DNA of 64,000 bases, taken from NCBI GenBank assembly GCA_028710985.1, contig JAQTTB010000001.1, positions 167,397 to 231,396 of the forward strand, written 5' to 3'. Positions 1 to 64,000 of this stretch are shown here, in pieces. Both the position numbers and the translations under genes were made by a program. The stretch is from Patescibacteria group bacterium (GTDB lineage Bacteria > Patescibacteriota > Patescibacteriia > JAHJFT01). The first letter of the stretch is position 1; each line of letters begins with the position of its first letter. The notes beneath the pieces were generated by a model. It did no database searches and was not told where the DNA came from. It worked only from the letters and a program-made list of their open reading frames with translations.

Positions 1-337
1 CTTTTTTGGCGCGCGCCGCTCCGATAATCCAGCGGAACGCGAGCATATTGCGGCGGTCTCCGTGCACCGGCGTCGGCACCTGATAGTTTGCGCCGCCGAT
101 TCTCCGGGATTTTATCTCAAGAATCGGAGTAACATTCTTTAACGCTTTTTCAAAAATTTCCAGGGCATCCTGTTTGGTTTTTTGCGAAATATATTCAAAG
201 GCATCATAGATAACGCGTTCGGCCGTATTCCTCTTACCGCCCTTCATAATATGATTGATGAGCTTTGAAACAATGATCGATCCGTACTTCGGGTCGGCAT
301 TTATTTTACGCTTTGTTGCTTGGGATTTTCCACGCAT
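1..337 (-). CDS. rpsG: 30S ribosomal protein S7 (N-terminal part; 3' end runs off window)
   Basis: Reverse-strand translation from ATG at 337 gives MRGKSQATKRKINADPKYGSIIVSKLINHIMKGGKRNTAERVIYDAFEYI...IGGANYQVP, a typical S7 N-terminus. It lies downstream of rpsL as in the str operon. Not in the ORF track because it is truncated by the window edge. Confidence 0.85.
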   Translation of the reverse strand, partial: MRGKSQATKRKINADPKYGSIIVSKLINHIMKGGKRNTAERVIYDAFEYISQKTKQDALEIFEKALKNVTPILEIKSRRIGGANYQVPTPVHGDRRNMLAFRWIIGAARAKK

Positions 338-476
338 AGGGTTTATTAGTGGCCCCGATGACTATCGGGGCAATTATGTTTGATAAGGTCGGCGGAGCCC
401 TGCCTACCGGCAGGCAGGCGACACTTTGTCTAAAAAACCCGCCCTGGTGCCCTGCGGCATTGCCGCAGGGACGGGT

Positions 477-893
477 TTATTTTTGATGCTTAGCTCCGTA
501 AAGCGAACGACTGCGACGGCGTCCCTCAACACCGGTTGTATCATAAACGCCGCGCACGATGTGATAGCGCACGCCCGGCAAATCTTTAACACGCCCGCCA
601 CGTATCATCACGATTGAATGCTCCTGCAGATTGTGCCCTACTCCCGGAATATAAGCCGTGACCTCCATGCCGTTTGAGAGACGGACACGGGCAATCTTGC
701 GGAGAGCCGAGTTCGGTTTTTTCGGAGTCGTGGTTGTAACCTTTACGCAAACGCCACGCTTAAAAGGACTTCCGGTTGGAAGCTCGGTCTTGTGGCGGTG
801 AAGCGTGTCCATGGTAAACTGCATGGCCGGAGATTTGGACTTCTTTTTTGACTGATGCCGCCCCTTACGGATTAGCTGATTGATTGTTGGCAT
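477..893 (-). CDS. rpsL: 30S ribosomal protein S12
   Basis: [11 protein letters not shown]...[51 protein letters not shown] are hallmark S12 motifs. A ~14 aa insertion ([14 protein letters not shown]) sits after the SKSPA segment relative to canonical S12. Confidence 0.93.
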
Positions 894-1157
894 AATAAAA
901 TAAGATTGATGTGATTTTAGCCTAAAAACAAAAAAGAGTCAAGAGAGTAATATTTGTAACAGAGCAAGACTAAAATAACATAAAAAAACGAACCGGTCAA
1001 GACCGGCACGCAGCGCAGGCGAAAGATCGACATTTTTGGGCTAAGTTAAGCCATTTTTACATGAAGCCGCATTTCCGCTTTTTCTTCATCTTCTCCCTCC
1101 TCAATCAAAAAAGAGCTAATTTTATTTAGCCCTTAATCCCTAAAAAAATCAACCGTC

Positions 1158-1829
1158 TTAAAATAATCCGAACGTTGCCACAAGCGGGTCAACTAGTCCA
1201 ATTATCTTGAACAAATAAAGCGCGCCGCCGAAAATCGGCGAAAGCACAAGTCCGTTTGTCACCCAATTTATCACAAGCAGCATCAATAAAAGATACTGGC
1301 CCTGAAGTTCGAGCCGCGCGCGGAGCCCGGCGTATTTTGGCGAAGAAAGGACCGCGTAGAGGATCTTTGAACCGTCAAGCGGCGGCACGGGAATAATGTT
1401 AAAGAAAAGCAAAATCGCATTAATAAAAATTGTAAAAATCAGGAGAACCACGAGCAAATTTTGATATCCGAGTCCGAAACCGATTAACGCGTGGGCCGCA
1501 AATCCCAAAATAAAAAAACTCGCGAGATTGGACGCCGGCCCGGCAAGCGCCACGAGAACCGGCCCCCATTTCGGGTACTTAAGATTATACGGATTGAACG
1601 GCACCGGCTTTGCCCAGCCGATTCCCACGACCATGAGCATTAAAAAACCGATTGGATCAATGTGCGCCATGGGATTTAAGGTGAGACGCCCGGCTCCGGC
1701 CGCGGTCTTGTCGCCCAGAACGTAAGCGGCAAGCGCGTGGCAGAATTCGTGGACCGTAAGCGCAAAAACAACCGCCAGAACCCAGACGATAAATAATAAC
1801 GGATTTTTCAGAAGCAAATCCAGGACCAT
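1158..1829 (-). CDS. Site-2 protease family (M50) zinc metalloprotease, integral membrane
   Basis: HEFCHAL is an HExxH motif. The ...NIIPVPPLDGSK motif is the LDG motif of M50/SpoIVFB-type proteases. Multiple transmembrane segments. Confidence 0.75.
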   Translation of the reverse strand: MVLDLLLKNPLLFIVWVLAVVFALTVHEFCHALAAYVLGDKTAAGAGRLTLNPMAHIDPIGFLMLMVVGIGWAKPVPFNPYNLKYPKWGPVLVALAGPASNLASFFILGFAAHALIGFGLGYQNLLVVLLIFTIFINAILLFFNIIPVPPLDGSKILYAVLSSPKYAGLRARLELQGQYLLLMLLVINWVTNGLVLSPIFGGALYLFKIIGLVDPLVATFGLF

Positions 1830-1888
1830 TGCAAAAAATTTAATACTATGCTAAACTACGACCATATTATAACACTAACGCAACCATT

Positions 1889-2062
1889 ATGGCTAAAGTT
1901 TGCGACATTTGCCAGAGAGGAAAAAGTTTTACCCACTCGCGCAGTAAATCAAATATTGCCACCCTCCGGACCCATGAAATTAATCTCCAGTCAAAAAAAA
2001 TCGCCGGCAAGAAAGTAAAAATCTGCACGCAGTGCATCAGGACCATGTCCAAGACAAAATAA
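1889..2062 (+). CDS. rpmB: 50S ribosomal protein L28
   Basis: 57 aa ORF missed by the ORF track (<60 aa): MAKVCDICQRGKSFTHSRSKSNIATLRTHEINLQ...KICTQCIRT. It has the L28 pattern MxKVCxxCGK...RTxxxNLQ...VCTxClRt and is followed by a strong terminator. Confidence 0.8.
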   Translation: MAKVCDICQRGKSFTHSRSKSNIATLRTHEINLQSKKIAGKKVKICTQCIRTMSKTK

Positions 2063-2100
2063 AAAACGTCCCGATCGCGATCGGGACGTTTTTATATTTT
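2063..2100. terminator. Bidirectional rho-independent terminator (aacgtcccgatcgcgatcgggacgtt + T-run)
   Basis: Perfect 11 bp stem hairpin flanked by A-run and T-run, lying between convergent rpmB (+) and the 2092..3006 (-) gene. Confidence 0.8.
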
Positions 2101-3006
2101 TGTAATTTTGAATTCAGGCGATGCAATTCCTTTCACCTTCGGAGAATATTTCATTAAAAGTTCTTTTGCTTTTTCAATCGCCGAATCATCGATCGCTTTA
2201 CCGCGAATAATTACAGTCGGTCCGACAATATCGGCAAGTTCCAAAACAATATCCCGCGGCTTGGCAATTTTAATAAGCATTTTACAATCTTGCGCGTCGC
2301 GCGCCACGACAATCATGTTTTCGCCGTGCCAAAAAACCCGTCCGTGGCGGAGTATGTCCGCGTCATCGGCCGTATAATCGGGCCAGTGTTCGCTAAGTTC
2401 CTTGAGGCGGCGCGAATAATCCGGGTCGGTCAAGAGACACCCGCCGGCCGGAGTCTGGAATTTTTTTATTCCGAATTTATCCGCGAGTTCAAACTGCGTG
2501 CCGCGGCTCCGGCCGCGGATATCAAATAATTTTTCGCGGCGAATTTGTCCTTTTTCTTCGGCTTCGGTCTCGGGCAAAGCTTTGGCGGAAAGGGGCCGCA
2601 CGATTTTTCCGGCGAGGCCGGCCTCGCGCTCAATCTTCATCATCGACCCGAGATTCTGCGACATGGGCCGCTGTCCCAGCACCTCGCCGGTCGCGAGGAA
2701 ATCAAAACCCTCGCGCTCCATGATTTCTTTTGCCTTGCGGATCATAAATAAATGGCAGTCAATGCACGGATTCATTCCGCTCCCCCGGCCGAACTTCGGC
2801 GCTTTGACAATCGCGAGATGCTCGTCACCCACGTTTTCAACCCGTAATTTTATCTCATTCGCTTCGGCAATCTCACGCGCCGCTTCTTCATCAAAAAAAT
2901 GCGTGCGAAAAAACAAGGCCGTCACATCCACGCCTTGTGATTCTAAAATCTTATACGCGAGCGACGAGTCCAGCCCGCCGGAAAATAATAAGAGAGCTTT
3001 AGACAT
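2092..3006 (-). CDS. PP-loop ATPase, ThiI-like tRNA sulfurtransferase family (no THUMP domain)
   Basis: N-terminal LLFSGGLDSSLA is a PP-loop SGGxDS motif. The later NPCIDCH...ATGEVLGQRPMSQNL segment resembles the ThiI segment GE(S/A)LGQVASQTL. At 304 aa it is shorter than canonical ThiI. Confidence 0.55.
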   Translation of the reverse strand: MSKALLLFSGGLDSSLAYKILESQGVDVTALFFRTHFFDEEAAREIAEANEIKLRVENVGDEHLAIVKAPKFGRGSGMNPCIDCHLFMIRKAKEIMEREGFDFLATGEVLGQRPMSQNLGSMMKIEREAGLAGKIVRPLSAKALPETEAEEKGQIRREKLFDIRGRSRGTQFELADKFGIKKFQTPAGGCLLTDPDYSRRLKELSEHWPDYTADDADILRHGRVFWHGENMIVVARDAQDCKMLIKIAKPRDIVLELADIVGPTVIIRGKAIDDSAIEKAKELLMKYSPKVKGIASPEFKITKI

Positions 3007-3035
3007 AAATCAATAATAACACGATGCCGCATAAA

Positions 3036-3071
3036 AACAAAAACCCCCCGCGAACGGGGGGCTTTATTTTT
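3036..3071. terminator. Rho-independent terminator (aaaccccccgcgaacggggggcttt + T-run)
   Basis: G/C hairpin with flanking A-run and T-run, immediately downstream of the minus-strand 3076..4995 gene. Confidence 0.75.
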
Positions 3072-3075
3072 TTAA

Positions 3076-4995
3076 TTATATCGCTATCGTTGCGCCGGTC
3101 GGATAGGTTATGGTTGGAGAAACATTCAAAACCTGTCCCCAGCTATATCCATGGCCGAAGAATGCGGCCTCGGTCGCAAACACCCTTCTCGCGCCGTTCT
3201 CGATCAAGTACACCGCCGGACTGCCGTTATATTTAATCAGCAAACCATCCGGATGAACCAGTTCGGAAATCATTGTGCCGGAAGATAATTTATTAATTTC
3301 CGCGTCGGTAAAATTACGGATTTTATTCCACTGAAAACCGAGATGCTCAAACACATATTCATTCTTGATCGGATATTTGATGCCCTTGGCGACCACATAA
3401 ACCGCCGCCTGGCTGCCCTTTACCAAGGTGCCGCTCGGCAGATTATTGACTGTCGGATAATTAATCACGCTCGAGGTCGGATACTGCGCCAGGCTTGAAT
3501 ATTCTTTCACATCTTCCCAGCGCCAGCCCCAGGCTTCAAAAACCTGGCCGTTCAAAATCGGATATTTGTAACCGTTGCGCAAAAGATAAACCGTGGGCTT
3601 GCCGATTTCTTTCGCCAGTTCGCCGGTAAGAAAATTATTATCCATGACCGTAACCGTAGTACCGGATGATTGTGTTGACCCAGCCACATAAGAATTATCA
3701 AGTGACAGCTTAACCGCGGCATAGGAAATTTCATAATCCGAAGAGCGTGGAGCGCCGATATAGAATAAACCGGAAACGAAAATATTTTCCTCATCTTCAC
3801 TGATGGCACATTCTCTAGATATAAAATTACCTGGCAAACCTATTGAGACATTATCACCATCATCCGGATCGACTTCCACCAAAGTATTAATGGTGAAAGG
3901 TTCGTTGATTACGAGTTCGCCGTTATCATTTACATGAGCGTCACCGGAAGTGGAATACATCGTCTCCAAGATAATAAATATTCTTCCATCCGTAGGACTG
4001 ACAAAAATATCTTCGTAGGAATTATAATTCAGACTTACCGCGGCATCCACCCTTTTTAAAAGTATATTACGATAAGAGCCTGAATCAATGTCAATCACCC
4101 TCAAATAATAACTGTAAATTGTCGAACCTGTGACCATGTCTGATAAACCGCTAATATATAATGTTTGCCCGTCCGGACTCATCGCCATGTGGTAAACGCC
4201 ACCATAGTGGTGATTATCATCCGGTCTTATTTCGTGGATATTTCTGACCGCGCCGCTGCCAATATCAACCTCAATTATTTCCGCCAGATGCATGGTGTAA
4301 CGACTCGGAAAAATCCTGTCAAAATATATATATAACTTTCTGCCATTAGGGCTGATAAAAAGATCCTGGATTGAGTACGACTTATTAGCACCATCTTCTA
4401 TACCCCAATTAACATGGACTTCGCTTACCGTACCCGAAGACGCATTCACTTTATAAATTTTTGGCAGATCTGGATTGGCCATAGTATCCGTGTAATATAG
4501 CGACGCGCCATCAGGACTTAAAATTAACTTGCCCCAATCAGTAATATGTCCGTTGGGATATTTATGTATATCAATATGCAGGGCAGGATTCCAAGGCTTT
4601 AATTCACCGGTTAATGCATCAACCGCAGCCAAGCCATTCCTTGCCTCATTATTCACGCTGGTAAAACGACCGGCAAAATATAATGTGCTGCCATCCTTGC
4701 TAAGAACCGTAGAAAAAATCCGAGTGTCGCACGATTCACCCGCCGCGCATCCTTCTAAATCTATATTTAAATTTTTTGCATTCACGCCCCCATCAATCAC
4801 CGAAATATCCGAGTTGCTCACGTATAATTTTCCATTGGCTAAATAGATGTCATTAATTCCCTCGGCAAAATCCCAGCGTTGGGTGTTTGCATCCGCCTCC
4901 GGCGTCTGAACAACAAAAAACCCCAGCCCGAGGCTCAAAATTAGTAAATATATCGTGATTTTCTTAAACATAAATTGAGTATTATTCATTGGCAA
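3076..4995 (-). CDS. Secreted beta-propeller repeat protein with three C-terminal ~50 aa repeats
   Basis: N-terminal signal/TM region (MFKKITIYLLILSLGLGFFVV). Reiterated xLYxSxxD/YVTN-like propeller blades (KLYVSNSD, TLYFAGR, SLYYTD, KLYIYFD, TLYISG). Three C-terminal repeats of the form AVYxxxxGxKYPIxNxxVFExxGF.W. Confidence 0.6.
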   Translation of the reverse strand: MPMNNTQFMFKKITIYLLILSLGLGFFVVQTPEADANTQRWDFAEGINDIYLANGKLYVSNSDISVIDGGVNAKNLNIDLEGCAAGESCDTRIFSTVLSKDGSTLYFAGRFTSVNNEARNGLAAVDALTGELKPWNPALHIDIHKYPNGHITDWGKLILSPDGASLYYTDTMANPDLPKIYKVNASSGTVSEVHVNWGIEDGANKSYSIQDLFISPNGRKLYIYFDRIFPSRYTMHLAEIIEVDIGSGAVRNIHEIRPDDNHHYGGVYHMAMSPDGQTLYISGLSDMVTGSTIYSYYLRVIDIDSGSYRNILLKRVDAAVSLNYNSYEDIFVSPTDGRIFIILETMYSTSGDAHVNDNGELVINEPFTINTLVEVDPDDGDNVSIGLPGNFISRECAISEDEENIFVSGLFYIGAPRSSDYEISYAAVKLSLDNSYVAGSTQSSGTTVTVMDNNFLTGELAKEIGKPTVYLLRNGYKYPILNGQVFEAWGWRWEDVKEYSSLAQYPTSSVINYPTVNNLPSGTLVKGSQAAVYVVAKGIKYPIKNEYVFEHLGFQWNKIRNFTDAEINKLSSGTMISELVHPDGLLIKYNGSPAVYLIENGARRVFATEAAFFGHGYSWGQVLNVSPTITYPTGATIAI

Positions 4996-5049
4996 TTATA
5001 ACGTATTTAACGCTGAAGTATAACAAAAATCCGCTTTATTGTCAAGCCC

Positions 5050-5082
5050 CTTGACTCCCCGCTCAAAACAGGGTATTATCAC
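5050..5082 (+). promoter_or_regulatory. Sigma70-like promoter (TTGACT-17-TATTAT) for the 5125 gene
   Basis: cttgactccccgctcaaaacagggtattatcacc has a near-consensus -35/-10 with 17 nt spacing. A GGAGGAGGAAGGG SD sits just before the ATG at 5125. Confidence 0.55.
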
Positions 5083-5124
5083 CTTTCAGTAAAACGCACC
5101 TTAATTTTTGGAGGAGGAAGGGAC

Positions 5125-5730
5125 ATGGAAGAGGAAAAAATCACCATTATCGTCTGCCGCCACCCGGGACATAACGAAAGGGGCATCACGCTCGAAGGCA
5201 TCGTGAACGCCATCAAGCTCGCCCGCTACCTGGTTGATGACCGGGGATTTATGCCCGAGCGCATTGTCCACTCGGGAACGGTCCACACGCGCATGGCCGC
5301 GAGCTTCATGGGCATCTCGGTGAACATGTGCGAACTCCGGCCCGAAGAGAACCAGGGTTTCCTGACCGCACCAAAACTCGTTCTGCCCGGAGAGAATGAG
5401 CTCGAAAAGGCAAGAATCGAAAGCGAGATCGCGGCGGCCGGCGGCATGGTCAAGGCGGCGCGCGAACTCTCGGCCCGGGTCCGCCGCCAGCGCGATCACC
5501 TACAGCTCACCCTGCACGGACTCGCCATGGACATGCGCGAGCACCGCCAGAACGTCGCCTGGGTCGTCTCCCACGGCGCCTTCGCCGAACTCGCCACCAC
5601 GCGCGCCGACAAGACACCCTACCCCATCGCAAACTGCGATTCCTTGATCTACTCCATGGGTCCGGATAGGGGCGGATACGCGGTCATGGACACCGACTAC
5701 ATCCGCTTCGCGGATCTCAACCTCAAGTGA
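5125..5730 (+). CDS. GC-rich (about 62% GC) hypothetical protein, possible histidine-phosphatase (SixA/PGAM-like) fold
   Basis: ORF with strong SD. IIVCRHPGH is an RHG-like motif, and ...VVSHGAFAEL resembles the second His motif of the histidine phosphatase superfamily. Codon usage is GC3-rich, unlike its neighbours. Confidence 0.5.
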   Translation: MEEEKITIIVCRHPGHNERGITLEGIVNAIKLARYLVDDRGFMPERIVHSGTVHTRMAASFMGISVNMCELRPEENQGFLTAPKLVLPGENELEKARIESEIAAAGGMVKAARELSARVRRQRDHLQLTLHGLAMDMREHRQNVAWVVSHGAFAELATTRADKTPYPIANCDSLIYSMGPDRGGYAVMDTDYIRFADLNLK

Positions 5731-5800
5731 GCGGCCCCGGCCCCTTGGCCGCGGCGCACGAAAAAACCGACGACTCTCTGTCATCGGTTATTTTTTTTAA

Positions 5801-6319
5801 TTATTCGCCCAATTCAATTAATTTAATCGGATTATTAATAATATAATTGCGGATTCTCTCCAAATCGTCATCGCATCGGACGATATGATCATAATACGAT
5901 CTTTGCCATCGAAAATCCGTTAAACCCATTTGATGAATTAATTTTGATGATGTGGTTTTAAACGCGCCAATCAATTCGGGAATCGGTTTAATTTTTCCCG
6001 GTAGGGACAGGTCGCGACCTGTCCCTACGTCGTGGTCGCGACCTGTCCCTACGATGGGATTATTGATGATTATTATTCCATGAAAATGGTTGGGCATTAC
6101 AACGGATTGATCCAATTTGATATATAAATATTGTTCCGCTAACCACAACCATTGTTTTTTGACAATCTCGCCAAATTTATTTAATTGCATCACGCCGTCA
6201 TGAATGCAACCGAAAACATGCGAACGATCATTAACACATGTGGTAATAAAATAAAAACCGTTTTGCGAATAATCGTACTCGCTCAAACGGTTTAATTTTC
6301 TATCCTTCTCTTGCGGCAT
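5801..6319 (-). CDS. IS200-like / REP-associated tyrosine transposase (RAYT) with an in-frame REP palindrome insertion
   Basis: Start taken at MPQEKDRK (Met 43 of the track ORF 5801..6445, which otherwise overlaps the upstream gene). HuH motif MPNHFHGIIII. Catalytic-Tyr region RSYYDHIV...YIINNPIK. Between these motifs the palindrome GTAGGGACAGGTCGCGACCTGTCCCTAC (plus a partial second copy) encodes GTGRDHDVGTGRD. Confidence 0.7.
   Translation of the reverse strand: MPQEKDRKLNRLSEYDYSQNGFYFITTCVNDRSHVFGCIHDGVMQLNKFGEIVKKQWLWLAEQYLYIKLDQSVVMPNHFHGIIIINNPIVGTGRDHDVGTGRDLSLPGKIKPIPELIGAFKTTSSKLIHQMGLTDFRWQRSYYDHIVRCDDDLERIRNYIINNPIKLIELGE
6001..6052. repeat. REP-like palindrome GTAGGGACAGGTCGCGACCTGTCCCTAC (1.8 copies, tandem) inside the RAYT ORF
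   Basis: Perfect 28 bp palindrome at 6001..6028, followed by GTCGTGGTCGCGACCTGTCCCTAC. A near-identical copy is at 38011..38038. Confidence 0.8.
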
Positions 6320-6329
6320 TATAAAAAAA

Positions 6330-7265
6330 TTAAAGAGTTGTAATCGGCCGTGATTGGACGATATAAAATTTTCCGCCCTCAAGCGCCCATTCAATATCCT
6401 GCGGCGCGCCGTAATGCTCTTCGATTTTTTTACAAATTTTCGCAAGCGCGACGATGTCTTTATTGGAAATTTTTTGCACGGTCTGGCGCTCGCGGGGAAC
6501 CGCGGTCTCCCTGGTGCCGACCGTGCTCTGTGAAATCATTTTTTCCTGGCGGCTCACATTCACGTCCAGAATCGCGAGCGTTGGCTTATCGACAATATAC
6601 GTATCCGGCGTGATGATGCCGCCGACAATCGCCTCACCCAGTCCCCAGCCCGCCTCAATCACCATTTGGTTTAAATCCTTGGTTACCGGATGCGCGGTAA
6701 AACAAATGCCCGAAACCTCGGACTGAATCATCTTTTGTACGACAACCGCTACCAAAACTTTTCTTTCATGCAGATTTTTTTCAAAACGGTAAAAAATCGC
6801 GCGCGGCGTATAAAGCGATGACCAACATTTTTGAATCGCGGCCGCGATCCGCCCCTCGGTGATATCAAGATATGATTCCAACTCTCCGGCCCAGGAAGCA
6901 ATTGCCGAATCCTCGGCCGTGGCGGATGAACGCACGGCCACAAATTCCGCGCCCAAATCTTTAAATGACTTTTTAATCTCTCTCGCCATCTCTTCCGGAA
7001 ACTCGGCATCGCGGATTAAGTCGCGGATTTTTATTGACGCCTCTTCCACGGATTTAATATCCTGTGAATTTACTTTTTTGAGAATCGCCGCGATTTCCAC
7101 GTTCAAATCCGAAATTTTCAAAAATTCGTCAAATGCCGAAGCGAGCACCACGAATCCGGGCGGCACCGGCATCTTGGCCCGGGTCATCTCACTGAGCGAC
7201 GCCCCCTTGCCGCCGGCAATAGCCACGTCTTTGGCAGAAAGCTGTTTAAAATTTTTGATAAACAT
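6330..7265 (-). CDS. PEP synthase / pyruvate phosphate dikinase-like N-terminal ATP-binding (PPDK_N) domain protein
   Basis: MFIKNFKQLSAKDVAIAGGKGASLSEMTRAKMPVPPGFVVLASAF matches the PPDK_N/PEP synthase nucleotide-binding domain consensus. It is the second gene of a two-gene unit with 7267..8403. Confidence 0.75.
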   Translation of the reverse strand: MFIKNFKQLSAKDVAIAGGKGASLSEMTRAKMPVPPGFVVLASAFDEFLKISDLNVEIAAILKKVNSQDIKSVEEASIKIRDLIRDAEFPEEMAREIKKSFKDLGAEFVAVRSSATAEDSAIASWAGELESYLDITEGRIAAAIQKCWSSLYTPRAIFYRFEKNLHERKVLVAVVVQKMIQSEVSGICFTAHPVTKDLNQMVIEAGWGLGEAIVGGIITPDTYIVDKPTLAILDVNVSRQEKMISQSTVGTRETAVPRERQTVQKISNKDIVALAKICKKIEEHYGAPQDIEWALEGGKFYIVQSRPITTL

Positions 7266-7266
7266 A

Positions 7267-8403
7267 TTATTTTGCCTTTCTGATTACGGTAACGCTTCCC
7301 CGCGTCGCGTCCACTTCCACCTCATCCCCGTCTTTCAGAACCTGCGTCGCAATTTTGGTGCCGGTGATGCACGGAATTTTAAATTCCCGGGAAACGATGG
7401 CCGCGTGGCAGGTGATGCCGCCCTCGTCGGTGATGATTGCTTTGACGCCCCGGAGATACGGAATAAAATGCGGCGTTGTTTGAACCGCGACCAGCACCCG
7501 GCCGTTGATTTTATTAGTTTTGCGCGCCAGTTCGCGGGCATTGCGCGCCAGCACGACTTGTCCGCGCACCCGGCCGCGAAAAGCCGGTGCGCCAAAAACC
7601 TGATTATCTTTCATCTGATATTTTTTATTTTCCGCAACCATGAGAATGTCCAAAAATTTCACGATCCCGGGAACGACTTTCTTATTGCTGATTACTTCCG
7701 CCTCCCGGCCATTCAGGCAAACAAAAATTCGTTTTCCGGCCTTTCCCTGCGCCACGATTCGGCGCGCCTCGCGGGCCGTAATTTCTCCGCGCTTAATTTT
7801 TATCACTTCTTCAACCGTAAAATATTTCATTATATCCTTGGCGGAAATTTTAATATTCAATCTCCGAATCAGCCGCCGGATGCTTTTAAAAAGCATCTCC
7901 CCCAATTTTTCCTCGGGCAAAGCCTGCGCGTTGCGCCAGCGATCGTGCTCGGCGAGCGCGCGCCGAGCAAGGGCGCCGGAAAATTTTTCCGTATTTTCCC
8001 TCATCACCTTGCCCAAAGAAAAAATTATCAAAAAAAGCGCGCTGTGCCGGCCGTAAACTTTTCGGAATTCTTCAAAATCACCGGCCCGTGCCGCGGCTCT
8101 CATTTTCGGCCAAAGCGCGTCATCTTGCTTTATATATTTATTAATAATTCCATTGTCCCGCAAAGCACACTTGAGCGAACGCGCATGAAACCGTTTGGCA
8201 TCGGCCAGATTAAAAATTCGCACCGGCAAAACCCGGCCGGACGCCACCCAAATTTCACCGATCGTGCCCGGCCAGCCGTACTGTTTCATCAGCGCATTCC
8301 GGTTTAAAAAAGCTGACGTAATAAAAAACATGGACTCATCGACCCGCACGCCGAAGAACCATTTTTGCCTCTTGATATCGCGGGAAATATTAATACTCAT
8401 CAC
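7267..8403 (-). CDS. PEP-utilizing enzyme mobile (phosphohistidine) domain protein
   Basis: The C-terminus AIITDEGGITCHAAIVSREFKIPCITG is the PEP-utilizers phosphohistidine swivel-domain signature (GGxTSHAAIxARExGIPxV). The ~250 aa N-terminal region is unassigned. Confidence 0.7.
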   Translation of the reverse strand: MMSINISRDIKRQKWFFGVRVDESMFFITSAFLNRNALMKQYGWPGTIGEIWVASGRVLPVRIFNLADAKRFHARSLKCALRDNGIINKYIKQDDALWPKMRAAARAGDFEEFRKVYGRHSALFLIIFSLGKVMRENTEKFSGALARRALAEHDRWRNAQALPEEKLGEMLFKSIRRLIRRLNIKISAKDIMKYFTVEEVIKIKRGEITAREARRIVAQGKAGKRIFVCLNGREAEVISNKKVVPGIVKFLDILMVAENKKYQMKDNQVFGAPAFRGRVRGQVVLARNARELARKTNKINGRVLVAVQTTPHFIPYLRGVKAIITDEGGITCHAAIVSREFKIPCITGTKIATQVLKDGDEVEVDATRGSVTVIRKAK

Positions 8404-10093
8404 TTACAATATAGTTTATCCCGTTCAATTTTTCAATTCCCAGATTGGCGAAATTTCCGGCCGCGCTCCGCCAGAGATTGGAAAAACCCCAGCCGTTCCA
8501 GCGCCAGACGGCAATGAACCGGTTTTCGCCGCCATAATCCCCCTCGATCGCCACAAGTTCGGGTTTGCCGTCTTCATCAATATCGTTTATGGCAAACTCG
8601 CGGTTCGGCGCGTCCAGATTTGACGACTGCCAAACCGGGGTCATTTTTTTATCCGCGTAATCAAACACGAAAAAATGATTTTTTACTTCCGCGCCGCCCT
8701 CTTCCCAGAAAGGATGCGAATCGCCGAAACTTCCGGATTTCCAGACCGACATGCTGATATCCGGCGCACCGTCGCCGGTTGAATCCGCAAGCGTAAAATC
8801 ATCAACCCACCAGTCCTCGGACGACTGCCAGACAATTCCCTCGCTCTCTTTTATAGTGAGCGTGCCGTTTTCCAAAATATATTGCTCTAAATTTTTGTCA
8901 TTATCCAGATCCTGCACCATAATTTTTAACAAATTATATTCCTGCGCTTCGCGGTCCGGATATATGGCCGGCCGCCCGGAAACCGCATCGACATTTCCGC
9001 GCACAATCATCCGGTTCGCGGTCTGAATCTTGAGCCTCGCCGCGATTGCCGCGCCGGTTTTCTCATCCGCAGGCTGGGGCTGGGCATAATCAAAAATTTT
9101 AACCGGCATTAATTCAATTTTCGATACGCCGGATTTTGTGAAAAATGCTTTTACCGCAATCCCGCGCCGCGTCTCCTCGGACCACATCTGGTCAAACACA
9201 AAATTTCCCAGTGAATAAAAAATATATTTGCCTTTATAAATTTCCGCCGACTGCACCACATGAGGATGATGGCCGATAACCATGTCCGCGCCGGCGTCAA
9301 CCGCCGCGCGCGCGAAATCCGTCTGTGTCCTGCCCGGCTCGGCCTGATACTCTTCGCCCGCGTGCATTGAGACGATCACGAAATCCGCCTCTCCCCGCGC
9401 GCGCCGCACCGCGCCCTGCATCTTCTTCGCGTCCATGACCGCGACATCCGCGTTTTTATTAACAAAATTATTTTGCGCGTAGGAGAGAAAAGCGAAACGC
9501 ATGCCCTTGATCTCGCGGTAAACCGGCGCGTACGGATCATCGGCCGCGCCGGAATATTGAATGCCTTCGGCATCAAGAAATTTATAAGTGCTCGCGAGGC
9601 CCTCGGCGCCGAAATTCAAAATATGATTATTTGCAAGCGACATTACCCGGAAATTGGCGTCCGCGAGCGCCCGCTCGGCTCCGGGATCGGCGTGAAAAAC
9701 CATTTCGTAAGTCTTAATTTCACGTCCCGCAACAATCGGCGATTCCAGATTGCCAAAAACCATGTCCGCCCCGCGGAGATAATCCCCCATCGCGCTAAAC
9801 GGATAATTTATATCCTTCTTTGCGCGCATCTTTGTCGCCACATCCCGCGATAGCATCACATCCCCCACGAAAATCAAAGAAGCCTCCTCCGGCTCGGAGG
9901 GAAGCTCCAATTTTCGCGCCTTAAAATTTGTAAATTCCGATACCGGCTGCGCGTCCTGCGCCGCCCCGACAGCGGTCGGGGACGGTATGATATAATTTTT
10001 GCGGCTCAAAATAAAAAGGCTCTCGTACCACAAAATTGATGCCGTGGCAATGGCAATGCTCGCACAAAAAATTATTAAAACGGATTTCTTCAT
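8390..10093 (-). CDS. CapA/PGA_cap family metallophosphatase with C-terminal FG-GAP/VCBS-like repeats, membrane anchored
   Basis: Start taken at MKKSVLIIF (the track ORF extends to 10162). LIFVGDVMLSR...GNLESP...SLANNHILNFG...VIGHHPHVVQ..YSLGNFVFDQ are CapA/YwtB-like motifs. The C-terminus has repeats of the type DIDEDGKPELV. Confidence 0.7.
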   Translation of the reverse strand: MKKSVLIIFCASIAIATASILWYESLFILSRKNYIIPSPTAVGAAQDAQPVSEFTNFKARKLELPSEPEEASLIFVGDVMLSRDVATKMRAKKDINYPFSAMGDYLRGADMVFGNLESPIVAGREIKTYEMVFHADPGAERALADANFRVMSLANNHILNFGAEGLASTYKFLDAEGIQYSGAADDPYAPVYREIKGMRFAFLSYAQNNFVNKNADVAVMDAKKMQGAVRRARGEADFVIVSMHAGEEYQAEPGRTQTDFARAAVDAGADMVIGHHPHVVQSAEIYKGKYIFYSLGNFVFDQMWSEETRRGIAVKAFFTKSGVSKIELMPVKIFDYAQPQPADEKTGAAIAARLKIQTANRMIVRGNVDAVSGRPAIYPDREAQEYNLLKIMVQDLDNDKNLEQYILENGTLTIKESEGIVWQSSEDWWVDDFTLADSTGDGAPDISMSVWKSGSFGDSHPFWEEGGAEVKNHFFVFDYADKKMTPVWQSSNLDAPNREFAINDIDEDGKPELVAIEGDYGGENRFIAVWRWNGWGFSNLWRSAAGNFANLGIEKLNGINYIVSDEY

Positions 10094-12387
10094 TCTGCCG
10101 TAAATTCCTGCGTCCAATCCGGTAACTCCGGCGCATCCGCTGTTTCGAGAAGCTCGCGCCACTTCCCGTCAGTCAGCCGGTCGCTCATCGGCCATGGAAA
10201 TTCATAATAAGAGAATGCTCCGCCCTTCGCGATGCGAAGCGCGCCGTCGATTGGAACAATCACGAGGATCTCCGAAACATTACCCACGCCCTCCTCGAGA
10301 ACATAACCCCTCGGATCGGTTGCCACATCCGCGATAATCGCCGCCGGACGGTCATCGAGTTGCGACACGGATAATATACCTTCGTTGCGGAAGGCTTCGA
10401 TCCAGAAATGTTCCAGCTGGCCGCCGAACGAACGGATTATTTCATATTCATCATCAGTGAGAGATACATTCTCAAGTTCTTTTTCAGAAATCGTCTTGAG
10501 CGAGAGCGTCAGCTCTTCCATGCGCGCGAGATTATCCTGATTGTCATCGCTCAAAAGATCGCGAATATCTAAACCCTCGCGCGTCATTTTAGTAAGCGCG
10601 GCAAGGCGTGCGTAAACATACGGATTGGGTTCAACATAACCGCGGTCGTCAACCTGCTCCTGGGGCCCGCCGCCAAGTTCGGCATAAACCTGCTTGGCAT
10701 AAAGAATCGTATCATGCTTGAGTTCGGCCCATGATCCGAGGTAAGTATTGATCTCCTTGCGCGCCCACGCGAGATTGGTCATAAAAACCGGATATCCGTA
10801 ATCCTTCTTGCCCGTAAGCGGCAAAATTGAATAAAGCCAGCCCCAGTAAAGATTCTGCGTCCAGGTTTCGGCATCAAGCCCCTTGATATATTCCCTCATC
10901 TTGCCCATGTTTTCGGGATAATTTTCATATTTCGTTTCTCCCGCCTGCTGCAAGATGCTGTAAGCCTCGGCCGAACCCATTGCCGCCGGAATATCCAGGC
11001 CCTTGGGCAACATGCGGCGCGCGCCGTCCGGATTTTCCTTGACCTCGCGGTAAACAAGTCGCTGAAAAACCGACGCATCAAGCGTGAAGCGCTGGCCCAT
11101 GAACCGGAAACCCAAAATCTCGCGCTCGCGGTCCGGATTCAGGCTTTCGTCAAATATCGGAATTGAATTGATTTGCGGCGGGGCAAGCTTTTTTGCCCCC
11201 TCCCAGAAATTCATGAATTTGTTCTCGTCGCCGAGAATTCCCGCGCTGTCGGTTTCAAGCCCGTAGACCTGCTCCACGAGTTTACCGAGATCGTAAAAAG
11301 AAATATCATCGCTCTTTCCCACGAAGAAATTCGTGGGCTCGTAAATTCTCTCCCACACGTCTTTGTTGCTCTCGTTCATGAGTGCCACGGTGATAAGGAG
11401 CGCGGAACGTGTCTCATCGTCGCTCTTGAAACGAAAAGTCATCCGGCCATACCACATCATTGATTTAAAATATGCTTTTAGTTCCTCACTTCGATCATAA
11501 TGCCCGCGTGGAATATATTGCGAATAATCTTCTTCGAGATTTTCAACCGGATTAACCGGCGCCTGCTCGCCATCGCTACGCCCGCCTGCCATCGCCTGGC
11601 CGGCGTAGGCCTGGCGGGCAGGCTCAGGCGTTAGCGGGCGAGCGCCTGCGTTCATGAGCGGCGAAACCGCGATCCCCTGGTGCGCGGCGATGAGAGCGAG
11701 CTCGGCATTCACTAGGTCACTGACGTAATCCGGAGTCTCAATGCTCGAATCGAGCAGTTTGCTTCCAACCGCGAAAAATCCGACGCTCCTTTTTGCCGCG
11801 TTCTCCCAGGCGGTGCCGCGCAGATCCTCATACTGCTTTTCGCTCTCCGCGAGCATCAGGGCGTTGAGATTCTTGAGCTCGGCCGCAAGATACTCCTCCT
11901 CCACGGTTTTCAGGAGATGATCGAACAAGAGATGATAATTATGCAAAATCGAATCCGTGGTTACAAAATTCGGAATATTGTCATATCGGTTCGATTCATA
12001 CACTGAAAAAAATTCTTTATACGCGGCCGGAATAACCACAAAAGCATCCTTTGCAAGTAGCTCCTCGGCGCTTGAAGAAAATTCAAATTTGTCCCGGTTG
12101 GTGATATTGGCAAAATCCGCTTCAACGGCGTAAATCGGCACCCGGGCGGTAAAACTGACCGGCACGGCCTCATAGTCCGCGAAACGCGACGCCACGGCAA
12201 CCGGCGGTTCAACCAAATCGCCGATCGCGTCGCCGATATTCTGGATGATGTCCCCGGTTTTTCCGCCGGATGAATAATTCGCCAGATACAAATAAACGCC
12301 CGCGCCCGCTAATCCAACAAGGGCGACGATCAAAATTATTAAAATCACGTTTACTCCGCGGCTCTTTTTTGCTTTTTGTTTGGGCAT
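10090..12387 (-). CDS. Large membrane-anchored hypothetical protein (765 aa)
   Basis: Long ORF with an N-terminal Lys-rich segment and TM helix (NVILIILIVALVGLAGAGVYLYLA), a Gly/Ala-rich linker, and 4 nt overlap with the downstream CapA start. No confident family assignment from sequence alone. Confidence 0.55.
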   Translation of the reverse strand: MPKQKAKKSRGVNVILIILIVALVGLAGAGVYLYLANYSSGGKTGDIIQNIGDAIGDLVEPPVAVASRFADYEAVPVSFTARVPIYAVEADFANITNRDKFEFSSSAEELLAKDAFVVIPAAYKEFFSVYESNRYDNIPNFVTTDSILHNYHLLFDHLLKTVEEEYLAAELKNLNALMLAESEKQYEDLRGTAWENAAKRSVGFFAVGSKLLDSSIETPDYVSDLVNAELALIAAHQGIAVSPLMNAGARPLTPEPARQAYAGQAMAGGRSDGEQAPVNPVENLEEDYSQYIPRGHYDRSEELKAYFKSMMWYGRMTFRFKSDDETRSALLITVALMNESNKDVWERIYEPTNFFVGKSDDISFYDLGKLVEQVYGLETDSAGILGDENKFMNFWEGAKKLAPPQINSIPIFDESLNPDREREILGFRFMGQRFTLDASVFQRLVYREVKENPDGARRMLPKGLDIPAAMGSAEAYSILQQAGETKYENYPENMGKMREYIKGLDAETWTQNLYWGWLYSILPLTGKKDYGYPVFMTNLAWARKEINTYLGSWAELKHDTILYAKQVYAELGGGPQEQVDDRGYVEPNPYVYARLAALTKMTREGLDIRDLLSDDNQDNLARMEELTLSLKTISEKELENVSLTDDEYEIIRSFGGQLEHFWIEAFRNEGILSVSQLDDRPAAIIADVATDPRGYVLEEGVGNVSEILVIVPIDGALRIAKGGAFSYYEFPWPMSDRLTDGKWRELLETADAPELPDWTQEFTAE

Positions 12388-12453
12388 ACTGTTTTTATTA
12401 ATTTTTCAAAATGTCTGGAATGGTCGCACAGTCCAATTTGGGACTTGCAAAAG

Positions 12454-13086
12454 CTAAATATTTTCTATTCTTTTATAACAAGTTAATTCGGCACCCTCAA
12501 TCTGAAAAGATTTTTCAAATTTAATTGCATCAGATTTATAAAAGGCTTCTCCGTCGAATGAAGGATCGTGAATTACTATCTCATCACCATTAATATCTAA
12601 TATAACCACCCTATGCAAAGAATAACGCGGCGGTTCTTCACCATATATTACCCATGGGTCTAGCATAACATCACAAACATAGTCTTTAGAAAAAAAATCC
12701 TTCAGCAAGGACACTGTCGGCTTTTGATAATAAAATTTAAAATTCTTACTTGCCAATAAATACTTAAGATCAACTTGATATTCGGCGGGATTAGCGATTC
12801 TATCGTTTAAAAAAATAAACGCCTTGGGGTCAATGTCTTCCCGAAATTTTGAGAATCCATCTTTCGCCCAAGTATTATAATTATTCTCACTAAAATCCAC
12901 AATCTCAACATCATTCTTTTCCACTAAAAACTTCCAAAAAGGAGCGAATCCTATTTCAGATTTTGTAATTTTTAAGATATCCTCCAGTGAATAATGCAAG
13001 CCCAGGGCATTCGCCACCATCGTGAAGTCTGCCGACGCGCAAGATGTTTCATCGATTTGTTTAATTTGAAGAATATTATATTTCAT
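12454..13086 (-). CDS. Papain-like cysteine peptidase domain protein (C39-like, putative)
   Basis: Very AT-rich ORF. A candidate Cys nucleophile sits in ETSCASADFTMVANALG (compare C39 NDCGxAxLAMI). A downstream HRVVILDINGDEIVIHDP motif is a candidate His/Asp region. No signal peptide. Confidence 0.4.
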   Translation of the reverse strand: MKYNILQIKQIDETSCASADFTMVANALGLHYSLEDILKITKSEIGFAPFWKFLVEKNDVEIVDFSENNYNTWAKDGFSKFREDIDPKAFIFLNDRIANPAEYQVDLKYLLASKNFKFYYQKPTVSLLKDFFSKDYVCDVMLDPWVIYGEEPPRYSLHRVVILDINGDEIVIHDPSFDGEAFYKSDAIKFEKSFQIEGAELTCYKRIENI

Positions 13087-13148
13087 TGTCTAAACCAATC
13101 AAATAATATAGTATATTAAGTGTATATTATATAAATTACAGCAAAACA

Positions 13149-14186
13149 ATGAAAAAATCAATGGAAGCAATATCTTTAAAGTGGGTAAGCCCTTTTTGGT
13201 ATTTAGGCTGTGATCAAAATTGCCAAGAATGTTTTATAGGTGAAAAAAATCGCGTAATTACTAATCTAGATATCAGGAAAAAAGCGATAGATACTCTGGC
13301 AAATAATAAAACCGAGGAAATTTTTTTATGTGGTGGTAACCCGATATTAGATCCGTTTATTGAAAAAACAGTTGAATATATCAAAACAAAAAAAATTTTA
13401 GTCGAGCTATTGAGCAACAGCTGGGATATTAATGGAAATAAATCTATAAAAAATAAAGAAAAATTTCTTCGTAATATTGATGATAGGGCCGCTACCTTTT
13501 GGGGAGGAGATGCTCAGACTCATGACAAAATATGCGGCTGCGTTGGCTCTTTTTCTAGATTAATGAATAACTTGGAAAAAATTTCCCGACAAGGATATCC
13601 TGTAATCTGTATTTTAAATGTCGTGCCGCAAAATAAAAATGACATTTATAAAACAATTAAAGAACTTAAAAGTAAAATTAATATAACTAAAGTCTGGTTG
13701 CAAAGAATATTCCCATATGGCAATGCGCTGCAAAGTGATTCTTCGACAATTTCGTTGCGACCTAATGATTTTAATTTAATTTTGAAACAATTAGTTAAGG
13801 CAAAGAATGATTTCAATTTAACGGATATATCTCTTGATTCAACTCCGCCTTTCTGCATGGTTGATAAAAAGTATTTCCAACTTATAGAAACATATAAGAG
13901 AGGGCTTTCGTTTTGGGCCTTAGATTATAAATGTAGATTATTTGGGGAATCTTTTGATGTTATAAATCCAGAATTTGCCCTGTTTGATGGAAAACCAATT
14001 TATGAAGTTGATAATCTGATCAATACAATCAAAAAAGATCCCCGAACGCAAGAGATCTTTGCCAAAAAATATTTACCCGAGAAATGCAAAATATGTGATA
14101 TCGATGAATGCTTCGGCGGATATTTAGTAAGAGATAAAGACGGACAATTAATAGTTGACCCCGTTCTATCAAAAAATTTAAGCTAA
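13149..14186 (+). CDS. Radical SAM enzyme with C-terminal SPASM-like Cys cluster (peptide-maturase-like)
   Basis: CDQNCQEC is the CX3CX2C radical-SAM motif near the N-terminus. FLCGGNPILDP is a GGEP-like SAM-binding motif. The C-terminus has CKICDIDECFGG plus earlier Cys (CMVD, CRLFG), consistent with SPASM/twitch auxiliary clusters. ~30% GC. Confidence 0.7.
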   Translation: MKKSMEAISLKWVSPFWYLGCDQNCQECFIGEKNRVITNLDIRKKAIDTLANNKTEEIFLCGGNPILDPFIEKTVEYIKTKKILVELLSNSWDINGNKSIKNKEKFLRNIDDRAATFWGGDAQTHDKICGCVGSFSRLMNNLEKISRQGYPVICILNVVPQNKNDIYKTIKELKSKINITKVWLQRIFPYGNALQSDSSTISLRPNDFNLILKQLVKAKNDFNLTDISLDSTPPFCMVDKKYFQLIETYKRGLSFWALDYKCRLFGESFDVINPEFALFDGKPIYEVDNLINTIKKDPRTQEIFAKKYLPEKCKICDIDECFGGYLVRDKDGQLIVDPVLSKNLS

Positions 14187-14903
14187 TTTACCTCCATCTA
14201 CGGGAAGGCAAACTCCGTTTATATAACTAGCTTCCTCGCTTATAAAAAATGAAATGGTATTCACTATTTCTAATAAATCCGCCATCCTACCGATTGGGGT
14301 AGACTGTTCATAATTTATAATTTCCCTTTTAAATTCTTCTGTATTTTTTGAGTAAAATCTAGCGGCATTAATTGCCATACCTTTTCTACCTATAGCGGCG
14401 GGACAAATAGAATTGCAAGTAATATTATACTTAGCATACTCTTTAGCCATTGTTCTCGTCAGTCCATTTAAAGCAAACTTCGTTACGTTATATGAAACAG
14501 TATATTCATATCCTCTTAAACCATTGATTGAAGAGATATTAACAATTCTGCCCCAATTTTGTTTCATCATATGAGGCAACACTAGCTTAGAAATTTTAAA
14601 AGGAAGCATTAAGTTTACTTCAAATGCTTTACGCATCATTTCATCTTTAACAGTATGGGTTGCCCCTCCGAACGAGCCGACTCCGACTGCATTAATTACA
14701 ATATCAAAATTTTTGGGTACTTTTCTTATATCTAAGTCCACGACCTGGATTGGACGGGCAGAAAATTTTTTACCTAAAGCTCCTGCTTCTTTTTTTGAAC
14801 TGTTATAGGTAAATGATATCTCATATCGTTTCTTGAGAGAAAGGATCTCTAGCAATTCTTTACCTAAAGCACCAGTACCGCCGGTAATTAATATTTTTTT
14901 CAT
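14178..14903 (-). CDS. Short-chain dehydrogenase/reductase (SDR) family oxidoreductase
   Basis: The N-terminal ILITGGTGALGKEL is a Rossmann TGxxxGxG motif. Y-x3-K is in YNVTK. 241 aa, typical of classical SDRs. AT-rich like its two neighbours. Confidence 0.8.
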   Translation of the reverse strand: MKKILITGGTGALGKELLEILSLKKRYEISFTYNSSKKEAGALGKKFSARPIQVVDLDIRKVPKNFDIVINAVGVGSFGGATHTVKDEMMRKAFEVNLMLPFKISKLVLPHMMKQNWGRIVNISSINGLRGYEYTVSYNVTKFALNGLTRTMAKEYAKYNITCNSICPAAIGRKGMAINAARFYSKNTEEFKREIINYEQSTPIGRMADLLEIVNTISFFISEEASYINGVCLPVDGGKLA

Positions 14904-14960
14904 AAAAATTAATTAAATTTGTTTATAAATGAATTATACCATTTCTTACTGCTTAAACAC

Positions 14961-14988
14961 AAAAAATCGCCGTTTAGGCGATTTTTTT
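14961..14988. terminator. Bidirectional terminator (aaaaaatcgccgtttaggcgattttttt)
   Basis: Hairpin atcgcc-gttta-ggcgat flanked by A6 and T7, lying between the SDR gene start region and tRNA-Pro. Confidence 0.6.
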
Positions 14989-15023
14989 AACTACTCGAGT
15001 CTCTAGATAAAAAAGTCTTTTAA

Positions 15024-15096
15024 TCGGGCTGACCGGACTCGAACCGGCGACCTTACCCACCCCAAGGGTACGCGCTACCAACTGCGCTACAGCCCG
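15024..15096 (-). tRNA. tRNA-Pro (anticodon GGG)
   Basis: Reverse complement: CGGGCTG-TA-GCGC-AGTTGGTA-GCGC-G-TACCC-TTGGGGT-GGGTA-AGGTC-GCCGG-TTCGAGT-CCGGT-CAGCCCG-A. A clean cloverleaf, 73 nt, with no encoded CCA. Confidence 0.8.
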
Positions 15097-15126
15097 GCAA
15101 AATATTATCGAAATGCTTTATTTTAG

Positions 15127-15185
15127 TCCCGACTTCCGCGAAGCGGAACGTCGGGGCGCTACAGCCTGCCTGCCCGCTAGGCAGG
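15127..15185. repeat. Two adjacent dispersed hairpin repeats: family A (cccgacttccgcgaagcggaacgtcggg) and family B (cctgcctgcccgctaggcagg)
   Basis: Family A recurs at 27771..27803. Family B recurs at 399..418 (inverted) and 45015..45034. Confidence 0.75.
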
Positions 15186-15262
15186 CCCGCTGATACAATA
15201 CGAGATTACCATCTTAAGTGCGGTTTGTAAACAAATTTGACATTAGAAAAAGCCTCCTTATT

Positions 15263-15306
15263 GTAGGGCTGTGCCGCGATACGAAACTCGTACCGCCGCA
15301 CAGCCC
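15263..15306. repeat. REP-like palindrome GTAGGGCTGTGCCGCG...CGCCGCACAGCCC
   Basis: Long GC-rich inverted repeat beginning with the GTAGGG head shared with the other REP copies. Confidence 0.6.
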
Positions 15307-15453
15307 TTAATAAAGAGGCCTGGAATCGAGGGGGTCGGAGGCAAGCCCCAATAATGGGTGCCGAAATCGGCAAAATGCTCGCTCCCCCTCCTCAATTACA
15401 TTAAAAAATATAATTGATTGGGGTTTGCGTCAACGTACATTATCCACAGCGTC

Positions 15454-15918
15454 TTACGCTGCCATCACTCCGCCGCCGGTTTCACTATTTTTCGCATATT
15501 GATTATCCAGATATTCCTGCGCCAAATCCCAGGCGGATTCAACGTCTTGATTGCTGAGTGTGGCGCGTGCCCCATGCGCCCCGTAAGAGGCTTCGAGACC
15601 CATAAGCGCCTGTACAAAATCCTGATTTAACTTGAGCGTCTCGATCTGTTCTTCCCGGGTGACGCCCGGCACCGGACGCCATTCAAATTTGGGATGCTTG
15701 TCGAAAAATTCCGGCAGCACCATATAGGCAAGTGCTTCAACCGCCTGGCGTCTTGGCGCATTTTCCGGCAATTTATTCAAATGTTCGCGCGCCGTATCTC
15801 CCCCGGCAGTTGATTCAAATTCTTCCGCCTGGACCACCGACTTAGCTTCGCGCATAATCTCTTCCGGCAGCGGCTGCTCGGGTCTCGGCCTACTTGTTTC
15901 GTATCCAAAAAATTTCAT
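15454..15918 (-). CDS. Hypothetical protein (154 aa, acidic)
   Basis: ORF with reasonable codon usage. No recognizable motif. Confidence 0.5.
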   Translation of the reverse strand: MKFFGYETSRPRPEQPLPEEIMREAKSVVQAEEFESTAGGDTAREHLNKLPENAPRRQAVEALAYMVLPEFFDKHPKFEWRPVPGVTREEQIETLKLNQDFVQALMGLEASYGAHGARATLSNQDVESAWDLAQEYLDNQYAKNSETGGGVMAA

Positions 15919-15936
15919 ATTTTTCTATTTAGAAAT

Positions 15937-16575
15937 TTATCCGAACATTATATCTTCGTCCACGCGTTTATAATCCTGAATTTCCTCGTTGTGAAACCAG
16001 AGCTGTTTTTCATATTCCGCCTCTTCGGCATTTCCCGAGGCATGCACCAGATTATGCACCGCGCGCTTACGAGCGTTTGCGAGAGCCGGCGAATCCAGCG
16101 AATAATCGCCGCGGATGGTGCCCGGTTCGGCAAAAACCGGAAGCGTCGCGCCCACCACCATGCGCACATTGTCAATCGCGTGCGGACCCTCAAGAAGAAT
16201 CGCCACCACCGGACCGGACGACAAAAAATCCATGTTCCAGCGGTTTACCATCTTTCCGATTTCGAGCGGGTTCTTGGTTCCGAGCTCTTCGCCCGGATCC
16301 TTACCGAATTTTTCATAAGTATCCAACGTTTTCTTTCCGATTCCCTCAAGAAGCGCGGTGCGCGCTTCGGGATAATGTTTGCCGGCAAAATCCTTGTCCA
16401 CCCAAATCATTTTCATGGCCGCGATCTTCAGTCCGGCTTTCTCAAAACGGGACACAATCTCACCCACGAGCCCCCTCTTAACGCCGTCCGGCTTAACCAG
16501 CACCAAACTTTGCTCTTTCGCGATGTCTGACATATTTTTAATCAATAATTGACTTAATTTATCATATTTTAGCAC
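15937..16575 (-). CDS. ndk: Nucleoside diphosphate kinase with N-terminal extension and an internal insertion
   Basis: The NDK core has LVLVKPDGVKRGLVGEIVSRFEKAGLKIAAMKM and the ...GATLP..A.PGTIRGDY active-site region. Canonical NDK is ~140 aa; this ORF is 212 aa, so the start may be at the internal MSDIAKEQ (~16533). Confidence 0.8.
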   Translation of the reverse strand: MLKYDKLSQLLIKNMSDIAKEQSLVLVKPDGVKRGLVGEIVSRFEKAGLKIAAMKMIWVDKDFAGKHYPEARTALLEGIGKKTLDTYEKFGKDPGEELGTKNPLEIGKMVNRWNMDFLSSGPVVAILLEGPHAIDNVRMVVGATLPVFAEPGTIRGDYSLDSPALANARKRAVHNLVHASGNAEEAEYEKQLWFHNEEIQDYKRVDEDIMFG

Positions 16576-16598
16576 AAAGCGCCGAAAAAATCAAGGGT

Positions 16599-17486
16599 TC
16601 AAAATGTAAAATTTTTACCGTCACTTGTAAATATTACCGTACCGCCTAAATCAGTTCGTTTAATTTCCATCCCCGCTCTTTCCAATCGCTTGATAGTCCT
16701 CTCCGACGGATGCCCGAAATCATTTCCTTGTCCCACTGATATCACCGCATTTTTTGCGCCAACCGCGAGCAAAAATCCTTCATCCGATGAATATTCACTG
16801 CCATGATGCCCGATCTTGAGGACATCGGCCGCAACATCCTGTCCCGACATAATGAGCCCGACTTCGCCCTCAATCCCGAGATCGCCTGTAAACAACGCCC
16901 GCGTCTCTCCATATCGCACCGCAAACACGATGCTCGTGTCATTTAAATTTTCCACGCGCTGGCCGGAAAATGATTCTTTCGGAAATAGAACCTCAAGCCT
17001 TACCCCACCGGGCAAACCTTCCTCGAACGGAGCATCCACGATTTGGGTGGTAATATTTTTTTCCTGAATCAATTTTAAGAATTCAATGTAATCGCTTGAA
17101 GTATGCAGGACCCCGGTCATATAAACTTTTCCGACATCATACCGCCGCAAAACCTCAACCAGCCCGGCCACGTGGTCGGAATGCGGATGCGTAAGCACCA
17201 CGGCGTCAATCGAACGGTCCCAAAAAGGCATGGCATCGCCAAGTTGTGTGAGAATCGATTTATCCGGTCCGCCATCAATTAAAATCTGATATTTCTCCGA
17301 CGTTTCAATAAAAATCGCGTCCCCCTGGCCGACATCAAGGGCTTCGATCGTGAGGCGCGGTCCGTCGGTACCCGCGGCCCGATCTCTCGAAATATCAAGA
17401 TACGCGTACACGAGCGCCGCGACCGCAAGAATGGCAATTAAAAATTTTGCGTGTTTCATTTTATACTTATAATCTTTTATTTCCAC
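16599..17486 (-). CDS. ComEC/Rec2-related metallo-beta-lactamase domain protein (competence)
   Basis: LDVGQGDAIFIET...VVLTHPHSDHVAG is the MBL HxHxDH motif in the ComEC C-terminal domain style. Overlaps the upstream ComEC membrane-domain ORF by 20 nt. Confidence 0.75.
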   Translation of the reverse strand: MEIKDYKYKMKHAKFLIAILAVAALVYAYLDISRDRAAGTDGPRLTIEALDVGQGDAIFIETSEKYQILIDGGPDKSILTQLGDAMPFWDRSIDAVVLTHPHSDHVAGLVEVLRRYDVGKVYMTGVLHTSSDYIEFLKLIQEKNITTQIVDAPFEEGLPGGVRLEVLFPKESFSGQRVENLNDTSIVFAVRYGETRALFTGDLGIEGEVGLIMSGQDVAADVLKIGHHGSEYSSDEGFLLAVGAKNAVISVGQGNDFGHPSERTIKRLERAGMEIKRTDLGGTVIFTSDGKNFTF

Positions 17487-19002
17487 AATATACCCAAATC
17501 AGAAGCCAGACGTACATGGCGATCAAAAATATGACGTGAAAAGCCGGCACTTGGACCTGTGCCCATGGAATACTCGCCAGAATCTCCGCGGCCTTGAGCA
17601 TGTAAGTAAGCGTGAGCCACGGCAATGTGGAAAAAATCACCGCGATCCACGGCGCGACGAAGCCGATGAGCACCGCGGCAAATCCAAGCGCCATGGTAAT
17701 GGGCACGGCCGGAAGAATCAGGAGATTCGCCACCGGCGCGATGAGCGAAAACCGGCTGAACTGAAAAATAATGAGCGGTGCGGTCGCGACAATCGCCGCG
17801 ATCGTGGAAGTAAGCGACTCCTGGAGTCCCAAAATTTTCGGCACGCGACTAAACCACGGTTCAAGAAGCGGCGCGAGATACACGAGTCCCACGGTTGAAA
17901 TAAATGAAAGCTGGAACCCGGCGTCAAACATGAGAACGCGCGGATTTACAGCGCACATGAGCCCTGCTGTGAGTGCAAGCACGTTAAAAATTCTTGACGC
18001 CCGTCCGGACTGTTTGGCCGCGAGCACGAGAACGCCCATAATACCGGCGCGCACCACCGAAGCCGAGGCGCCTGTAAATATCACGAAAATAATTATTGCC
18101 CCGACTATCCAGGGAAACGCCTTGCGCCGCGAAAATCCCAGTCCGAATGCCATCGCGAGAAGCACGGACGCCACGATGGTTATGTTATACCCGGAAATCG
18201 CCACAATGTGCGATACGCCGGTCGCCTGAAAATTATTCTTTACGTCATCCGGCAAACCGCTTCGCGCTCCATAAAGTATTCCGGCAAGCAGGCTTGCCTG
18301 CGGTTCGGAAAAAATCCGGTTCGTCATTTCGGCGAATTTGCTTTTCACGAAAAGCAAGCCGGATAAAACCGGATTGCCGCTCCCGGAAGAAACAAGTTTG
18401 ATTTCCGCGCGCGGATAACAAAGCGCAAATATACCGTCTTTGCCCAAATACTCGTCATAGCGGAAATCCTCAATCGCCTCCGGTTTTCTGATCTCGCACG
18501 CCGTTTCAATGATATCACCATATTTAAACTCCGGAAAAAGCCCGGCCGAAACCAACACGCGGCCGCCAACGCTCCGATCCTCGGGAGAAATTATTCTTTG
18601 CGCCGCGACCGTGTATTTAATGCCGTCAATCCGCGCGTCCGGTTCAGCCGCAACAACGCCCTGCCAGGTTATATATTCATCATAATGCCCCTGGATTTTA
18701 TCCGCCCGGAAATCCGGCAGGCTCGCGGAAAATCGCCACGCGCCCAAAATAACGAATAAAGCCGAAAAACAGATCAATCTAACTCGTTTATTTTTCCAAA
18801 AAACGCTCAAAAAAAATATGGCGGCCGCACCCGCGCTCGCCGGCAGCCACCATTCAAAATTTCTTTGAGCGATCGATTCCGCCGCAATGCCGACGATGAA
18901 CGCAAAACAGCAGATTAAAAATATTTTTGATTTTGAGTGAGCTATTACGGTGAGACTATTCCTCATATTGAGCGTGGATTCCCGCTTTCGCGGGAATGAC
19001 AA
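17467..19002 (-). CDS. comEC: ComEC/Rec2 family competence membrane-channel domain protein
   Basis: Polytopic membrane protein with the ComEC 'competence' domain pattern (many TM helices, ...GVSHIVAISGYNITIV...). The first codons derive from a palindromic repeat (MSFPRKRES), so the true start is probably MRNSLTV (~18966). Confidence 0.7.
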   Translation of the reverse strand: MSFPRKRESTLNMRNSLTVIAHSKSKIFLICCFAFIVGIAAESIAQRNFEWWLPASAGAAAIFFLSVFWKNKRVRLICFSALFVILGAWRFSASLPDFRADKIQGHYDEYITWQGVVAAEPDARIDGIKYTVAAQRIISPEDRSVGGRVLVSAGLFPEFKYGDIIETACEIRKPEAIEDFRYDEYLGKDGIFALCYPRAEIKLVSSGSGNPVLSGLLFVKSKFAEMTNRIFSEPQASLLAGILYGARSGLPDDVKNNFQATGVSHIVAISGYNITIVASVLLAMAFGLGFSRRKAFPWIVGAIIIFVIFTGASASVVRAGIMGVLVLAAKQSGRASRIFNVLALTAGLMCAVNPRVLMFDAGFQLSFISTVGLVYLAPLLEPWFSRVPKILGLQESLTSTIAAIVATAPLIIFQFSRFSLIAPVANLLILPAVPITMALGFAAVLIGFVAPWIAVIFSTLPWLTLTYMLKAAEILASIPWAQVQVPAFHVIFLIAMYVWLLIWVYCGNKRL

Positions 19003-19048
19003 TTGTAAGGTTTTCGTTTTTGCGTCATTCCCGCGCAGGCGGGAATCC
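18976..19048. repeat. Inverted pair of hairpin repeat family C (GGATTCCCGCTTTCGCGGGAATGAC ... GTCATTCCCGCGCAGGCGGGAATCC)
   Basis: Two ~25 bp hairpins in opposite orientation separated by 23 nt, located between the comEC start and the methyltransferase stop. Confidence 0.8.
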
Positions 19049-19630
19049 AGTAGCTTCTATTGGTTTTTGAAGCAAAAATTCCAGAATTTCATGTTTATGC
19101 AATTGCGGTAATTTATCTTCGCGCGTGAACTGTCGTTTTTCAATAACTTTGAATTTCTCGACAAGTTTTAAAATATCATTTTCATCGCCGGAATAATCAA
19201 CATTGCCTTTTTCGTCAGTAATCGAAAGATTAAAATGAATGAACAGATATCCGCCGAGGGTCAAAGCACGATAAATCCCGGCGAGCGCTTTTTCCGCATT
19301 AAGATAATGAATAATATTAATCATAAAAAATGCCGAAACCTCCTCGTCGCCGAATTCCAAATTTTCCGCGTCCTGCTGGTCAAAGCGGCAATCTCGGCAA
19401 TTGGCCTGCGCCGCTTCAATCTCATCCTGTGAAATATCAATGCCGAGCGCGTCAAATCCACTTTTCTTAAAAACAATGACATCACGGCCCCGACCGCAAC
19501 CGATGTCCACGACCAAGCCGTGAAAATTATTATTTTTCAAAAAGTCCGCGAACCTTTCCGCGTACTCGGTCGGATGCGCGTCCCAATGCTTGCCTTTTTT
19601 ATATTTTTCAAACAATTCCACGGCTCGCAT
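19025..19630 (-). CDS. Class I SAM-dependent methyltransferase
   Basis: VVDIGCGRGRD is SAM-binding motif I. ~200 aa. Confidence 0.7.
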   Translation of the reverse strand: MRAVELFEKYKKGKHWDAHPTEYAERFADFLKNNNFHGLVVDIGCGRGRDVIVFKKSGFDALGIDISQDEIEAAQANCRDCRFDQQDAENLEFGDEEVSAFFMINIIHYLNAEKALAGIYRALTLGGYLFIHFNLSITDEKGNVDYSGDENDILKLVEKFKVIEKRQFTREDKLPQLHKHEILEFLLQKPIEATGFPPARE

Positions 19631-19634
19631 AGTT

Positions 19635-22112
19635 TCAAATCACAATATTCACGAGCTTCCCGGCCACGAAAATAATCTTCTTGGGCGCTTTGCCGTCCAA
19701 AAATTTTAAAACTTTTTCGCTCTTGAGCGCGAGATTTTTCGCTTCGTCTTCCGTGATGCCAGCCAGAACCTTTATTCTGTCGCGGATTTTGCCGTTCACC
19801 TGAATAACAAGCTCGATTTCTTTGAACTCAATAAATTCGGGATTATAGCCCGGCCAATCGGATTCGAAAATCGAAGTCTTGTGCCCGATCCGCGACCAGA
19901 GTTCTTCGCAAATATGCGGCGCAAACGGCGCGAGTAGCTTCAGGAAATCCTGCGTGTCGTCGCGATCAAGCAGATACCAGGCTTCGTCTTCCTCTTTTGC
20001 TTCCCCGGCCGCGGCCGTCACCTTGTTCAAAAACGACATCAGGCTCGCCACCGCGGTGTTGAAGCCCATCTCGTCAATGTCCTCGGTTACTTTTTTCACG
20101 GTCCGGTGCAGTTCGCGCACGAGCTCGTCCTCGCCGGCGTGCAACGGCTTCTCCCCGCGCTTTTCGTAAAATTTTATCATCTCAATCTGGTGCGAAAAAA
20201 TATTCCAGACCTTGTTCAAAAAACGATTCGCGCCTTCCACGCCCTTTGTATCCCAGGCCACCGGCTGATCAAACGGCCCCATGAACATTTCATACAGCCG
20301 GAAAACATCGGCGCCGTATTTTTTTACCATTTCGTCCGGATTCACCACGTTGCCGCGCGATTTGCTCATCTTCTCCCCGCCCTCGGCTAAGATAAGGCCG
20401 TGCGAAGTTCTTTTGCGGTACGGTTCGTCGGTCGGGACCAATCCTTCATCATACAAAAATTTATTCCAGAACCGCGAATACAAAAGATGCAGAGTCGTAT
20501 GCTCCATGCCGCCGTTGTACCAGTCCACCGGCATCCAGTATTTTAATTTTTCCATGTCCGCGAAAGCTTTATCGTTTTTGGGATCGCAATACCGGAGAAA
20601 ATACCATGAGCTTCCGGCCCAGTTCGGCATGGTGTCGGTCTCGCGCCGCGCCTCTCCGCCGCACTTCGGGCATTTTGTTCTGACCCAGTCCGTAATTGCC
20701 GCGAGCGGCGACTCGCCCGTATCGGTGGGCTGATATTTTTTCACTTCCGGCAAGAGAACCGGCAAATCCTTTTCAGCGACCGGCACAAAACCGCATTTGG
20801 GACAATTTACGATCGGAATCGGCTCTCCCCAGTATCTTTGCCGCGAAAAAACCCAGTCGCGCAGTTTATAATTAATTTCGCGCGAGCCCAAATCACGCTC
20901 TTCCAGATATTGCAACATGTCCCGAATCGCTTGAGGCACGATTTTCCCGTTTAAAAATCCGGAATTCACCATAATTCCGTCGCCCGTAAATGCCTCTTTT
21001 TTTATATCTCCGCCCTGCACCACTTCACGGATTGGCAGTCCGTATTTTTTGGCAAACTCCCAGTCGCGCTGATCGTGCGCCGGCACGGCCATGATCGCGC
21101 CGGTGCCGTAGCCCGGCAAAACATAATCCGCGACATATATCGGAATCTCTTCATTGTTCACCGGATTAACTGCCATAACTCCCTCAAGCCTGACGCCGGT
21201 TTTTTCCTTGTTTAGATCCGACCGTTCCAAATCGCTTTTTCGCTTTGCTTTTTCCACATATTCTCTAATCTCTTCCTGATTCCTAATTCCTAATTCCCGA
21301 TTCCTAAGAATCTCATGCTCCGGCGCCACAACCATATAAGTCGCCCCAAATAAAGTATCCGGTCTCGTCGTAAAGACCCTGATTCCTGATTCCTGATTCC
21401 TGATTCCAAACTCAACCTCCGCTCCCTCGCTCCGGCCGATCCAATCAGTCTGTTGTTTGGAAATGCGCTCCCAAAAATCAACATCATCAAGCCCGGAAAG
21501 CAGCCGCTCCGCGTATTCCGTGATCTTCAGCATCCACTGTTCTTTTTCGCGCTTCTCTACCTGGCCGCCGCAACGCTCGCACTCCCCGTTCACCACCTCT
21601 TCGTTCGCGAGCCCGATCTTGCATGATGGGCACCAATTAATCGGCATCTTGGCCTTGTACGCCAGGCCTTTTTCAAAAAATTTCAAAAACATCCATTGCG
21701 TCCATTTGTAATATTTCGGATCCGTGGTATTCACCTCGCGCGACCAGTCAAACGCAAGCCCGAGCGACTTGAGCTGCCGCTTGAAATTCGCGATATTTTT
21801 TTCCGTGGCCGCTCTCGGATGAATGCCGGTTTTGATCGCGTAATTTTCGGTTGGCAGACCGAACGCGTCCCAGCCGATCGGGTAAAGTACGTTAAAACCC
21901 TGCATCCGGCGTTTGCGCGCGATAATGTCGAGCGCCGTGTAGCTTCGCGGATGCCCGACATGCAATCCCTCGCCCGAGGGATAAGGAAATTCAATGAGAC
22001 AATAATATTTCGGCTTGTCCGAAAAATCTTTGGCCGCAAAAATTTTATTTTTTTCCCAAAACTTCTGCCACTTTTCTTCAATTTTTTTAAAAATATATTT
22101 GTCCATAATCAT
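19635..22112 (-). CDS. leuS: Leucyl-tRNA synthetase
   Basis: Contains the HVGHPRSYT class I HIGH motif and the KMSKSRGN KMSKS motif, plus the editing-domain signature VFTTRPDTLFGATYMVVAPEH. It carries in-frame heptad-repeat-derived insertions encoding GIRNQESGIR and LGIRNQEEIR. Confidence 0.95.
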   Translation of the reverse strand: MIMDKYIFKKIEEKWQKFWEKNKIFAAKDFSDKPKYYCLIEFPYPSGEGLHVGHPRSYTALDIIARKRRMQGFNVLYPIGWDAFGLPTENYAIKTGIHPRAATEKNIANFKRQLKSLGLAFDWSREVNTTDPKYYKWTQWMFLKFFEKGLAYKAKMPINWCPSCKIGLANEEVVNGECERCGGQVEKREKEQWMLKITEYAERLLSGLDDVDFWERISKQQTDWIGRSEGAEVEFGIRNQESGIRVFTTRPDTLFGATYMVVAPEHEILRNRELGIRNQEEIREYVEKAKRKSDLERSDLNKEKTGVRLEGVMAVNPVNNEEIPIYVADYVLPGYGTGAIMAVPAHDQRDWEFAKKYGLPIREVVQGGDIKKEAFTGDGIMVNSGFLNGKIVPQAIRDMLQYLEERDLGSREINYKLRDWVFSRQRYWGEPIPIVNCPKCGFVPVAEKDLPVLLPEVKKYQPTDTGESPLAAITDWVRTKCPKCGGEARRETDTMPNWAGSSWYFLRYCDPKNDKAFADMEKLKYWMPVDWYNGGMEHTTLHLLYSRFWNKFLYDEGLVPTDEPYRKRTSHGLILAEGGEKMSKSRGNVVNPDEMVKKYGADVFRLYEMFMGPFDQPVAWDTKGVEGANRFLNKVWNIFSHQIEMIKFYEKRGEKPLHAGEDELVRELHRTVKKVTEDIDEMGFNTAVASLMSFLNKVTAAAGEAKEEDEAWYLLDRDDTQDFLKLLAPFAPHICEELWSRIGHKTSIFESDWPGYNPEFIEFKEIELVIQVNGKIRDRIKVLAGITEDEAKNLALKSEKVLKFLDGKAPKKIIFVAGKLVNIVI
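21273..21407. repeat. Heptanucleotide tandem repeats (ATTCCTR)n at 21273..21308 and 21379..21407 inside the leuS coding sequence
   Basis: ttcctgattcctaattcctaattcccgattcctaag and ctgattcctgattcctgattcctgattcc. The same unit occurs intergenically at 41799..41887. Confidence 0.85.
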
Positions 22113-23020
22113 TTTTTCAGCGCAACGACGATAACCGTGGCATCGTCGTAATTAATACCATCTTTGATAGTCGCTTCCATCAATTTTTTCTGTGCCTCCT
22201 GTGCGTTCGCCGAGGTGTCCAAAATACTCTGCACTTTTTTGAGCACAACATCATCCCAAAGCCCGTCGCTCGCAATGACAAAAAACTTATCATCATCCGT
22301 AATTTCAAACTTGAATACCGCCGGCTCATGGCTCACTACATCGCCGAGACTGCTGTCGCCCAATACCCGCGACAATTTTAATCCGGTTCCGCCTGGTTTA
22401 TGAATATAACCGTTTGCGTAAACTCCGCCGCGTCCAACCGCCTCTTGTCGCGCCGCAATATTGTTCCCCACGTTGTGATTCACGTTCAGTTGCTCGGGTT
22501 GACCGGATGCGGAAAATTTATAAACATGTGAATCGCCGACGTTCGCCACCCAACCCTCGTTACCCTCAAGCAAGACGACCGAGGCCGTCGTCCCACCGGT
22601 TCCCACCGCGCAGATCTCGTCACTCGCAACCTCAAAAGCGATTCGGAACGCCTCTTCGTACGACTTGCCCTGATTAAGCTCCTTCTCAAAAATCCCCGCG
22701 ATCCATGTCTTGGCAATCCGTTGCGGAAAAATCGCCCCAGTCTCATATTCAGGCGAATAATAATGGCCATCATAAACTCCAACCCAAAGCGTATCCCGCC
22801 GGCCCATAAATCCTTCTCGTATATCAAATTCATCCTGCAGGCCCATATTGTATTTAACATGCTCCTCGCCCCTCCCCTCAATTTGGCCTCCCACAATTTC
22901 CTGCCACACGGGTTCACCTTCAATATTTTCCTTTCTCTCCAGACCTCGGCCCCACTGTGGACTTGTTGGTCGTTCACTTTTAAACATACAGATTATCAAA
23001 TTATGTGATAATCTTATCAA
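22109..23020 (-). CDS. PP2C-family Ser/Thr protein phosphatase
   Basis: VGVYDGHxxxxxxxxA...ASDGLWD are PP2C motifs. The N-terminal ~50 aa of the track ORF may be upstream read-through; the likely start is MGLQDEF (~22849) or MGRRDTL. Confidence 0.7.
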   Translation of the reverse strand: MIRLSHNLIICMFKSERPTSPQWGRGLERKENIEGEPVWQEIVGGQIEGRGEEHVKYNMGLQDEFDIREGFMGRRDTLWVGVYDGHYYSPEYETGAIFPQRIAKTWIAGIFEKELNQGKSYEEAFRIAFEVASDEICAVGTGGTTASVVLLEGNEGWVANVGDSHVYKFSASGQPEQLNVNHNVGNNIAARQEAVGRGGVYANGYIHKPGGTGLKLSRVLGDSSLGDVVSHEPAVFKFEITDDDKFFVIASDGLWDDVVLKKVQSILDTSANAQEAQKKLMEATIKDGINYDDATVIVVALKK

Positions 23021-23060
23021 AAATTGACTTTTATTTCAAACAAAATCTTCTCATAAATTA

Positions 23061-23085
23061 AAAATCGCCTTTTTGGCGATATTTA
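23061..23085. terminator. Terminator hairpin (aaaaatcgcctttttggcgatattt)
   Basis: Downstream of the minus-strand rhodanese gene: hairpin atcgcc/ggcgat with flanking A-run and T-run. Confidence 0.55.
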
Positions 23086-23110
23086 TACCTCGTTTCCAAT
23101 ATTTTGTGCT

Positions 23111-23458
23111 CTAGCTCGCCCGTCCAAATTCCAAAGCATAGCCGGCCTCCATCCACGCGACCATTCCGCCGCTAAAAAGGCCGACTCGCGCATATCCGGC
23201 TTTTTCCAAAAAATCCGCCGCCCCCTTTGCCATGACGCAGGACTCGTTCGTGCCGTAGACGATGATTTCTGAATCCTTGTCCGGCAGGATATGCGGCAGG
23301 CTTTTCTCAAAATCCGGCCCCCAGGCGAGGCCGATCGCCTCGGGCAAATGATTATGTTCAAAATCCTCGCCCGACCGCGCGTCAATGAGATAAAAATTTT
23401 CCTCGGCGTCGAGCTTGGCTCTCAATTCATCAATTTTTATTATCTTTGCCATTGCCAT
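23111..23458 (-). CDS. Rhodanese-like domain protein
   Basis: YLIDARSGEDFEHNHLPEAI...IIVYGTNESCVMAKGAADFL has the rhodanese fold pattern with a candidate active-site Cys. Confidence 0.7.
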   Translation of the reverse strand: MAMAKIIKIDELRAKLDAEENFYLIDARSGEDFEHNHLPEAIGLAWGPDFEKSLPHILPDKDSEIIVYGTNESCVMAKGAADFLEKAGYARVGLFSGGMVAWMEAGYALEFGRAS

Positions 23459-23488
23459 TCTATTATATCACGCCTCTTGTTTCCATGA

Positions 23489-24418
23489 CTACGCCGACGT
23501 ATTAGTCAAAAACTCTTCCGCTTGAATCGCCGCCATTGCTCCGGCGCCGGCCGCAACAATCGCCTGCTTGTAATGCGGGTCTCCCACATCACCGGCCGCG
23601 AATACGCCCGGAACGCTGGTTTCCACGCCATTTTTTATCTTAATATAACCCTTGGCATCAAGCTCGAGCTGGCCCTGAAAAATTTTCGTGTTCGGATCGT
23701 GACCGATTGCCATAAAAATGCCATCGCAGACAAGATTTGAAATCTCACCGGTTTCTGTATCGCGCAGACTCGCTCCGCTTACTACTTTTTCCCCTTCTAT
23801 CTTTTCAATTTCTTTATTTAAATAAAATTCAATCCTGGATTCGGAATCTGCCCGCTTTTGCATAAAACGCGACGCGCGAAGCGCTTCCCGGCGATGAATA
23901 ATAATTACCTTCTTGGCAAAACGCGTCAGAAATATTGCTTCTTCAAGCGCCGAATCGCCGCCACCCACCACGGCCACCACTTTATCGCGATAAAAAAAGC
24001 CGTCACAGGTCGCGCATGTTGAAACCCCGCGTCCGCGGAACTTTTCTTCCCCCGGAACGCCGAGCCAGCGCGGATCGGCGCCGGTTGCGATTATAAGCGA
24101 CTTTGTCCAATATTCTTTTTTGCCAATCTGAACAATAAACGGATTCTTTTTAAAATTAACGCTTACGGCATCGCCGGCTAAAAATTTAGCGCCGAACCGT
24201 TCGGCCTGTTCGCGCATGCGGGTCACGAGCTCCGGCCCCAAAACGCCCTTGGGAAAACCTGGAAAATTTTCCACCATGGTCGTGCCCATGGGCTGTCCGC
24301 CCGGCTTCATTCCCTCCATTATAATCGGCGCGAGTCCCGCCCGACCGGCGTATATTGCGGCCGTGAGCCCGGCCGGCCCGGAACCGAGAATTATTAAATT
24401 TTTCGCTTCATCGGCCAT
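23489..24418 (-). CDS. trxB: Thioredoxin reductase
   Basis: ILGSGPAG is an FAD motif. CATCDG is the redox-active CxxC. VVGGGDSALEEA is the NADPH motif. 309 aa. Confidence 0.92.
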   Translation of the reverse strand: MADEAKNLIILGSGPAGLTAAIYAGRAGLAPIIMEGMKPGGQPMGTTMVENFPGFPKGVLGPELVTRMREQAERFGAKFLAGDAVSVNFKKNPFIVQIGKKEYWTKSLIIATGADPRWLGVPGEEKFRGRGVSTCATCDGFFYRDKVVAVVGGGDSALEEAIFLTRFAKKVIIIHRREALRASRFMQKRADSESRIEFYLNKEIEKIEGEKVVSGASLRDTETGEISNLVCDGIFMAIGHDPNTKIFQGQLELDAKGYIKIKNGVETSVPGVFAAGDVGDPHYKQAIVAAGAGAMAAIQAEEFLTNTSA

Positions 24419-24425
24419 AGAAAAA

Positions 24426-24758
24426 TTATTCCGCCGAAATTACCTGGTCAATACGCTCTTTTAAAGACGGCTTTGACTGTGAACCAACGAACTGATCGAC
24501 AATTTGACCATTTTTAAAAATTATAAATGTCGGAACGCTCATAATACCGTACTTTTGCGGCGTCACTTTATTCTCGTCAATATTCAATTTACCGACGCGG
24601 AGAGTGCTGTCATCGTAATCCTTGGCAGTCTCGCCGATAACCGGCAGCATGGTCTGGCAGGGTCCGCACCATGGCGCCCAGAAATCCACCAGAACCGGAA
24701 CCTTGGACGCGAGCACTTCTTGATCAAAATTCTTGTCATTAAGTTCGACTTCGGACAT
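24426..24758 (-). CDS. trxA: Thioredoxin
   Basis: The WAPWCGPCQ active site, 110 aa. Confidence 0.93.
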   Translation of the reverse strand: MSEVELNDKNFDQEVLASKVPVLVDFWAPWCGPCQTMLPVIGETAKDYDDSTLRVGKLNIDENKVTPQKYGIMSVPTFIIFKNGQIVDQFVGSQSKPSLKERIDQVISAE

Positions 24759-24770
24759 AGTTTGAAATAA

Positions 24771-26816
24771 TTAATTTTTAACGGATAATTTTATTTCCTT
24801 AGTTTTTGACTCTTCTTTAAAAATTTCCAGAATATCGCCGACCTCTATCTTTGTTTTTCCCGCGAGTTTGAGGCCGCATTCCTGGCCGAGCATCACGTCG
24901 TTCACTTTTTGCTTGCCGGATTGCAATTCCGTAATATCCGCTTCACCGATAAGCTCCTCGCCGCGCCAAATATTGACTTTGGCATTCGCCTCGGCCGCGC
25001 CTTCAATGACCGGCCCGCCGACAATCATGTATTTTGCCTCATGGCGGAAAATCGCCGCAACGCGCACCCGGCCAAGTTTGGTTATCACGATTTCCGGTTT
25101 CACGATCGCGTTAAGCCGGCCCTCGATATCATCAAAGAGCTCGTAAATTATTTTAAAATATTTTATTTCAACTTTTTTTTCGCGGGCCAGCTCCTCGACT
25201 GCCGCTAAGGCCTTTACGTTGAACCCGTAGATTACCGCTCCGGTCGCTTCGGCCGCAAGCACGTCGCCCTCGGTAATGTTCCCCAGCCCCTTGGCGATAA
25301 CATCGATCGCGAGCCCGGGTACGTCAACCTTCTCAATGGTGCCGAGAATCGCTTCAATCGAACCGAGCACATCCCCGCGGATGACAAAATTAAACTGCGC
25401 CTTGACCTCGCCCTCGATCGGAATCCGTTTCGTGCCGGTCATTTCGTCGATTATCCGGCGATTTGCCTTTACCTTCTTTGTTTCAAGCTCGCTTGGATTA
25501 ATTGAGACTTCCATAATATCTCCGACTGCCGGCGCCGCCTTGAATCCCAGAATTTTTACCGGCGTTCCCGGAGGAACCGCGGCCATATCCTCGCCGCGCC
25601 AGTCCCGAAGCGCGCGCACCCGGCCGTAATTTGCTCCGTGCACGCCGAGGCAGTCGCCGACCCGGAGCGTGCCGTTCTGCACCAAAACCGTTGCCACCGG
25701 CCCTTCGCCCTTGTCAACGTGCGATTCAATAATCGTGCCGATTGCCGGACCGTCGGGGTTTGCCGTAATGCGGTCTTTTTCCAGATCCGCGACCAGCAAA
25801 ACCATATCCAGAAGCTTATCGATATTAATGCCCTGCTTTGCCGATATTTCCTGCATCACGGTTTTGCCGCCCCACTCTTCGGGCAGGAGTCCGATATCGG
25901 AAAGATCTTTTTTTGTTTTTTCCACATTCGCATCCGGCTTGTCAATTTTATTCAAAGCCACAACGAGCGGAATCTTGGCCGCCTGAATGATATCAACCGC
26001 TTCTTTTGTCTGCGGCTGAACGCCGTCATCCACCGCCACGACAAGGATAGCGATATCCGCGACCTTGGCGCCGCGCGAACGCATCACCGTAAACGCCTCA
26101 TGGCCAGGAGTGTCAATGAAAGAAATGCGCCGGCCGTTGCGCTCAATCTGATAAGCGCCGATATGCTGGGTAATGCCGCCGGCCTCGCCCTCCATCACGT
26201 TTGTTTTGCGGATCGCGTCCAGAAGCCGCGTTTTTCCGTGGTCAACATGGCCCATTACCACAATTACCGGCGAACGCGGCACGGCCTTATGCTCGCGCCC
26301 GGCTTCCATTATATTCTTTATTCTCTCAAGATCTTCTTCCCCGGCGCCTTCCGCGGTCGCTTGTTCTTTCTTTACCTTGAACCCTAAATCTTCGGCCATG
26401 ATTGAAGCCGTTTCAAAATCAATCCTCTCGTTCTGCGAAGCCAGAATCCCGTTTTTCATGAGAATCTTGATGAGTTCGGTGACCGGCATCTGCATTTTGC
26501 TTGCGAGGTCGCGCACCGCGACAAGCGGCGGCAATTCTATCTCCCCGGCTTCTTCTACCGCGGTCTCGTCCTGGTGCGCCATTATTTCTTCGCGCTCCTT
26601 AAGATGCTCCTGGGCACGCAATTTGCGCTGATATTCGGCCCATTTCTGCACAATCCGTTCGGCCTGCGCCGGATCAACCTTGATTGCTTTTTTGCCAATA
26701 TCAATTCCCAGCTCCGGAAGTTTTTCCAAAAGCTCTTTGGCGGAAACGTTCAATTGTCGGGCGATCTCGGTAACGTTCATAAAATAAATTAGAGCGTATT
26801 GCTCTTGTAGGCACAT
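24771..26816 (-). CDS. infB: Translation initiation factor IF-2
   Basis: GTPase motifs [13 protein letters not shown] and NKID, then the IF-2 C-terminal domains. The start is likely [10 protein letters not shown] (~26780). Confidence 0.95.
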
Positions 26817-26924
26817 TTTATAGTATTTTCAAGGGTTGGTCAACAAGGCGGAGATTGGAGAACTAGTGAATCAGTTAATCGGTGAATCGGAAAAATAATA
26901 CAGTAGGCGCTGAATTGCCATTCG

Positions 26925-26964
26925 CCCCGTCCTTAAAAAAAATCCCCGCATCCATCGAGAGACA
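26925..26964 (-). terminator. Rho-independent terminator for the 27023..27640 gene (ccccgcatc...gatgcggg + T-run on the minus strand)
   Basis: Reverse-strand reading gives ttcccgcatctgtctctcgatggatgcgggg followed by T8. Confidence 0.65.
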
Positions 26965-27022
26965 GATGCGGGAAGTGAGATTTCTCGTTCAAGCACAGTC
27001 GCGGCGGATTCACGAATCGCCG

Positions 27023-27640
27023 TTACTTGCGTCGAAGAAAAACCCAGCGGTAGCCAGCGCCACAGCGATGGCCAGGGTTGTCGTAGTCCGTGCCGAGCCA
27101 GCAACCGTCGTCGTCATCATGTCCAACATTGAACACCCTGATATCGCCATCCGAATCGGTAATGGGCTCCATGGCGATTAAGCGCCGCTCGCCCATGGGC
27201 TGGTCCGGGTACTGGAGCCGAAGCTGGGGGCCGACCTCGGCCGGGCAGAGCGCGAGGCCGCGCTCCTTGGCGCGTTTGTTGATTTCGGTCCAGGTCGCAC
27301 CCTCCGGGAAACCGAGCTCGGCTACCGAAGCGGCCACGAGGTCAACCTCGGTCTCTTCGATTGCCGCCGTAAAAGCGGGCTTATTCATAATGTCGCGCGC
27401 CCTGGAGCCGACGCGGACTCTGGCGGCCGCAAGAGCCTGGCAGAAGTCGTCCGCCGTCTTGAGGCCCGTGCCGAGCTTGATCGTTTTCCAGACCGGGAAA
27501 TCGACCGGCCACGGATTCTCCTTGCGGAGGAACCGCTTGAGCGCCGCGAGCCAGGTTTCTCCTTCTTTGCCGGCCAGCTTATCGTTAAGATCGTTTAATG
27601 ATCCGCGCGCTTCGTGGAGCGTGAGCCGAGTGTCATCCAT
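27023..27640 (-). CDS. GC-rich (about 62% GC) hypothetical protein, 205 aa
   Basis: ORF with GC3-rich codon usage unlike its neighbours, with its own terminator. No recognizable motif. Confidence 0.5.
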   Translation of the reverse strand: MDDTRLTLHEARGSLNDLNDKLAGKEGETWLAALKRFLRKENPWPVDFPVWKTIKLGTGLKTADDFCQALAAARVRVGSRARDIMNKPAFTAAIEETEVDLVAASVAELGFPEGATWTEINKRAKERGLALCPAEVGPQLRLQYPDQPMGERRLIAMEPITDSDGDIRVFNVGHDDDDGCWLGTDYDNPGHRCGAGYRWVFLRRK

Positions 27641-27760
27641 AACAGTCAGTCCTTTGCTCTTGGGTTGATATTACGCTAGAGGGCAGCCCAATGGCCGTCA
27701 TAGCGTCGTTGTATTAAAGCACGGAACCGCCCAACCGTCAACCCGCATTCCTTTATCGCT

Positions 27761-27901
27761 GTCATCCTGAGCCCCGACTTCCGCGAAGCGGAATGCCGGG
27801 GCGAAGGATCTCGCATTTCGCAGAAATCGACGTGGCGCCATGAACAGTCATCCCGAAACTGTGAGATCCTTCGCCCCTCGCTCCGCTCGGGCTCAGGATG
27901 A
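27761..27901. repeat. 141 bp palindromic element: inverted arms GTCATCCTGAGC...GGGGCGAAGGATCTC / GAGATCCTTCGCCCC...GCTCAGGATGAC, with hairpin family A embedded in the left arm
   Basis: Left arm 27761..27810, right arm 27861..27901. Translating it creates the spurious ORF 27676..27906 (...SFRMTAIKE..., HPEPERSEG). Confidence 0.8.
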
Positions 27902-27944
27902 CACATTGCTTGCCATTATCTTTGACGCGTCATACAATCAACCC

Positions 27945-28649
27945 ATGAAAACCGGATTTATATTAATTGATAAACCCGCGGGCTGGACGTCGCATGATGT
28001 GGTCGCTCATCTGCGCCGCGTCACCGGCGAGAGGAAAATCGGCCATGCCGGCACGCTTGATCCGTTTGCCACCGGCCTTTTGATTTTGGGAATCGGCCGT
28101 CCCGCAACGCGGCAACTCGGCGAATTTTTAAAAATGGATAAAAAATATGAGGCCATCGCGCGCCTCGGCGCCCGCTCCGACACTCATGACAAAACCGGCG
28201 CAATCACCAAAAAGAAAATTTCAAAAAAACCGAGTCTTGCCGCAGTTAAAAAAGCGCTATTAAAATTCCGCGGCGAGCAGGAGCAGATTCCGCCCATGTT
28301 CTCGGCGAAAAAAATTCACGGCCAAAAATTGTATAACCTCGCCCGCGCCGGAAAAGAAATCGCGCGCGAACCGAACAAAATTATTATTCACCAAATCCGG
28401 CTTAAAAAATACGCCTGGCCGGCTCTCGCCTTTTCGGTCTCCTGCTCGAGCGGAACCTACATCCGTTCGCTCGCGCATGACCTCGGCACCGCCCTCGGCA
28501 CGGGCGCGTATCTTACCGCCCTCCGGCGGACCGAAATCGGCCGCATCCCCGTTTTACGGGCCGTAAACCTCGAAAAAATAAACCGCGAAAATTGGGAAAA
28601 ATACCTCAAAAATCGCCTGCCCCTTGCCAAGCTCCGGAATGTGTGCTAG
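27945..28649 (+). CDS. truB: tRNA pseudouridine(55) synthase
   Basis: Start taken at MKTGFILIDKPAGWTSHDVV. GHAGTLDPFATGLLILGIG is the TruB catalytic Asp motif. The track ORF starts earlier, inside the palindromic repeat. Confidence 0.9.
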   Translation: MKTGFILIDKPAGWTSHDVVAHLRRVTGERKIGHAGTLDPFATGLLILGIGRPATRQLGEFLKMDKKYEAIARLGARSDTHDKTGAITKKKISKKPSLAAVKKALLKFRGEQEQIPPMFSAKKIHGQKLYNLARAGKEIAREPNKIIIHQIRLKKYAWPALAFSVSCSSGTYIRSLAHDLGTALGTGAYLTALRRTEIGRIPVLRAVNLEKINRENWEKYLKNRLPLAKLRNVC

Positions 28650-28876
28650 TATGGAATTACATTAATTAATAATCATTTCGGAAGATTAAGGCAGTCGATT
28701 GTTAAAAAATTTCCATCCAAACTTGAGCTTGTTTTAACATGAATTTCAATTTCTCATCCCGTTTAAAAACCGGGCAAAGACAACTCACGCAAGATATAGC
28801 GCAGTCCGCTCGAGCGAACTAATTTTTGGAAAATTTTTTAACATTGCCTGAAATCTCTCCGATTAGAGAGATTTTT

Positions 28877-30406
28877 ATGTATTCAACTTATATACTTCTT
28901 ATCGCCGCCGGCTCCCTCATCGGCCTGGTTGTCGGCTATACGATCCGCCACTTTATCATTAAAACACAGATCGATACCGCCGCGGGCCGGGCCGAAAAAC
29001 TTATCGCTGACGCGCGCGTCAAGCAGCAGGAGCTCATGCTTTCTGCCAAAGAAAAGGCCATTCATATTATTGACGAGGCCAAGCACGAGGAAGAAGAGCG
29101 CCGCCGCGAGTTCACCCACCTTCAACAGCGTCTGGAACAACGCGAGTCTTTGTTTGACCAAAAACTGCTTGAATTCCAGGAGAAACAGCAAAAATTGTAC
29201 GAAAAAATCACCCGCGTCGAGCAGGTCAAGGAAGAGGTCCGTAAAATCCGCGAAGACGCCATTGCCAAGCTTCAGGAAATCAGCGGGCTCACCCGCGAAC
29301 AGGCGGAAAAACGCCTGCTTGAGGCGACCGAAGCCGAACTCAAGGAAGAAATCGCCGCGCGCATCCGCAAAATGGAAAATCAGGGCGATGAAGAAATTGA
29401 AAAGAAATCACGCGAACTCATTTCCCTCGCCATCCAGCGCTGCGCCGCTTCGCAGGCCCAGGAGACAACCACCACGAACGTGGAGCTTCCGAACGACGAA
29501 ATGAAGGGGCGCATTATCGGCAAAGAAGGCCGCAACATCAAAACAATTGAACAGCTTACCGGCACCGAAATCCTGATTGACGACACGCCGGGCATGATTA
29601 TGATTTCCGGATTCTCTCCGATCCGCCGCCAGCTTGCGAGAATCGCGCTTCAGCGCCTCATCAAGGACGGCCGCATCCACCCGGGCCGCATCGAAGAACA
29701 GGTGGAAGAAGCCAAAAAAGAACTTGCCGTGAGCATGAAGAAATCCGGTGAAGAATCTCTTTACGAGACCGGCGTTTCCATTGCCGAAATTGATCCCAAG
29801 CTTGTCCAGATACTCGGCCGCTTGAAATTCCGTACTTCTTACGGACAGAACGTGCTTCAGCACTCGGTTGAAGTCGCGAATCTTTCCACCCTGATCGCCC
29901 AGGAACTCGGCGCCAATGTCAAAATCTGCCGCATCGGCGGACTCTTCCACGATATCGGCAAAGCGGTTGACCATGATATCCAGGGTTCGCATCCGGAAAT
30001 CGGCTACAATATCATGAAAAAATTCAACTTCCCCGAAGAGATCGCGCGAATTTGCATTGAACACCATGAAGACCGGCCGACGACTGTTGAAGGCGCCATC
30101 TGCAAATCCGCGGACGCCATCTCCGGCGCGCGGCCCGGCGCCCGCAAAGACACGCTCGAGCAGTACATTCAGCGCCTTGGCGACCTGGAGAAAACCGCCA
30201 CCGGTTTTGCCGGCGTTGAAAAGGCTTATGCCATTCAGGCCGGCCGCGAAATCCGCGTCTTTGTTACGCCGACCCAGATTGACGATTCGGCCGCAACCAA
30301 GCTTGCCCATGATATTGCCAAAAAAATCGAGGAAGAATTGCGCTATCCCGGTGAAATCAAGGTTACGGTTATCCGGGAAACCCGCGTGATTGAATACGCC
30401 CGATAA
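28877..30406 (+). CDS. rny: Ribonuclease Y
   Basis: N-terminal TM helix, coiled-coil, KH domain (GRIIGKEGRNIK) and HD domain (HSVEVA...LFHDIGKA). Start taken at MYSTYILL. Confidence 0.92.
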   Translation: MYSTYILLIAAGSLIGLVVGYTIRHFIIKTQIDTAAGRAEKLIADARVKQQELMLSAKEKAIHIIDEAKHEEEERRREFTHLQQRLEQRESLFDQKLLEFQEKQQKLYEKITRVEQVKEEVRKIREDAIAKLQEISGLTREQAEKRLLEATEAELKEEIAARIRKMENQGDEEIEKKSRELISLAIQRCAASQAQETTTTNVELPNDEMKGRIIGKEGRNIKTIEQLTGTEILIDDTPGMIMISGFSPIRRQLARIALQRLIKDGRIHPGRIEEQVEEAKKELAVSMKKSGEESLYETGVSIAEIDPKLVQILGRLKFRTSYGQNVLQHSVEVANLSTLIAQELGANVKICRIGGLFHDIGKAVDHDIQGSHPEIGYNIMKKFNFPEEIARICIEHHEDRPTTVEGAICKSADAISGARPGARKDTLEQYIQRLGDLEKTATGFAGVEKAYAIQAGREIRVFVTPTQIDDSAATKLAHDIAKKIEEELRYPGEIKVTVIRETRVIEYAR

Positions 30407-30424
30407 AATGTAAGGGTTGCATAT

Positions 30425-31249
30425 ATGCGACCCGTCCAATATATGACCCTCAAGTTCATCTTCTTCGGCGACGTGGTCGGCAAAATCGGCCGCCGCGCCC
30501 TCGCCCAAATCGTTCCCAAATGGCGTAAAAAATACGCGCCTCATTTGGTTTGCGCCAATGCCGAGAATCTGGCCCACGGCAAAGGCTTTACGCCCTCGAC
30601 CATGCGCGAGGCCATGGCTGCGGGAATTGATTTTTTCACCGGCGGCAATCATATCTTTGATAATAAAGCCGGCTTAAAAATATTCGATGATCCCGAACTC
30701 TCCCGCCTCGTTGTCCGGCCGTTAAATTATCCGACCAGTGTTCCGGGCGAAGGCTGCCGCCTCATTGAAGTTGAGCGCCATCCGGTGCTCATCGCAAGCC
30801 TCAACGGCCAGGTCGGTTTCCGCGAAAGCTTTGACTCTCCGTTTCTCGCGCTTGATAAAATGGTCCACAGGCACATTAAGCAGAACCCCGCGATTATTGT
30901 GGACTTCCATTCCGAAACGACTTCCGAAAAAGTCGCTTTCGGCCTTTACTCCGACGGCCGCGTTTCGGCCGTGCTCGGCACCCATACCCATATACCAACC
31001 GCCGATGCCAAAGTCCTGCCCCAGGGCACGGGTTACATCTCCGATATCGGCATGGTCGGCGAAGAAAACTCGGTCATCGGAGTAAAACAAAACGTGATTC
31101 TCAACAATTTTATTACCCAAATCCCGCAAATGCACGAATTTGCCGAAACCGGCCGGTGCGAAGTGAACGCGGTTTATTTTGAGATTGATTCAAAATCCCA
31201 CCAATGCCTGAAAATCAAGCTCCTGCAAACCGTGGTTGACGTAAAATAA
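30425..31249 (+). CDS. YmdB-like metallophosphoesterase (TIGR00282 family)
   Basis: FIFFGDVVGKIGRRAL...CANAENLAHGKG..GGNHIFD...TH are calcineurin-like motifs arranged as in B. subtilis YmdB. It lies immediately downstream of rny, as in Firmicutes. Confidence 0.8.
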   Translation: MRPVQYMTLKFIFFGDVVGKIGRRALAQIVPKWRKKYAPHLVCANAENLAHGKGFTPSTMREAMAAGIDFFTGGNHIFDNKAGLKIFDDPELSRLVVRPLNYPTSVPGEGCRLIEVERHPVLIASLNGQVGFRESFDSPFLALDKMVHRHIKQNPAIIVDFHSETTSEKVAFGLYSDGRVSAVLGTHTHIPTADAKVLPQGTGYISDIGMVGEENSVIGVKQNVILNNFITQIPQMHEFAETGRCEVNAVYFEIDSKSHQCLKIKLLQTVVDVK

Positions 31250-31318
31250 GCCCTATTGCGGATATCCTGAAAAATGTGCTATACTTAGGCTAATAATTAA
31301 TAATTATCCCCACTCAAT

Positions 31319-31603
31319 ATGAATAAGGCAGAACTTATCAACCAAATCTCCGACCGCGTTGGCGTTACCAAAAAGCAGGCCGAAGACATGATTGAGGCGT
31401 ATACCGATATCACCACAAAAACCCTTAAAGCGGGCGGTGAAGTCACGATCGCCGGATTCGGCACTTTCAGCGCCAAGACCCGCGCCGGCCGCATCGGCGT
31501 GAATCCCCAGAGGCCGACTGAAAAAATCCAGATTCCGCCGGTTACGGTTCCAAAATTCAAGGCCGGCAAAGCCCTGAAGGACGCGCTCAAGGGTAAGGCG
31601 TAA
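31319..31603 (+). CDS. hup: DNA-binding protein HU
   Basis: MNKAELINQISDRVGVTKKQAEDMIEA...GFGTFSAKTRAGRIGVNPQ.PTEKIQIP is the HU/IHF signature. 94 aa. Confidence 0.92.
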   Translation: MNKAELINQISDRVGVTKKQAEDMIEAYTDITTKTLKAGGEVTIAGFGTFSAKTRAGRIGVNPQRPTEKIQIPPVTVPKFKAGKALKDALKGKA

Positions 31604-31655
31604 TTTACAAAATCAAAAAATTCACCCGCATCCATGGGTGAATTTTTATTTTTAA

Positions 31656-32927
31656 TTATTCCTTGGCCCAGTTCTCGATTTCTTCAAACACTCCGCCCAG
31701 GCTCACCATGCGGACTTCGGATTCCTGCCGAAATTTCCACTCCGCGGCATTGTCCTTCATGGTCCGGTCGGAAATCACGATGCGAAGCGGCGCGCCGATG
31801 AGATCCGCATCCCCGAGTTTCTCCCCGGCCGACACTCCCTCCCGGTCGTCCCAAAGCGCATCAATGCCCGCCGCGGCGAGCTGATCGGAAAGATTCGCCG
31901 CCGCGGAAGCAATCTCCGTGCTCGTATCCTCGTCTTTCGCGAAAAGTGAAACAATGTGCACGAGATACGGCGCGATTGATTTCGGCCAGATGATGCCGCG
32001 CTCGTCGCTCAAGACCTCAACCACCGACCCCATGACGCGGGACGGACCGATGCCGAAACATCCCATTATTACATCATTTTTCTTTCCGTCTGCCGCCGTG
32101 TAGCTAAGCTTCATGTCGTGGCTGTAGCGCGTCCCGAGTTTAAAAATGTTGCCCACTTCGATTGAACGCTTTTCCGCCACCGCGGCGCCGCAGGACGGAC
32201 ACTTGCCGCCGTCTTTCACCTCGGCGATTTCCTTATTCTGGCTCCACCCGCAGGAAGCGCAATGGAATATGGTATCTTCGCCGTTCGGAGTCACGACCTG
32301 AAACTCATGGGAATATTCGTTCGTGAATTCTCCGCCCGAGGCTTGGGTCACAATCGCTTCAAGCCCGCAGCGCGTAAAAATCTTTTTGTACGCTTCGGTT
32401 GCCTTGGCGTAAAAATCATTCAAATCCTGCTCGTCGCAATGAAAACTGTACAAATCCTTCATGGAAAACTCGCGGCCGCGGAGCAGGCCGGATTTGGCGC
32501 GCGGCTCGTTTCTGAATTTGTCCTGTATCTGATAAAGATAGAACGGCAAATCCTTGTATGAATTGACATGCCGCCGCGCGATATCGACGATCGGCTCTTC
32601 GTGCGTTGTCGCGAGCCCCAGCTCCTTGTCGCGGGACTTGAACTGAAACATTATTTCCTTAAGCTTTTCCCAGCGGCCGGTTTCGCTCCAGAGCTCTTTT
32701 GACTGCAGGGCCGGCATCAGCATCTCCTGGCCGCCGATTGCGTTCATTTCTTGCCGCACGATATTTTTTATTTTATTCAAAACGCGGAGGCCCAGGGGCA
32801 GGTACGCGTAAACCCCGGCCATCATCTGTTCAATAAACCCGGCCTGGGAAAGCAGTTTCGCGTTGACTGATTCCGCGTCATGCGGCGCGGTTTTTCTGGT
32901 TTTTCCGAAAAGTTGAGAATACTTCAT
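31656..32927 (-). CDS. proS: Prolyl-tRNA synthetase (short form lacking the editing domain)
   Basis: Class II aaRS motifs and a ProRS-like core (…FRNEPRAKSGLLRGREF…). 423 aa with a C-terminal anticodon-binding domain. Confidence 0.85.
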   Translation of the reverse strand: MKYSQLFGKTRKTAPHDAESVNAKLLSQAGFIEQMMAGVYAYLPLGLRVLNKIKNIVRQEMNAIGGQEMLMPALQSKELWSETGRWEKLKEIMFQFKSRDKELGLATTHEEPIVDIARRHVNSYKDLPFYLYQIQDKFRNEPRAKSGLLRGREFSMKDLYSFHCDEQDLNDFYAKATEAYKKIFTRCGLEAIVTQASGGEFTNEYSHEFQVVTPNGEDTIFHCASCGWSQNKEIAEVKDGGKCPSCGAAVAEKRSIEVGNIFKLGTRYSHDMKLSYTAADGKKNDVIMGCFGIGPSRVMGSVVEVLSDERGIIWPKSIAPYLVHIVSLFAKDEDTSTEIASAAANLSDQLAAAGIDALWDDREGVSAGEKLGDADLIGAPLRIVISDRTMKDNAAEWKFRQESEVRMVSLGGVFEEIENWAKE

Positions 32928-33027
32928 ATTATGAAAATAATATCAAAAAAACGGCCAAATGGCAATTCTGGATGAAAAGAAATCCCGTGTTCACGAGAAC
33001 ACGGGACAGTTAAGTTGTGGGAAGCGT

Positions 33028-33264
33028 CTACTTCCTCTTTTTGAAGCACCTCCTATTCCCCTTGCGCCTTATGAGCTCTTTGCGTTCGTAAGAGTCCAGA
33101 CAGTCCCAGCAGCGATCGCTGCCCTCGGCTACTGGCTCTTTGCATCCGTAGACGCAAAGACCGTCGTCATCCTCCATGAGCTCCGGCAAGCTGATTCCCG
33201 ACGCGATCACGCGACCAGCCGCCACTCCCTGGAGGAATCTCTCCTCATCTTCGCTCTGTCTCAC
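33028..33264 (-). CDS. GC-rich Cys-rich small protein (78 aa)
   Basis: CVYGCKEPVAEGSDRCWDCL gives a 4-Cys cluster with a basic C-terminus. ~62% GC. Confidence 0.4.
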   Translation of the reverse strand: MRQSEDEERFLQGVAAGRVIASGISLPELMEDDDGLCVYGCKEPVAEGSDRCWDCLDSYERKELIRRKGNRRCFKKRK

Positions 33265-33274
33265 TCCACCCTCC

Positions 33275-33577
33275 TCACTGTGTTCTGGCTCCCCTCAGCT
33301 TCTTGAACTGATGCGGCCAGCAACGTTTGCTGCCATTGAAAGTCGACAGGACCGTACCGCATCCCGGAAAATCGCATCGGCGACCGGGAGGAAACGTCTT
33401 CTGCGTTCCGCCGATCGTTGACGCGAGTCCGCGCGTACCTCGCCGCACTGCCGTTGCGTACCGTGCAACCACCGAGTCCTCTCCTCTCATGCCACCTCCC
33501 TGACCCGTCGCTCGCGAGTGACGGGTCGCTGACCCCAAAAAAACGGGGCGCTGTGTTTTATAAGGCAATTCTAGCAT
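33275..33577 (-). CDS. GC-rich Cys-rich small protein with a CPxCG-type zinc-ribbon-like motif (100 aa)
   Basis: RCDFPGCGTVLSTFNGSKRCWPHQF fits C-x4-C ... C-x2-H, suggesting a zinc-binding element. ~63% GC. Confidence 0.4.
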   Translation of the reverse strand: MLELPYKTQRPVFLGSATRHSRATGQGGGMRGEDSVVARYATAVRRGTRGLASTIGGTQKTFPPGRRCDFPGCGTVLSTFNGSKRCWPHQFKKLRGARTQ

Positions 33578-33685
33578 AAATTACGATTTTGTCAAGTAGG
33601 GGCGACTCGCGAGTCGCCCCTACTTGACGATTAATAAATATTTCTCTACAATAAGCTTAAATTTTAGTCTCGTCCGCTTTGCCTT

Positions 33686-33759
33686 GCGCCCATAGCTCAG
33701 TTTGGTAGAGCAGTTGCCTCTTAAGCAAACGGTCGTGGGTTCAAATCCCTCTGGGCGCA
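33686..33759 (+). tRNA. tRNA-Lys (anticodon CTT)
   Basis: GCGCCCA-TA-GCTC-AGTTTGGTA-GAGC-A-GTTGC-CTCTTAA-GCAAA-CGGTC-GTGGG-TTCAAAT-CCCTC-TGGGCGC-A. The acceptor and D/T loops are canonical. There is one mismatch each in the anticodon stem and the T stem. Confidence 0.6.
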
Positions 33760-33827
33760 GAGCAAAGCCGGACGGAAAAAAACAAAGAGGCATGTGCAAT
33801 CGACTGATAAATTATTAAATACAGCCT

Positions 33828-35540
33828 ATGGCAAATATAAGCATCGATGTAAGAAAAAAAACGATACAAGAACTTATCGACGACGAAATTCCGTCAGGCA
33901 GATATTGGTTACCATCTTTTCAGCGACAATATGTTTGGGATGCAGACAATGTCAAGGAGTTGCTCGATTCTATTGTACGTAATTATCCGATAGGAGCAAC
34001 CATACTTTGGAAGCCATCGCCAGAAGTTGCTTCCGACATTGATCCAACGTCCGTCCCGTTGGTTGATAGTGCACCCTCAAATACTACAGATAGGTATTTC
34101 GTTATTGACGGACAGCAACGCACTACCTCTCTGCTTCTTCTTTTCAACGACTGGGCAGTAGTGCGCGGCGGCGAGAGAATAACATGCGACCCCATCGCAT
34201 ACGACCCCACGTCCGATAAATTTATTAAGCACCGAAATAGGGGCATCGATTGCTCAAAAATTGTAAAGGCATTCTGCCGTCATGATGTTGAAACACTCAC
34301 TGAGTTAAATAATAACTATAACGCAGACGACTTCAACAAAATACGCGCAATAGCACAAAAAATCCTAGAGTATCCAATACCTCAATATGTTATGGAAACT
34401 TCAGGAGAAGCAACGGAAAGAGAAGATATATTTTCTCGAATGGCAGAGGCATTTGTGCGCATTAATAAAGAAGGTCTGAGAATAGGGAATGTCGAACTTA
34501 TGCTTTCTTTCTTGGCCGGAACGTTAAGCGGTGAGTTAAAAACACGAGTTGTACAACTATACCAAGAGTATGAAAAACGTGATGCATTTATACAACCTAT
34601 CATCCGCTCCGTATTCTCTAATTTTGGACTCTCACAAACGCAATTAGCGAAACCGAAACAATTTAAAGCCAATATTGAACGAATTAGAGAAATCTCTACC
34701 GACGATATAGCTAGGCGACTCAATACGAGCAGTAGAGCGCTTCAGCTTACTTTCAATTTCATTGAAAAAGAATTTGGTATGAGAAGTGCGCGTCTGATTC
34801 CTTCTCAAACAACTTTAATTCCGCTAGCGACATATTTTTCAAAAGTAAGTTTTGAGAAACTCGAGGAAATGCCCGCAGAAGATCGCGAGCGCATGACTTC
34901 TTGGTTTATGCTGGCAAATCTGAATGGACATTATAGCTCCAGCGTGGACACACGGTTGAGCCGTGATATCAAGATGATTCAAGATATGAGTAGCTTCCCC
35001 TTTCTTGAAATGCAAACCGCTATGAAAGTAAGAAAACACATCAATCTCGAATGGATTCAGGATGGGTTAGAAAGAAGTGCATTACGAGAAGCAAACAAAG
35101 CATTTGTTTTTTTGCTTTATGTTCTACTTATTAAAAATAATGCTGACGATTGGGATACGCGCTTAATCGCTTCACGCGATCTGAAAGAGTTAGAGCGACA
35201 TCACATTTTTCCAAAAGAATATTTAAGACAAGAACTAGAGCTCGATGATGTCGAGGACCCCGCAGAGGCGGAAATTGAGGTAAGCAACCTCGCGAACATT
35301 ACCTTTATTTTAAAAGAAAAAAACTCTACAATCGGTGATACGCCACCTAAGGATTACCTGCCACAGCTCATAGATCGAGCAAAATTACATTTTATCCCCG
35401 AAGACGAGAATCTATGGACCAAAGAAGCGTATGATAGTGGTCTATTCCAAAATGCACGCCTTCAAATTATCTTTGAAGCCGCGCTGAAACATTTTCCTGA
35501 CGTTTTCAAGATAGAATTATGTGATAAAGAAACCCAGTAA
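33828..35540 (+). CDS. GmrSD-like type IV restriction endonuclease (DUF262 ParB-like NTPase domain + DUF1524 HNH-like nuclease domain)
   Basis: The N-terminus YWLPSFQRQYVWD is the DUF262 DGQQR-type motif; VIDGQQRTTSL is also present. The C-terminus HHIFPKEYL is a DUF1524 His-Me finger motif. 570 aa, AT-rich, directly 3' of a tRNA. Confidence 0.8.
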   Translation: MANISIDVRKKTIQELIDDEIPSGRYWLPSFQRQYVWDADNVKELLDSIVRNYPIGATILWKPSPEVASDIDPTSVPLVDSAPSNTTDRYFVIDGQQRTTSLLLLFNDWAVVRGGERITCDPIAYDPTSDKFIKHRNRGIDCSKIVKAFCRHDVETLTELNNNYNADDFNKIRAIAQKILEYPIPQYVMETSGEATEREDIFSRMAEAFVRINKEGLRIGNVELMLSFLAGTLSGELKTRVVQLYQEYEKRDAFIQPIIRSVFSNFGLSQTQLAKPKQFKANIERIREISTDDIARRLNTSSRALQLTFNFIEKEFGMRSARLIPSQTTLIPLATYFSKVSFEKLEEMPAEDRERMTSWFMLANLNGHYSSSVDTRLSRDIKMIQDMSSFPFLEMQTAMKVRKHINLEWIQDGLERSALREANKAFVFLLYVLLIKNNADDWDTRLIASRDLKELERHHIFPKEYLRQELELDDVEDPAEAEIEVSNLANITFILKEKNSTIGDTPPKDYLPQLIDRAKLHFIPEDENLWTKEAYDSGLFQNARLQIIFEAALKHFPDVFKIELCDKETQ

Positions 35541-35556
35541 ACAAAGCGAGTATCCT

Positions 35557-35865
35557 ATGAAAATCACACTCATCATTCTAATCATTATTTCTCTTCTCCT
35601 CGCCGCGACAATCGGCGGCGGCCTGATTTATTATCAAAATCAAATCAACGGGCTTAATGGTCAGATTGCCGAACAGCAAATCCGGCTCACGAATCTCGGA
35701 ACCCAGGTACTAGAAAAAGAGCAGGCCATCAGCGATCTCGGCTTGGCCGCCAATTCGTCAACCGAACAAATTGCCGAGCTCCAAACTCAAATTGAAGAAT
35801 TGAATAAAAAAATTCAAGAACTGGAAAAAGCCAAGCAAGAACTCGAACAGCAAAAAACGCGTTAA
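35557..35865 (+). CDS. Small membrane-anchored coiled-coil protein
   Basis: MKITLIILIIISLLLAATIGG is a TM helix, followed by heptad-rich segments (LQTQIEELNKKIQELEKAKQELEQ). Start moved to an internal ATG that does not overlap the GmrSD stop. Confidence 0.55.
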   Translation: MKITLIILIIISLLLAATIGGGLIYYQNQINGLNGQIAEQQIRLTNLGTQVLEKEQAISDLGLAANSSTEQIAELQTQIEELNKKIQELEKAKQELEQQKTR

Positions 35866-35869
35866 TACA

Positions 35870-35900
35870 AATTCCCCCGTCCACGGGGAATTTTTTATTT
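35870..35900 (+). terminator. Rho-independent terminator (ttcccccgtccacggggaa + T-run)
   Basis: 7 bp G/C stem with T6 tail, after the coiled-coil gene and before ruvB. Confidence 0.75.
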
Positions 35901-35940
35901 CTTGCGCTTTCCGAATATTCTTGATAACCTTTGAGATAGT

Positions 35941-36975
35941 ATGGCTGAATTCAATCTCAAATCCGACCGCCTTACCGATCCCAAAGAAACCGGCGAAGAC
36001 CGGAGTTTTGATATTTCCCTGCGGCCCAAGACGCTCGCCGATTTTGTCGGCCAGAATAAAATCAAGGAAAATCTGGATATTTTCATGCAGGCCGCGCGGC
36101 AAAGAAGCGAGCCCATCGAGCATGTTCTCCTCTACGGCAATCCCGGCCTCGGCAAAACCACTCTTGCGCACATCATCGCGCGCGAAATGGATTCGGATAT
36201 CAAGGTTACTTCCGGCCCGGCGCTTGAACGCGTCGGCGACCTCGCCGCCATTCTCACGAATCTTGAAGAAGGAGACATTCTTTTCATTGATGAAATCCAC
36301 CGCATGAACAAAACCATTGAAGAAATTCTTTATCCGGCCATGGAAGACTATGCCCTGGATATCATCATCGGCAAAGGCCCGAGCGCCCGCACCCTGCGAC
36401 TCGACCTCAAACGCTTTACCATCATCGGCGCGACCACTCGCATCTCTCTGCTTTCAGCGCCGCTCCGCGACCGCTTCGGCGCCACCTACCACCTAAATTA
36501 TTACGAACCCGAGGATATCGAAAAAATTATCGGACGGAACGCCCGCATTTTGAGCATCGATATTGACCCCGCGGCCGTCGGCCAGATCGCGTCGCGCTCC
36601 CGCCGCACTCCGCGCGTCGCCAACCGCCTGCTCCGCCGCGTGCGCGATTTTGCCCAGGTCAAATCGGATGGTAGAATAAATGATGAAGCGACCCGGGGCG
36701 CCCTCGCGCTCATGGAGGTTGACGAATACGGCCTTGACCAGGTTGACCGCAAAATGCTGGAAATTATTATCAGCAAATTTGCCGGCGGACCGGTCGGCCT
36801 CTCCACTCTCGCCGCCGCAACCGGTGAAGAAATCGCCACCATTGAAGAAATTTACGAACCATTCCTCATGCAAATCGGATTTCTCCAGCGCACACCGCGC
36901 GGCCGCACGGTCACCGAAGCCGCCTACCGCCACCTCGGCCTCAATCCCCCGAAAAATCAAACCTCACTCCTATGA
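35941..36975 (+). CDS. ruvB: Holliday junction branch migration ATPase RuvB
   Basis: [16 protein letters not shown] is Walker [10 protein letters not shown] is Walker B. The domain order is RuvB-specific. Confidence 0.95.
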
Positions 36976-37226
36976 TCATCTTTCCGCTTTATATTTTTTT
37001 AATCATATACGCGCTTTTTCTTATCGGATTCGCTTTTTTTGGTTTCTTCTCGGTTTATCACCTCCTAAAATTTGGATTCACTACGTTTGGAACATTCTTT
37101 TTGGCGTTTATCTTCCTCGGCGTTTCGGTAATCATCCTTTTTGCTTCGGTCCAAGCAATCATCCCGATTGACTGGGGAAACGAAATAACCATGTTTAAAT
37201 ACACAGATGTTACGCCGTATTATTAA
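36972..37226 (+). CDS. Small integral membrane protein (84 aa), translationally coupled to ruvB
   Basis: ATGA overlap with the ruvB stop. Two predicted TM helices. Confidence 0.5.
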
Positions 37227-37229
37227 TGT

Positions 37230-37796
37230 ATGTTGAACATCAAAAGACTTCCAAATCAAAAAGAATTTGAAAAAACCATGTTCGCCCTGCGCCGGCATTT
37301 TATCGTACCCATAAAAATTATCATTCTATATGCGTTTCTTGCCGCCGTGCCTGTATTTTTTTATTTTTTTGCCCAAGAAAACCAGTCCGAAATCCTGACC
37401 GGCCGCATCAGCGGCCCAGTGAGTGTCCTCGCTCTCTCGATTTACGCTCTCGCAATCTGGCTCTTTTTTTTCAATAGCCTAATTGATTATTATCTTGATT
37501 TTTGGATCGTCACCAACGAGCGCATCATTAATATCGAACAGCGCGGACTTTTTTCACGGTCAGTTGCCGAACTAAAACTTTATCGCGTCCAGGATGTCAA
37601 AGCCGAAGTGCGCGGAGTCATGCACACCGTATTTGATTACGGGGATATTACAGTTCAAACCGCGGGCGAAGAAGCGCATTTCGTGTTCAAACAAGTGCCT
37701 AAGCCATACAAAGTCGCACGACAAATCCTTGAACTCGTAGAACAAGACCGCGAAAAGCATCTTGAGGAAATGCGCAATGAAATTACCGCCATATGA
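37230..37796 (+). CDS. Bacterial PH domain (bPH_2 / YdbS-like) membrane protein
   Basis: Two N-terminal TM helices, then IVTNERIINIEQRGLFSRSVAELKLYRVQDVKAEVRGV..DYGDITVQTAG, typical of DUF304/bPH_2. Confidence 0.65.
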   Translation: MLNIKRLPNQKEFEKTMFALRRHFIVPIKIIILYAFLAAVPVFFYFFAQENQSEILTGRISGPVSVLALSIYALAIWLFFFNSLIDYYLDFWIVTNERIINIEQRGLFSRSVAELKLYRVQDVKAEVRGVMHTVFDYGDITVQTAGEEAHFVFKQVPKPYKVARQILELVEQDREKHLEEMRNEITAI

Positions 37797-38014
37797 AAAT
37801 TCTTCATATTCTCTATTCCGCGCTCCGCGATAAAGAAATTGCCTGGTACTATAAAACGATTTTTATTTTAGTTGTGCTTATTTACATCATCTCTCCGATT
37901 GATGCGATTCCCGATGTCGTACCCGTCCTCGGCTTCTTGGACGACCTCGCCATAATCCCGCTTGCCGCGTATATCGCCCTACTCCTCATCCCCGACCGGA
38001 TAAAAAAACCGTAA
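37793..38014 (+). CDS. DUF1232 (YkvA-like) small membrane protein
   Basis: SPIDAIPDVVPVLGFLDDLAIIPLA matches the DUF1232 IPDFIPVIGYLDD signature. Confidence 0.65.
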   Translation: MKILHILYSALRDKEIAWYYKTIFILVVLIYIISPIDAIPDVVPVLGFLDDLAIIPLAAYIALLLIPDRIKKP

Positions 38015-38038
38015 GGACAGGTCGCGACCCGTCCCGAC
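38011..38038. repeat. REP-like palindrome GTAAGGACAGGTCGCGACCCGTCCCGAC (degenerate copy of the 6001 element), followed by a terminator hairpin
   Basis: Three mismatches to GTAGGGACAGGTCGCGACCTGTCCCTAC. It overlaps the stop codon of the DUF1232 gene. The terminator gccccgtcagtacgggc plus T-run follows at ~38043..38070. Confidence 0.75.
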
Positions 38039-38077
38039 AAATGCCCCGTCAGTACGGGCATTTTTTATTTATGTAAA

Positions 38078-38926
38078 ATGATATATAATAATGTTATGAA
38101 AAATTTGAGCGTGAGACAACTTGAGCGCACCGCCAACCTTATCCGCCAGGATATTATTAAAATGCTCTACGAGGCGGGCTCCGGCCATCCGGCTGGCGCG
38201 CTCGGTATGGCCGACATCTTTACCGCGCTTTATTTCAATATCGCAAAAATCGACCCCCGGCGGCCGAACTGGCCGGACCGCGACCGCATTATCCTCTCAA
38301 ACGGCCACATCTGCCCCGTGCTTTACGCGACAATGGCGCGGCGCGGATTTTTTTCTGCCAAAGAACTTCTGACCCTGCGTAAATTCGGAAGCCGCCTCCA
38401 GGGCCATCCGCACCGCGCTTCGCTCCCCGGGCTTGAAAACACGAGCGGCCCTCTGGGCCAGGGGCTTTCCCAGGCCTGCGGCGCCGCGCTTGCCGGCCGT
38501 TTAAATCAAAAAAAATATCAAGTCTATTGCCTCATGTCTGACGGCGAGCATGACGAAGGCCAGACCTGGGAAGCGGTGATGTTCGCTGGCAAATATCACC
38601 TTTCCAATATTACTGCGATCCTTGACCGCAATAATATCCAAATTGACGGATACACCGAAGATATCATGCCCCTTGAGCCGCTCCGTGAAAAATATGAAGC
38701 CTTCAACTGGCACGTGATTGAAATCGACGGCCACCGCATGGAGGAAATCATCGCCGCCGCAAACAAGGCCAAAACCATTGCTGAAAAACCGGTCATGATT
38801 ATCGCCCACACCGTGCCGGGCAAGGGCGTCTCATTCATGGAATACGACTACCGCTGGCACGGCAAAGCGCCGGACAAAGATAAAACGCGCCAGGCTTTAA
38901 AAGAATTAACAAAAATTAAAAATTAA
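38078..38926 (+). CDS. tkt: Transketolase, N-terminal (TPP-binding) subunit
   Basis: GHPAGALGMADIFTALYF..., ...SNGH and LMSDGEHDEGQTWEA are TPP-binding motifs. 282 aa, split-form. Confidence 0.88.
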   Translation: MIYNNVMKNLSVRQLERTANLIRQDIIKMLYEAGSGHPAGALGMADIFTALYFNIAKIDPRRPNWPDRDRIILSNGHICPVLYATMARRGFFSAKELLTLRKFGSRLQGHPHRASLPGLENTSGPLGQGLSQACGAALAGRLNQKKYQVYCLMSDGEHDEGQTWEAVMFAGKYHLSNITAILDRNNIQIDGYTEDIMPLEPLREKYEAFNWHVIEIDGHRMEEIIAAANKAKTIAEKPVMIIAHTVPGKGVSFMEYDYRWHGKAPDKDKTRQALKELTKIKN

Positions 38927-38936
38927 TTTAATTAAT

Positions 38937-39902
38937 ATGAAAAAACCGTTCAAAATCACGCTCATCGTTGCGCTGATTATCGTCGCACTGCTCATACTTA
39001 CGGCGTATCTTCTGACTCTGAATCCGTCCCAATTTAATATGCAGGGCAAAATGGGGCATGTTGTTTCGTCCGACGCCGGCGAGGGTGTCGCGTTTTTCGG
39101 AACCAATGAAGAAGGCACCGTAAGCCGTGAAATGGCAGTTACCGATTCTCTTAAAATGCCGGCCGCGGCTCCGATCGCGACCGAGTCCGCCGCTCCGGCC
39201 GATCTTATCGCGACGGAAAATCGTGTTATCAAAACCGGTGATATTCAGGCCAAAGTTGAAAGCGCCGCCGATTCGACCGCTCGCATCACTCAGATTGCCG
39301 CCGCCCACAAGGGCTTTGTCCAAAGCTCGTATATTTATGAAAGTCCAAAAGGCGCGAAAAGCGGCAACGTCGTAATCCGCGTCCCGGCCGCTGAATTTGA
39401 AGTTGCTTTCCAGGAGATTAAAGACGGCGTCAAAATGGTAATTTCGGAAAATGTTTCCGGCCAGGATGTCACGCAGGAATATGTGGATCTCAAGGCCCGC
39501 CTCACGAGCAAGCAGGCGGAAGAGGCTCAATATCTGGAAATACTGGATAAAGCATATACGGTTGAGGACATACTTCTCGTTACCGAACGCCTCGGCTGGG
39601 TGCGCCAGGAGATTGAACAGCTCCAGGGACAAATGAAATATCTTGAAAATCTGACCGATCTTTCAACCATTTCCGTTTTTGTCACCGAGGCGGAAAAAAT
39701 TGAACTGCCGGTTGAAAAATGGCAGCCGCTCGAAACAATCCGCCTCGCTTTCCGCGCCATGATTGCCTCTCTTCAGCGCATTGCCGATGCCGCGATCTGG
39801 CTCTTATTCTTTCTCGTCCTCATTGTCCTCCCGATCGCGATTGTCGTTAAATTAATCGTTATGGTCGTAAAAAAATTGCGCCGAAAAAAATCTAAAAAAT
39901 AA
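38937..39902 (+). CDS. DUF4349-like membrane protein inserted between the transketolase subunit genes
   Basis: N-terminal and C-terminal TM helices with a coiled-coil core (TQEYVDLKARLTSKQAEEAQYLEILDKA...EIEQLQGQMKYLENL), typical of DUF4349. Its stop overlaps the ATG of the next gene (TAATG). Confidence 0.55.
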   Translation: MKKPFKITLIVALIIVALLILTAYLLTLNPSQFNMQGKMGHVVSSDAGEGVAFFGTNEEGTVSREMAVTDSLKMPAAAPIATESAAPADLIATENRVIKTGDIQAKVESAADSTARITQIAAAHKGFVQSSYIYESPKGAKSGNVVIRVPAAEFEVAFQEIKDGVKMVISENVSGQDVTQEYVDLKARLTSKQAEEAQYLEILDKAYTVEDILLVTERLGWVRQEIEQLQGQMKYLENLTDLSTISVFVTEAEKIELPVEKWQPLETIRLAFRAMIASLQRIADAAIWLLFFLVLIVLPIAIVVKLIVMVVKKLRRKKSKK

Positions 39903-40876
39903 TGGATCCCAAACTTAATCCAAAACTCTACGCAAAAAATATTGAACTCGCGCCGGTGCGAAACGGCTACGGCGAGGGTGTGATTGACGCCGCAAAACGC
40001 AACCGCAATGTCGTTGTTCTCTGCAGCGACGTGGCCGAATCCACGCGCGTGCTTGATTTCAAGGAGAAATTCCCCGAGAGATTTATTGAATGCGGCGTGG
40101 CCGAACAGAACATGATGGGCGTAGCCGCCGGACTGGCGCGCGAAGGAAAAATTCCCTTCGTCACCGGCTATGCGGTATTTTCGCCCGGCCGGAACTGGGA
40201 CCAGCTCCGCGTCAATGTTTGCTATAACGACGTGCCCGTCAAAATATCCGGCGGGCACGCCGGCATTTCGGTCGGTCCGGACGGCGCGACTCATCAGGCA
40301 CTTGAAGACATCGCCCTGACCCGCGTTCTCCCGAATCTTACGGTTATCGTGCCCTGCGATGCGCTTGAAGCGCGCAAAGCCACCTTAGCGGCGGCAAAAA
40401 CCGCAGGTCCGGTCTACATCCGCCTCGCGCGCCACGCCTCGGCTGTGATCACCACCAAACGCACTCCGTTTAAAATCGGACGGGCGGAAATTTTCCATGC
40501 CGGAACCGACGCCACGATCTGCGCTTCGGGTCCGCTTCTCTACGAAGCCCTGCTCGCGGCAAAAGAGCTCGCGCGCGAAAAAATCTCCGTGGAGATAATT
40601 GACAATCACACCATCAAACCGCTTGATAATAAAACGATTTTGAAATCCGTGAAAAAAACCGGCTGCCTTGTTACCGTGGAAGAGCACCAGATTGCCGCCG
40701 GCGCCGGCAGCGCGGTTCTTGAAATGCTTGCCGAAAATTATCCGGTTCCGGCAATACGCGTCGGCATGCCCGATGCCTTCGGCGAATCCGGCGAAGCGGC
40801 CGAACTTCTGAAAAAATACCACATGAGCCTTGAAGCGATTATTCAAGCCGTGAGAAAAGTCATAAAAAGAAAATAG
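39902..40876 (+). CDS. tkt: Transketolase, C-terminal (pyrimidine-binding) subunit
   Basis: GYGEGVIDAAKRN...FIECGVAEQNMMGVAAGLA...GGHAGIS.GPDGATHQ are transketolase Pyr/C-domain motifs. Confidence 0.88.
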   Translation: MDPKLNPKLYAKNIELAPVRNGYGEGVIDAAKRNRNVVVLCSDVAESTRVLDFKEKFPERFIECGVAEQNMMGVAAGLAREGKIPFVTGYAVFSPGRNWDQLRVNVCYNDVPVKISGGHAGISVGPDGATHQALEDIALTRVLPNLTVIVPCDALEARKATLAAAKTAGPVYIRLARHASAVITTKRTPFKIGRAEIFHAGTDATICASGPLLYEALLAAKELAREKISVEIIDNHTIKPLDNKTILKSVKKTGCLVTVEEHQIAAGAGSAVLEMLAENYPVPAIRVGMPDAFGESGEAAELLKKYHMSLEAIIQAVRKVIKRK

Positions 40877-40878
40877 CT

Positions 40879-41796
40879 ATGCTCGTCACCACTAAAAAAA
40901 TCCTTGGCCCAGCCCGGCGCGGCCGCTACGCGGTCGGCGCGTTCAATGTCAATAACATGGAAATCCTGCAGGCCGTTATTGCCGCCGGAATCCGGATGAA
41001 ATCACCGCTCATCATCCAGACCTCCGAAGGCGCGATTTCTTACGCCGGCATGGATTATCTCATCGCCATGACCCGCCTCGCCGCTTCTTCGCCCATTCCG
41101 GTCGCTCTGCATCTTGACCACGGCAAAAATTTAAAAATTATTAAAAAAGCAATTGATTCGGGTTACACATCGGTCATGTTTGACGGCTCGCATCTTCCGC
41201 TCGCGAAAAATATCAAATTCACGCGCCAGGTTGTCTCCTGGGCGCGCCGGCGCGGGGTTTCGGTTGAAGCCGAACTCGGCGCCATTGCCGGCATTGAAGA
41301 TTTTGTTTCCGTCTCGGCGCGCGACGCGCATCTCACAGGTCCGGAAGAAGCGCGCGATTTTGTCCGCCGGACCGGCTGCGACTCGCTCGCCGTGGCCATC
41401 GGCACGGCCCACGGCGCCTACAAGTTCAAAGGCGCCGCCAAACTGGATCTCGCCCGCCTTGCCGAAATCCGGAAAAAAGTCAGCGTTCCCCTGGTGCTTC
41501 ACGGCGCAAGCGGCGTGCCGCAGACTCTCGTGAGACAGGCGGAAAAATTCGGCGCCCGGCTGAACAATCCGCGCGGCGTTTCCGACACTCTGATTAAAAA
41601 AGCCGTCCGCCTCGGCATCTGCAAAATCAACACCGATACCGACCTGCGCCTTGCCTTTACCGCCGGTGTTCGCAGCGCCCTGGCCGAAAACCCCAAGGAA
41701 ATTGATCCGCGAAAAATCCTCGGCCCGGCGCGCGAGATTATTCAGCGGGTGGTGAAGCAGCGAATAAATATTTTTGGATCAAAAAACAAAGCCTGA
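40879..41796 (+). CDS. fba: Class II fructose/tagatose-bisphosphate aldolase
   Basis: YAVGAFNVNNMEI...LHLDHG...GTAHGAYK...LVLHGASG are class II FBA motifs. Confidence 0.9.
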   Translation: MLVTTKKILGPARRGRYAVGAFNVNNMEILQAVIAAGIRMKSPLIIQTSEGAISYAGMDYLIAMTRLAASSPIPVALHLDHGKNLKIIKKAIDSGYTSVMFDGSHLPLAKNIKFTRQVVSWARRRGVSVEAELGAIAGIEDFVSVSARDAHLTGPEEARDFVRRTGCDSLAVAIGTAHGAYKFKGAAKLDLARLAEIRKKVSVPLVLHGASGVPQTLVRQAEKFGARLNNPRGVSDTLIKKAVRLGICKINTDTDLRLAFTAGVRSALAENPKEIDPRKILGPAREIIQRVVKQRINIFGSKNKA

Positions 41797-41798
41797 AT

Positions 41799-41887
41799 AG
41801 GAATCAGGAAGCATGAAGCATGAATCAGGAATTTTGAACCAATATCCCATTTTTTTCCTGATTCCTAATTCCTGATTCCTAATTCCT
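41799..41887. repeat. Intergenic inverted (ATTCCTR)n heptad-repeat hairpin: AGGAATCAGGAA ... GAATCAGGAATT ... TTCCTGATTCCTAATTCCTGATTCCTAATTCCT
   Basis: Same heptamer family as in leuS, here in both orientations between fba and the PfkB kinase gene. Confidence 0.85.
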
Positions 41888-41893
41888 CGAAAT

Positions 41894-42871
41894 ATGTTTG
41901 ACATTATTACTATCGGTTCGGCCACGCGCGACGTTTTTCTTGAGAGCGGCCAGATCAAAATAAAAAAATCCAAAACCTCCCCGACCGGGCTGGACGAGTG
42001 CATCCCGCTTGGCGCCAAGATTGAACTCAAGGATATTACTTTTGACACCGGCGGCGGCGCCACCAACGCGGCCGCGACCTTCGGAAATCTTGGCCTCAAA
42101 GCCGCGGCAATCTGCCGCATCGGCAAAGATTACGGCGGGCTTGAGATTCTTCAGGCTTTGAAAAACCGCGGCATCTCAAGCAAATTCATCCAGTATGATA
42201 AAAAACTCCGCACCGCCTATTCCCTGATTCTTCTCGCCGGTTCGGGCGAACGGAGCATTTTGGTCTACCGCGGCGCGAGTGAAAAAATATCGGCGAGTGA
42301 AGTTCCCTGGAAAGAAATAAAAACCAAATGGCTCTATGTGACTTCGCTTGCCGGCAACCTCGCTCTTACGAAAAAAATCTGGCAGTTTGCCAAAGCGAAT
42401 AAAATTAAAATCGCCTGGAACCCGGGCGGAAAAGAACTCGACCTCGGCTTTTCCCGGCTCGCTCCCCTGATCCGCCAGACCGATTTTTTCACCGTGAATA
42501 TTGAAGAAGGCGCCAAACTTGCCGGCACGAAAGATGGCGACGTTAAATCGATTGCCGCAAAACTGAAAAAAATCAGCCGTTGCCTTGCGATTACCGCCGG
42601 ACGCGAAGGCGCGTATGTTTACTCGCGGGGCGCGTCTCTTTATGCCCCGTCGCTCGCCGTGAAGCGCGTCAACACCACCGGCGCCGGCGACGCCTTTGGC
42701 TCCGGCTTCATCTCATCGCTTATTCTCCGCCGCGATCTGCGGCACGCCCTGCGCCTTGCCATCCTGAATTCCAATATGGTCATCACCAAGATGGGCGCGA
42801 AAAACGGACTTTTGGAAAAACTCCCCTCAAAAAAAGAATTGGACCGCGTCAAAGTCCGCAATATTAAATAA
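41894..42871 (+). CDS. PfkB-family carbohydrate kinase (ribokinase-like)
   Basis: Has DTGGGATNAAA and NTTGAGDAFGSGFIS, the GAGD motif of the ribokinase family. Confidence 0.85.
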   Translation: MFDIITIGSATRDVFLESGQIKIKKSKTSPTGLDECIPLGAKIELKDITFDTGGGATNAAATFGNLGLKAAAICRIGKDYGGLEILQALKNRGISSKFIQYDKKLRTAYSLILLAGSGERSILVYRGASEKISASEVPWKEIKTKWLYVTSLAGNLALTKKIWQFAKANKIKIAWNPGGKELDLGFSRLAPLIRQTDFFTVNIEEGAKLAGTKDGDVKSIAAKLKKISRCLAITAGREGAYVYSRGASLYAPSLAVKRVNTTGAGDAFGSGFISSLILRRDLRHALRLAILNSNMVITKMGAKNGLLEKLPSKKELDRVKVRNIK

Positions 42872-42874
42872 TAT

Positions 42875-43864
42875 ATGAAAAAAAATATATTTATCACGCG
42901 CGAAATACCGGAAATCGCGATTAAGATGCTGAAAGCGAATAAAAATTTTGACGTAAAAATTAACCGGTCGGACAAAACCCTGTCGCGCACCGCCCTGCTC
43001 CGCGCGGTTAAAGGCTGCTCCGGCATTCTCTCGCTCCTGACCGACAAGATCGACGCCAAGCTCATGGATGCCGCCGGCCCAAATTTAAAAATCATCGCCA
43101 ACTACGCGGTTGGCTACGACAACATTGACTGCGCGGCCGCCGCTTCTCGCGGCATCAAAGTCGGCTTTACTCCGTGCGACGAAGTTTCCGAAGCCGTTGC
43201 GGAATTTACATTCGCCCTCCTTACCGCTCTCTCGCGCCGCATTGTTGAAGCCGATAAATACACGCGCACCGGGCACTATGACGAGTGGAAGCCCCTCGTT
43301 ATGCTCGGCCGCGATATCCACGGAAAAACTCTGGGCATCATCGGCCTGGGCCGCATCGGCCGCGCCGTCTGCCAACGCGCGGTCAAGGGATTCGGCATGA
43401 AGGTGGTTTATTGCGACCGTATGGCTGATAAAAAATTTGAAAAAGAGTTTAACGCCAAAAAAGTCTCCATGGAGATGCTCCTCAAAAAATCCGACTATGT
43501 GAGCCTCCATGTTCCCCTGCTCCCCTCCACCCGCCATATGATTTCCATGCGCGAATTAAAACTCATGAAGAAAACCGCTTATCTTATCAATACCGCCCGC
43601 GGCCCGATGGTACACGAGAAGGCCCTGCTCAAAGCACTCTACGCCCATGAAATCGCCGGCGCCGCACTTGATGTTTTTGAATGCGAACCCGCGATTGACT
43701 GCGATCTTACCGACCGCTACGAACTGCGCAAACTTCCGAATGTCATCATCACGCCCCATGCCGCCTCGGCCACCATCGAAGCGCGCAACGCCATGGCCCG
43801 GCTAGCGGCACAAAACATCATCGGCGTTCTCACCGGAAAAAAAGCGCCAACACTAGTAAAGTAA
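42875..43864 (+). CDS. D-isomer-specific 2-hydroxyacid dehydrogenase (glycerate/hydroxypyruvate reductase-like)
   Basis: LGIIGLGRIGRAV is an NAD Rossmann motif. The catalytic region ...HVPL...TARG... follows. Confidence 0.85.
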   Translation: MKKNIFITREIPEIAIKMLKANKNFDVKINRSDKTLSRTALLRAVKGCSGILSLLTDKIDAKLMDAAGPNLKIIANYAVGYDNIDCAAAASRGIKVGFTPCDEVSEAVAEFTFALLTALSRRIVEADKYTRTGHYDEWKPLVMLGRDIHGKTLGIIGLGRIGRAVCQRAVKGFGMKVVYCDRMADKKFEKEFNAKKVSMEMLLKKSDYVSLHVPLLPSTRHMISMRELKLMKKTAYLINTARGPMVHEKALLKALYAHEIAGAALDVFECEPAIDCDLTDRYELRKLPNVIITPHAASATIEARNAMARLAAQNIIGVLTGKKAPTLVK

Positions 43865-43873
43865 TACAAACTC

Positions 43874-43913
43874 AAAAAATCGCCCCGGTAAAAATTACTT
43901 GGGCGATTTTATT
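43874..43913 (+). terminator. Rho-independent terminator (aaatcgccc...gggcgattt)
   Basis: 9 bp stem with A/T flanks, just after the 2-hydroxyacid dehydrogenase gene. Confidence 0.65.
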
Positions 43914-44127
43914 GCTGATATAAAATCCCTCTCTGTCTCTCCCTTTTTCAAAGGGAGAGAACCGTCTTTGGCCGCTTAGAAATAACCCTGGGGTTCGGGG
44001 GCGCAACTGAGCGTCATATTAATCTGTAAAGAGTTGCCTATTTCATGAGAGCGAATTTGCGACCCCGAAACTTTTGCATACTTTTGGTTACAAAAGTATG
44101 TCCTGCTGAAAGCAAAAAAAATAAAAA

Positions 44128-44889
44128 TCACACTCTAAGACCATCAAACCCCAGCACCACCTGACCCGCAAATCCTGTCGTGTGCGCCTGCCGCGCAATT
44201 TCCCGGCGCGCCCGCTCGTATGGCGGATACCCGTGCCCGATCTGCGTCAAGATTAATTTCTTCGGCCGCAATATTTTACCAAGCGCGATCGCCTGTCCGG
44301 CGTTCAAATGCCCCTTCATCCCCTTTCCGAACCACAACGCCGCGTCAAGAAATAAGACATCCAAATTTTTAAAATACTTTAAATTGCTTTTTGGAATCTC
44401 GCCGACATCGGAAATATAGCCGAGCTTGTTATCGATTATATAACCGACCGTGGGAAATCCGGGCGTTAGCCCGTGCCGCACCCGATACGCAACGACTTTA
44501 AACGGACCGATTGATTTGCGACTTCCGATTTTAATTTCCCTGAGGAGCAATTTTTTTGTTTTTTTAATTTTTTTAAAATTTATCGACTCGGAATAGACTG
44601 GCACAGCGGCCTCTGACCACCCGCCAAGTTTATTTAAACCTCCGGCCGCGTCAGCATGGAGATGAGTCAGAATCACGGTGTCAATCTTTTTTATTTTTTC
44701 TCTTTTGAGCTGCAGCAAAAAATCCGGCCCGCAGTCAATCAAAAGATTGAATCCGCGCTTTTCAATTATCAGCGAACTTCTTGTCCGCCGTGATTTGCTC
44801 CCGGACCGCCGCGCGTCGCGGCAAGTCGGGCATTTGCATGCCCTTCTCGGAATCGCTGTACACGGTCCGGACCCTAAGATCGTAATTTT
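44128..44889 (-). CDS. MBL-fold metallo-hydrolase with N-terminal Cys4 zinc-ribbon (PhnP/YycJ-like)
   Basis: Start taken at MKITILGSG. The zinc ribbon is CTAIPRRACKCPTCRDA. LIDCGPDF...VILTHLHADAAGG gives the HxHxDH-like MBL motif. Confidence 0.7.
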   Translation of the reverse strand, partial: KITILGSGPCTAIPRRACKCPTCRDARRSGSKSRRTRSSLIIEKRGFNLLIDCGPDFLLQLKREKIKKIDTVILTHLHADAAGGLNKLGGWSEAAVPVYSESINFKKIKKTKKLLLREIKIGSRKSIGPFKVVAYRVRHGLTPGFPTVGYIIDNKLGYISDVGEIPKSNLKYFKNLDVLFLDAALWFGKGMKGHLNAGQAIALGKILRPKKLILTQIGHGYPPYERARREIARQAHTTGFAGQVVLGFDGLRV

Positions 44890-45014
44890 CATATCTTGAC
44901 TTATCAATAATCTAAGTATATATTACTAAATAGTTTTTGAAAATATCACGGGCCCGTGGTTCCCTCCTCCGCTCTCGTTTCACTCGAGCTACGGCGGGCA
45001 AGCAGCTGGTAGAA

Positions 45015-45034
45015 CCTGCCTGCCGGTAGGCAGG
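45015..45034. repeat. Hairpin repeat family B (CCTGCCTGCCGGTAGGCAGG) embedded in a tRNA-Ala-like 5' fragment
   Basis: Exact reverse complement of the copy at 399..418. The flanking sequence agctggtagaac / cacctcgtttg mimics the D-arm and anticodon-stem of the tRNA-Ala just downstream. Confidence 0.75.
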
Positions 45035-45058
45035 CACCTCGTTTGTCCCGAAACCTTT

Positions 45059-45131
45059 GGGCTCGTAGTTCAGTTGGTAGAACGCCTCGTTTGCAACGAG
45101 GAGGTCACCGGTTCGAATCCGGTCGAGTCCA
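45059..45131 (+). tRNA. tRNA-Ala (anticodon TGC)
   Basis: GGGCTCG-TA-GTTC-AGTTGGTA-GAAC-G-CCTCG-TTTGCAA-CGAGG-AGGTC-ACCGG-TTCGAAT-CCGGT-CGAGTCC-A, with the G3:U70 Ala identity pair. It is flanked by the inverted repeat cccgaaacctttgg / ccaaaggtttcggg. Confidence 0.85.
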
Positions 45132-45203
45132 AAGGTTTCGGGAGGGAAGTCACCCCGACGTAACGTCGGGGTCGGGTCCACCAGATTAAATTAAACAAAC
45201 GTT

Positions 45204-45791
45204 ATGGCAACATCAAAACGAGTCTTCATCATTCATGGCTGGGATGGCTATCCGGAAGAAGGGATCTTCCCCTGGCTTAAAAAAGAAATGCAGGATCGGG
45301 GTTTTGAGGTCTTTAATCCATCCATGCCAGACCCATTAAAACCGCAAATCGAAACCTGGGTTCAATATCTCAAAGAACAGATCGGCGTGCCGGATGAAAA
45401 CACGTTTCTTTTTGGACATTCAATCGGCGCTCAGACTATTTTGAGGTATATTGAAACACTGCCCAGGGATATAAAAATCGGCGGAGCAGTTTTCCTGGCA
45501 GGATGGGTCCATCTTACGGACGAAGCTTATGAAACCGACGAGGATCCAGTCATTGCCAAGCCTTGGCTGGAAACCCCCATAGACTGGGATGAGATTAAAT
45601 CTCATTCTAATAAATTCATCGGCATCTTTTCGGATGATGACCCGCTTGTACCGATTTCCGATGCGAAAATTTTTGAAAGTAAGCTGGGGGCAAAAATCAT
45701 CATCGAACACGAAAAAGAGCATTTTAGCGGAAGCACGGGAATAAAAGAGCTGCCCGCCACCCTGAATGCGCTCCTGGAAATCGCCGAATGA
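45204..45791 (+). CDS. Serine hydrolase of the alpha/beta fold (RBBP9/YdeN-like)
   Basis: VFIIHGWDGYPEEG...LFGHSIGAQT is a GxSxG nucleophile elbow, with YdeN-like spacing. 195 aa. Confidence 0.7.
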   Translation: MATSKRVFIIHGWDGYPEEGIFPWLKKEMQDRGFEVFNPSMPDPLKPQIETWVQYLKEQIGVPDENTFLFGHSIGAQTILRYIETLPRDIKIGGAVFLAGWVHLTDEAYETDEDPVIAKPWLETPIDWDEIKSHSNKFIGIFSDDDPLVPISDAKIFESKLGAKIIIEHEKEHFSGSTGIKELPATLNALLEIAE

Positions 45792-45840
45792 TATAAAAAA
45801 TTTAAACTTCTCTCCAAACCGAGGAGGGATAACGAAAAAT

Positions 45841-45906
45841 ATGAAAAAAACAAAAAAGAAAGCCGCCAAAAAGGCCTGCAAGGGCTGCAAATGCTCCTGC
45901 AAATAA
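45841..45906 (+). CDS. Putative 21 aa Lys/Cys-rich micro-protein MKKTKKKAAKKACKGCKCSCK
   Basis: GAGGAGGG SD lies 12 nt upstream of the ATG. A strong terminator (agcgtcccg...cgggacgct + T7) follows at 45911..45956. Below the ORF-track size cutoff. Speculative. Confidence 0.35.
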   Translation: MKKTKKKAAKKACKGCKCSCK

Positions 45907-46083
45907 TAAAAAAGCGTCCCGACTGAACGAATTGAACGCCGGGACGCTTTTTTTATTCAAAACTCTTGACAAATTGTCTTGATGTATTCCAAAAAGTATA
46001 TTATAATTTAATTAGTAATTGATTTTTAAAATTTTTTCCTTACGAAAGGACAAAAAAACCACAAAGAAAGGAGGTGAACGGTT

Positions 46084-46155
46084 ATGGCAAAGAAGAAAGC
46101 CAAAAAGAAAGTCGCAAAGAAGAAAAAAGCGACAAAAAAGAAAAAGAAAAGATAA
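46084..46155 (+). CDS. Putative 23 aa poly-lysine micro-protein MAKKKAKKKVAKKKKATKKKKKR
   Basis: AAAGGAGGTG SD lies 9 nt upstream of the ATG. The sequence is a low-complexity AAG/AAA run. Alternative frames are listed in the ORF track (46019..46249). Speculative. Confidence 0.3.
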   Translation: MAKKKAKKKVAKKKKATKKKKKR

Positions 46156-46316
46156 TTTTTTTCTTTTACCAAACATCGAAAAGGCTCCCAAGACTGTCTG
46201 CCATCAATGCTTGTATGGCAAACAGCCCGCGGGAGTCTTTTTACTTTAAAAAACGCCCGCCGCAATTTCCCTGCCCGGGCGTAATATATATTTTCCGGCC
46301 GTCCGCTGAAATTTGG

Positions 46317-47573
46317 CTAAAATAAAGCTTTTTGGCTTGGTTTCTTGCTCAACTTCTCCTCATCGCTGAAGAGCTTCACGGTCCCGTATTCACCGTCATA
46401 TCCCGGATTGATGATGAGCCTTCCATCACGCGCGCGCGCCACCGCCTCGGCAATCATATCGCCGAATTTTTTTTCAATGTTTTTGATTTCCGTGTCCAAG
46501 AGCACCCCAAACTCCGAACCGAATTCATTAATCATCTCGTTGTAAATCTGCAAAACCTTTTTTGTCTTGGCGCCCTGATCCACGGCTTCGGAAATAATCT
46601 CCGCGAGCGGCACCATGCTCCGGTACGGAACCGCGCCCTCCGGACGCCTTCCCTCGGCATTGTCCGCCAAGTTATCCACACGGTTCAACACTCCGAGCGT
46701 CAGCTTCTTGCCGCATTTCGGACAAATTTCTTTGTTTTTCTTGGTTTCGGCCGGCTTGAAGCGCACGCCGCACTCGCGATGGCCGTCATAATGGTATTTT
46801 CCCTCTTCCGGGTAGAACTCAATGGTATAAAGAAATTTCTTTGTATCGCGTTTGCGCAGAATATCAAAGATATTATTATAATTTATGTCATCAAGCTCAA
46901 AAACATTGGCTTCGCGGCCCAGATTTCCCGGACTATGCGCATCGGAATTGGAAACCAGCATGATATTATCGAGTTTTGAACACCGCCAGTTCATTGCCGG
47001 GTCGCTTGAAAGCCCGGTTTCAATCGCGTGGATATGCGGCGCGAGCTCGTCAAAACACTCTTCGATGGAATCGTAGCCGCTTTTTGATCCGAAAATCGCA
47101 AACCACGGCGTCCAGGCATGAGCCGGAATGAGCATCGCTTCATCCGTGATGTCCAAGAGCATCTGCAATATCTCTTTAGAAGTAACGCCGACAATCGGCC
47201 GGCCGTCAGAGCGCAGGTTGCACCCGCGTTTCTCAAGAGCCGCGATAAATTTCTCAATCGCCGCGATGCTCGGGAGATAAATATTGTGATGCACGCGCCG
47301 CACGGCCCCTGACTTTTTATAAATGCAGGATATTTCCGTGCCCAAAATAAATTTGGTCGAAGATTTTTTATTTTTTAACTCAAAAATGCCCGGACCGCAT
47401 TCCGCGAGTTCGGATTTGATTGATTCAATCCACGCGGGATAAGTAAAATCCGCGGTTGAAACAACCTGAATCCCTTTTTTCTCGCACCCGGCGGCAATGT
47501 TCGCAAGCGTCAGCTCCGGCGAGCAGGAGCGGGAGTATTTTGAATGGATATGGAGATCGGCAATGACGCGCAT
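46317..47573 (-). CDS. PHP-domain metal-dependent phosphoesterase with C-terminal zinc ribbon
   Basis: The N-terminal VIADLHIHSKYS is the PHP His motif. The C-terminus has CPKCGKKLTLG. 418 aa. Confidence 0.65.
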   Translation of the reverse strand: MRVIADLHIHSKYSRSCSPELTLANIAAGCEKKGIQVVSTADFTYPAWIESIKSELAECGPGIFELKNKKSSTKFILGTEISCIYKKSGAVRRVHHNIYLPSIAAIEKFIAALEKRGCNLRSDGRPIVGVTSKEILQMLLDITDEAMLIPAHAWTPWFAIFGSKSGYDSIEECFDELAPHIHAIETGLSSDPAMNWRCSKLDNIMLVSNSDAHSPGNLGREANVFELDDINYNNIFDILRKRDTKKFLYTIEFYPEEGKYHYDGHRECGVRFKPAETKKNKEICPKCGKKLTLGVLNRVDNLADNAEGRRPEGAVPYRSMVPLAEIISEAVDQGAKTKKVLQIYNEMINEFGSEFGVLLDTEIKNIEKKFGDMIAEAVARARDGRLIINPGYDGEYGTVKLFSDEEKLSKKPSQKALF

Positions 47574-47574
47574 A

Positions 47575-48087
47575 TTACAATTTCTTGTTCATCATAAGCA
47601 TGTACGGCTTAAGTCCCCATTTCTTATAAAATTTTATTGCATGGACATTATTCGCAACCACATTAAGCTGCAAAAATTTGACTCTTCCCATCTTAAACCA
47701 CTTAAGGGTATCCTTCCATAAAAGATCGGAAACTCCCTTACCGCGATATTTCGGAATAACGAATATCTGCGCCAAATGTCCGATTAGCAGCTTTCGATCG
47801 TCAGGATAGTTTCTGATTCCCGCCAAGAGATACCCCACCGGCGCGGTGTCGTCTACCGCCACGATAAAATAAGTCTTTCTCTGCCTCGCCCACTTTAAAA
47901 ACTTTTTCCTTGACGTCGATCTTGAAAAAGCAACAAAACTCGGATCGATTTTTCTAAAAAGCGGCCGATGAAAAGCCCAAATTCCGGCGGTCAACTTCTT
48001 CATCGCCGGCCAATCGCTTGCTTTAACTTTTCTTATTTTTATATTCATATTACCACTATAATAACTCAAAATATCCAAAAAAGCCAA
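47575..48087 (-). CDS. GNAT family N-acetyltransferase
   Basis: HLAQIFVIPKYRGKGVSDLL is GNAT motif A (Q/RxxGxG/A). Confidence 0.75.
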   Translation of the reverse strand: MAFLDILSYYSGNMNIKIRKVKASDWPAMKKLTAGIWAFHRPLFRKIDPSFVAFSRSTSRKKFLKWARQRKTYFIVAVDDTAPVGYLLAGIRNYPDDRKLLIGHLAQIFVIPKYRGKGVSDLLWKDTLKWFKMGRVKFLQLNVVANNVHAIKFYKKWGLKPYMLMMNKKL

Positions 48088-48184
48088 TCAAAAAATCCGT
48101 AGAGGCATACTGCAATGCGCTCCTATGGACATTCTCATAATCCGATATTATATATTTTGGCCAAATTTTGAATCGTAGGGGCCG

Positions 48185-48326
48185 ACCCCTGTGTCGGCCC
48201 AGGTAGCCACCGCGCCCAACGGTTACCTAGCCGGGGCGGACGCGGGGGTCCGCCCCTACACGCCGACAACATCCTCTGCGATATTTAACAGGGCGACCGC
48301 AAGGGTCGCCCCTACATACGAATCTT
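48185..48326. repeat. Cluster of three REP-like units (GTAGGGG + GC hairpin) downstream of 5S: one on the top strand and two on the bottom strand
   Basis: cGTAGGGGCCGACCCCTGTGTCGGCC (48185..48210), GGCGGACGCGGGGGTCCGCCCCTAC (48246..48270) and GGGCGACCGCAAGGGTCGCCCCTAC (48302..48326). They share the GTAGGG head with the other REP copies. BIME-like arrangement. Confidence 0.7.
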
Positions 48327-48370
48327 TGAGATACAAAAAATCACCCTTACGGATGATTTTTTGATAATCC

Positions 48371-48484
48371 CGGCAATGACCTACTTTTCCGGACGCTAGG
48401 CGTCCAGTAACATCGGCGCTGGAGGGCTTAACTACCGTGTTCGATATGGGAACGGGTGTGGCCCCTCCGCGAAAATCACCAGGG
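48371..48484 (-). rRNA. rrf: 5S ribosomal RNA
   Basis: The reverse complement CCTGGTGATTTTCGCGGAGGGGCCACACCCGTTCCCATATCGAACACGGTAGTTAAGCCCTCCAGCGCCGATGTTACTGG... matches the 5S helix I/loop B/loop C consensus. Ends are approximate (+/-5 nt). Confidence 0.85.
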
Positions 48485-48620
48485 TTGAGATATGGATTAA
48501 GCATCCATAATTCAACCCAAGCGACTTTATAATTTTTCACGCGGGTATTTAAAGCCGATGATTTTCAATGTGCCGACCCTTTCGATATGCCTGTCCGCCG
48601 AAGCGAAGCGTAGGCGGAGG

Positions 48621-48654
48621 AACGGGTGTGGCCCCTCCGCGAAAATCACCAGGA
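48621..48654 (-). repeat. Duplicated 5S rRNA 5' fragment (34 nt identical to 48450..48483) in the 23S-5S spacer
   Basis: gaacgggtgtggcccctccgcgaaaatcaccagg occurs twice: once as the real 5S 5' end, and once in the spacer, followed by unrelated AT-rich sequence. Confidence 0.8.
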
Positions 48655-49011
48655 TAAATAAGTAAAATAAATTTACTTATCCGCCTGACGACTTTAACAA
48701 TGACGAATAAACTCACTAAAAAGCTTGAATGGTTGTAGAAATTGACCGATTAGTATTCCTCGGCTCAATCCCTTACGGGACTTACACCTGGAACCTATCA
48801 ACCTCCTCATCTCGAAGGAGTCTATAATGAAATCTAATCTTAGGGACAGCTTCGCGCTTATATGCTTTCAGCGCTTATCCAAACCGAACGTAGCTACCCA
48901 GCGATGCCCTTGGTAGGACAGCTGGTACACTAGAGGTTCGTTCACCTCGGTCCTCTCGTACTAGAGGCGAGACCCTTCAAATTTCGACGCCCATGGTGGA
49001 TAGGAGACCGA

Positions 49012-49780
49012 CATTCTGTTACTTTGCCAAACCACATCCGTTTTCAACCGGTGCTCTGTGGTGATTCCGACTTTCGTCGGAACTCTGCATGTCGCCATGC
49101 AGTTCGGACTATATCTTATCCCGATATATTTCGGAATTTCGGCATATAGTCTCTGAGGATTTCAAGGAATCTAATACAATTTTCTTATTAATTTTTCGGT
49201 ATTTACCGGCGCAATTCATACTGTAAGCAAAGCAAATAATTCTTTTAGCGCCATCAATGGTTGAGTGATCTGCATTCTCCATCATATCCACTATGCGCTT
49301 AAAAATTACCATTGCGTCATGTTTCTTTGAAATTAAAGGATACTTCTCGAAAAATGGAATTATCGTCTTTCTTAAGTCATTCCTATTTCTAACCACATAC
49401 ACCAGCGTATCATCTTTTTTATTTCGAGCGTGATTATTTTTGATATAGCCACAACCGAAATAATTTTTAATCGCTTCCAGAGTTTCTTTACGCAAATAAC
49501 TCTGATTTATGTGGAATTCAGGAATGAATTTAAGACCTGTTTTCATTTTTGCGTCTTTATAAATCGCAATATGAAAAGTTCCTTCGCCTTCAACGAAACC
49601 GGTAATATACCATGGATTTAGATTCTTCGATCTTTCCTGCTGATTATCTGCACTCATCACTTTTTTACTTTAATATATATATTATATCAAAGTAGTGTGA
49701 GATTCACAAGCCTCACTCCTTTTTGAGGCTCTCCAGACTTTCCAGCATTTAGCCGAATTTATAGACAGCACGATCTTCAT
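49012..49780 (-). mobile_element. Group I intron in 23S rRNA at the I-CreI-type site (E. coli ~2593, after GAGACAGT)
   Basis: The 23S exon sequence GAACGTCGTGAGACAGT | TCGGTCTCCTATCCACCATGGGCG is split by 769 nt that contain a LAGLIDADG ORF. Confidence 0.8.
49109..49660 (-). CDS. LAGLIDADG homing endonuclease (single-motif, I-CreI-like)
   Basis: WYITGFVEGEGTF is a LAGLIDADG motif near the N-terminus. 183 aa, AT-rich, encoded entirely within the 23S intron. Confidence 0.8.
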   Translation of the reverse strand: MMSADNQQERSKNLNPWYITGFVEGEGTFHIAIYKDAKMKTGLKFIPEFHINQSYLRKETLEAIKNYFGCGYIKNNHARNKKDDTLVYVVRNRNDLRKTIIPFFEKYPLISKKHDAMVIFKRIVDMMENADHSTIDGAKRIICFAYSMNCAGKYRKINKKIVLDSLKSSETICRNSEIYRDKI

Positions 49781-49824
<44 letters not shown>

Positions 49825-49837
49825 TGGCGAACAGCCA

Positions 49838-49893
<56 letters not shown>

Positions 49894-50002
49894 TCTCCGT
49901 CGTCGATATGGACTCTTGGACGGAATCAGCCTGTTATCCCCGGAGTAGCTTTTATCCGTTGAGCTCCCGCCGTCCTACTTCGAACGGTCGGATCACTAAC
50001 TT

Positions 50003-50034
<32 letters not shown>

Positions 50035-50382
50035 GCAGTAAAGCCGACTTATGCGTTTGCACTTTCAGCCCGATTTCCATCCGGGCCAAGTCGACCTTTG
50101 TAAACGCCTCCGTTACTTTTTAGGAGGCAACCGCCCCAGTTAAACTACCCACCAGTTACTGTCTCCCAAACCGGATTCACGGTTCGAGATTAGAATACAC
50201 ACAACACAAGGGTGGTATCTCACTGTTGTCCCGAAGGACTCCCACCTATTCTGAACATGCGGAGCATGTATCCAATAACAAGTTATAGTAAAGCTTCACG
50301 GGGTCTTTTCGTCCAGCCATGGGTAAATCGCATCTTCACGACTCTTGTAATTTCACCGAGTCCCTCGTTGAGACAGTCCCCC

Positions 50383-50413
<31 letters not shown>

Positions 50414-50415
50414 CG

Positions 50416-50461
<46 letters not shown>

Positions 50462-51267
50462 GCGTTCATCCGCGCTTAAGATCAAGGCTTTTCCCGAAGG
50501 ATAACCTCTCCCCTTAACGTTCGGACACTGGCCAGGCATCAGCCCCTATACATCACCTTACGGTTTAGCAGGGACCTGTGTTTTTGGTAAACAGTCGCTA
50601 GGAATACTTTAGCTGCGCCCCAACACGAGGTTGGGGAGGCTTTATCCCGAAGTTACAGCCGCTTATTTGCAGAGTTCCTAAACGAGGGTTCTCTCGTACG
50701 CCTTGGCACACTTATGCCCACCCACCTGTGTCGGTTTACAGTACGGATACCTAAAAGTTTAATGCTAGAGGCTTTTCTTGGCTCCACGTCTTCTCATATT
50801 GGCCGGTATTACCAGCCTTTAGATCGCCTGCGGCCTGATGGCCCGCGGATTTACCTGCGGACCGGCGCGCAAACGCCCTACGCATATAACCAAAATACGC
50901 TAGAGATTTCGGGAAGCGTCCCCCCATCGCGCTCTTAGGTAGTGCAGGAATATTAACCTGCTCATCCATCGGTTACGCCTTTCGGCCTCACCTTAGGACC
51001 GACTAACCCTGGGACGAAGGTCGTTGCCCAGGAAACCTTGGGTTTACGGCGGAGAGGATTCTCACCTCTCTTTTTGTTACTAATGCCAACATTCTCTCTT
51101 CTCATCGCTCCACCGAACCTCACAGTTCGACTTCAACGCAATGAGAACGCTCCTCTACCACTCGCTCCGATAAATCGGAACGAATTCTCGTCTTCGGTAC
51201 TAAGTTTTAGCCCCGAAATATTTTCGGCGCAAAGCAACTTGACCAGTGAGCTGTTACGCTATCTTTA

Positions 51268-51305
<38 letters not shown>

Positions 51306-52813
51306 AGTCGCTCCACAGCCTTTCACACTTAACCTAGATTTTGGGACCTTAGACGGAGATCTGGGCTTTTTCCCTTTCGACTAATGGAGCTTAGCCCCCA
51401 CAGTCTGACTGCCAGGAACACTTTACGGTATTCGGAGTTTGGTTAGGAGGAGTAGATTTCTCCCTCCGTCCCATTCAGTGCTCTACCCCCGTAAAGCTAT
51501 TAACTGACGCTAGCCCTAAAGCTATCTCGAGGAGAACCAGCTATTACCGAGTTCGATTGGAATTTCTCCGCTATCCACAACTCATCCCCGCGTGTTGCAC
51601 GGCGCGTGAGTTCGGGCCTCCATTCCGCCTTCGCGGAACTTCACCCTGGTCATGGATAGGTCACCCGGTTTCGGGTCTTGCATGCGCTACCATAGACGCC
51701 CGTTAAGGCTCGCTTTCACTATGGCTCCGCCCCCGCAGGGGCTTAACCGGCAACGCATGACAAACTCGTTGGCTCATTCTTCAATAGGAATGCCGTCACC
51801 CCGACTTGCGTCGGGGCTCCGACTTTTTGTAAGCACACGGTTTCAGATACTGTTTCATCTCCCTTCCGGGATGCTTTTCAACTTTCCCTCGCGGTACTTG
51901 TTCACTATCGATCACAAGAAGTATTTAGTCTTGCCACATAGTCGTGGCTGATTCCCACAGGATTTCACGAGTCCCGTGGTACTCTAGGTTGAATGCTATA
52001 AATAGAGATCCCCTTTCGCGTACAGGGCTATCACCTTCTTTGGCTCCGCTTTCCAGCGGATTCTACTAGGGAAGATCGCTTTATTTACCAAGGCTTGCAA
52101 GCGCCTTGAACGCAAACACCCGCAACCCCCCGCAGACATATGGTCTTGCAACCTTAGGCGCAAACTCTATTTCACCCGAAGGTGTCACTTTGTTCACGCT
52201 TGGTCTGCGAGGTTTGGACTGATCCCTTTTCGCTCGCCACTACTCAGGGAATGGGCTGACCGATAAGTATCCGGCTCGCAAGATACGAGCCAAATACTTA
52301 AGGCCAGCATTGTTTTCTGTTCCTCTGGCTACTGAGATGTTTCACTTCGCCAGGTTGCCTTCTTGCACCTATGTATTCAGTGCAAAATATCCCATTCTTC
52401 CAATGGGATGGGTTTCCCCATTCGGATATCCCCGGGTCAAAGGTTGCTTGCCACCTAACCGAGGCTTTTCGCAGGCTGCTACGTCCTTCATCGTCTTCTT
52501 ATGTCGAGTCATCCTCCGTGCGCTCTTCGTGCTTCTACAACCATTTAAACTTTTTAGTTCAAATGGCACGTACAAGATTTTAATGATGCTATTTACTCGT
52601 CATTATTAAATTGTCAATGTTCACTTGGCCTTGTGGCCAAACCCTGTTCGTCTGGTCGCAAGTGAGTCAAAAAACCGCCCGGTCGTGTCCAAGCGGTGCG
52701 AAAACAAGCATTAAAACTGCGTCAACTGATTGGACACGTATTTGATTGGCTTGAAACTCTCATATTTTAGCGAAAAAATGCTCTTTTTATGATAATTATT
52801 TTAAACTGCCCAT

Positions 52814-52842
52814 ATTATACATATATGTATAATGCCTGTCAA
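52814..52842 (-). promoter_or_regulatory. Near-consensus sigma70 promoter (TTGACA-17-TATAAT) ~270 nt upstream of the 23S 5' end
   Basis: Minus strand: cccgccTTGACAggcattatacatatatgTATAATatggg. Confidence 0.7.
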
Positions 52843-52875
52843 GGCGGGGTTTTGTGGATAGCGCGGGGATAAAAT

Positions 52876-53508
52876 TTAATTAGATTTTTGAAAAATTACC
52901 TCAAATGAATCAATCAATTTCTTTCTTATCCGATTAACATCCAACGGCATTTGATTCACGCTTTTTTTTGTAATAACGCCAAAACCGACTTTTTCAGCTG
53001 TTTCAATTACTTTTTCCGGATCATGATAATAATATGGAACATCATACCCCTTTACGCCTTGAACCGAACTATTGTTCACGACAAAACTCAATGCAACGTA
53101 GCCCTTCGGACGCAGGGCCATATACCAATTTTCAAGTAGTATTTTCGCAATGTCGGAACTAATATATTGCAAAAAACGAGTTGCCACAACGGCCAAATAT
53201 TTTTCCTTTTCAAAAACAAATTTCTCAGCCTCTGCTTCGGTAAATGTAATCAAACCATGCTCTTTGTATTCCGATGGAAAAATATCAACAACATCAACGG
53301 CATCTACTCCATAGCCCATGCGAGCAAAAAAAACTGAATTCCGGCCATTGCCCGCACCAACATCCAGAACATGTCCGGGCAATTCCATATAATACGAAAG
53401 GTCTTGGCAAATCAAACTTGGCGTAGTTCTGGCAACGTAAAAACCATTATTATACGCCGTTCGCCAGCGTTGTTTAAAATCCTCGTTTACTGAAGGCATA
53501 TTTATCAA
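52876..53508 (-). CDS. Class I SAM-dependent methyltransferase (TehB-like)
   Basis: VLDVGAGNGRNSVFFARMGYGVDAVD resembles the TehB SAM-binding region (LDLGCGxGRNSLYL). Confidence 0.7.
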   Translation of the reverse strand: MINMPSVNEDFKQRWRTAYNNGFYVARTTPSLICQDLSYYMELPGHVLDVGAGNGRNSVFFARMGYGVDAVDVVDIFPSEYKEHGLITFTEAEAEKFVFEKEKYLAVVATRFLQYISSDIAKILLENWYMALRPKGYVALSFVVNNSSVQGVKGYDVPYYYHDPEKVIETAEKVGFGVITKKSVNQMPLDVNRIRKKLIDSFEVIFQKSN

Positions 53509-53516
53509 AAAATCCT

Positions 53517-53590
53517 TGGTGGACTTAAGCAGAATCGAACTGCTGTCTCCGCAATGCGAATGCGGCGTATTACCACTATACTATAAGCCC
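53517..53590 (-). tRNA. tRNA-Ala (anticodon CGC), CCA encoded
   Basis: Reverse complement: GGGCTTA-TA-GTAT-AGTGGTAAT-ATAC-G-CCGCA-TTCGCAT-TGCGG-AGAC-AGCAG-TTCGATT-CTGCT-TAAGTCC-A-CCA. The G3:U70 pair is present. Confidence 0.8.
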
Positions 53591-53627
53591 ATGATGATGG
53601 CCTGCCAGCCGAAGCCTTGGCGAAGGC

Positions 53628-53713
53628 TGGTGCCGAGGGAGGGACTCGAACCCTCACACCCTTGCGGGCACAAGGTCCTAAGCCTTGCGTGTATACCATT
53701 TCACCACCTCGGC
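53628..53713 (-). tRNA. tRNA-Leu (anticodon TAG), CCA encoded
   Basis: Reverse complement: GCCGAGG...CAAGG-CTTAGGA-CCTTG with the long variable arm TGCCCGCAAGGGTG, the T arm GAGGG-TTCGAGT-CCCTC, and the acceptor CCTCGGC-A-CCA. Confidence 0.8.
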
Positions 53714-53763
53714 GCACCCTCTTCGGCTACTGCAATTTTAACTAATTATTGCCGATTTTCGCA

Positions 53764-53931
53764 AAAAAGTCAAGAGTCCCAATCCTGTCAAGGGTCGGAT
53801 ATCCACAAAAAAAGTCAGAAGTCTCTGACATGTCGGATATATTTTACAGAGCCGCGAATTTTAATCAGTAAATTTGTCGGCCGTCAGTTACACCGACTTC
53901 TTAATGCCAAAGACTTCTGACAGAACTTGAC
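53764..53931. repeat. Imperfect ~44 bp direct repeats (AAAAAAGTCARRAGTC...GTCGGATAT x2) plus an inverted GACTTCTGAC copy upstream of the LTD-protein gene
   Basis: aaaaaagtcaagagtc...gtcggatat (53764..53802), aaaaaaagtcagaagtctctgacatgtcggatat (53807..53840) and gacttctgacagaacttgac (53912..53931). Candidate regulator-binding sites. Confidence 0.5.
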
Positions 53932-54000
53932 AAAATCGCGAACGCGATTTTTTTATACCTCGTGCTATGATTGAATCAGAAGAAAAAAGTAGGAGGAAAT

Positions 54001-56424
54001 ATGAGAACCATCACAATCGCGCTAATCATCGTTATCACACTGCCGACATTTTTATTTATTCAAAATATTCCCGCGCGCGCCGAGGAAGCGCCGCGCGTGA
54101 TAATTAATGAGATTTTCTGGAGCGGCTCATCGCTTTCTATTGCCGATGAGTTCATCGAGCTCTACAATACCACGAATGAACCGATTGATATAAGCGGCTG
54201 GGAAATTGCCGGCGCGGCCACAAATAAAAATTCGTTAATTCTTCCAGTGAATTCCACCATTTCGGCGCTGGGATTTTTTGTTGTCGCCAATTATTCACCG
54301 GCCAACGAAAAATCAATTTTAAATATTGAGGCGGATTATCTTTCCGCTTCGATATCGCTCGCCAACTCGGACGCGTATTATGCCCTTCGCGGCCCCGATG
54401 GCGCAACCGTTGACGCGGCGGATGACGGCATGGGAGCGCCGTTCTCTGGCGACAATGAAAACAAGGCCTCAATGGCCCGTCGTCCCGGTTGCTGGAATGG
54501 TGGCGCTGGGGAATGTTGGTTTACAGCCACTTCCTCAGCGAATATCAAGCCCGAAAACACCGATCTCGCGACTCCGGGCGCTGACAATGCTTACGTTGAA
54601 CCGCCCATCGAGCCACCCGCCGATCCTCCGGCCGATCCGCCATCCGTCGACCCGGTCGATCCGGCAAATCCAGTTGATACACCCGCCACGACGCCTCTTG
54701 TCCTACCGCCAAAAATTTTAATCAATGAAATTTTACCCAATCCAGCCGAAGGTAGTGAATGGATTGAACTTTTTAATCCCACAACTTCAACCGCCGATCT
54801 CGCCGGCTGGTCACTCGAGGACGGCGCCGGACGAATCGCAAGTCTCTCCGGCGAGATTGAACCCGGCTACTGGCTATACGTCCTGAATTCAGCAAAACTA
54901 AATAACGGCGGCGATAAAATATATATCGAATATAATGAACAAATCATTGATCGGGTCGCTTACGGAAATTGGCAAGACGAGGATGTAGGCGACAATGCTC
55001 CATGCCCGGGCCGGGGCCAGTCCCTGGCCCGGTCTCCCGCGGCCGCGGACACGGATAATGACTTTCAGGATTTTAAAATCACCACCGCGCCCACGCCCGG
55101 GAGAGAAAACCAAATCAGCGCGCCCGAACCAGAATCCGAGCCCGAACCTCAGCCGACTACAACAACGATTGTTACTCCCGAAACGCCAATCATCACTCCG
55201 GAAACCTCAACCGCAACAATCGAAGTGCCCATATCTCAACCATTGAATTTCGCTTCCGGCACCATGATCATCACCGAATTCATGAGCAATCCCCCTTCCG
55301 GCGGCGTGGAATGGATTGAAATCTATAATCCTAGCACGCAAAAAATTATTTTGGATAGCTGGCACATCACTGACGAACGCGGCACTCCCACAAATCTTAG
55401 CGGTGAAATAAATTCGTTCGAATATTTGCCAATCTTTGCGCCGCGCGGCCGGCTGAATAATGACGGCGACATTATTTCCATATTTGATCCGTCCGGCGGT
55501 TTGATTGACCGCGTTGATTATCTTACCGATCTCTCTTCTCCGCCCAAGGGCGCAAGCCTGGCCCGGATGGATCCGGGCGTCTGGCAGGTGAGCGAAGCGC
55601 CGACTCCAGGCGGTGAGAACATCTCCGCCCCGCTGGCCGAAGAATCCGCCGAATCGGAAAAAAAGGCCGAGCCTGGCAAATCCAAACTCAATGCGACAGT
55701 CCAGCCGCAAGAATCCGGATTTGACGAAGCCTACGAATGGCAAGTCGGGGACAAAATAATCCTTAAAGCATTCGTTGCGACCGCGCCCGGGCATTTCTCG
55801 GGACAATATTTTTTTGCCGGCGACGAAGAAGGCCACGGCGTTCAGATATATTCATACCGCAAAGATTTTCCCGAACTCAAAGTCGGCGATTATATTGAGA
55901 TTAACGGCGAACTATCGCAATTTAAGAATATTTGGCGCATCAAAATAAAAACAAAAGACGATATTGCGATAATCGATTCCGGTCAAATCAAAGCAATTGA
56001 ACTCAGCATTTCGGAAATCGGCTCGGAGAACATCGGCGGCCTAGTAAAAATTAGCGGCGAAATTACCGAAGCCAAAAAATCATACTTTTATCTCGATGAC
56101 GGCGCCGAAATAAAAGTTGGCCTGGCAAAAAATAGAACAAAGAACTCATCCACTCTTGAAATTGGCGCGCGCGCTTCAGCGACCGGAATTCTGCTTGCAA
56201 CCGAAGACGGATTTTTCTTAGAAACACGCGAATTAAATGATATTCTGGTTTTCAATGAAGATAAGCCGGCGCCGGCGGCGACTGAGAATAGTCCGGCCGC
56301 AACATCCGAGCGCAAACGCTCAAATTACGCCGGCCTTATCCCCCTCGGCATCCTGGTCGCCGCCGGCGCCGCAAACATCAAAAAATTAAAAAAATTAATA
56401 AAAAATAAAAAGGAGGGAATATGA
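54001..56424 (+). CDS. Large secreted multi-LTD (lamin tail domain) protein with C-terminal membrane anchor
   Basis: Start taken at the ATG with an AGGAGGA SD (the track used an upstream TTG at 53971). Signal peptide MRTITIALIIVITLPTFLF. Three LTD-like modules: VIINEIFWSGSS..DEFIELYNTT, ILINEILPNPAEGSEWIELFNPT and MIITEFMSNPPSGGVEWIEIYNPS. Pro/Thr-rich linkers. C-terminal TM LIPLGILVAAGAA plus a basic tail. Confidence 0.75.
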   Translation: MRTITIALIIVITLPTFLFIQNIPARAEEAPRVIINEIFWSGSSLSIADEFIELYNTTNEPIDISGWEIAGAATNKNSLILPVNSTISALGFFVVANYSPANEKSILNIEADYLSASISLANSDAYYALRGPDGATVDAADDGMGAPFSGDNENKASMARRPGCWNGGAGECWFTATSSANIKPENTDLATPGADNAYVEPPIEPPADPPADPPSVDPVDPANPVDTPATTPLVLPPKILINEILPNPAEGSEWIELFNPTTSTADLAGWSLEDGAGRIASLSGEIEPGYWLYVLNSAKLNNGGDKIYIEYNEQIIDRVAYGNWQDEDVGDNAPCPGRGQSLARSPAAADTDNDFQDFKITTAPTPGRENQISAPEPESEPEPQPTTTTIVTPETPIITPETSTATIEVPISQPLNFASGTMIITEFMSNPPSGGVEWIEIYNPSTQKIILDSWHITDERGTPTNLSGEINSFEYLPIFAPRGRLNNDGDIISIFDPSGGLIDRVDYLTDLSSPPKGASLARMDPGVWQVSEAPTPGGENISAPLAEESAESEKKAEPGKSKLNATVQPQESGFDEAYEWQVGDKIILKAFVATAPGHFSGQYFFAGDEEGHGVQIYSYRKDFPELKVGDYIEINGELSQFKNIWRIKIKTKDDIAIIDSGQIKAIELSISEIGSENIGGLVKISGEITEAKKSYFYLDDGAEIKVGLAKNRTKNSSTLEIGARASATGILLATEDGFFLETRELNDILVFNEDKPAPAATENSPAATSERKRSNYAGLIPLGILVAAGAANIKKLKKLIKNKKEGI

Positions 56425-56909
56425 AAAAATTTAAACGCCAATCGCTTCCTGGTGACACCTGCTTTGTTACTGCCGTAACCAAGGGCCGCGAACCACTTCT
56501 TGCTGAACGAAAAAATATTATTCTTTTTCAACAAACCATGAAAGAAGTTCAGGCCATAAAAAATGTAAAAATTATCTCTTACGTTATTTTGCCGGATCAT
56601 ATTCACTTGATACTCTCTTGCGAATTTTACTCGGTCCCGGAAATTCTTCACTCTCTGGAATGGGGTTTCTCTAACAATTGGCGCCTTTTGCATCCCGCCG
56701 CCGAACTGCCGAATGCCAATCCCTGGCAATCGCGCGTCTGGGAGCACGTCATCCAAAGCGACGCTGAGCTGCAGTATCATATTAATTACATTATTAATAA
56801 TCCGGTGAAGCACGGCTTTGTCGACGATCCCGAAGACTGGCCATATTCTTCGTTCGCTCAGAATGTCTGCGATTATGATGCCTGGCAAGAGATGGAGCCG
56901 ATTGCCTAA
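56421..56909 (+). CDS. REP-associated tyrosine transposase (RAYT, IS200/IS605-like TnpA_REP)
   Basis: Has the HuH motif LPDHIHLIL and the catalytic Tyr motif YHINYIINNPVKHGFV, as in the TnpA_REP family. 162 aa. ATGA overlap with the preceding gene. Confidence 0.8.
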   Translation: MKKFKRQSLPGDTCFVTAVTKGREPLLAERKNIILFQQTMKEVQAIKNVKIISYVILPDHIHLILSCEFYSVPEILHSLEWGFSNNWRLLHPAAELPNANPWQSRVWEHVIQSDAELQYHINYIINNPVKHGFVDDPEDWPYSSFAQNVCDYDAWQEMEPIA

Positions 56910-56970
56910 AATACCTACCAAATTTTGAATTACAAATTTCGAATTTTGATTCAATTTTGAATAATAAATT

Positions 56971-57360
56971 ATGATTAATAAAAATAAAATATATAATTTG
57001 GAAGAAAGAACGGCGGTTATGGGTATTGACACAATCAAAATGTGTAAAAATATTAAACACGATATAATAATAAATCCTCTAATATCACAGCTCATACGTT
57101 CAGCTACCAGCGTTGGTGCGAATTATATGGAAGCAAATTCCGCATCTTCTAAGCGTGATTTTGTAAATAAAATCTTCATTTGCAAAAAAGAATCGCAAGA
57201 AACTATGCATTGGCTCCGCATGATCAGCGAATGTTGTCCAGAAAAAAGCAAAGAAATCTCACAATTGCGTCAAGAGATGCATGAATTAATATTAATATTT
57301 GGGAGAATAATTGCAACTATAAAAAATAGGGTAAATTCGAAACTCCAAAATCAAAATTAA
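56971..57360 (+). CDS. Four-helix-bundle protein (TIGR02436, '23S rRNA intervening-sequence protein' family)
   Basis: LIRSATSVGANYMEANSASSKRDFVNKIFICKKESQETMHWLRMI matches the family signature (RSAxSIxxNIAEG...DF..KL.IAxKEAxET.YWL.L). AT-rich. Confidence 0.7.
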   Translation: MINKNKIYNLEERTAVMGIDTIKMCKNIKHDIIINPLISQLIRSATSVGANYMEANSASSKRDFVNKIFICKKESQETMHWLRMISECCPEKSKEISQLRQEMHELILIFGRIIATIKNRVNSKLQNQN

Positions 57361-57469
57361 TTAAAAATTCAAAAATAAAAAATCAAAAATTCGCCGCCCT
57401 GGGCGGCGTCACCCCCCTCTTGCCAACAAAAGAGTCTTGATATATAATTTCCATACAATAATCTTGCGG

Positions 57470-57545
57470 GCGGGTGTAGTTCAGTTGGTAGAACGTTTCC
57501 TTGCCAAGGAAAAGGTCGCCGGTTCGAATCCGGTCGCCCGCTCCA
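57470..57545 (+). tRNA. tRNA-Gly (anticodon GCC), CCA encoded
   Basis: GCGGGTG-TA-GTTC-AGTTGGTA-GAAC-G-TTTCC-TTGCCAA-GGAAA-AGGTC-GCCGG-TTCGAAT-CCGGT-CGCCCGC-T-CCA. Confidence 0.85.
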
Positions 57546-57567
57546 AAAATATTCCAAGCGGCCAGAG

Positions 57568-58572
57568 ATGGCCGTTTTTGCTTGTTTACAAGCAACGCAT
57601 TATAATATAAATACTATGTTCTATCCGATAAAACTTTTCTCCGACTGGCTCTCTTTCGCTGTTCTGCGCCTCGCGCCGGAATCTCATGCCGGCCTAGCCG
57701 TAAACTTTTTCGTCTACGATACGATAAAGGTTTTCATCCTGCTTGCAATCATTATATTCGCCGTCTCTGTACTGCGTTCATTTTTCCCCTCGAGAAAAAT
57801 CCGAGATATTTTGTCGCGCCAAAATCAATTTGTCGGTAATATCTTCGCCTCGCTGTTCGGCATCATAACTCCATTCTGTTCCTGCAGCGCCGTACCACTA
57901 TTTTTGGGTTTCATTGAAGCCGGCGTACCGCTCGGAGTAACATTTTCCTTTTTAGTGGCATCACCCATGATTAATGAGGTGGCGCTTATTCTGCTATTCG
58001 GCACCTTCGGCTGGAAAATCGCCGGGCTATATGTCTTAAGCGGCTTACTTATTTCTATTATTTCCGGAATAATAATCGGTAAACTGCCGGTCGAACATTT
58101 GCTGGAAAATATGGCAGTTGAAGAAAAAAATAAAATAAATCCAACGGGGATAGATTGGCGGAAAAGAATTCGGTACGCATGCGGCTATACCCGGAGAATC
58201 ATAAAAAAAATTTGGTTCTATGTTATTATCGGCATTGGGCTGGGCGCCTGGATCCACGGATATGTTCCGACAAATTTTTTAACGCAATACGCTGGTGCCG
58301 ATAAATGGTATGCCGTACCACTCGCAACCCTGATCGGCATCCCCCTATATTCCAATGCGGCCGGAGTGGTCCCAGTCGTTAATGCTCTGGCCGAAAAGGG
58401 AGTTGCGGTTGGTACGACCTTGGCATTCATGATGGCTGTGACCGCATTATCGCTTCCCGAATTCATGATACTGAAGCGCATCATGAAAACAAAACTAATT
58501 TTCATTTACGCTTCAATTGTCGGGCTAGGAATTATCTTTACCGGATATTTGTTTAATCTTATACTAAAATAG
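57568..58572 (+). CDS. DUF318/ArsP-like permease
   Basis: Polytopic membrane protein with a TPFCSCS motif, typical of the DUF318 (YraQ/ArsP) permease family. The start may be at the internal MFYPIKL (~57616). Confidence 0.65.
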   Translation: MAVFACLQATHYNINTMFYPIKLFSDWLSFAVLRLAPESHAGLAVNFFVYDTIKVFILLAIIIFAVSVLRSFFPSRKIRDILSRQNQFVGNIFASLFGIITPFCSCSAVPLFLGFIEAGVPLGVTFSFLVASPMINEVALILLFGTFGWKIAGLYVLSGLLISIISGIIIGKLPVEHLLENMAVEEKNKINPTGIDWRKRIRYACGYTRRIIKKIWFYVIIGIGLGAWIHGYVPTNFLTQYAGADKWYAVPLATLIGIPLYSNAAGVVPVVNALAEKGVAVGTTLAFMMAVTALSLPEFMILKRIMKTKLIFIYASIVGLGIIFTGYLFNLILK

Positions 58573-58627
58573 ATTGCCCATCCAAACGGCCATATAAAAA
58601 AGGCTGTTTTTTTGATACAATATAGCC

Positions 58628-60382
58628 ATGCCGAATATCACCAACAAACAAATCGCCGATATATTTATAGAAATTTCCGAACGCCTTACCATGGAAGACG
58701 TGCCTTTTAAGCCGCGCGCTTATGAAAATGCCGCGCAGGTAATTGATTCTTTGAGCGATGAAGTCGCCGATATATATAAGAAAGGCGGCGAAAAAGCGCT
58801 CGATGCCATTCCTGGCGTCGGCGCCGGCATGACTCTGCGAATCGTTGAACTGCTGAAAACCGGCCGTCTGAAATATCTTGCTGATCTTCGGCGCAAATTC
58901 CCGGTTGATGTCGTGGCACTCACCGCGATCGAAGGCGTGGGTCCGAAAATCATCAAAACTCTTTATCAAAAACTAAAAATCAGGAACCTCGATGGCCTTG
59001 AGCGCGCCGCGCGGGCGCACCGCATCGCGAAAATACCGGGCTTCGGCGAAAAAACCGAACAGAATATCTTAGCTGGCCTGGAATTTCTGAAAAAAAGCCG
59101 CGGCCGCGTCGTGCTCGGCCACTACCTAGCGCTCGCGGAAAAAATCAAGCGCGAGATGCTCCAGGTGCCCGGAGTCACGCATTTTGAACTTGCCGGCTCA
59201 ATCCGCCGCCGCAAGGATACTATCAAGGATTTTGACATGGTCGCCGTGACCGAAAATCCAAAAAAACTTCTTAATAAATTCATCCATCTGCCCGATGTCG
59301 CGCGCGTGCTTGAGCTCGGAAAAAACCGCGCTTTTGTCCGGCTCAAACAAAAAATTGACGCCGATCTGCTCGTCGTGCCGCGCCAGTCCTGGGGCGCCGC
59401 ACTTCTCCATTTCACGGGCAGTAAATACCATAATGTGCATCTCCGGCGCATGGCGGTTGAACATGGCTGGACAATGAATGAATACGGCATCTTCAAGGGT
59501 AAAAAAAATCTCGCCTCCCGCACCGAGGAGGAAGTCTACAAAAAATTCGGCCTGGAATGGATTCCGCCCGAACTTCGCGAAGACTTGGGCGAGATTGAAG
59601 CCGCCCGCACCCACCGTCTCCCCCGCCTCCTGCCATATGGCGCGGTGCGCGGGGATCTCCAGACCCAGACCGACTGGACCGATGGTGTAAACTCGATTGA
59701 GGAAATCTCATTAGCCGCCAAACGCCTGGGACGCGAGTACATCGCCGTCACCGACCACACCAAAACACTCGCCATGACCGGCGGGCTTAATGAACGCGGG
59801 CTCGCGCGGCAGGCGCGCGAAATCGACCGGCTCAACAAAAAAATAAAAAACTTCCGCATCTTGAAATCCGCGGAAATTAATATCTTAAAAGACGGCAGGC
59901 TGGATATCAGCGACGAGGCTCTAAAAAAACTTGATATCGTTTCCGTGGCCGTGCACTCCGGATTTAGCTCAAACGAAAAAGAAATGACCGAACGCATCGT
60001 CGCCGCCATGCAGAATCCTTATGTTAATATTTTCTTTCATCCGACCGGCCGCATCATCGGCCGCCGGCCCGAATATGCCGTGAATATTGATGAAATTATC
60101 AAAGCCGCGAAAAAATACAACATTGCCCTGGAGATCGATGCCTATCCCGACCGCATGGATCTTAAAGATATTTATGTGAAAGCGGCCGTTGAAGCCGGCG
60201 TAAAACTTGTGATTGATACCGACGCGCATCAAACCGACCACTTAAAATACATCGCCCTCGGCGAAGCCACCGCCCGCCGCGGCTGGGCCAAATCAAGCGA
60301 CGTTCTAAACACCATGACCGCCGCGAAATTGATTGAATACTTTAAAAAGGCAAGGATTGACAGATTAAGAAAAAACCGCTAG
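58628..60382 (+). CDS. polX: DNA polymerase X family protein (Pol-beta-like domain + C-terminal PHP 3'-5' exonuclease/phosphoesterase)
   Basis: N-terminal HhH/Pol-beta fingers-palm (…IPGVGAGMTLRIVELLKTGRL…GSIRRRKDTIKDFD). C-terminal PHP domain (…VTDHTKTLAMTGGLNE…HSGF…FHPTGRI…DTDAH). 584 aa. Confidence 0.88.
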   Translation: MPNITNKQIADIFIEISERLTMEDVPFKPRAYENAAQVIDSLSDEVADIYKKGGEKALDAIPGVGAGMTLRIVELLKTGRLKYLADLRRKFPVDVVALTAIEGVGPKIIKTLYQKLKIRNLDGLERAARAHRIAKIPGFGEKTEQNILAGLEFLKKSRGRVVLGHYLALAEKIKREMLQVPGVTHFELAGSIRRRKDTIKDFDMVAVTENPKKLLNKFIHLPDVARVLELGKNRAFVRLKQKIDADLLVVPRQSWGAALLHFTGSKYHNVHLRRMAVEHGWTMNEYGIFKGKKNLASRTEEEVYKKFGLEWIPPELREDLGEIEAARTHRLPRLLPYGAVRGDLQTQTDWTDGVNSIEEISLAAKRLGREYIAVTDHTKTLAMTGGLNERGLARQAREIDRLNKKIKNFRILKSAEINILKDGRLDISDEALKKLDIVSVAVHSGFSSNEKEMTERIVAAMQNPYVNIFFHPTGRIIGRRPEYAVNIDEIIKAAKKYNIALEIDAYPDRMDLKDIYVKAAVEAGVKLVIDTDAHQTDHLKYIALGEATARRGWAKSSDVLNTMTAAKLIEYFKKARIDRLRKNR

Positions 60383-60408
60383 ACTTCAATGAAGTTAATT
60401 GTCATTTT

Positions 60409-60494
60409 GCCCGGGTGGTGAAACGGTAGACACGGCGGACTTAAAATCCGCTGGAAGAAATTCCATGAGGGTTCGACTCCCTCCCCGGGCACCA
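60409..60494 (+). tRNA. tRNA-Leu (anticodon TAA), CCA encoded
   Basis: GCCCGGG...GCGGA-CTTAAAA-TCCGC, the long variable arm TGGAAGAAATTCCAT, the T arm GAGGG-TTCGACT-CCCTC, and the acceptor CCCGGGC-A-CCA. Confidence 0.85.
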
Positions 60495-60516
60495 GTAAAT
60501 AAATAATCATGAAACT

Positions 60517-61155
60517 ATGAAAAATAAAATCGTAATTCTCATTTTAATCATCATCGTTATCACCATAGCAATAATAATTGGTTTTTATTTTGTTCAAAAA
60601 AATAAATCATCAATCAACTCTATCGAAAATACTGTGCCATCAAGTCAATCTGAAGTAAACAATCAAGCGAATCCCGAACAGCAACAAAATAAATTGGTAA
60701 CTGATGACTTTGAAATCAACCTCCCTACGGGCTGGCGGCAAACTGCTCCTGCGATTGGGGCTTCGGCAATGGCCGTTAATGCCGACGAGCAACTCAACGA
60801 TCCTGCGGCTCAGAAGATTAATTTTAGAAGTTATTTTGCCGTAAGTTATGATACGTTGCAGGGAAAAAATTTAAACGAATATTTGCAAAACGTCGAAAGT
60901 CAGCTGCGGCAAACCATTTCCAATGCTGTTTTTGCTCAAGAGCATGATACGACGATAAATGGAAAAGCGGCTCGGGCGGTTGAGGTGAACCTGACTCAGC
61001 AGGGAGTGGATTTTAAAATTTTAATGGTAGCAATTAAAGGCGTCGGTGATGATGTTTGGGTAATATCCTTCAATACTCTCCAGGGCAGTTGGGCAGAGTA
61101 TCAGGAAACATTCTCCGATATTGCTAGCAGTTTTAATTTGAAAAAATTAGATTGA
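60517..61155 (+). CDS. Secreted/membrane-anchored hypothetical protein (212 aa)
   Basis: N-terminal TM/signal region (IVILILIIIVITIAIIIGFYFV), a Gln/Asn-rich linker, then a globular domain. No confident family. Confidence 0.55.
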   Translation: MKNKIVILILIIIVITIAIIIGFYFVQKNKSSINSIENTVPSSQSEVNNQANPEQQQNKLVTDDFEINLPTGWRQTAPAIGASAMAVNADEQLNDPAAQKINFRSYFAVSYDTLQGKNLNEYLQNVESQLRQTISNAVFAQEHDTTINGKAARAVEVNLTQQGVDFKILMVAIKGVGDDVWVISFNTLQGSWAEYQETFSDIASSFNLKKLD

Positions 61156-61484
61156 AGATTAAAGAAGCACAGGACCTCGTTCCTGGGAAGTACTACCGCT
61201 TCGATCCTCCAGTCAAGGCGACGGCGTTTCCCACTGGCGGTCCCAACACCTGTGCGCTGGAGGAGTGCGAGTTCAACCGCGGCTGGTACGTGGGCCTGAA
61301 GGACGGAAATCACCTTTTCCAGGGCAAGCCGGTGAACGATCAGCGCGTCATCCCGACGCCACAAGGCTACGGAGACGCACCCGACCTGGACGAAATCTTG
61401 GAGAAACTCCGGGGCAGCTACTTCCACGTTCTGTTCATCGGCGGAAGCCGGGCGACGCTCGACTCCGACCAGAGTCATCATTGA
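61152..61484 (+). CDS. GC-rich (about 60% GC) hypothetical protein, 110 aa
   Basis: ORF overlapping the previous stop (ATGA). GC3-rich, unlike its neighbours. Followed by terminator hairpins at 61568..61600. Confidence 0.45.
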   Translation: MKIKEAQDLVPGKYYRFDPPVKATAFPTGGPNTCALEECEFNRGWYVGLKDGNHLFQGKPVNDQRVIPTPQGYGDAPDLDEILEKLRGSYFHVLFIGGSRATLDSDQSHH

Positions 61485-61567
61485 CTCACAATCTCGTCAA
61501 TACGAACATGACACTAATGGCCCCATAGAATCCAATTCTACCCGGGGCTCTTTTTTTAAAAAATAAC

Positions 61568-61600
61568 AAAAAAAACCCCAAACATATTTTGGGATTTTTT
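61568..61600. terminator. Bidirectional terminator (aaaaaaaaccccaaacatattttgggatttttt)
   Basis: Hairpin cccaaa/tttggg with flanking A-run and T-run. It lies between the convergent 61152 gene and tRNA-Arg. Confidence 0.6.
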
Positions 61601-61603
61601 ATA

Positions 61604-61675
61604 TGCGCCCGAGAGGAATCGAACCTCTATCATCAGCTCCGGAAGCTGACATTCTATCCGTTGAACTACGGGCGC
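61604..61675 (-). tRNA. tRNA-Arg (anticodon CCG)
   Basis: Reverse complement: GCGCCCG-TA-GTTC-AACGGATA-GAAT-G-TCAGC-TTCCGGA-GCTGA-TGATA-GAGGT-TCGATTC-CTCTC-GGGCGC-A. No CCA encoded. Confidence 0.75.
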
Positions 61676-61681
61676 GTAAAT

Positions 61682-62659
61682 CTATTTTCCTGTTTTCAAT
61701 TTATACAAAAAATACCAAAATTTATCAAGCGGCAGATCGAACGTACCGCTGTATGAAACTTCAACTCCGCCAAAACCTTTTTTAAATCTCGTAATCCCGG
61801 CCCAGGGATGATTTGCCGGCGCCCCCTCTGGCGCGATTCCCCAAAAATCATAATATCTATATCCGTCCGCTTTTGCCCGCTTTATCATTTCCCAGTGCAG
61901 AAGATACGGCGCCATTGTGTTGCGGTCCTCGCTCGATGACGCGCCGTGCAGATAGGTTGTGATTTCGCCTGAACGAATCATGAAATTCGCCGCGAGTATC
62001 TTGCCCCCAAGTTCGGCAAAATAAACATCGCACATTTCCTCGCCAAGAATCTCTAGCATTTTTTTATAATAATCTTTGAGATGCGTGCGGAACTCGTCGC
62101 GCTCCGCCGTCGCGGCTATGAGCTCCCAAAATTTTTCAAACTCATCCTCCCTCATCGCCCGCACCGCAACGCCGTGCTTTTCCGCGACCCGGATATTATA
62201 ACGGGTCTTCTGATGCATGGCCGCTAAGATCTCGTCTTCGGATTTTTCAAGATCCAGCATTGTGGTATGGCTCGGCTGGACATCGCGCGATCTCCGGAGC
62301 GCCAGTCCGGGATAAGCATAGTCCGGGGTTTCAAACCGCGCGAAAATCGCGCCCGGCGCGAACCCGCGAATTTTTTTAATTAATTCCGCAATGATTTCCG
62401 GCGCGTGATTGCGGCCGGCCGGCGTAAGAAGCGGCCCGCGCGGAAAATATACATAACACTTGCCAAACGGCAATGCGTGCCGCACCGCCTGTCCGAGGGC
62501 GAGCGTCTCACCTCCGCGCGAAATTTTAACACGCCAAACCCCGCGGCCGAGTGCCCTCTGAAATTCGCCCCACTGCCAGATTTGCAAAAATTGGCTGGGT
62601 TTAATCTCCCCAACCAATCCGTCCCATGTTTCTTTTTTTTCAATAAACTCAATTTCCAT
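61682..62659 (-). CDS. FemAB-family peptidoglycan interpeptide-bridge aminoacyltransferase (putative)
   Basis: 325 aa. The N-terminal region ...FLQIWQWGEFQRALGRGVWRV... and the overall length fit FemX/FemAB (Acetyltransf_6-like), a GNAT-related family. Moderate confidence from sequence alone. Confidence 0.55.
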   Translation of the reverse strand: MEIEFIEKKETWDGLVGEIKPSQFLQIWQWGEFQRALGRGVWRVKISRGGETLALGQAVRHALPFGKCYVYFPRGPLLTPAGRNHAPEIIAELIKKIRGFAPGAIFARFETPDYAYPGLALRRSRDVQPSHTTMLDLEKSEDEILAAMHQKTRYNIRVAEKHGVAVRAMREDEFEKFWELIAATAERDEFRTHLKDYYKKMLEILGEEMCDVYFAELGGKILAANFMIRSGEITTYLHGASSSEDRNTMAPYLLHWEMIKRAKADGYRYYDFWGIAPEGAPANHPWAGITRFKKGFGGVEVSYSGTFDLPLDKFWYFLYKLKTGK

Positions 62660-62660
62660 T

Positions 62661-63215
62661 CTATTTGCTTAAATAACGGAGCGCCTCGCGCACCTTGTCG
62701 CCCGTGTCCGTCACTTCCTCGGAAATTTTGCGCACCGCGTCGCGCGCCTGCGCGCTCGTGTACCCAAGATTCTTAAGCGCCTGAACCACTTCATGCTCCT
62801 CCTCGCCCTCGGCCGAAAGATCCAACTTGCCCTTAAGCTCAATGATAATTTTTTGCGCCGTCTTTTTTCCCACGCCCGAAACCTGGCTCACGTAATCAAC
62901 GTTGCCCTTTTCAATATTTTTGACAAGATCCGTGAGGCTCCCGAGCGCGAGCACGTTCATTGCCATTTTGGGGCCCACGCCGGAAATATCCAAAAGCTTC
63001 CAAAAAAATTCCAGTTCCCCACGCGTCGCGAATCCGTAAAGTTCACGGCTGTTCTCGCGCAGATATTCATGCGTGAAAAAAGTCTTTTTTTCGCCTTCGG
63101 CAATCAGGGCCGCGTATTTCACCGGTAAAAAAATCTGATACCCGATTCCCGCGTTTTCCAAAATCACATAATTCGCGCCTTTCGCTTTAATTATGCCGTC
63201 AACATACGTAATCAT
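62661..63215 (-). CDS. ruvA: Holliday junction DNA helicase RuvA
   Basis: MITYVDGII...GIGYQIFLP...LYGFATRGELEFFWKLLDISGVGPKMAMNVL. RuvA domains I and II with HhH motifs, plus a C-terminal domain III. Confidence 0.92.
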   Translation of the reverse strand: MITYVDGIIKAKGANYVILENAGIGYQIFLPVKYAALIAEGEKKTFFTHEYLRENSRELYGFATRGELEFFWKLLDISGVGPKMAMNVLALGSLTDLVKNIEKGNVDYVSQVSGVGKKTAQKIIIELKGKLDLSAEGEEEHEVVQALKNLGYTSAQARDAVRKISEEVTDTGDKVREALRYLSK

Positions 63216-63258
63216 ACGCGTTCATCTTATCAAAAAACGTCATCAAAATCAAATTGAA

Positions 63259-63290
63259 GTGTAGGGTTCGCATAAATGCGAACCCTACAC
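63259..63290. repeat. REP-like perfect palindrome GTGTAGGGTTCGCATAAATGCGAACCCTACAC
   Basis: 14 bp arms with a GTAGGG head and CCCTAC tail, as in the other REP copies. It is followed by a terminator hairpin (cccgctcgagacagatgtctcaagcggg) at 63296..63336. Confidence 0.75.
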
Positions 63291-63340
63291 GATAAATAAA
63301 AAAATTCCCGCTCGAGACAGATGTCTCAAGCGGGAAAAGG

Positions 63341-63907
63341 TCACTTTCCGACGAGCGCGTTGCACTTCTTGAGTGCTTCCTGCGCTTCGGAAAAGTCGGG
63401 ATTGTCGCCCGCGAGCTTGCGGAGCGACGGCAGTGCTTTGCGGCAACCGGCCGTGCCATGCGCGAGCTGCGGCTTAATGCCGTTCCACACTACCTTATCG
63501 AGCGGCGAGAGGCTGGTCTTTACTGCCGGGATTGGAACCGGCGCCGTCTCCTCCGAAGCCGCCTCGACCGATGGCGCAGGCGGTGGCGCTTCCTCAGACG
63601 CGATCTTGGGCAGCGGCGCCTCCACGGTTGGCGATTTCGGATTCATGGACTCGCTGCTCATGCTGCGAACGAAAAGTATCATGGCACCAGCGAGCACGAT
63701 CATGGCCACGAATCCGATCATCGCGTACCACAGACCCTTGGTTCGTTCCGGCTTCATCGCTCTCACGCTGCCGCCTTCGGTGATGATGAGCTTGGGCGCC
63801 GGCACCGGCGGCTCCGGAACGGAGAACACTCCTGTCGGCGGTTCGGGCAATGGCATCATGCCCGAAGGCCTGGTCTTCTCCATGTGCAGCCCCTCCTCGG
63901 CCGGCAA
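63341..63907 (-). CDS. GC-rich (about 60% GC) Pro/Ala-rich single-pass membrane protein (may extend upstream beyond the window)
   Basis: Has a TM helix LWYAMIGFVAMIVLAGAMILFV and Pro-rich segments (PEPPTGVFSVPEPPVPAP, EEAPPPAPS). The sequence remains GC-rich to the window end. Confidence 0.5.
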   Translation of the reverse strand: MPAEEGLHMEKTRPSGMMPLPEPPTGVFSVPEPPVPAPKLIITEGGSVRAMKPERTKGLWYAMIGFVAMIVLAGAMILFVRSMSSESMNPKSPTVEAPLPKIASEEAPPPAPSVEAASEETAPVPIPAVKTSLSPLDKVVWNGIKPQLAHGTAGCRKALPSLRKLAGDNPDFSEAQEALKKCNALVGK

Positions 63908-64000
63908 AATCTTGTCCCCATTCCGAAGCTTGATCTTCGGCGGAATCGTGGTGCGCGGCGCATGCTCCTGCTCTCCGAAGATTGCCAGACGCAGCGCGCG

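Follow-up and report, generated by a model that had tools for sequence, protein, structure and literature searches.

Five GC-rich blocks in the window analysed here, a 64,000-nucleotide stretch of DNA, are, on balance, probably unrelated native chromosomal genes of a Patescibacteria lineage and not one acquired set, with a high GC content that would be kept gene by gene, possibly through a local GC-biased force acting at the DNA level. The window as a whole has a GC content of 48.6%, and the called ORFs of at least 150 amino acids have a median of 50.2% and a GC3 of 0.55. The five isolated single-gene spikes pointed out in a preliminary description are real but uneven, with three strong (block 1, 5125-5730, plus strand, GC 61.7%, GC3 0.80; block 2, 27023-27640, minus strand, GC 62.0%, GC3 0.74; block 5, 63341-64000, minus strand, GC 62.9%, GC3 0.76), one moderate (block 4, 61152-61484, plus strand, GC 59.2%, GC3 0.74) and one weak, the last being made up of block 3b (33028-33264, minus strand, GC 57.0%, GC3 0.71) and block 3a (33275-33490, minus strand, GC 60.2%), in which a codon-phase signal is absent. 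The next-highest gene of the window reaches 57.3% GC, and the excess of the blocks corresponds to a z of only about 2 in the window because low-GC islands (31-35%) broaden the distribution. At 50-nt resolution the edges are sharp, and the compositional shift raises all three codon positions in five unrelated protein families. As to a shared origin of the five blocks, no sequence similarity was detected when their proteins were all compared with each other.

Blocks 1, 2, 3 and 5 have syntenic counterparts in other, related Patescibacteria, at 25-65% amino acid identity, and most of these counterparts exceed the genes next to them by 9-17 GC points. All detectable homologues of the blocks come from CPR-type genomes or from uncultured metagenome contigs; the homology search that had been proposed for finding a donor lineage gave none from a named high-GC lineage. 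The genome itself belongs to CPR/Patescibacteria, as the preliminary description had supposed. There were no PHROG, phage-record or plasmid matches to the blocks, and among 2.9 million viral contigs a block relative turned up on just 4. The proposal that the genes were taken from a high-GC host or a phage is not supported, the counterparts in lower-GC relatives being mostly GC-rich as well; the GC excess does, as proposed, resist amelioration. The blocks resemble horizontally acquired genomic islands in their sharp compositional edges and, for some of them, in having tRNA or IS200-like neighbours. Unlike such islands, however, each consists of just one gene or of two small ones, blocks 1, 2, 3 and 5 sit at a position that relatives conserve, the search for a donor gave none, and the atypical composition is common to diverged orthologues.

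Block 1 (5125..5730; MDD4995007.1, 201 amino acids) encodes a divergent, SixA/PGAM-like member of histidine phosphatase branch 1; the preliminary description had noted that one of the blocks looks like such a phosphatase. The family profile matches PGAM-like and SixA structures at E-values from 8e-7 to 8e-4, including PDB entry 3eoz (7.7e-7) and the SixA entry 4hbz (4.6e-5), and 23 of 30 family members match PF00300. The family conserves the RH(P/G) motif of the branch, the Arg of S-G-x-x-R-T and the histidine of the C-terminal S-H-(S/G), with H13 invariant and R12, R54 and H150 kept in at least 90% of the 30 members, and two members have been named SixA by JGI. In contrast to typical PF00300 proteins, the window protein taken alone falls below every Pfam and NCBIfam threshold. 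Its detectable relatives among 1.84 billion representatives number 31, with no more than 40% identity, and a single-sequence AF2 model (pLDDT 37) was unusable. Upstream of the gene lie a promoter-like site, TTGACT-17-TATTAT (5051..5079, plus strand), and then a GGAGG Shine-Dalgarno at about 5110 on the same strand; on the 3′ side, a hairpin between an A-run and a T-run (5765..5789) is probably a bidirectional terminator common to block 1 and the convergent ORF at 5801-6445. Split PPDK_N and PEP-utilizers genes flank or adjoin the block 1 gene in the window and in two other genomes. An IS200-like ORF also adjoins the block. The syntenic orthologues are those of L087 and L084. The L087 counterpart shares 40% amino acid identity with block 1, compared to 58-89% for the neighbouring genes, and has 54.4% GC against 42% in its neighbours (GC3 0.69 against 0.36). 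Tandem paralogues in L173, at 30-38% identity, have 52-59% GC where their neighbours have 41-43%. The L084 orthologue is not GC-rich (45.7% against 46%), and neither is one of two paralogues in L172.

Block 2 (27023..27640; MDD4995027.1, 205 amino acids) belongs to a CPR variable-protein (target) family of diversity-generating retroelements (DGRs), and this copy is an orphan, its template repeat (TR) and reverse transcriptase (RT) having either been lost at the locus or lying outside the 64 kb. The product is 47-65% identical over the best segment to the gene products of 79 related loci, and a stretch of ~130 nt at the 3′ end of the gene (27028..27156, minus strand) is homologous to the variable repeat (VR) of the TR-bearing family members; this region is identical in three assemblies. 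A sensitive blastn search of the gene against the whole window returned no second copy that could be a TR, tblastn with 38 family RT sequences detected no RT in the window, which is part of a 744-kb contig, and tblastn of the window detected no bAvd homologue. A PF05635 four-helix protein is encoded at 56971-57360, about 30 kb from block 2, with no RT adjoining. Neither a TM segment nor a Pfam domain is present in the block 2 protein, and its sole fold matches, which are weak, are to C-type lectin domains. DGR targets often bear an inverted repeat directly after the stop codon, and here a short hairpin, statistically not significant, is found in that place (26992..27022, minus strand). An intrinsic-terminator-like site with a 14-bp stem and T8 (26943..26974, minus strand) is present between the gene and infB; a consensus promoter of the gene was not found. 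In the syntenic relative L008 the genes run aaRS-YmdB-RNaseY-[target-TR-RT]-infB, and those on either side of the cassette share 69-74% identity with their equivalents in the window, so that its target-TR-RT stands at the position where the window has 206 bp, terminator included, between the block 2 gene and infB. The L008 counterpart is 65% identical to the block 2 protein over the best segment (residues 45-205) and has 58.8% GC against 48.7% in its neighbours.

The 79 related loci of this family, 68 of which were used for a comparison with host genes, display the same compositional peculiarity. A template repeat is present in 32 of the 79, together with an RT and usually Avd; RVT_1 was confirmed for the RT of the relatives, which often have a bAvd protein beside it. 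In the loci with a TR, 542 of 562 mismatches between TR and VR (the last ~135 nt) fall at TR adenines (96.4%). The target genes have a mean GC of 56.1% as compared to 42.4% in the flanks, about 14 points above; the excess is larger than 5 points in 74 of the 79 loci, and its edges are sharp. At 64 of the 68 loci compared, the target gene is richer in GC than the host genes (p = 6e-15), with a GC3 of 0.65 versus 0.42. Synonymous sites account for about 7 points of an excess of 11-13 and amino acid composition for about 4, and having a TR next to the gene makes no difference to the excess (+12.8 with, +13.0 without). The RT and Avd genes of the same cassettes are about 5 points under host GC. 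Target GC tracks host GC weakly (slope 0.31, intercept 0.42), and in genomes with two target copies these were mutual best matches in four of seven cases and not each other's nearest in three. A term search of two DGR surveys gave no mention of a GC excess of the target over the host and over its own RT. In Roux et al. (2021, PMC8144416), DGR clade 2 consists of cellular DGRs restricted to Patescibacteria/CPR. Block 2 is like these systems in its identity to the proteins of the related loci, 32 of them with a TR, and in having a product without a TM segment or Pfam domain, as has been reported for CPR targets; it differs in that neither a TR nor an RT nor a bAvd-type Avd accompanies it anywhere in the 64 kb.

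From their sequences, the two ORFs of block 3 are a pair of predicted genes for small zinc-ribbon-like proteins. Block 3a (33275..33490), unannotated by NCBI, has an ATG after GGAGG and encodes a Cys-rich zinc-ribbon-like protein of 71 amino acids, and block 3b (33028..33264) encodes a second small Cys-rich protein of 78 amino acids. Their transcription unit has a promoter-like site, TTGACA-16-TAGAAT with an extended TG (33568..33595, minus strand), and a terminator (33007-32982, minus strand). L088 carries two homologous ORFs (~34-35% amino acid identity) at the syntenic site upstream of the same aaRS, with 57-58% GC versus 46% in their neighbours; block 3 is absent from L008. Block 4 (61152..61484; MDD4995056.1, 110 amino acids) is an ORFan for which no homologues were found. 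It starts at a TTG that overlaps the stop of a 39%-GC gene (60517-61155), no promoter of its own was found, and it appears to be translationally coupled to this AT-rich upstream neighbour. Blocks 3 and 4 adjoin tRNA genes at a synteny breakpoint. The blocks had been described as each having a native-looking promoter, Shine-Dalgarno and terminator, and this holds for the promoter and terminator of the 5125 gene and of block 3, the GGAGG of the 5125 gene and the terminator of the 27023 gene; it does not hold for block 4, which lacks its own promoter, or for the 27023 gene, for which no consensus one was found.

Block 5 (63341..64000) holds the 3′ portion of a predicted membrane Ser/Thr kinase gene, which lies immediately upstream of ruvA and continues past the window end. 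The notion of isolated single genes has to be modified here, as the frame stays open to the end of the window and matches the C-terminal part of ~570-aa kinases, and the statement that the blocks other than the phosphatase have no recognizable motifs was wrong both for this kinase tail and for the DGR variable protein of block 2. In the fragment, the end of a kinase domain is followed by a linker, then a TM helix and finally a TPR-like tail, and the fragment aligns to the C-terminal 200 amino acids of its syntenic orthologues. Pkinase is matched in these at E-values of 1e-39 to 1e-44, and the kinase domain of the window gene itself would be expected beyond coordinate 64000. The counterparts in L088, L090, L145 and L089, each a gene for Pkinase, TM and TPR upstream of ruvA, have only 22-29% amino acid identity in the tail compared to 68-73% for RuvA. 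The Pkinase, TM and TPR of the syntenic genes in L088, L090 and L145 resemble Hanks-type bacterial Ser/Thr kinases of PknB-like architecture, which have one TM helix and an extracytoplasmic repeat domain; in contrast to these kinases, the sensor tail of block 5 is TPR-like and not PASTA, and the kinase gene, at 54-61% GC against 38-49% for its neighbours, stands 9-17 points above these in every relative examined.

At identities of 25-65% synonymous sites should be saturated, and the high GC3 is therefore better explained as a maintained equilibrium, which would be upheld gene by gene, than as the fading relic of an import. As the rise in GC extends to every codon position and to five unrelated proteins, we infer a local GC-biased force at the DNA level, although our confidence in such a process as the cause of the persistent gene-specific excess is low. 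Several observations count against this explanation: other fast-evolving genes of the window are not GC-rich (a PD40 protein at 29% identity and a 154-aa protein at 34-37%), the L084 orthologue and one L172 paralogue of block 1 are not GC-rich either, block 3 is missing from L008, and block 4, having no known relative, adds nothing to the case.

A much less probable explanation is that alleles are repeatedly replaced from a higher-GC pool circulating among Patescibacteria, by allelic exchange at conserved sites or movement of DGR cassettes, and never equilibrate with any one host. For the DGR family, the two-copy genomes with non-sister copies together with the weak dependence on host GC leave room for such a shared mobile pool. 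The block genes are also far more divergent than their neighbours, the presence of ComEC makes DNA uptake plausible, and horizontal movement of DGRs is known, with atypical GC used as evidence for it (PMC5758913). However, within one and the same cassette the target is far above host GC and the RT and Avd are below it, which is hard to square with joint transfer. In addition, the closest RuvA pair, that of L090 and L145 (80%), also has the closest kinases (52%), which fits vertical descent, most same-genome pairs of DGR targets are mutual best matches, and no pool of that composition was found.

Somewhat less likely again is selection on the genes themselves, whether for G/C-ending codons (translation rate, mRNA lifetime), for avoidance of AT-rich internal signals or through a demand for Gly, Ala, Arg and Pro. 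Amino acid composition contributes to the excess, and for the genes of the window its share is 5-9 points. Several blocks form transcription units of their own, bounded by a strong promoter and a terminator, and the genome retains C-wobble tRNAs (CUU, CGC, CCG). Against such selection, five unrelated protein families are shifted alike at each of the three codon positions. The native mRNAs of blocks 1, 2 and 4 fold no better than synonymous-codon shuffles (z -0.6 to 0), and the highly expressed S12 and IF-2 genes are not GC3-rich.

It is improbable that each gene was recently imported by horizontal transfer from a high-GC donor, for example an actinobacterial host or a phage, and has not yet fully ameliorated. 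Such an import could account for the atypical composition with sharp edges, the IS200-like ORF beside block 1, the location of blocks 3 and 4 by tRNA genes at a synteny breakpoint and the lack of any relatives of block 4. For blocks 1, 2, 3 and 5 it is largely refuted by the counterparts in the same syntenic slots, which are GC-rich in relatives of differing background GC, by the restriction of homologues to CPR-type genomes or uncultured metagenome contigs and by the lack of PHROG, phage-record and plasmid matches and the mere 4 viral contigs with a relative. An assembly chimera or contaminating reads of a high-GC organism, for which composition alone speaks, can be dismissed, as had already been argued, because independent Logan contigs from three runs (SRR22315506, SRR22315508 and SRR22315509) cross the block 1 and block 2 junctions at 100% identity, the block 3 and block 4 ORFs are each on 3 Logan contigs of 4-5.6 kb, and related genomes are syntenic.

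If the high GC of these native genes is indeed upheld by a local DNA-level force, the most plausible candidate may be GC-biased gene conversion at frequently recombining loci. GC-biased gene conversion was reportedly described in bacteria by Lassalle et al. in 2015, as a genome-wide statistical trend. It predicts a higher GC3 where recombination is higher and a faster substitution rate, directed towards GC, at every codon position, with which the raised codon positions of the blocks would agree. In the Patescibacteria lineage studied here, however, the effect would show up as separate peaks over single genes, +10 to +17 points high and held across genera.

The window comes from a Patescibacteria MAG, in which it is part of a contig of 744,538 bp (proteins MDD49950xx, locus tags PHW53_*), and its gene content (S12, IF-2, LeuRS, ComEC, PP2C, RuvA, RuvB, FemAB) is consistent with that source. 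Its RNA genes are eight tRNAs and a 23S-5S rRNA pair that lacks a 16S gene. The window has a GC content of 48.6%, with a median of 50.2% and a GC3 of 0.55 for called genes. Three genes stand out from it: block 1 (5125-5730, plus strand; 61.7% GC, GC3 0.80), block 2 (27023-27640, minus strand; 62.0%, 0.74) and block 5 (63341 to the window end, minus strand; 62.9%, 0.76). The preliminary description of five isolated GC-rich genes stands in that the blocks are real and sharp-edged at 50-nt resolution, and the next-highest gene has 57.3% GC. However, block 4 (61152-61484, plus strand; 59.2%, GC3 0.74) is only moderate, and in block 3 (33028-33577, minus strand) a coding-type GC3 signal is confined to a 78-aa ORF (0.71) and absent from the ORF upstream. 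Since islands of 31-35% GC deviate as much in the other direction, the z of the GC-rich genes is only about 2. The native-looking control signals that had been ascribed to each block are present at block 1 (TTGACT-17-TATTAT at 5051-5079, with GGAGG), 3′ of block 2 (terminator) and around block 3 (near-consensus promoter and terminator), but no separate promoter serves block 4, whose start codon overlaps the stop of a 39%-GC gene. An assembly chimera, which the preliminary description had also discounted, is ruled out: where blocks 1 and 2 begin and end, Logan contigs from three runs are 100% identical to the window, and the ORFs of blocks 3 and 4 each occur in three Logan contigs. No similarity was found among the five block proteins, and the idea of a shared family was dropped. 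Rfam at the gathering threshold returned only tRNAs and rRNAs, with no known RNA gene in the blocks, as did a search of blocks 3-5 at E up to 1, and structured RNA in 33265-33560 was not significant (z = -1.75).

Several other features of the window were recorded. A three-gene island of 32-35% GC (12454-14903; C39-like peptidase, radical SAM protein, short-chain dehydrogenase) adjoins tRNA-Pro (15024-15096) and resembles a classical acquired island more closely than do any of the GC-rich blocks; in the related locus L084, by contrast, DUF3160 is followed directly by the 153-aa and NDK genes and no such island is present. The 23S gene (49749-52539), which has no adjoining 16S gene, is separated from the 5S gene (48368-48483) by a 1.26-kb spacer containing a LAGLIDADG homing-endonuclease ORF (49109-49660; 34% GC, Pfam E 4e-23). 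Runs of a 7-nt tandem repeat (CCTGATT/CCTAATT) lie within the LeuRS reading frame at 21275-21410.

The block 2 protein matches no Pfam or NCBIfam family and has more than 1,855 homologues. A genome scan for the family gave 271 loci, of which 79 were fetched; almost all belong to Patescibacteria. About half of these loci have, downstream of the gene, a short fragment resembling its own 3′ end, often a ~125-aa ORF matching bAvd (PF22296), and a ~340-aa ORF matching RVT_1 in Pfam. The last ~135 nt of the target gene match a copy 310-400 bp downstream in 32 loci, where 542 of 562 mismatches (96.4%) fall at adenines of the downstream copy. Such a pattern is the hallmark of the template and variable repeats (TR and VR) of diversity-generating retroelements (DGRs), and by homology block 2 is a DGR variable-protein gene. 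Its AF2 model is confident (pLDDT 93) and the sole Foldseek matches are weak ones to C-type lectin domains; these features agree with the published account (PMC8144416) of CPR DGR targets, which are without a transmembrane segment or known domain and probably have a novel C-Lec fold. No TR, reverse transcriptase (RT) or bAvd-type accessory protein for block 2 lies within the 64-kb window, and a search for repeats marking a TR near 27023, over 20-34 kb and then over the window as a whole, was negative. Gene order is conserved in the related locus L008 (aaRS, YmdB, RNase Y and then IF-2, each 69-74% identical), where target, TR and RT lie directly upstream of infB; the same slot in the window is 206 bp with a terminator. 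On this comparison block 2 is an orphaned target that would have lost its TR and RT, unless it is served in trans by a DGR from another part of the contig. About 30 kb away, at 56971-57360, is a gene of 31% GC with no RT nearby; its 129-aa product belongs to the 23S-rRNA-IVS/four-helix-bundle family (PF05635), to which DGR Avd is related. Between block 2 and truB, overlapping the first ATG of the TruB ORF, lies a nested palindromic element of ~142 bp (27761-27902; arms CATCCTGAGCCC/GGGCTCAGGATG, inner 21-nt inverted repeat) that is single-copy in the window. In some loci of the family, L017 and L033 among them, two TR-like copies lie downstream of one target, and several genomes have at least two target genes, sometimes in tandem.

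Taken together, the DGR target genes are GC-rich, with a mean of 56.1% against 42.4% in the flanks. The excess over the flanks is above 5 points, with sharp edges, in 74 of 79 loci, and target GC exceeds that of host genes in 64 of 68 (p = 6e-15), with a GC3 of 0.65 against 0.42. Amino-acid composition accounts for about 4 points of the excess and synonymous codon choice for about 7. DGR adenine mutagenesis is ruled out as the cause because, outside the VR, codons ending in A and in T show similar depletion (-9.5 and -8.3 points). The excess is equal with and without an adjacent TR, and within these cassettes RT and Avd are ~5 points below host GC. Wu et al. (PMC5758913) describe GC-rich segments on either side of the mutagenised part of TR and VR, and take atypical DGR GC as evidence of transfer.

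One of the block proteins had been likened to a SixA/PGAM-type histidine phosphatase, and this is borne out for block 1. A word-index search found no match and a single-sequence model of the fold was too poor to use; an exhaustive HMMER search recovered 31 relatives, all at or below 40% identity. Their alignment conserves R12-H13, R54 and H150, the family profile matches PGAM/SixA structures (E 7.7e-7), and 23 of 30 members match PF00300, so that block 1 is predicted to encode a divergent histidine phosphatase. Orthologues occupy the same slot in the related loci L087 and L084, in the order M50, ThiI-like, the gene itself on the opposite strand and, further along, NDK, MBL, ComEC and LeuRS; the neighbours are 58-89% identical to those of the window, the orthologue only 31-40%. 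In the loci L172 (3076-7374) and L173, family members sit between the two PPDK-like genes, PPDK_N and PEP-utilizers, which likewise adjoin block 1 in the window. This neighbourhood hints at a functional link with a phospho-His carrier domain. Within 5801-8403 of the window, an IS200/Y1-transposase-like ORF (38% GC, weak Pfam match, a 41%-identical homologue in locus L155) separates the phosphatase gene from a PPDK that is divided into two ORFs, PPDK_N and PEP-utilizers.

The reading frame of block 5 is open up to coordinate 64000. A word-index search with it found no match, and its relatives were reached through synteny with the neighbouring FemAB-family gene as bait. Every locus so retrieved has a 560-580-aa gene directly upstream of ruvA, encoding Pkinase, a TM helix and TPR repeats. 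The block 5 fragment is 22-29% identical to the C-terminal parts of these proteins (RuvA 68-73%), and it is probably the tail of a Ser/Thr kinase gene. Block 3 encodes two small Cys-rich proteins with homologues in the related locus L088, in the same order and directly upstream of the same aaRS; both genes are absent from L008. An imperfect palindrome centred on CGCG (33590-33628; perfect 30-nt core 33594-33623) falls precisely between two divergent promoter-like sites, one for block 3 and the other for tRNA-Lys, and may act as an operator or bidirectional element. Block 4 remains an ORFan: the fetched loci contain no homologue, and apart from the MAG no contig on record encodes it. It adjoins tRNA-Arg, at one end of the 27.8 kb that lie between tRNA-Lys and tRNA-Arg in the window but not in L008 or L088. 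tRNA-Arg(CCG) and tRNA-Lys(CUU) are adjacent in L008 (1627-1813) and L088 (11048-11348), and the window counterpart spans 33761-61603; the segment contains GmrSD, RuvB, rRNA genes and several tRNAs, and blocks 3 and 4 lie at the two edges of the rearrangement.

The key result of our analysis is the composition of these genes in relatives. The block 1 orthologue in L087 has 54.4% GC against 42.2% in its neighbours (GC3 0.69 against 0.36) and the paralogues in L173 have 52-59% against 41-43%; the orthologue in L084 is not elevated (45.7% against 46%). The block 2 orthologue in L008 has 58.8% against 48.7%, and those of block 3 in L088 have 57-58% against 45.7%. Block 5 orthologues have 54.5% against 45.7% in L088, 54.0% against 37.8% in L090, 58.3% against 41.0% in L145 and, for a partial gene, 61.3% against 49.1% in L089. 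Close by in L084, against a background of ~46%, other genes are GC-rich: one is a fused OTCase/PyrI-like gene (3927-5447; 57.8%) and another encodes a 196-aa protein with an apparent signal peptide (5961-6551; 54.8%, GC3 0.72).

At the 25-65% identity that remains between orthologues, saturation is to be expected at synonymous sites, yet GC3 is high, and we infer that each gene is most likely maintained at an equilibrium of its own. The GC excess affects all three codon positions in proteins that are unrelated, as would a directional force acting at the level of DNA. We favour, with low confidence, GC-biased conversion at frequently recombining loci as what might drive it. A circulating pool of alleles may instead supply the DGR family: target GC follows host GC with a slope of only 0.31, and some target copies in the same genome are not nearest relatives, both of which fit such a pool; that target and RT deviate from host GC in opposite directions within one cassette speaks against it. 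Selection on codons or mRNA could also keep the genes GC-rich; native mRNAs, however, fold no better than synonymous shuffles, and excess mRNA structure is rejected. Acquisition from a high-GC host or phage, the origin originally proposed, is not supported and is contradicted on three counts: counterparts are syntenic in relatives, homologues are CPR-only and phage or plasmid relatives are absent (no match in PHROGs, INPHARED, PLSDB or BFVD; 4 loci in IMG/VR).

Each component is of an ordinary or known kind: a CPR DGR target that is an orphan, a histidine phosphatase of divergent sequence, a kinase, a pair of small zinc-ribbon proteins, and an ORFan. The GC excess that they share is real and persists in the lineage. 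Returning to the favoured DNA-level force, a tentative and rather doubtful generalization is that, across family-level divergence, a locus-specific process would keep a defined set of fast-evolving sensing and recognition genes of Patescibacteria at an equilibrium GC and GC3 far above those of the rest of each genome. Single-gene peaks would then be signs of hyper-recombination or hypervariability at a locus, not of foreign DNA. The set would include DGR variable-protein genes across the phylum, a Ser/Thr kinase, a histidine phosphatase and small zinc-ribbon proteins; GC-biased conversion at recombination hot spots or retroelement-linked conversion are examples of what the process could conceivably be.

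Atypical GC is routinely taken as a sign of foreign DNA, and here it would misclassify native genes, including the DGR target. For DGR biology, the window appears to hold a target that has outlived its lost TR and RT, at a site where a relative retains the complete element. The target family also has a systematic GC excess over the host as well as over its own RT, a property of whole target genes for which a term search of the two surveys PMC5758913 and PMC8144416 returned no statement. If the excess does reflect local biased conversion or recombination, it would provide a marker, readable from sequence alone, of hypervariable loci in unculturable CPR organisms.

Follow-up and report, generated by a model that had tools for sequence, protein, structure and literature searches.

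Why does the gene for a REP-associated tyrosine transposase (RAYT) carry, in-frame, a copy of the very kind of palindrome that such enzymes recognise? The question is raised by RAYT1, encoded in the 64-kb stretch analysed here (the window), part of a contig of at least 744 kb from a MAG that NCBI names as Patescibacteria, the kind of host that a preliminary description of the sequence had supposed. That description saw a complete REP/RAYT system with two RAYT genes, one of them hit recently by its own cargo. We consider it probable instead that RAYT1 is an intact member of TnpA_Y1 subclass 2.4 with a REP in the standard hot-spot loop, that the other hairpins of the window are ordinary REPs, and that the second gene, RAYT2, is unlinked to them.

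RAYT1 and the palindrome within it

Table 1. Transposase genes and palindromic elements of the window
Feature	Coordinates	Strand	Remarks
RAYT1	5801..6319	-	172 aa, intact ORF; HuH/Y1 REP-associated tyrosine transposase
Double-foot REP inside RAYT1	6001..6028		perfect 28-nt palindrome GTAGGGACAGGTCGCGACCTGTCCCTAC; encodes VGTGRDLSL
Half-site	6035..6052		18 nt; exact direct repeat of 6011-6028, period 24; adds VGTGRDHD to loop
Long imperfect hairpin	15263..15307	+	GTAG head (GTAGGGCTGTG...CACAGCCCT), no CTAC tail; z -7.3
Degenerate REP-like palindrome	30410..30437		GTAAGGGTTGCATATATGCGACCCGTCC; between two + strand ORFs; z -3.0
Perfect 28-nt double-foot REP, other stem	33596..33623		GGCGACTCGCGAGTCGCC; intergenic, 62 nt upstream of tRNA-Lys; z -9.8
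Degenerate copy of 6001 unit	38011..38038		3 mismatches; overlaps the 37793..38014 small-ORF stop codon and precedes the terminator of this ORF
Single-foot REP, first cluster unit	48175..48200	+	GTAGGGGCCGAC..., 8-bp stem; z -2.1
Single-foot REP, second cluster unit	48233..48259	-	GTAGGGGCGGAC..., 9-bp stem; opposite to first
Single-foot REP, third cluster unit	48291..48315	-	GTAGGGGCGACC..., 8-bp stem; z -4.5
RAYT2	56421..56909	+	162 aa Y1 protein, intact; DHIH, WQ, YIINNP
28-nt double-foot REP	63261..63288		13/14 pairs, AA centre, intergenic; z -10.4

The window does contain two intact HuH/Y1 genes of RAYT type, as had been described (Table 1). All catalytic motifs of RAYT1 are intact: its HuH motif, NHFH, lies in PNHFHG (residues 76–81), its W motif in RWQRSYYDH and its Y motif in NYIINNP, and W138, Y159 and N163 are invariant across alignment A1. 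These agree with the motifs NH[IFV]H, WQ and YIxNNP tabulated for TnpA_Y1 subclass 2.4 (Table 1 of PMC6006769), which is RAYT group 4 of Bertels et al. 2017 (PMC5581495). It is in this subclass that Quentin, Siguier, Chandler and Fichant (2018; BMC Genomics 19:475, PMC6006769) described 'double foot' REPs in-frame in tnpA_REP, between HuH and Y. Profile searches were clear for RAYT2 (Pfam Y1_Tnp, PF01797, 30.7 bits with a cut-off of 23; NCBIfam REP_Tyr_transpos, NF047646, 117.5 with a cut-off of 80). RAYT1 scored just under the first of these cut-offs, at 22.1 bits, and well under the second, at 58.3 bits, with its match broken in two by the insert, which would explain the low scores.

Both genes share the HuH/Y1 core fold with the TnpA of IS200/IS605 (subclass 1.1), which uses subterminal hairpins on single-stranded DNA. 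Those are multicopy mobile insertion sequences with Y---Q, often accompanied by tnpB, whereas RAYT1 and RAYT2 have Y---NP. Membership was rejected for both: the NCBIfam profile transpos_IS200 did not match RAYT1 and gave RAYT2 23.7, under its cut-off of 55, and neither IS ends nor a tnpB partner were found at either gene.

The AlphaFold model of RAYT1 (pLDDT 86.8) has a predicted HuH/Y1 fold like that of TnpA_REP. In a Foldseek search, run with RAYT1 alone, the top match and the best in the PDB was 4er8_A (E 4.7e-07, TM 0.59/0.61), E. coli TnpA_REP with bound REP hairpin; the profile of alignment A1 also matches 4er8. The E. coli enzyme (subclass 2.2, RAYT group 2; PDB 4ER8), which recognises and cleaves at GTAG (PMC3479197, PMC8266576), shares with RAYT1 the fold, HuH with a single Tyr, Y---NP and a single-copy chromosomal gene. 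Its substrate is a REP hairpin with a GTAG foot on single-stranded DNA, as may be true of RAYT1 by analogy. The two proteins are nevertheless only 20% identical, and the E. coli motifs differ (HuH motif DHLH, Y motif YIHYNP). E. coli REPs also differ from the 28-mers: they are imperfect and bulged, with a single-stranded GTAG foot, and they flank the gene, never lying inside it, in hundreds of copies. A single-stranded foot had been predicted for the window's palindromes too; instead, GTAG in the 28-mers pairs with CTAC, forming the 'double foot', and the single-stranded folds are strong.

The REP reported in-frame between the HuH and Tyr motifs is indeed there, as a perfect 28-mer. What had been counted as 1.8 tandem copies is this palindrome followed by an exact repeat of its last 18 nt, the whole region reading VGTGRDHDVGTGRDLSLP on the coding strand; TRF made no call, because the repeat is too short. 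Similar half-site arrays occur in four relatives (L003, L028, L046, L058). The palindrome can be read without stops in two frames; the third contains TAG. In the model the insert (6001–6052) falls between strand 78–85 and helix 113–130, matching the place between beta3 and alphaC where subclass 2.4 has an insert of variable length (PMC6006769). Residues 91–106 have pLDDT <50, and beyond the HuH strand the insert peptide is predicted to form a disordered surface loop.

Apart from the internal unit, 4801–7319 contains no GT[AG]G-footed hairpin; RAYT1 is therefore not a classical REPtron. In this it differs from subclass 2.4 REPtrons (PMC6006769), and from many of its relatives, which have flanking REPs within ~1 kb. 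Judged by sequence, that is by motifs, insert and REP type, RAYT1 is of the subclass 2.4 / RAYT group 4 type.

The insert across the family

Relatives of RAYT1 are encoded by at least 548 species-level genomes; we compared 81 genes, RAYT1 and 80 relatives. A recognisable REP occupies the same loop in 68 of the 80 relatives, in many phyla, and the patchy spread resembles that of subclass 2.4 (PMC6006769). Fifteen of the 81 genes, from different phyla, carry the identical 28-mer at this position, third codon positions included; Patescibacteria, Bacteroidota and Gammaproteobacteria have all 28 nucleotides in common. The spot holds a perfect 28-nt palindrome (14/14 pairs) in 39 of the 81 genes, or 48%, despite protein identity of 50–60%, and at least 12/14 pairs in 54, while shuffled genes reached at most 11. 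Among the 30 variant sequences of the insert, changes on both sides were seen at 12 of the 14 pairs, and the covariation score was 0.427 versus 0.118 for shuffles (0/500 shuffles reached 0.427). The variants were chosen as the best-pairing 28-mers, which makes the figure of 96% paired circular in part; the comparison with shuffled genes is free of this circularity. The encoded peptide shifts radically while pairing is kept (GRD to TLG; VGTGRDLSL to RDRSRPVPT), and the central four bases are self-complementary in intact copies (CGCG or CTAG). This suggests that selection or renewal targets the DNA, not the peptide.

The insert is missing from 12 of the 80 relatives, whose genes are otherwise intact (L056, L078 and L033, for example), and both its presence and its reading frame vary among close relatives. 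On this comparison of sequences, we interpret the loop as a hot spot of REP turnover throughout the family. The self-targeting proposed in the preliminary description survives in this weaker form, not as a fresh self-inflicted insertion.

Copies concentrate around the gene. Per kb, there are 1.5 palindromes within it, 1.6 over the first 250 nt on its upstream side and 0.9 over the same distance downstream, versus 0.02–0.03 more than 2 kb away. Dispersed density is thus low in relatives of RAYT1; for RAYT group 4, Bertels et al. (PMC5581495) give about 14 occurrences of the flanking 16-mers. The internal and a flanking copy had the same central 16-mer at 18 of 25 loci, versus 9.0 ± 1.8 by permutation. 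Length is fixed: in 2 Mb of loci all 179 non-trivial perfect GTAG..CTAC palindromes are 28 nt, the sole other being a 16-mer. The exact 28-mer was also found in at least 120 metagenome contigs, mostly intergenic and mostly away from RAYT genes; 70% of the dispersed copies (n = 63) lay outside ORFs of at least 100 aa, versus 16% of random positions. The same 28-mer is carried in-frame by unrelated genes (EF-G-like, UvrC-like and RNase HII-like), and in-frame carriage therefore needs no special function.

Other hairpins of the window, and RAYT2

The dispersed hairpins had been taken for GTAG-footed REPs, and the counts bear this out. With up to 2 mismatches, GTAGGG-N16-CCCTAC has five matches in the window versus 0.48 expected (0/100 shuffles reach five), and all five GTAGGG hexamers are feet of hairpins. 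The window holds three intact 28-mers, three single-foot units, one long imperfect GTAG-headed hairpin and two decayed units. A REP defined as a 20–40 nt palindrome with a GT[AG]G foot describes the units at 6001, 33596, 63261, 48175, 48233 and 48291; folding z-scores as single-stranded DNA were -6 to -10 for those at 6001, 33596 and 63261 and for the hairpin at 15263.

Among the palindromes listed earlier as GTAGGG..CCCTAC, those at 6001 and 63261 stand; the one between gene 15454..15918 and tRNA-Pro, 15263–15307, lacks the CCCTAC tail. The unit at 38011–38038 is, as stated, a 3-mismatch copy of the 6001 unit, and its fold is no longer any better than those of shuffled sequences (z -0.03). 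Also confirmed was the cluster that follows the 5S rRNA gene (48175–48316): its three units are single-foot hairpins with head GTAGGGGC and stems of 8–9 bp, one pointing one way and two the other. The perfect 28-mer at 33596–33623, whose palindrome extends to 33589–33630, had been overlooked; it has the head GTAGGGGCGAC in common with the 48291 unit. A core related to the palindrome at 30410–30437, GGGTCGCATATATGCGACCC, is present in L006, L091 and L144. The 63261–63288 REP is adjoined by a separate terminator hairpin (63305–63336).

All window copies except that of RAYT1 are intergenic or at a stop codon, in keeping with the mostly extragenic location of REPs, close to gene 3' ends. Each stem occurs only once or twice in the window. 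RAYT1 may not be the cognate enzyme of the other REPs, because their stems differ. Additional RAYTs could also be encoded elsewhere on the 744-kb contig.

RAYT2 has been described as a paralogue of RAYT1. Both are HuH/Y1 proteins, yet they align with only 24% identity and are therefore distant relatives, not close paralogues. The start of RAYT2 overlaps the stop of an upstream lamin-tail-domain (LTD) gene (ATGA), a synteny conserved in relatives. No GT[AG]G hairpin was found within 1 kb of it (55421–57909), nor were REPs found beside its relatives in L081, L084 and L085, so RAYT2 shows no sign of belonging to a REP system. It is a separate kind of Y1 gene that lacks REPs and follows the LTD gene in operon-like fashion, with no evidence linking it to the window's repeats. 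RAYT1 itself lacks flanking REPs, and the complete two-RAYT system is not supported.

Explanations for the internal REP

In the explanation that we judge probable, RAYT1 would be intact and work as an HuH/Y1 nuclease-ligase on single-stranded DNA. On the model of E. coli TnpA_REP, it would bind GTAG-footed hairpins formed by REPs in such DNA, then cut and rejoin beside them, presumably even where the 'double foot' is fully paired. Over time this would seed and renew REP copies, for the most part within or next to the enzyme's gene, with fewer at other sites. The REP at 6001–6028 would sit at the subfamily's usual hot spot, in the loop that follows the HuH strand; being disordered and exposed at the surface, this loop would tolerate it. 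The half-site would be a slippage-like duplication, common in this loop among relatives. The remaining GTAG-footed hairpins would be ordinary, mostly intergenic REPs of both subclass 2.4 types, the 28-nt double foot (5' GT[AG]G and 3' C[TC]AC) and the canonical long REP, a single foot with a G-C-rich stem base (PMC6006769).

A closely overlapping reading, which we hold to be unlikely, differs solely in giving the internal copy a function: the REP would be a selected working part, not a passenger, acting as an autoregulatory hairpin (in mRNA or single-stranded DNA) or as a protected 'master copy'. It would account for perfect pairing kept through so much protein divergence, for a 28-mer common to different phyla down to third codon positions, for the compensated changes, for the match with flanking copies at the same locus, and for a centre that stays self-complementary though a hairpin loop need not be. 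Absence of the insert from otherwise intact genes counts against it, as do the flips of frame and presence in close relatives, which resemble turnover rather than constraint, and the in-frame copies in unrelated genes; re-insertion or conversion by the enzyme would equally keep copies perfect.

The preliminary description's own proposal, a recent one-off self-targeted insertion that inactivates or domesticates RAYT1 in the present genome, is very improbable. In its favour, the REP has the same sequence as dispersed copies, its partial tandem duplication seems fresh, and the insert state turns over among relatives. Occupation of the same position in 68 of the 80 relatives contradicts it, however, as do the unbroken ORF, the intact HuH, W and Y motifs, the confinement of the insert to a disordered loop, and the 2018 description of such inserts as a hallmark of subclass 2.4. 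Hardly any credence is left for intrinsic terminators or unrelated GC-rich stems, with VGTGRDLSL conserved as a protein motif and encoded by a palindrome only by coincidence. Most copies do lie at gene 3' ends, and some stems occur nowhere else in the window, but the 28-mers lack a following T-run, separate true terminators are found next to them (63305–63336, 48334–48363 and downstream of 38038), and the reading is already contradicted by the fixed 28-nt length, the GTAG feet and a pairing kept while the peptide varies and two frames are used.

Short palindromic repeats in-frame in surface loops of functional proteins are also known from Rickettsia palindromic elements and intragenic REPs (Di Nocera et al. 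2013, PMC3733652). The Rickettsia elements differ from the 28-mer in being longer, CGTC-tagged and without a dedicated transposase, and their targets are unrelated genes, not the element's own enzyme. REPs in-frame within tnpA_REP have been known for subclass 2.4 since 2018, in a survey that views them as tolerated insertions and names Cyanobacteria, Bacteroidetes and 'various phyla', but not Patescibacteria (PMC6006769). The Patescibacteria member is new. Also new, from the sequence comparisons made here, are a palindrome read in two frames, gained and lost among close relatives and matching the copies that flank the same gene; neither these frames and matches nor the compensated variants and fixed 28-nt length are reported in that survey.

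There is a small chance that the internal REP of subclass 2.4 is a selected self-referential element, an autoregulatory site or master copy kept 28-nt perfect by a templated process. If true, this would explain at once the compensation in both arms and the centre, the identity of internal and flanking copies, and the 28 nucleotides common to distant phyla.

Two Y1 genes and the footed palindromes of the window

Both genes described as RAYTs in the preliminary description are real, with intact reading frames carrying HuH, W and Y motifs. Against the Y1 profiles, RAYT2 scored over both curated cut-offs (Pfam Y1_Tnp 30.7, cut-off 23; NCBIfam REP_Tyr_transpos 117.5, cut-off 80); RAYT1 fell just below the first (22.1) and below the second (58.3), its match broken into two stretches by the insert. 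Identity between the two proteins is only 24%. The RAYT1 protein has the same sequence as NCBI PHW53_00840 (Patescibacteria group bacterium), encoded on a 744,538-bp contig, and the window belongs to a Patescibacteria metagenome-assembled genome. The top structural match of its AlphaFold model (pLDDT 86.8) was 4er8_A, E. coli TnpA_REP in complex with a REP hairpin, also found by the RAYT1 family profile. Residues 91–106, with pLDDT <50, are predicted to form a disordered loop that links the HuH strand (78–85) to the following helix (113–130).

Features of the window
Feature	Coordinates	Strand	Remarks
RAYT1	5801..6319	-	172 aa, intact ORF; PNHFHG, RWQRSYYDH, NYIINNP
Perfect 28-nt palindrome GTAGGGACAGGTCGCGACCTGTCCCTAC	6001-6028		inside RAYT1
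18-nt repeat	6035-6052		exact copy of right part of the 6001 palindrome
Long imperfect hairpin	15263-15307		GTAG head only
Inverted pair of 26-nt GC-rich hairpins, TGGATTCCCGCTTTCGCGGGAATGAC and GTCATTCCCGCGCAGGCGGGAATCCA	18974-19049		23 nt apart; where ORF 17467..19002 meets ORF 19025..19630; one with GTGG foot
GC-rich, ORF-free stretch (~280 nt)	33307-33590		own palindrome 33502-33527 and terminator-like T-run; directly upstream of 33596 REP and tRNA-Lys; no Rfam match
Second perfect 28-mer	33596-33623		different stem; overlooked in the preliminary description
Relic of the 6001 unit, 3 mismatches	38011-38038		at stop codon of a small ORF
AT-rich inverted repeat	41799-41887		33-nt arms, 82% complementary, AGGAATCAGGAA-like units; between ORFs 40879..41796 and 41894..42871
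Three single-foot hairpins starting GTAGGGGC			downstream of 5S rRNA gene; one faces the other two
23S and 5S rRNA genes	48368-53713	-	rRNA genes on this strand; the span includes, on the 5' side of 23S (higher coordinates), a possible 210-aa ORF 52876..53508, then tRNA-Ala, tRNA-Leu
RAYT2	56421..56909	+	162 aa, intact ORF; PDHIHL, PWQSRVWEH, NYIINNP
129-aa ORF	56971-57360		directly after RAYT2, before tRNA-Gly; 23S rRNA-intervening-sequence protein family (PF05635, 52 bits)
Third 28-mer	63261-63288		13/14 pairs

GTAG-footed palindromes, one of them a REP in frame within RAYT1, had also been reported, and this observation was confirmed by their excess over chance, their feet, their folds and their non-terminator character. 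Five matches to GTAGGG-N16-CCCTAC (at most 2 mismatches) occur in the window against 0.48 expected, a count reached in 0 of 100 shuffles; all five GTAGGG hexamers of the window are hairpin feet; and folding z-scores of intact units were −6 to −10. We rejected terminators as an explanation because the hairpins lack T-runs and genuine terminators adjoin them. Searches of Rfam, at the gathering threshold over the whole window and at an E-value threshold over 33250–33700 and 15090–15460, gave nothing meaningful for the hairpins.

The palindrome in RAYT1 and its neighboring partial repeat jointly encode VGTGRDHDVGTGRDLSLP. TRF called no tandem repeat in 5900–6150, the 18-nt repeat, though real, being too short to score. 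The single-foot unit at 48291 and the 28-mer at 33596 have a head in common. The 33596 and 63261 units have stems that were absent from 2 Mb of relatives' loci, and these units are therefore not tied to a particular RAYT. The inverted pair at 18974–19049 looks like a REPIN-style dimer of another repeat family. No 16S gene was found anywhere in the window, and it therefore appears unlinked to the 23S and 5S genes.

We found no footed hairpin within 1 kb of RAYT2, and no REPs flanking its relatives P0125–P0127 (52–58% identity), which always lie directly downstream of a ~880-aa lamin tail domain (LTD) gene. The window has the same order (53971–56909): the upstream protein has 817 aa and three lamin tail domains, and its gene overlaps RAYT2 by an ATGA stop/start at 56421–56424. 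The DHIH and YIINNP motifs of RAYT2 fit no row of Table 1 in PMC6006769 exactly. Because RAYT2 appears to be a Y1 gene fixed in place and free of REPs, the account of two RAYTs plus their REPs was right on the two Y1 genes and overstated for the REPs of RAYT2. A nuclease of this kind, kept in one operon with a large protein of secreted appearance, may serve the host cell. At three relatives' loci (L081, L084, L085) the LTD gene is followed by the Y1 gene and then an HU gene. L085 also holds, at 4446–4476 within a 635-aa gene near the RAYT2 relative, a 31-nt palindrome, TGTAGAGACGAGGCACTGCCTCGTCTCTACA, with a GTAGAG/CTCTAC foot; this is another double-foot family.

The palindrome within the RAYT1 family

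RAYT1 relatives were found in at least 548 genomes, in a scan with one genome per species. Carriers include Patescibacteria, Bacteroidota, Omnitrophota, Gammaproteobacteria, Planctomycetes, Cloacimonadota, Calditrichia and Spirochaetia; among the Bacteroidota are cultured Pontibacter and Rufibacter species with the arrangement seen in the window. An alignment of 42 homologs shows V-G-x-G-R-D-x-S-L almost unchanged in the stretch that separates the HuH motif from the Tyr motif. We surveyed the genes of the best 80 loci plus the window for palindromes at the insert site. A perfect 28-nt palindrome was present in 39 of these 81 genes, and at least 12 of 14 pairs in 54, against a maximum of 11 in shuffled genes. 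All 28 nt of the window copy are common to 15 genes of different phyla. The idea that the REP entered RAYT1 recently is contradicted by this insert at the same spot across many phyla.

What is conserved in the loop is DNA, not peptide. The insert DNA is read in two frames, as VGTGRDLSL at 44 loci and as RDRSRPVPT at 9; the third frame contains a TAG stop. The palindrome has 30 distinct variants, in which a change in one arm is matched in the other so that pairing persists (as in ACAGG..CCTGT, AACGG..CCGTT and ACAACCCTAGGGTTGT), with double-sided changes at 12 of the 14 pairs. The covariation score was 0.427 against 0.118 in shuffles (0/500). Overall 96% of positions were paired, a figure that is partly circular because rows were chosen as the best-pairing 28-mers; the contrast with shuffled genes is free of this circularity. 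The four bases at the center of an intact 28-mer are self-complementary without exception, either CGCG or CTAG (alignment A2, columns 13–16). A hairpin loop itself needs no self-complementary center, and its presence here may point to duplex-level symmetry or a fold-back origin. Copies with asymmetric centers (GTCACGAC, GTCTCGAC) also lack the GTAG foot.

The loop is a hot spot with REP turnover. The insert is absent in 12 of 80 relatives and decayed in 15. Nearest relatives can disagree in frame or presence: L079 and L001, with 74% identical cores, read one and the same 28-mer in different frames; the pair L064 and L068, 82% identical, also differs in frame or presence; and L075 has the insert, which is missing from L078, its relative at 75% identity. 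Half-site arrays resembling that of the window occur at four loci (L003, L028, L046, L058). In a Chitinophagaceae locus (L076, 10001–10594), REP-derived repeats, VVGTGRDLSTNAGRDLPTNAG..., occupy a second site in the gene besides the usual loop, between the first two strands.

Copies beside and away from the gene

GC-rich perfect palindromes occur at 1.5/kb within the gene, 1.6/kb in the 250 nt upstream and 0.9/kb in the 250 nt downstream, and at only 0.02–0.03/kb beyond 2 kb. At 18 of 25 loci the internal copy and a flanking copy have the central 16-mer in common; permuting the loci gave 9.0 ± 1.8 (0/2000). Non-trivial perfect GTAG..CTAC palindromes in the 2 Mb of loci were all exactly 28 nt (179/179), the sole other one being a trivial 16-mer.

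The exact 28-mer was found in at least 120 metagenome contigs. Among 127 exact copies listed, 15 are inside RAYT-like genes and another 10 no more than 300 nt from one. For the other 102, the available DNA shows no RAYT-like gene at up to that distance, 31 of them being too near a contig end to judge. Of 63 judgeable dispersed copies among the matches listed, 70% lie outside ORFs of at least 100 aa, against 16% of random positions, and 11 dispersed copies are in frame in long, mostly unrelated protein-like ORFs. The exact 28-mer reads in frame as VGTGRDLSL in five long, unrelated ORFs (L088 3987, L166 7034, L142 6030, L186 5966, L169 796) that, named by eye, resemble EF-G, UvrC, RNase HII, Kdo-transferase and acyl-CoA synthetase. 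Phages are rejected as a vehicle of spread, with only 4 exact 28-mer matches and no RAYT1 relatives in 2.9 million viral contigs.

A known subclass and the possible role of its internal REP

Quentin, Siguier, Chandler and Fichant defined subclass 2.4 of TnpA_Y1 in 2018 (PMC6006769) by the motifs NH[IFV]H, WQ and YIxNNP, an insert of variable length between beta3 and alphaC, and two REP types, canonical long REPs and 'double foot' REPs (5' GT[AG]G plus 3' C[TC]AC). As a property unique to this subclass they described REP copies lying in frame inside the tnpA_REP gene, between HuH and Y. They equated it with RAYT group 4 (Bertels et al., 2017), in which the 16-mers beside the gene show only moderate repetition (~14 occurrences). 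RAYT1 agrees with subclass 2.4 in every sequence criterion; no flanking REPs were found within 1 kb of it. The core finding is therefore a trait already described for an established subfamily. A literature search for RAYTs or the REP-carrying trait in Patescibacteria found no relevant paper.

By analogy with the TnpA_REP proteins of E. coli, Stenotrophomonas and Marinomonas (PMC3479197, PMC8266576), RAYT1 would bind the REP hairpin on single-stranded DNA, then cut and rejoin next to the GTAG foot, and in this way would create and renew REP copies, preferentially near its own gene. Our own analysis shows a protein with RAYT fold and RAYT motifs, a REP placed in a disordered loop, and copies that co-vary and are concentrated in and beside the genes. 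The interpretation in the preliminary description is partly supported. That the palindrome is perfect, that its changes are compensated and that its center is self-complementary hint that the internal copy may also regulate the gene or serve as a master copy. Against such a role, the insert has been lost in those 12 relatives and switches frame among others, which argues for a tolerated, renewable passenger.

REPs are among the commonest bacterial repeats, and their mode of spread is poorly understood. The window provides a Patescibacteria example of the sole RAYT subfamily that carries its own REP, and the trait is therefore present in very small genomes too. With the two frames, the compensated variants, the fixed 28 nt and the agreement of internal with flanking copies, what was a curiosity of the literature becomes a question open to test: is the internal copy a by-product of an enzyme acting beside its own gene, or a control element?

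Follow-up and report, generated by a model that had tools for sequence, protein, structure and literature searches.

Organization of the locus

The window, that is, the whole 64-kb stretch of DNA analysed here, carries two adjacent minus-strand genes, designated A and B, whose coordinates and 1-nt separation, as given in the preliminary description, were confirmed in the sequence. The features of the locus are as follows.

Gene A, 7267..8403, minus strand: phosphohistidine-carrier and presumed acceptor-side subunit (open reading frame; NCBI MDD4995010.1).
N-domain of gene A (residues 1–262), 7618..8403, minus strand: presumed acceptor-binding domain (alignments A1 and A2).
Swivel domain of gene A (residues ~265–378), 7270..7611, minus strand: PF00391 (from the translation).
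A/B junction, 7265..7269, minus strand: TAA of gene A (7269..7267), 1 nt (7266) and ATG of gene B (7265..7263).
Gene B, 6330..7265, minus strand: stand-alone ATP-grasp (PPDK_N) subunit of 311 aa (NCBI MDD4995009.1).
Promoter-like −35/−10 pair (TTGAAA, 17 nt, TATATT), 8408..8436, minus strand: found by consensus scan.
Terminator-like hairpin (10-bp stem, then a T run), 5765..5789, minus strand: 3′ of the RAYT/IS200-like gene.

The pair directly follows the envelope-related PGA_cap and DUF3160 genes in a run on the same strand. Gene callers placed the start of gene A at ATG 8400 (377 aa), which gives an 11-nt overlap with the end of the PGA_cap gene upstream, and not at GTG 8403 (378 aa); these alternative starts differ by a single residue. 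The junction reads ...AAA TAA T ATG TTT, with the stop codon, 1 nt and the start codon in succession, and this spacing suggests that the two genes may be translationally coupled. The A/B junction is likewise tight in the related locus L083 (4-nt gap), and in L082 a 605-aa swivel gene adjoins the PPDK_N gene with 1 nt between them. The promoter-like pair lies immediately before gene A, within the terminal part of the PGA_cap gene, and is a weak candidate for the gene A promoter, since the consensus scan returned 20 sites where 10.6 were expected and one site therefore carries little weight. The hairpin probably marks the end of a transcription unit holding both A and B. The IS200-like gene, previously described as overlapping the 3′ end of gene B, has its called start at ATG 6319, leaving a 10-nt gap after the gene B stop codon; the overlap was an artefact of taking the longest open reading frame (TTG 6445).

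Separation of genes A and B

The A/B split is real, because the same arrangement was found in an independent assembly and recurs in many Patescibacteria relatives. The independent Logan assembly L001 carries the same two separate genes as the window, the NCBI annotation (MDD4995010.1 and MDD4995009.1) also lists two, and the gene A protein is 100% identical to P0001. The spacing of merely 1 nt and the transposase-like (RAYT/IS200-type) gene immediately downstream of gene B might suggest that two functionless open reading frames were left by a frameshift, by misassembly or by the decay of a longer PEP-synthase-like gene. However, the independent assembly shows the identical arrangement, both open reading frames end or start exactly at domain borders, approximately 50 clusters of split A-type proteins (350–400 aa) share invariant residues and a high-confidence fold, and stand-alone B homologues are 61–70% identical across more than 120 clusters among the matches listed. 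The preliminary description had allowed that a frameshift might join the two frames into a canonical PpsA, but an A–B fusion would have the wrong, non-canonical domain order, so that a frameshift cannot restore PpsA. The frameshift or fusion reading was thus ruled out by gene order and the independent assembly, and artefact or decay, which is hardly credible as an explanation, is effectively refuted already.

Gene B encodes a stand-alone ATP-grasp subunit

Gene B is an isolated PPDK_N domain, as had been proposed: PF01326 spans the whole protein at full length (residues 16–310 of 311 aa, E 1e-97), and the protein also matches the 387-aa stand-alone chain 9goj_A (E 1e-52). In the alignment with the rifampin phosphotransferase RPH-Lm, residues K20, R112, S131 and E292 of gene B correspond to K22, R117, T136 and E297, the roles of which have been described (PMC4844700). 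Judged from this alignment, the ATP-binding residues of gene B are intact. Against NCBIfam models, gene B scored 340 bits with PRK06464, 325 bits with TIGR01418 and 285 bits with NF041857.

Gene A combines a swivel domain with an uncharacterized N-domain

The expected phosphohistidine domain at the end of gene A was found as PF00391 at residues 301–369 (E 6e-24), and the motif TDEGGITCHAAIVSREF is present. The swivel motif, T325-D-E-G-G-I-T331-C-H333, is found 46 residues before the C-terminus; its His333 is encoded at 7405..7407, and T325...H333 fits the published definition T/SxxGGxxxH (PMC12167813). Within it, GGITCH keeps the PEPS/PPDK regulatory-type Thr two residues before His. The closest PDB sequences to the swivel domain are the PEP synthases 8a8e and 9dae, followed by RPH, and the NCBIfam scores of gene A were 93 bits with PRK06464, 82 bits with TIGR01418 and 52 bits with NF041857. 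Residues 146–376 align to the C-terminal positions 671–892 of the RPH-like PRK06241 model, and the PRK08296 models match the swivel part only.

The N-terminus of approximately 250 aa, which had been left unassigned, remained so in the Pfam search, with no match other than the swivel domain and none in the first ~260 residues at E ≤ 10. This N-domain comprises 262 residues and consists largely of helices, together with a small beta-sheet. In alignments A1 and A2, W15, F124, G131, W156-R157-N158 and E199 are invariant, and R20, S76, F128, S129, H153, E164 and R220 are nearly invariant. Structure prediction, which had been suggested as a check, gave an AF2 model of full gene A that is a confident two-domain unit (pLDDT 93.3, pTM 0.90) and a model of the N-domain alone with a pLDDT of 91.9. 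The best Foldseek match of the gene A model in the PDB was RPH-Lm (5fbt, E 4.6e-10); RPH-Lm structures matched with E of about 5e-10 and TMq of 0.37–0.39, compared with 0.24–0.27 for swivel-only matches. The model of the N-domain alone found nothing in the PDB better than E 0.46, and its sequence profile search against the PDB returned no match and no RPH sequence. Approximately 60 residues preceding the swivel domain align to RPH 698–766, and in the PDB profile search no RPH alignment covered the N-domain region of W156-R157-N158 and E164. From its position, the N-domain may be the acceptor site; it is not demonstrably a rifampin-binding-type domain.

The N-domain is rare, with only 74 matching clusters among 1.84 billion representatives. 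In hhalign comparisons with the N-terminal parts of four neighbouring swivel-paralogue groups, no homology was detected beyond a weak stretch of approximately 50 residues before the swivel domain, and the idea of a single N-domain fold common to all short carriers was dropped on this result.

Related loci

Relatives were sought in two collections. The genome-collection scan, which used full-length alignment and patterns chosen from the swivel domain, returned 80 loci, 79 of which encoded ordinary PpsA-like proteins or other proteins with a swivel domain, the archaeal locus L002 being the only full-length relative; these 80 loci were reused solely as a source of TIM-barrel queries. The metagenome search with the hand-made degenerate pattern KxQKWFFG[VI]R yielded 21 loci. 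The survey of gene neighbourhoods proposed earlier bore out the pairing, a stand-alone PPDK_N gene lying next to or near the A-type gene in all nine relative loci that were inspected with full context, as well as in the window. Furthermore, natural fusions of 681–684 aa with the order PPDK_N–N-domain–swivel were found (L088, L090, L094 and P0057). The linker of these fusions corresponds exactly to the end of gene B and the start of gene A, and the fused proteins stop right after the swivel domain, an RPH-type architecture.

The term 'domain-swapped', used of this locus in the preliminary description, is too strong: the A-then-B order in the window is only one of several found in the family, and the fused relatives are canonical. 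A-before-B, B-before-A and fused B–A loci are interleaved on a rough neighbour-joining tree, which is only indicative of the history of gene order. Relatives often carry one strongly conserved ATP-grasp gene together with up to four swivel genes that have unrelated N-domains. Neighbours other than PPDK_N and further swivel genes are not conserved across the family loci. Three of these loci share a small DUF2196 protein, and DUF2196, TrmB and a 208-aa protein, all recurrent in the family, are absent from the window and cannot therefore be claimed as parts of the A/B locus.

Absence of a PEP-binding domain

The preliminary description reported that no PEP/pyruvate-binding TIM barrel lies nearby, and tblastn agreed, detecting no PEP-utilizers_C TIM barrel, second swivel domain or second PPDK_N in the 64-kb window. 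With six PpsA C-terminal domains as queries, tblastn likewise gave no match in the window or across 183 kb of family loci, so the adjacent PEP-binding gene that would have pointed to an ordinary PEP synthase was not encountered in either. Neither the A nor the B protein matches PF02896 in Pfam.

A gluconeogenic enzyme could nevertheless be assembled from more than two parts, with a TIM-barrel protein encoded elsewhere completing a PEP synthase and the N-domain serving as a docking or oligomerization module. The top NCBIfam and PDB sequence matches of both genes, PRK06464 and the Pyrococcus furiosus structure 8a8e, are consistent with this explanation, as is the regulatory-type Thr of GGITCH (PMC12167813), and PEP synthase models outscore RPH for both domains (340 versus 285 bits for B and 93 versus 52 bits for A). 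Both genes lie below the NCBIfam equivalog cut-offs for PEP synthase (598 bits for PRK06464 and 739.75 bits for TIGR01418; that of NF041857 is 999 bits). Against this reading, PEP-utilizers_C was not found in the window or in the 183 kb of family loci, the fused relatives, like RPH, do not extend beyond the swivel domain, and arrays that combine one ATP-grasp gene with several swivel genes whose N-domains are unrelated are a poor fit to a single housekeeping reaction. We therefore regard a multi-part PEP synthase as quite improbable.

Proposed reaction and its acceptor

A and B are probably the two subunits of a split 'mini' ATP-dependent dikinase of the PEP-synthase/rifampin-phosphotransferase superfamily. 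The earlier proposal of a two-component, RPH-like ATP-dependent phosphotransferase rather than a gluconeogenic enzyme is supported by the intact domains, the lack of a TIM barrel, RPH-Lm as the best fold match and the conserved pairing. We infer the dikinase chemistry, the interaction between A and B and the nature of the acceptor, and propose the following scenario, modelled on RPH, PpsAB and HpeHI. Mg-ATP would be bound by B in its ATP-grasp cleft, and the C-terminal swivel domain of A would dock onto B. His333 would then attack the beta-phosphate with release of AMP, and the gamma-phosphate would be hydrolysed to Pi. The phospho-His swivel domain would swing back to the N-domain of the same A subunit and hand its phosphate to the bound acceptor. 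With phospho-His333 as intermediate, the net reaction would be ATP + acceptor + H2O -> AMP + Pi + phospho-acceptor. The most likely acceptor is a hydroxyl-bearing small molecule bound in a putative pocket, the lining of which would comprise the invariant aromatic and charged residues W15, F124, F128, H153, W156, R157, N158, E164 and R220.

The same phospho-His relay could instead serve a macromolecular acceptor, either a protein or a cell-envelope polymer, with the N-domain as its docking domain. PTS Enzyme I, which phosphorylates the protein HPr, and glucan, water dikinase, which acts on a polymer, are precedents; the N-domain is a helical bundle that lacks an enzyme-like fold match, and the profile matches include the Enzyme I N-terminal domain (profile positions 211–384). 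The position of A/B after PGA_cap and DUF3160 and the recurrence of the DUF2196 protein in three family loci may also point in this direction. However, the similarity to Enzyme I is essentially that of the swivel domain (TMt of about 0.3), conservation of the neighbourhood is limited to PPDK_N and swivel genes, DUF2196 and TrmB being absent from the window, and all characterized relatives that lack a TIM barrel, namely RPH, PigC/RedH, PpsAB, CreHI and HpeHI, act on small molecules (PMC4844700, PMC12167813). A macromolecular acceptor is thus an unlikely alternative to the small-molecule acceptor that we favour.

Implications for Patescibacteria

The related loci lead us to suggest, tentatively, that Patescibacteria may possess a one-to-many phosphoryl platform in which one ATP-grasp 'engine' of the gene B family charges interchangeable swivel-His carriers. 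If so, the acceptor domain would differ from carrier to carrier and would in some cases have a fold not seen before, like the N-domain of gene A. The substrates of the platform would be several scavenged metabolites, toxins or envelope components that are unrelated to one another, and the pair in the window would be its minimal, one-carrier version. These genes are currently annotated as 'PEP-utilizing enzyme', 'PEP/pyruvate-binding domain protein' or 'pyruvate, water dikinase', and metabolic reconstructions of CPR bacteria could consequently credit A/B wrongly with PEP synthesis and gluconeogenesis; labelling them as a TIM-barrel-less two-component dikinase removes this error. It also brings ultra-small symbiotic bacteria into a recently defined enzyme subfamily previously associated with aromatic catabolism. 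The compact N-domain and the multi-carrier cassettes point to unexplored ATP-driven phosphorylations that could serve scavenging, detoxification or envelope modification, and the A/B system is small enough for direct in vitro testing.

Comparison with known dikinases

In sequence, the ATP-grasp and swivel domains of A/B are both closest to those of PEP synthase (PpsA) and PPDK, with which they share the motif GGxTCHAAIVSRE. Unlike A/B, these enzymes are single polypeptides that continue beyond the swivel domain into the TIM barrel PF02896, which is absent from A/B, and they have no 260-aa domain between the ATP-grasp and swivel domains. In PTS Enzyme I, the swivel domain contains a helical HPr-binding subdomain and a PEP-binding TIM barrel lies at the C-terminus, whereas only the swivel domain matches here. 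The plant glucan, water dikinase resembles the A-then-B order in that its phospho-His domain comes before a nucleotide-binding domain of the PPDK_N type; this eukaryotic enzyme is one large polypeptide that carries starch-binding modules at its N-terminus, and no similarity between it and the N-domain was observed.

The logic of an ATP-grasp domain, an acceptor domain and a C-terminal swivel domain is shared with RPH (5fbs, 5fbt and 5hv1; NF041857) and with the PRK06241 'PEP synthase-like' group, which includes PigC/RedH. The fused relatives of A/B have exactly the RPH order, and the ATP-grasp catalytic residues are conserved. RPH is, however, a single polypeptide of approximately 865 aa with a RIF-binding domain of 430 aa, whereas two polypeptides are found here, and the scores of A (52 bits) and B (285 bits) are far under the NF041857 cut-off of 999. 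In the acceptor domain of RPH, the catalytic pair Arg666/Glu667 faces the His.

The closest published counterparts in layout are the two-component dikinases PpsAB (phenylphosphate synthase) of Thauera aromatica, CreHI of Corynebacterium glutamicum and HpeHI of Rhodococcus rhodochrous, which are split homologues of rifampin phosphotransferase (PMC12167813). Both components are needed, and the reaction proceeds through pyrophospho-His and then phospho-His, with AMP and Pi as products (PMC12167813). As in A/B, the acceptor region and the C-terminal swivel domain, with its T/SxxGGxxxH motif, reside on one subunit and the ATP-grasp domain on the other, and there is no TIM barrel. The H/A-type subunits are approximately 70 kDa, compared with 378 aa for gene A; the HpeH acceptor domain can be aligned to approximately 470 residues of RPH, in its RIF-binding domain, whereas no such similarity was detected for the 262-aa N-domain; and HpeH has Met two residues before the His where gene A has Thr (PMC12167813). 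Furthermore, the host of the window is a CPR bacterium with no aromatic-catabolic genes near the pair, and in the loci related to the window each ATP-grasp gene is accompanied by several swivel paralogues. Our literature search found no CPR-specific description of such two-component systems. The two-component division of labour is therefore of an already published kind and not a new principle; new here are the compact N-domain that resembles nothing characterized, the layouts in which one ATP-grasp gene accompanies several swivel genes, and the reduced-genome CPR host.

Results

Gene pair and its split

Both ORFs lie exactly where the preliminary description had placed them on the minus strand, with the 1 nt that it reported between them (junction AAA TAA T ATG: stop codon, one base, start codon):

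7267..8403, minus strand, gene A, ORF of 378 aa
6330..7265, minus strand, gene B, ORF of 311 aa

In gene A, residues 301–369 match PF00391, the Pfam mobile phosphohistidine domain (E 6e-24), and the claimed swivel motif TDEGGITCHAAIVSREF is present (His333 codon at 7405..7407); the first ~260 residues, of which ~250 had been described as unassigned, had no Pfam match even at E<=10. Gene B is the isolated PPDK_N domain that it was said to be, and a complete ATP-grasp domain (PF01326, residues 16–310, E 1e-97). The pair also occurs in an independent Logan assembly (L001), and NCBI annotates A and B as the consecutive proteins MDD4995010.1 and MDD4995009.1 of a Patescibacteria MAG.

The preliminary description had allowed that a frameshift might join the ORFs into a canonical PpsA. 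However, joining A to B would yield the order N-domain (residues 1–262 of gene A), swivel, ATP-grasp, which is not canonical, and a frameshift thus cannot restore the canonical enzyme. The canonical order ATP-grasp, N-domain, swivel is found in natural fusions in relatives (681–684 aa in loci L088, L090 and L094; also the protein P0057), in which the ATP-grasp domain ends in ...QxRPITxL/I and is followed by a ~10-residue linker and then by the N-domain from ...YIKSQKWFFGVR. The position of this linker coincides exactly with the end of gene B and the start of gene A in the window. The A/B split is real and runs along domain borders; an artefact or decayed gene is effectively excluded. Another relative, the partial protein P0007 (601 aa), carries a swivel domain, an A-type N-domain and a second swivel domain within one ORF.

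Surroundings in the window

The pair stands in a same-strand run of DUF3160, PGA_cap/FG-GAP, A, B and RAYT genes with short gaps or slight overlaps between them. The called start of gene A is the ATG at 8400, overlapping the last 11 nt of the PGA_cap gene. The RAYT/IS200-like gene starts at ATG 6319, 10 nt past the gene B stop; its reported overlap with the 3′ end of gene B was an artefact, because the longest ORF had been taken. The association with PGA_cap and DUF3160 was seen in this genome and L001 only, and in none of the other family loci.

8390..12387, minus strand, 590-aa PGA_cap + FG-GAP protein and 765-aa DUF3160 protein, with small overlaps
8408..8436, minus strand, promoter-like site just upstream of A, consensus match only
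5801..6319, minus strand, RAYT/IS200-like tyrosine transposase gene (NCBIfam REP_Tyr_transpos E 1.6e-15, under cut-off; Pfam Y1_Tnp weak)
5765..5789, minus strand, strong terminator-like hairpin after the RAYT gene, consensus match only

Several other features of the window were recorded. A 482-aa shadow ORF (6859..8307, plus strand) runs opposite genes A and B. A 201-aa ORF (5125..5730, plus strand), convergent to the operon in a GC-rich stretch (0.535), was matched by neither Pfam nor NCBIfam; the sequence at its N-terminus (IIVCRHPGHNERG) may resemble the histidine phosphatase RHG motif. At ~12500..15000, GC drops sharply to ~0.32 against ~0.50 in the flanks; this stretch, which adjoins tRNA-Pro (15024..15096, minus strand) and holds ORFs 12454..13086, 13149..14186 and 14178..14903, may be an integrated foreign element. 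On the minus strand, the 23S rRNA (49749..52539), with tRNA-Ala and tRNA-Leu just upstream, and the 5S rRNA (48368..48483) are ~1.26 kb apart, with a 183-aa ORF (49109..49660) between them, and Rfam found no 16S rRNA in the whole window; the rRNA operon appears unlinked or interrupted.

Neighbourhoods in relatives

In the survey of gene neighbourhoods proposed in the preliminary description, an A-type gene adjoined or lay near a stand-alone PPDK_N gene (311–321 aa) in the window locus and in all nine relative loci inspected with full context, in varying order:

A then B: window/L001, L083
A, other swivel gene(s), B: L082, L110
B then A: L084, L107
B, other swivel gene(s), A: L108, L109
swivel gene, A, opposite-strand gene, B: L085

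A rough neighbour-joining tree built on the N-domain interleaves fused and split forms; by this tree, gene order looks clade-specific, with A upstream of B in the window's clade where the order is known. In several loci, a single ATP-grasp gene is accompanied by an array of two to four swivel genes, as in L109 (PPDK_N, 353, 368, A 381 and 356 aa):

One-PPDK_N cassettes with two to four swivel-His genes
L109, 1..4562
L108, 3031..7252
L107, 4048..11149
L110, 5001..10146 (including an uncalled 364-aa swivel ORF at 6156..7250)

The swivel-His genes of these patescibacterial cassettes encode 342–606 aa with mutually unrelated N-terminal domains. The N-terminal parts of the array paralogues showed no detectable kinship to the gene A N-domain (hhalign probabilities 0.1–74%, the best covering ~50 pre-swivel residues); a ~605-aa group (L082 6206..8023, L110 7383..9203) has a winged-helix/ArsR-like start and weak RedH/PigC-like similarity. 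Stand-alone B homologues in Patescibacteria, Kazan and Moranbacteria share 61–70% identity (>120 clusters among the matches listed), and A homologues are far less conserved (28–46%), which would fit a common ATP-charging subunit serving several partners.

Among the family loci inspected, no conserved neighbours besides PPDK_N and swivel genes were found. A highly conserved DUF2196 protein (62–66 aa) lies beside dikinase genes in L082 (8971..9159), L083 (4743..4937) and L110 (4283..4483), and regulators of the TrmB family are shared by L083, L107 and L110; neither occurs in the window.

Catalytic residues and fold

K20, R112, S131 and E292 of B align with K22, R117, T136 and E297 (native numbering) of the rifampin phosphotransferase RPH-Lm, which position ATP (PMC4844700), and the gene A swivel motif conforms to T/SxxGGxxxH, which has been described as a signature of RPH, PpsA, CreH and HpeH (PMC12167813). 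Both domains are nearest in sequence to genuine PEP synthases (top matches NCBIfam PRK06464 and the P. furiosus structure 8a8e), with all family scores far under every family cut-off. These affinities would suit a multi-part PEP synthase with its TIM barrel encoded elsewhere. However, tblastn with A, B and six PpsA TIM-barrel domains revealed no second swivel domain, second PPDK_N or PEP-utilizers_C domain in the 64-kb window, bearing out the claim that no PEP/pyruvate-binding TIM barrel is nearby; arguing against such a synthase are the absence of a TIM barrel from 64 + 183 kb (window plus family loci), the fact that the fusions have an RPH-type architecture, and the cassettes with several carriers.

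Structure prediction, also proposed earlier, gave a confident two-domain AF2 model of gene A (54 homologues, pLDDT 93.3, pTM 0.90), whose top PDB fold matches were rifampin phosphotransferases (E ~5e-10, TMq 0.37–0.39, against 0.24–0.27 for swivel-only matches). Residues 146–376 align with the C-terminal part of the RPH-like NCBIfam model PRK06241, and positions 200–385 of the gene A homologue profile with RPH-Lm 698–866, which makes the stretch immediately preceding the swivel domain RPH-like. The N-domain profile had no meaningful match among PDB sequences, and the N-domain modelled alone (pLDDT 91.9) had no Foldseek match better than E 0.46. When 1.84 billion cluster representatives were searched exhaustively by HMM, only 74 clusters matched the N-domain at E<=1e-3: ~50 are split proteins of 350–400 aa and ~16 are of 600–735 aa, the latter being PPDK_N fusions in those checked by HMM mapping. 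The N-domain's invariant (W15, F124, G131, W156-R157-N158, E199) and nearly invariant residues (R20, S76, F128, S129, H153, E164, R220) form a pattern that fits a putative binding or catalytic site.

Discussion

Considering homology and architecture, the best-supported reading is that A and B form a two-subunit dikinase, and we propose the following scenario. B would bind Mg-ATP; His333 of the A swivel domain would take the beta-gamma pyrophosphate, releasing AMP; the gamma-phosphate would be hydrolysed to Pi; and the swivel domain would return to the N-domain, where a bound acceptor would be phosphorylated. RPH and PpsAB have been established to work by this mechanism, and there is support for it in HpeHI (PMC4844700; PMC12167813). 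Alternatively, the same phosphohistidine relay might serve a protein or polymer as acceptor.

The present annotation risks false calls of gluconeogenesis in CPR metabolic models. The split architecture of the proposed dikinase would itself not surprise a specialist, and the rare N-domain and the cassettes of one engine with many carriers merit experiment; no description of such a modular multi-carrier system was found in the literature.

PpsAB, CreHI and HpeHI are explicitly described as two-component RPH homologues (PMC12167813), and the window pair resembles them in its split, its division of labour and its lack of a TIM barrel. The rifampin-phosphotransferase-like reading of the preliminary description is supported, though the N-domain is not demonstrably of the RIF-binding type. 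Unlike these systems, the pair does not show one of their defining features, the large acceptor domain of the RIF-binding type, and it keeps the PEPS-type Thr before His; its host and genomic setting also differ. Because it would work like them but with these differences, the pair is rated as a compact lineage specific to CPR bacteria, with an acceptor domain not yet characterised, inside a modular multi-carrier system.
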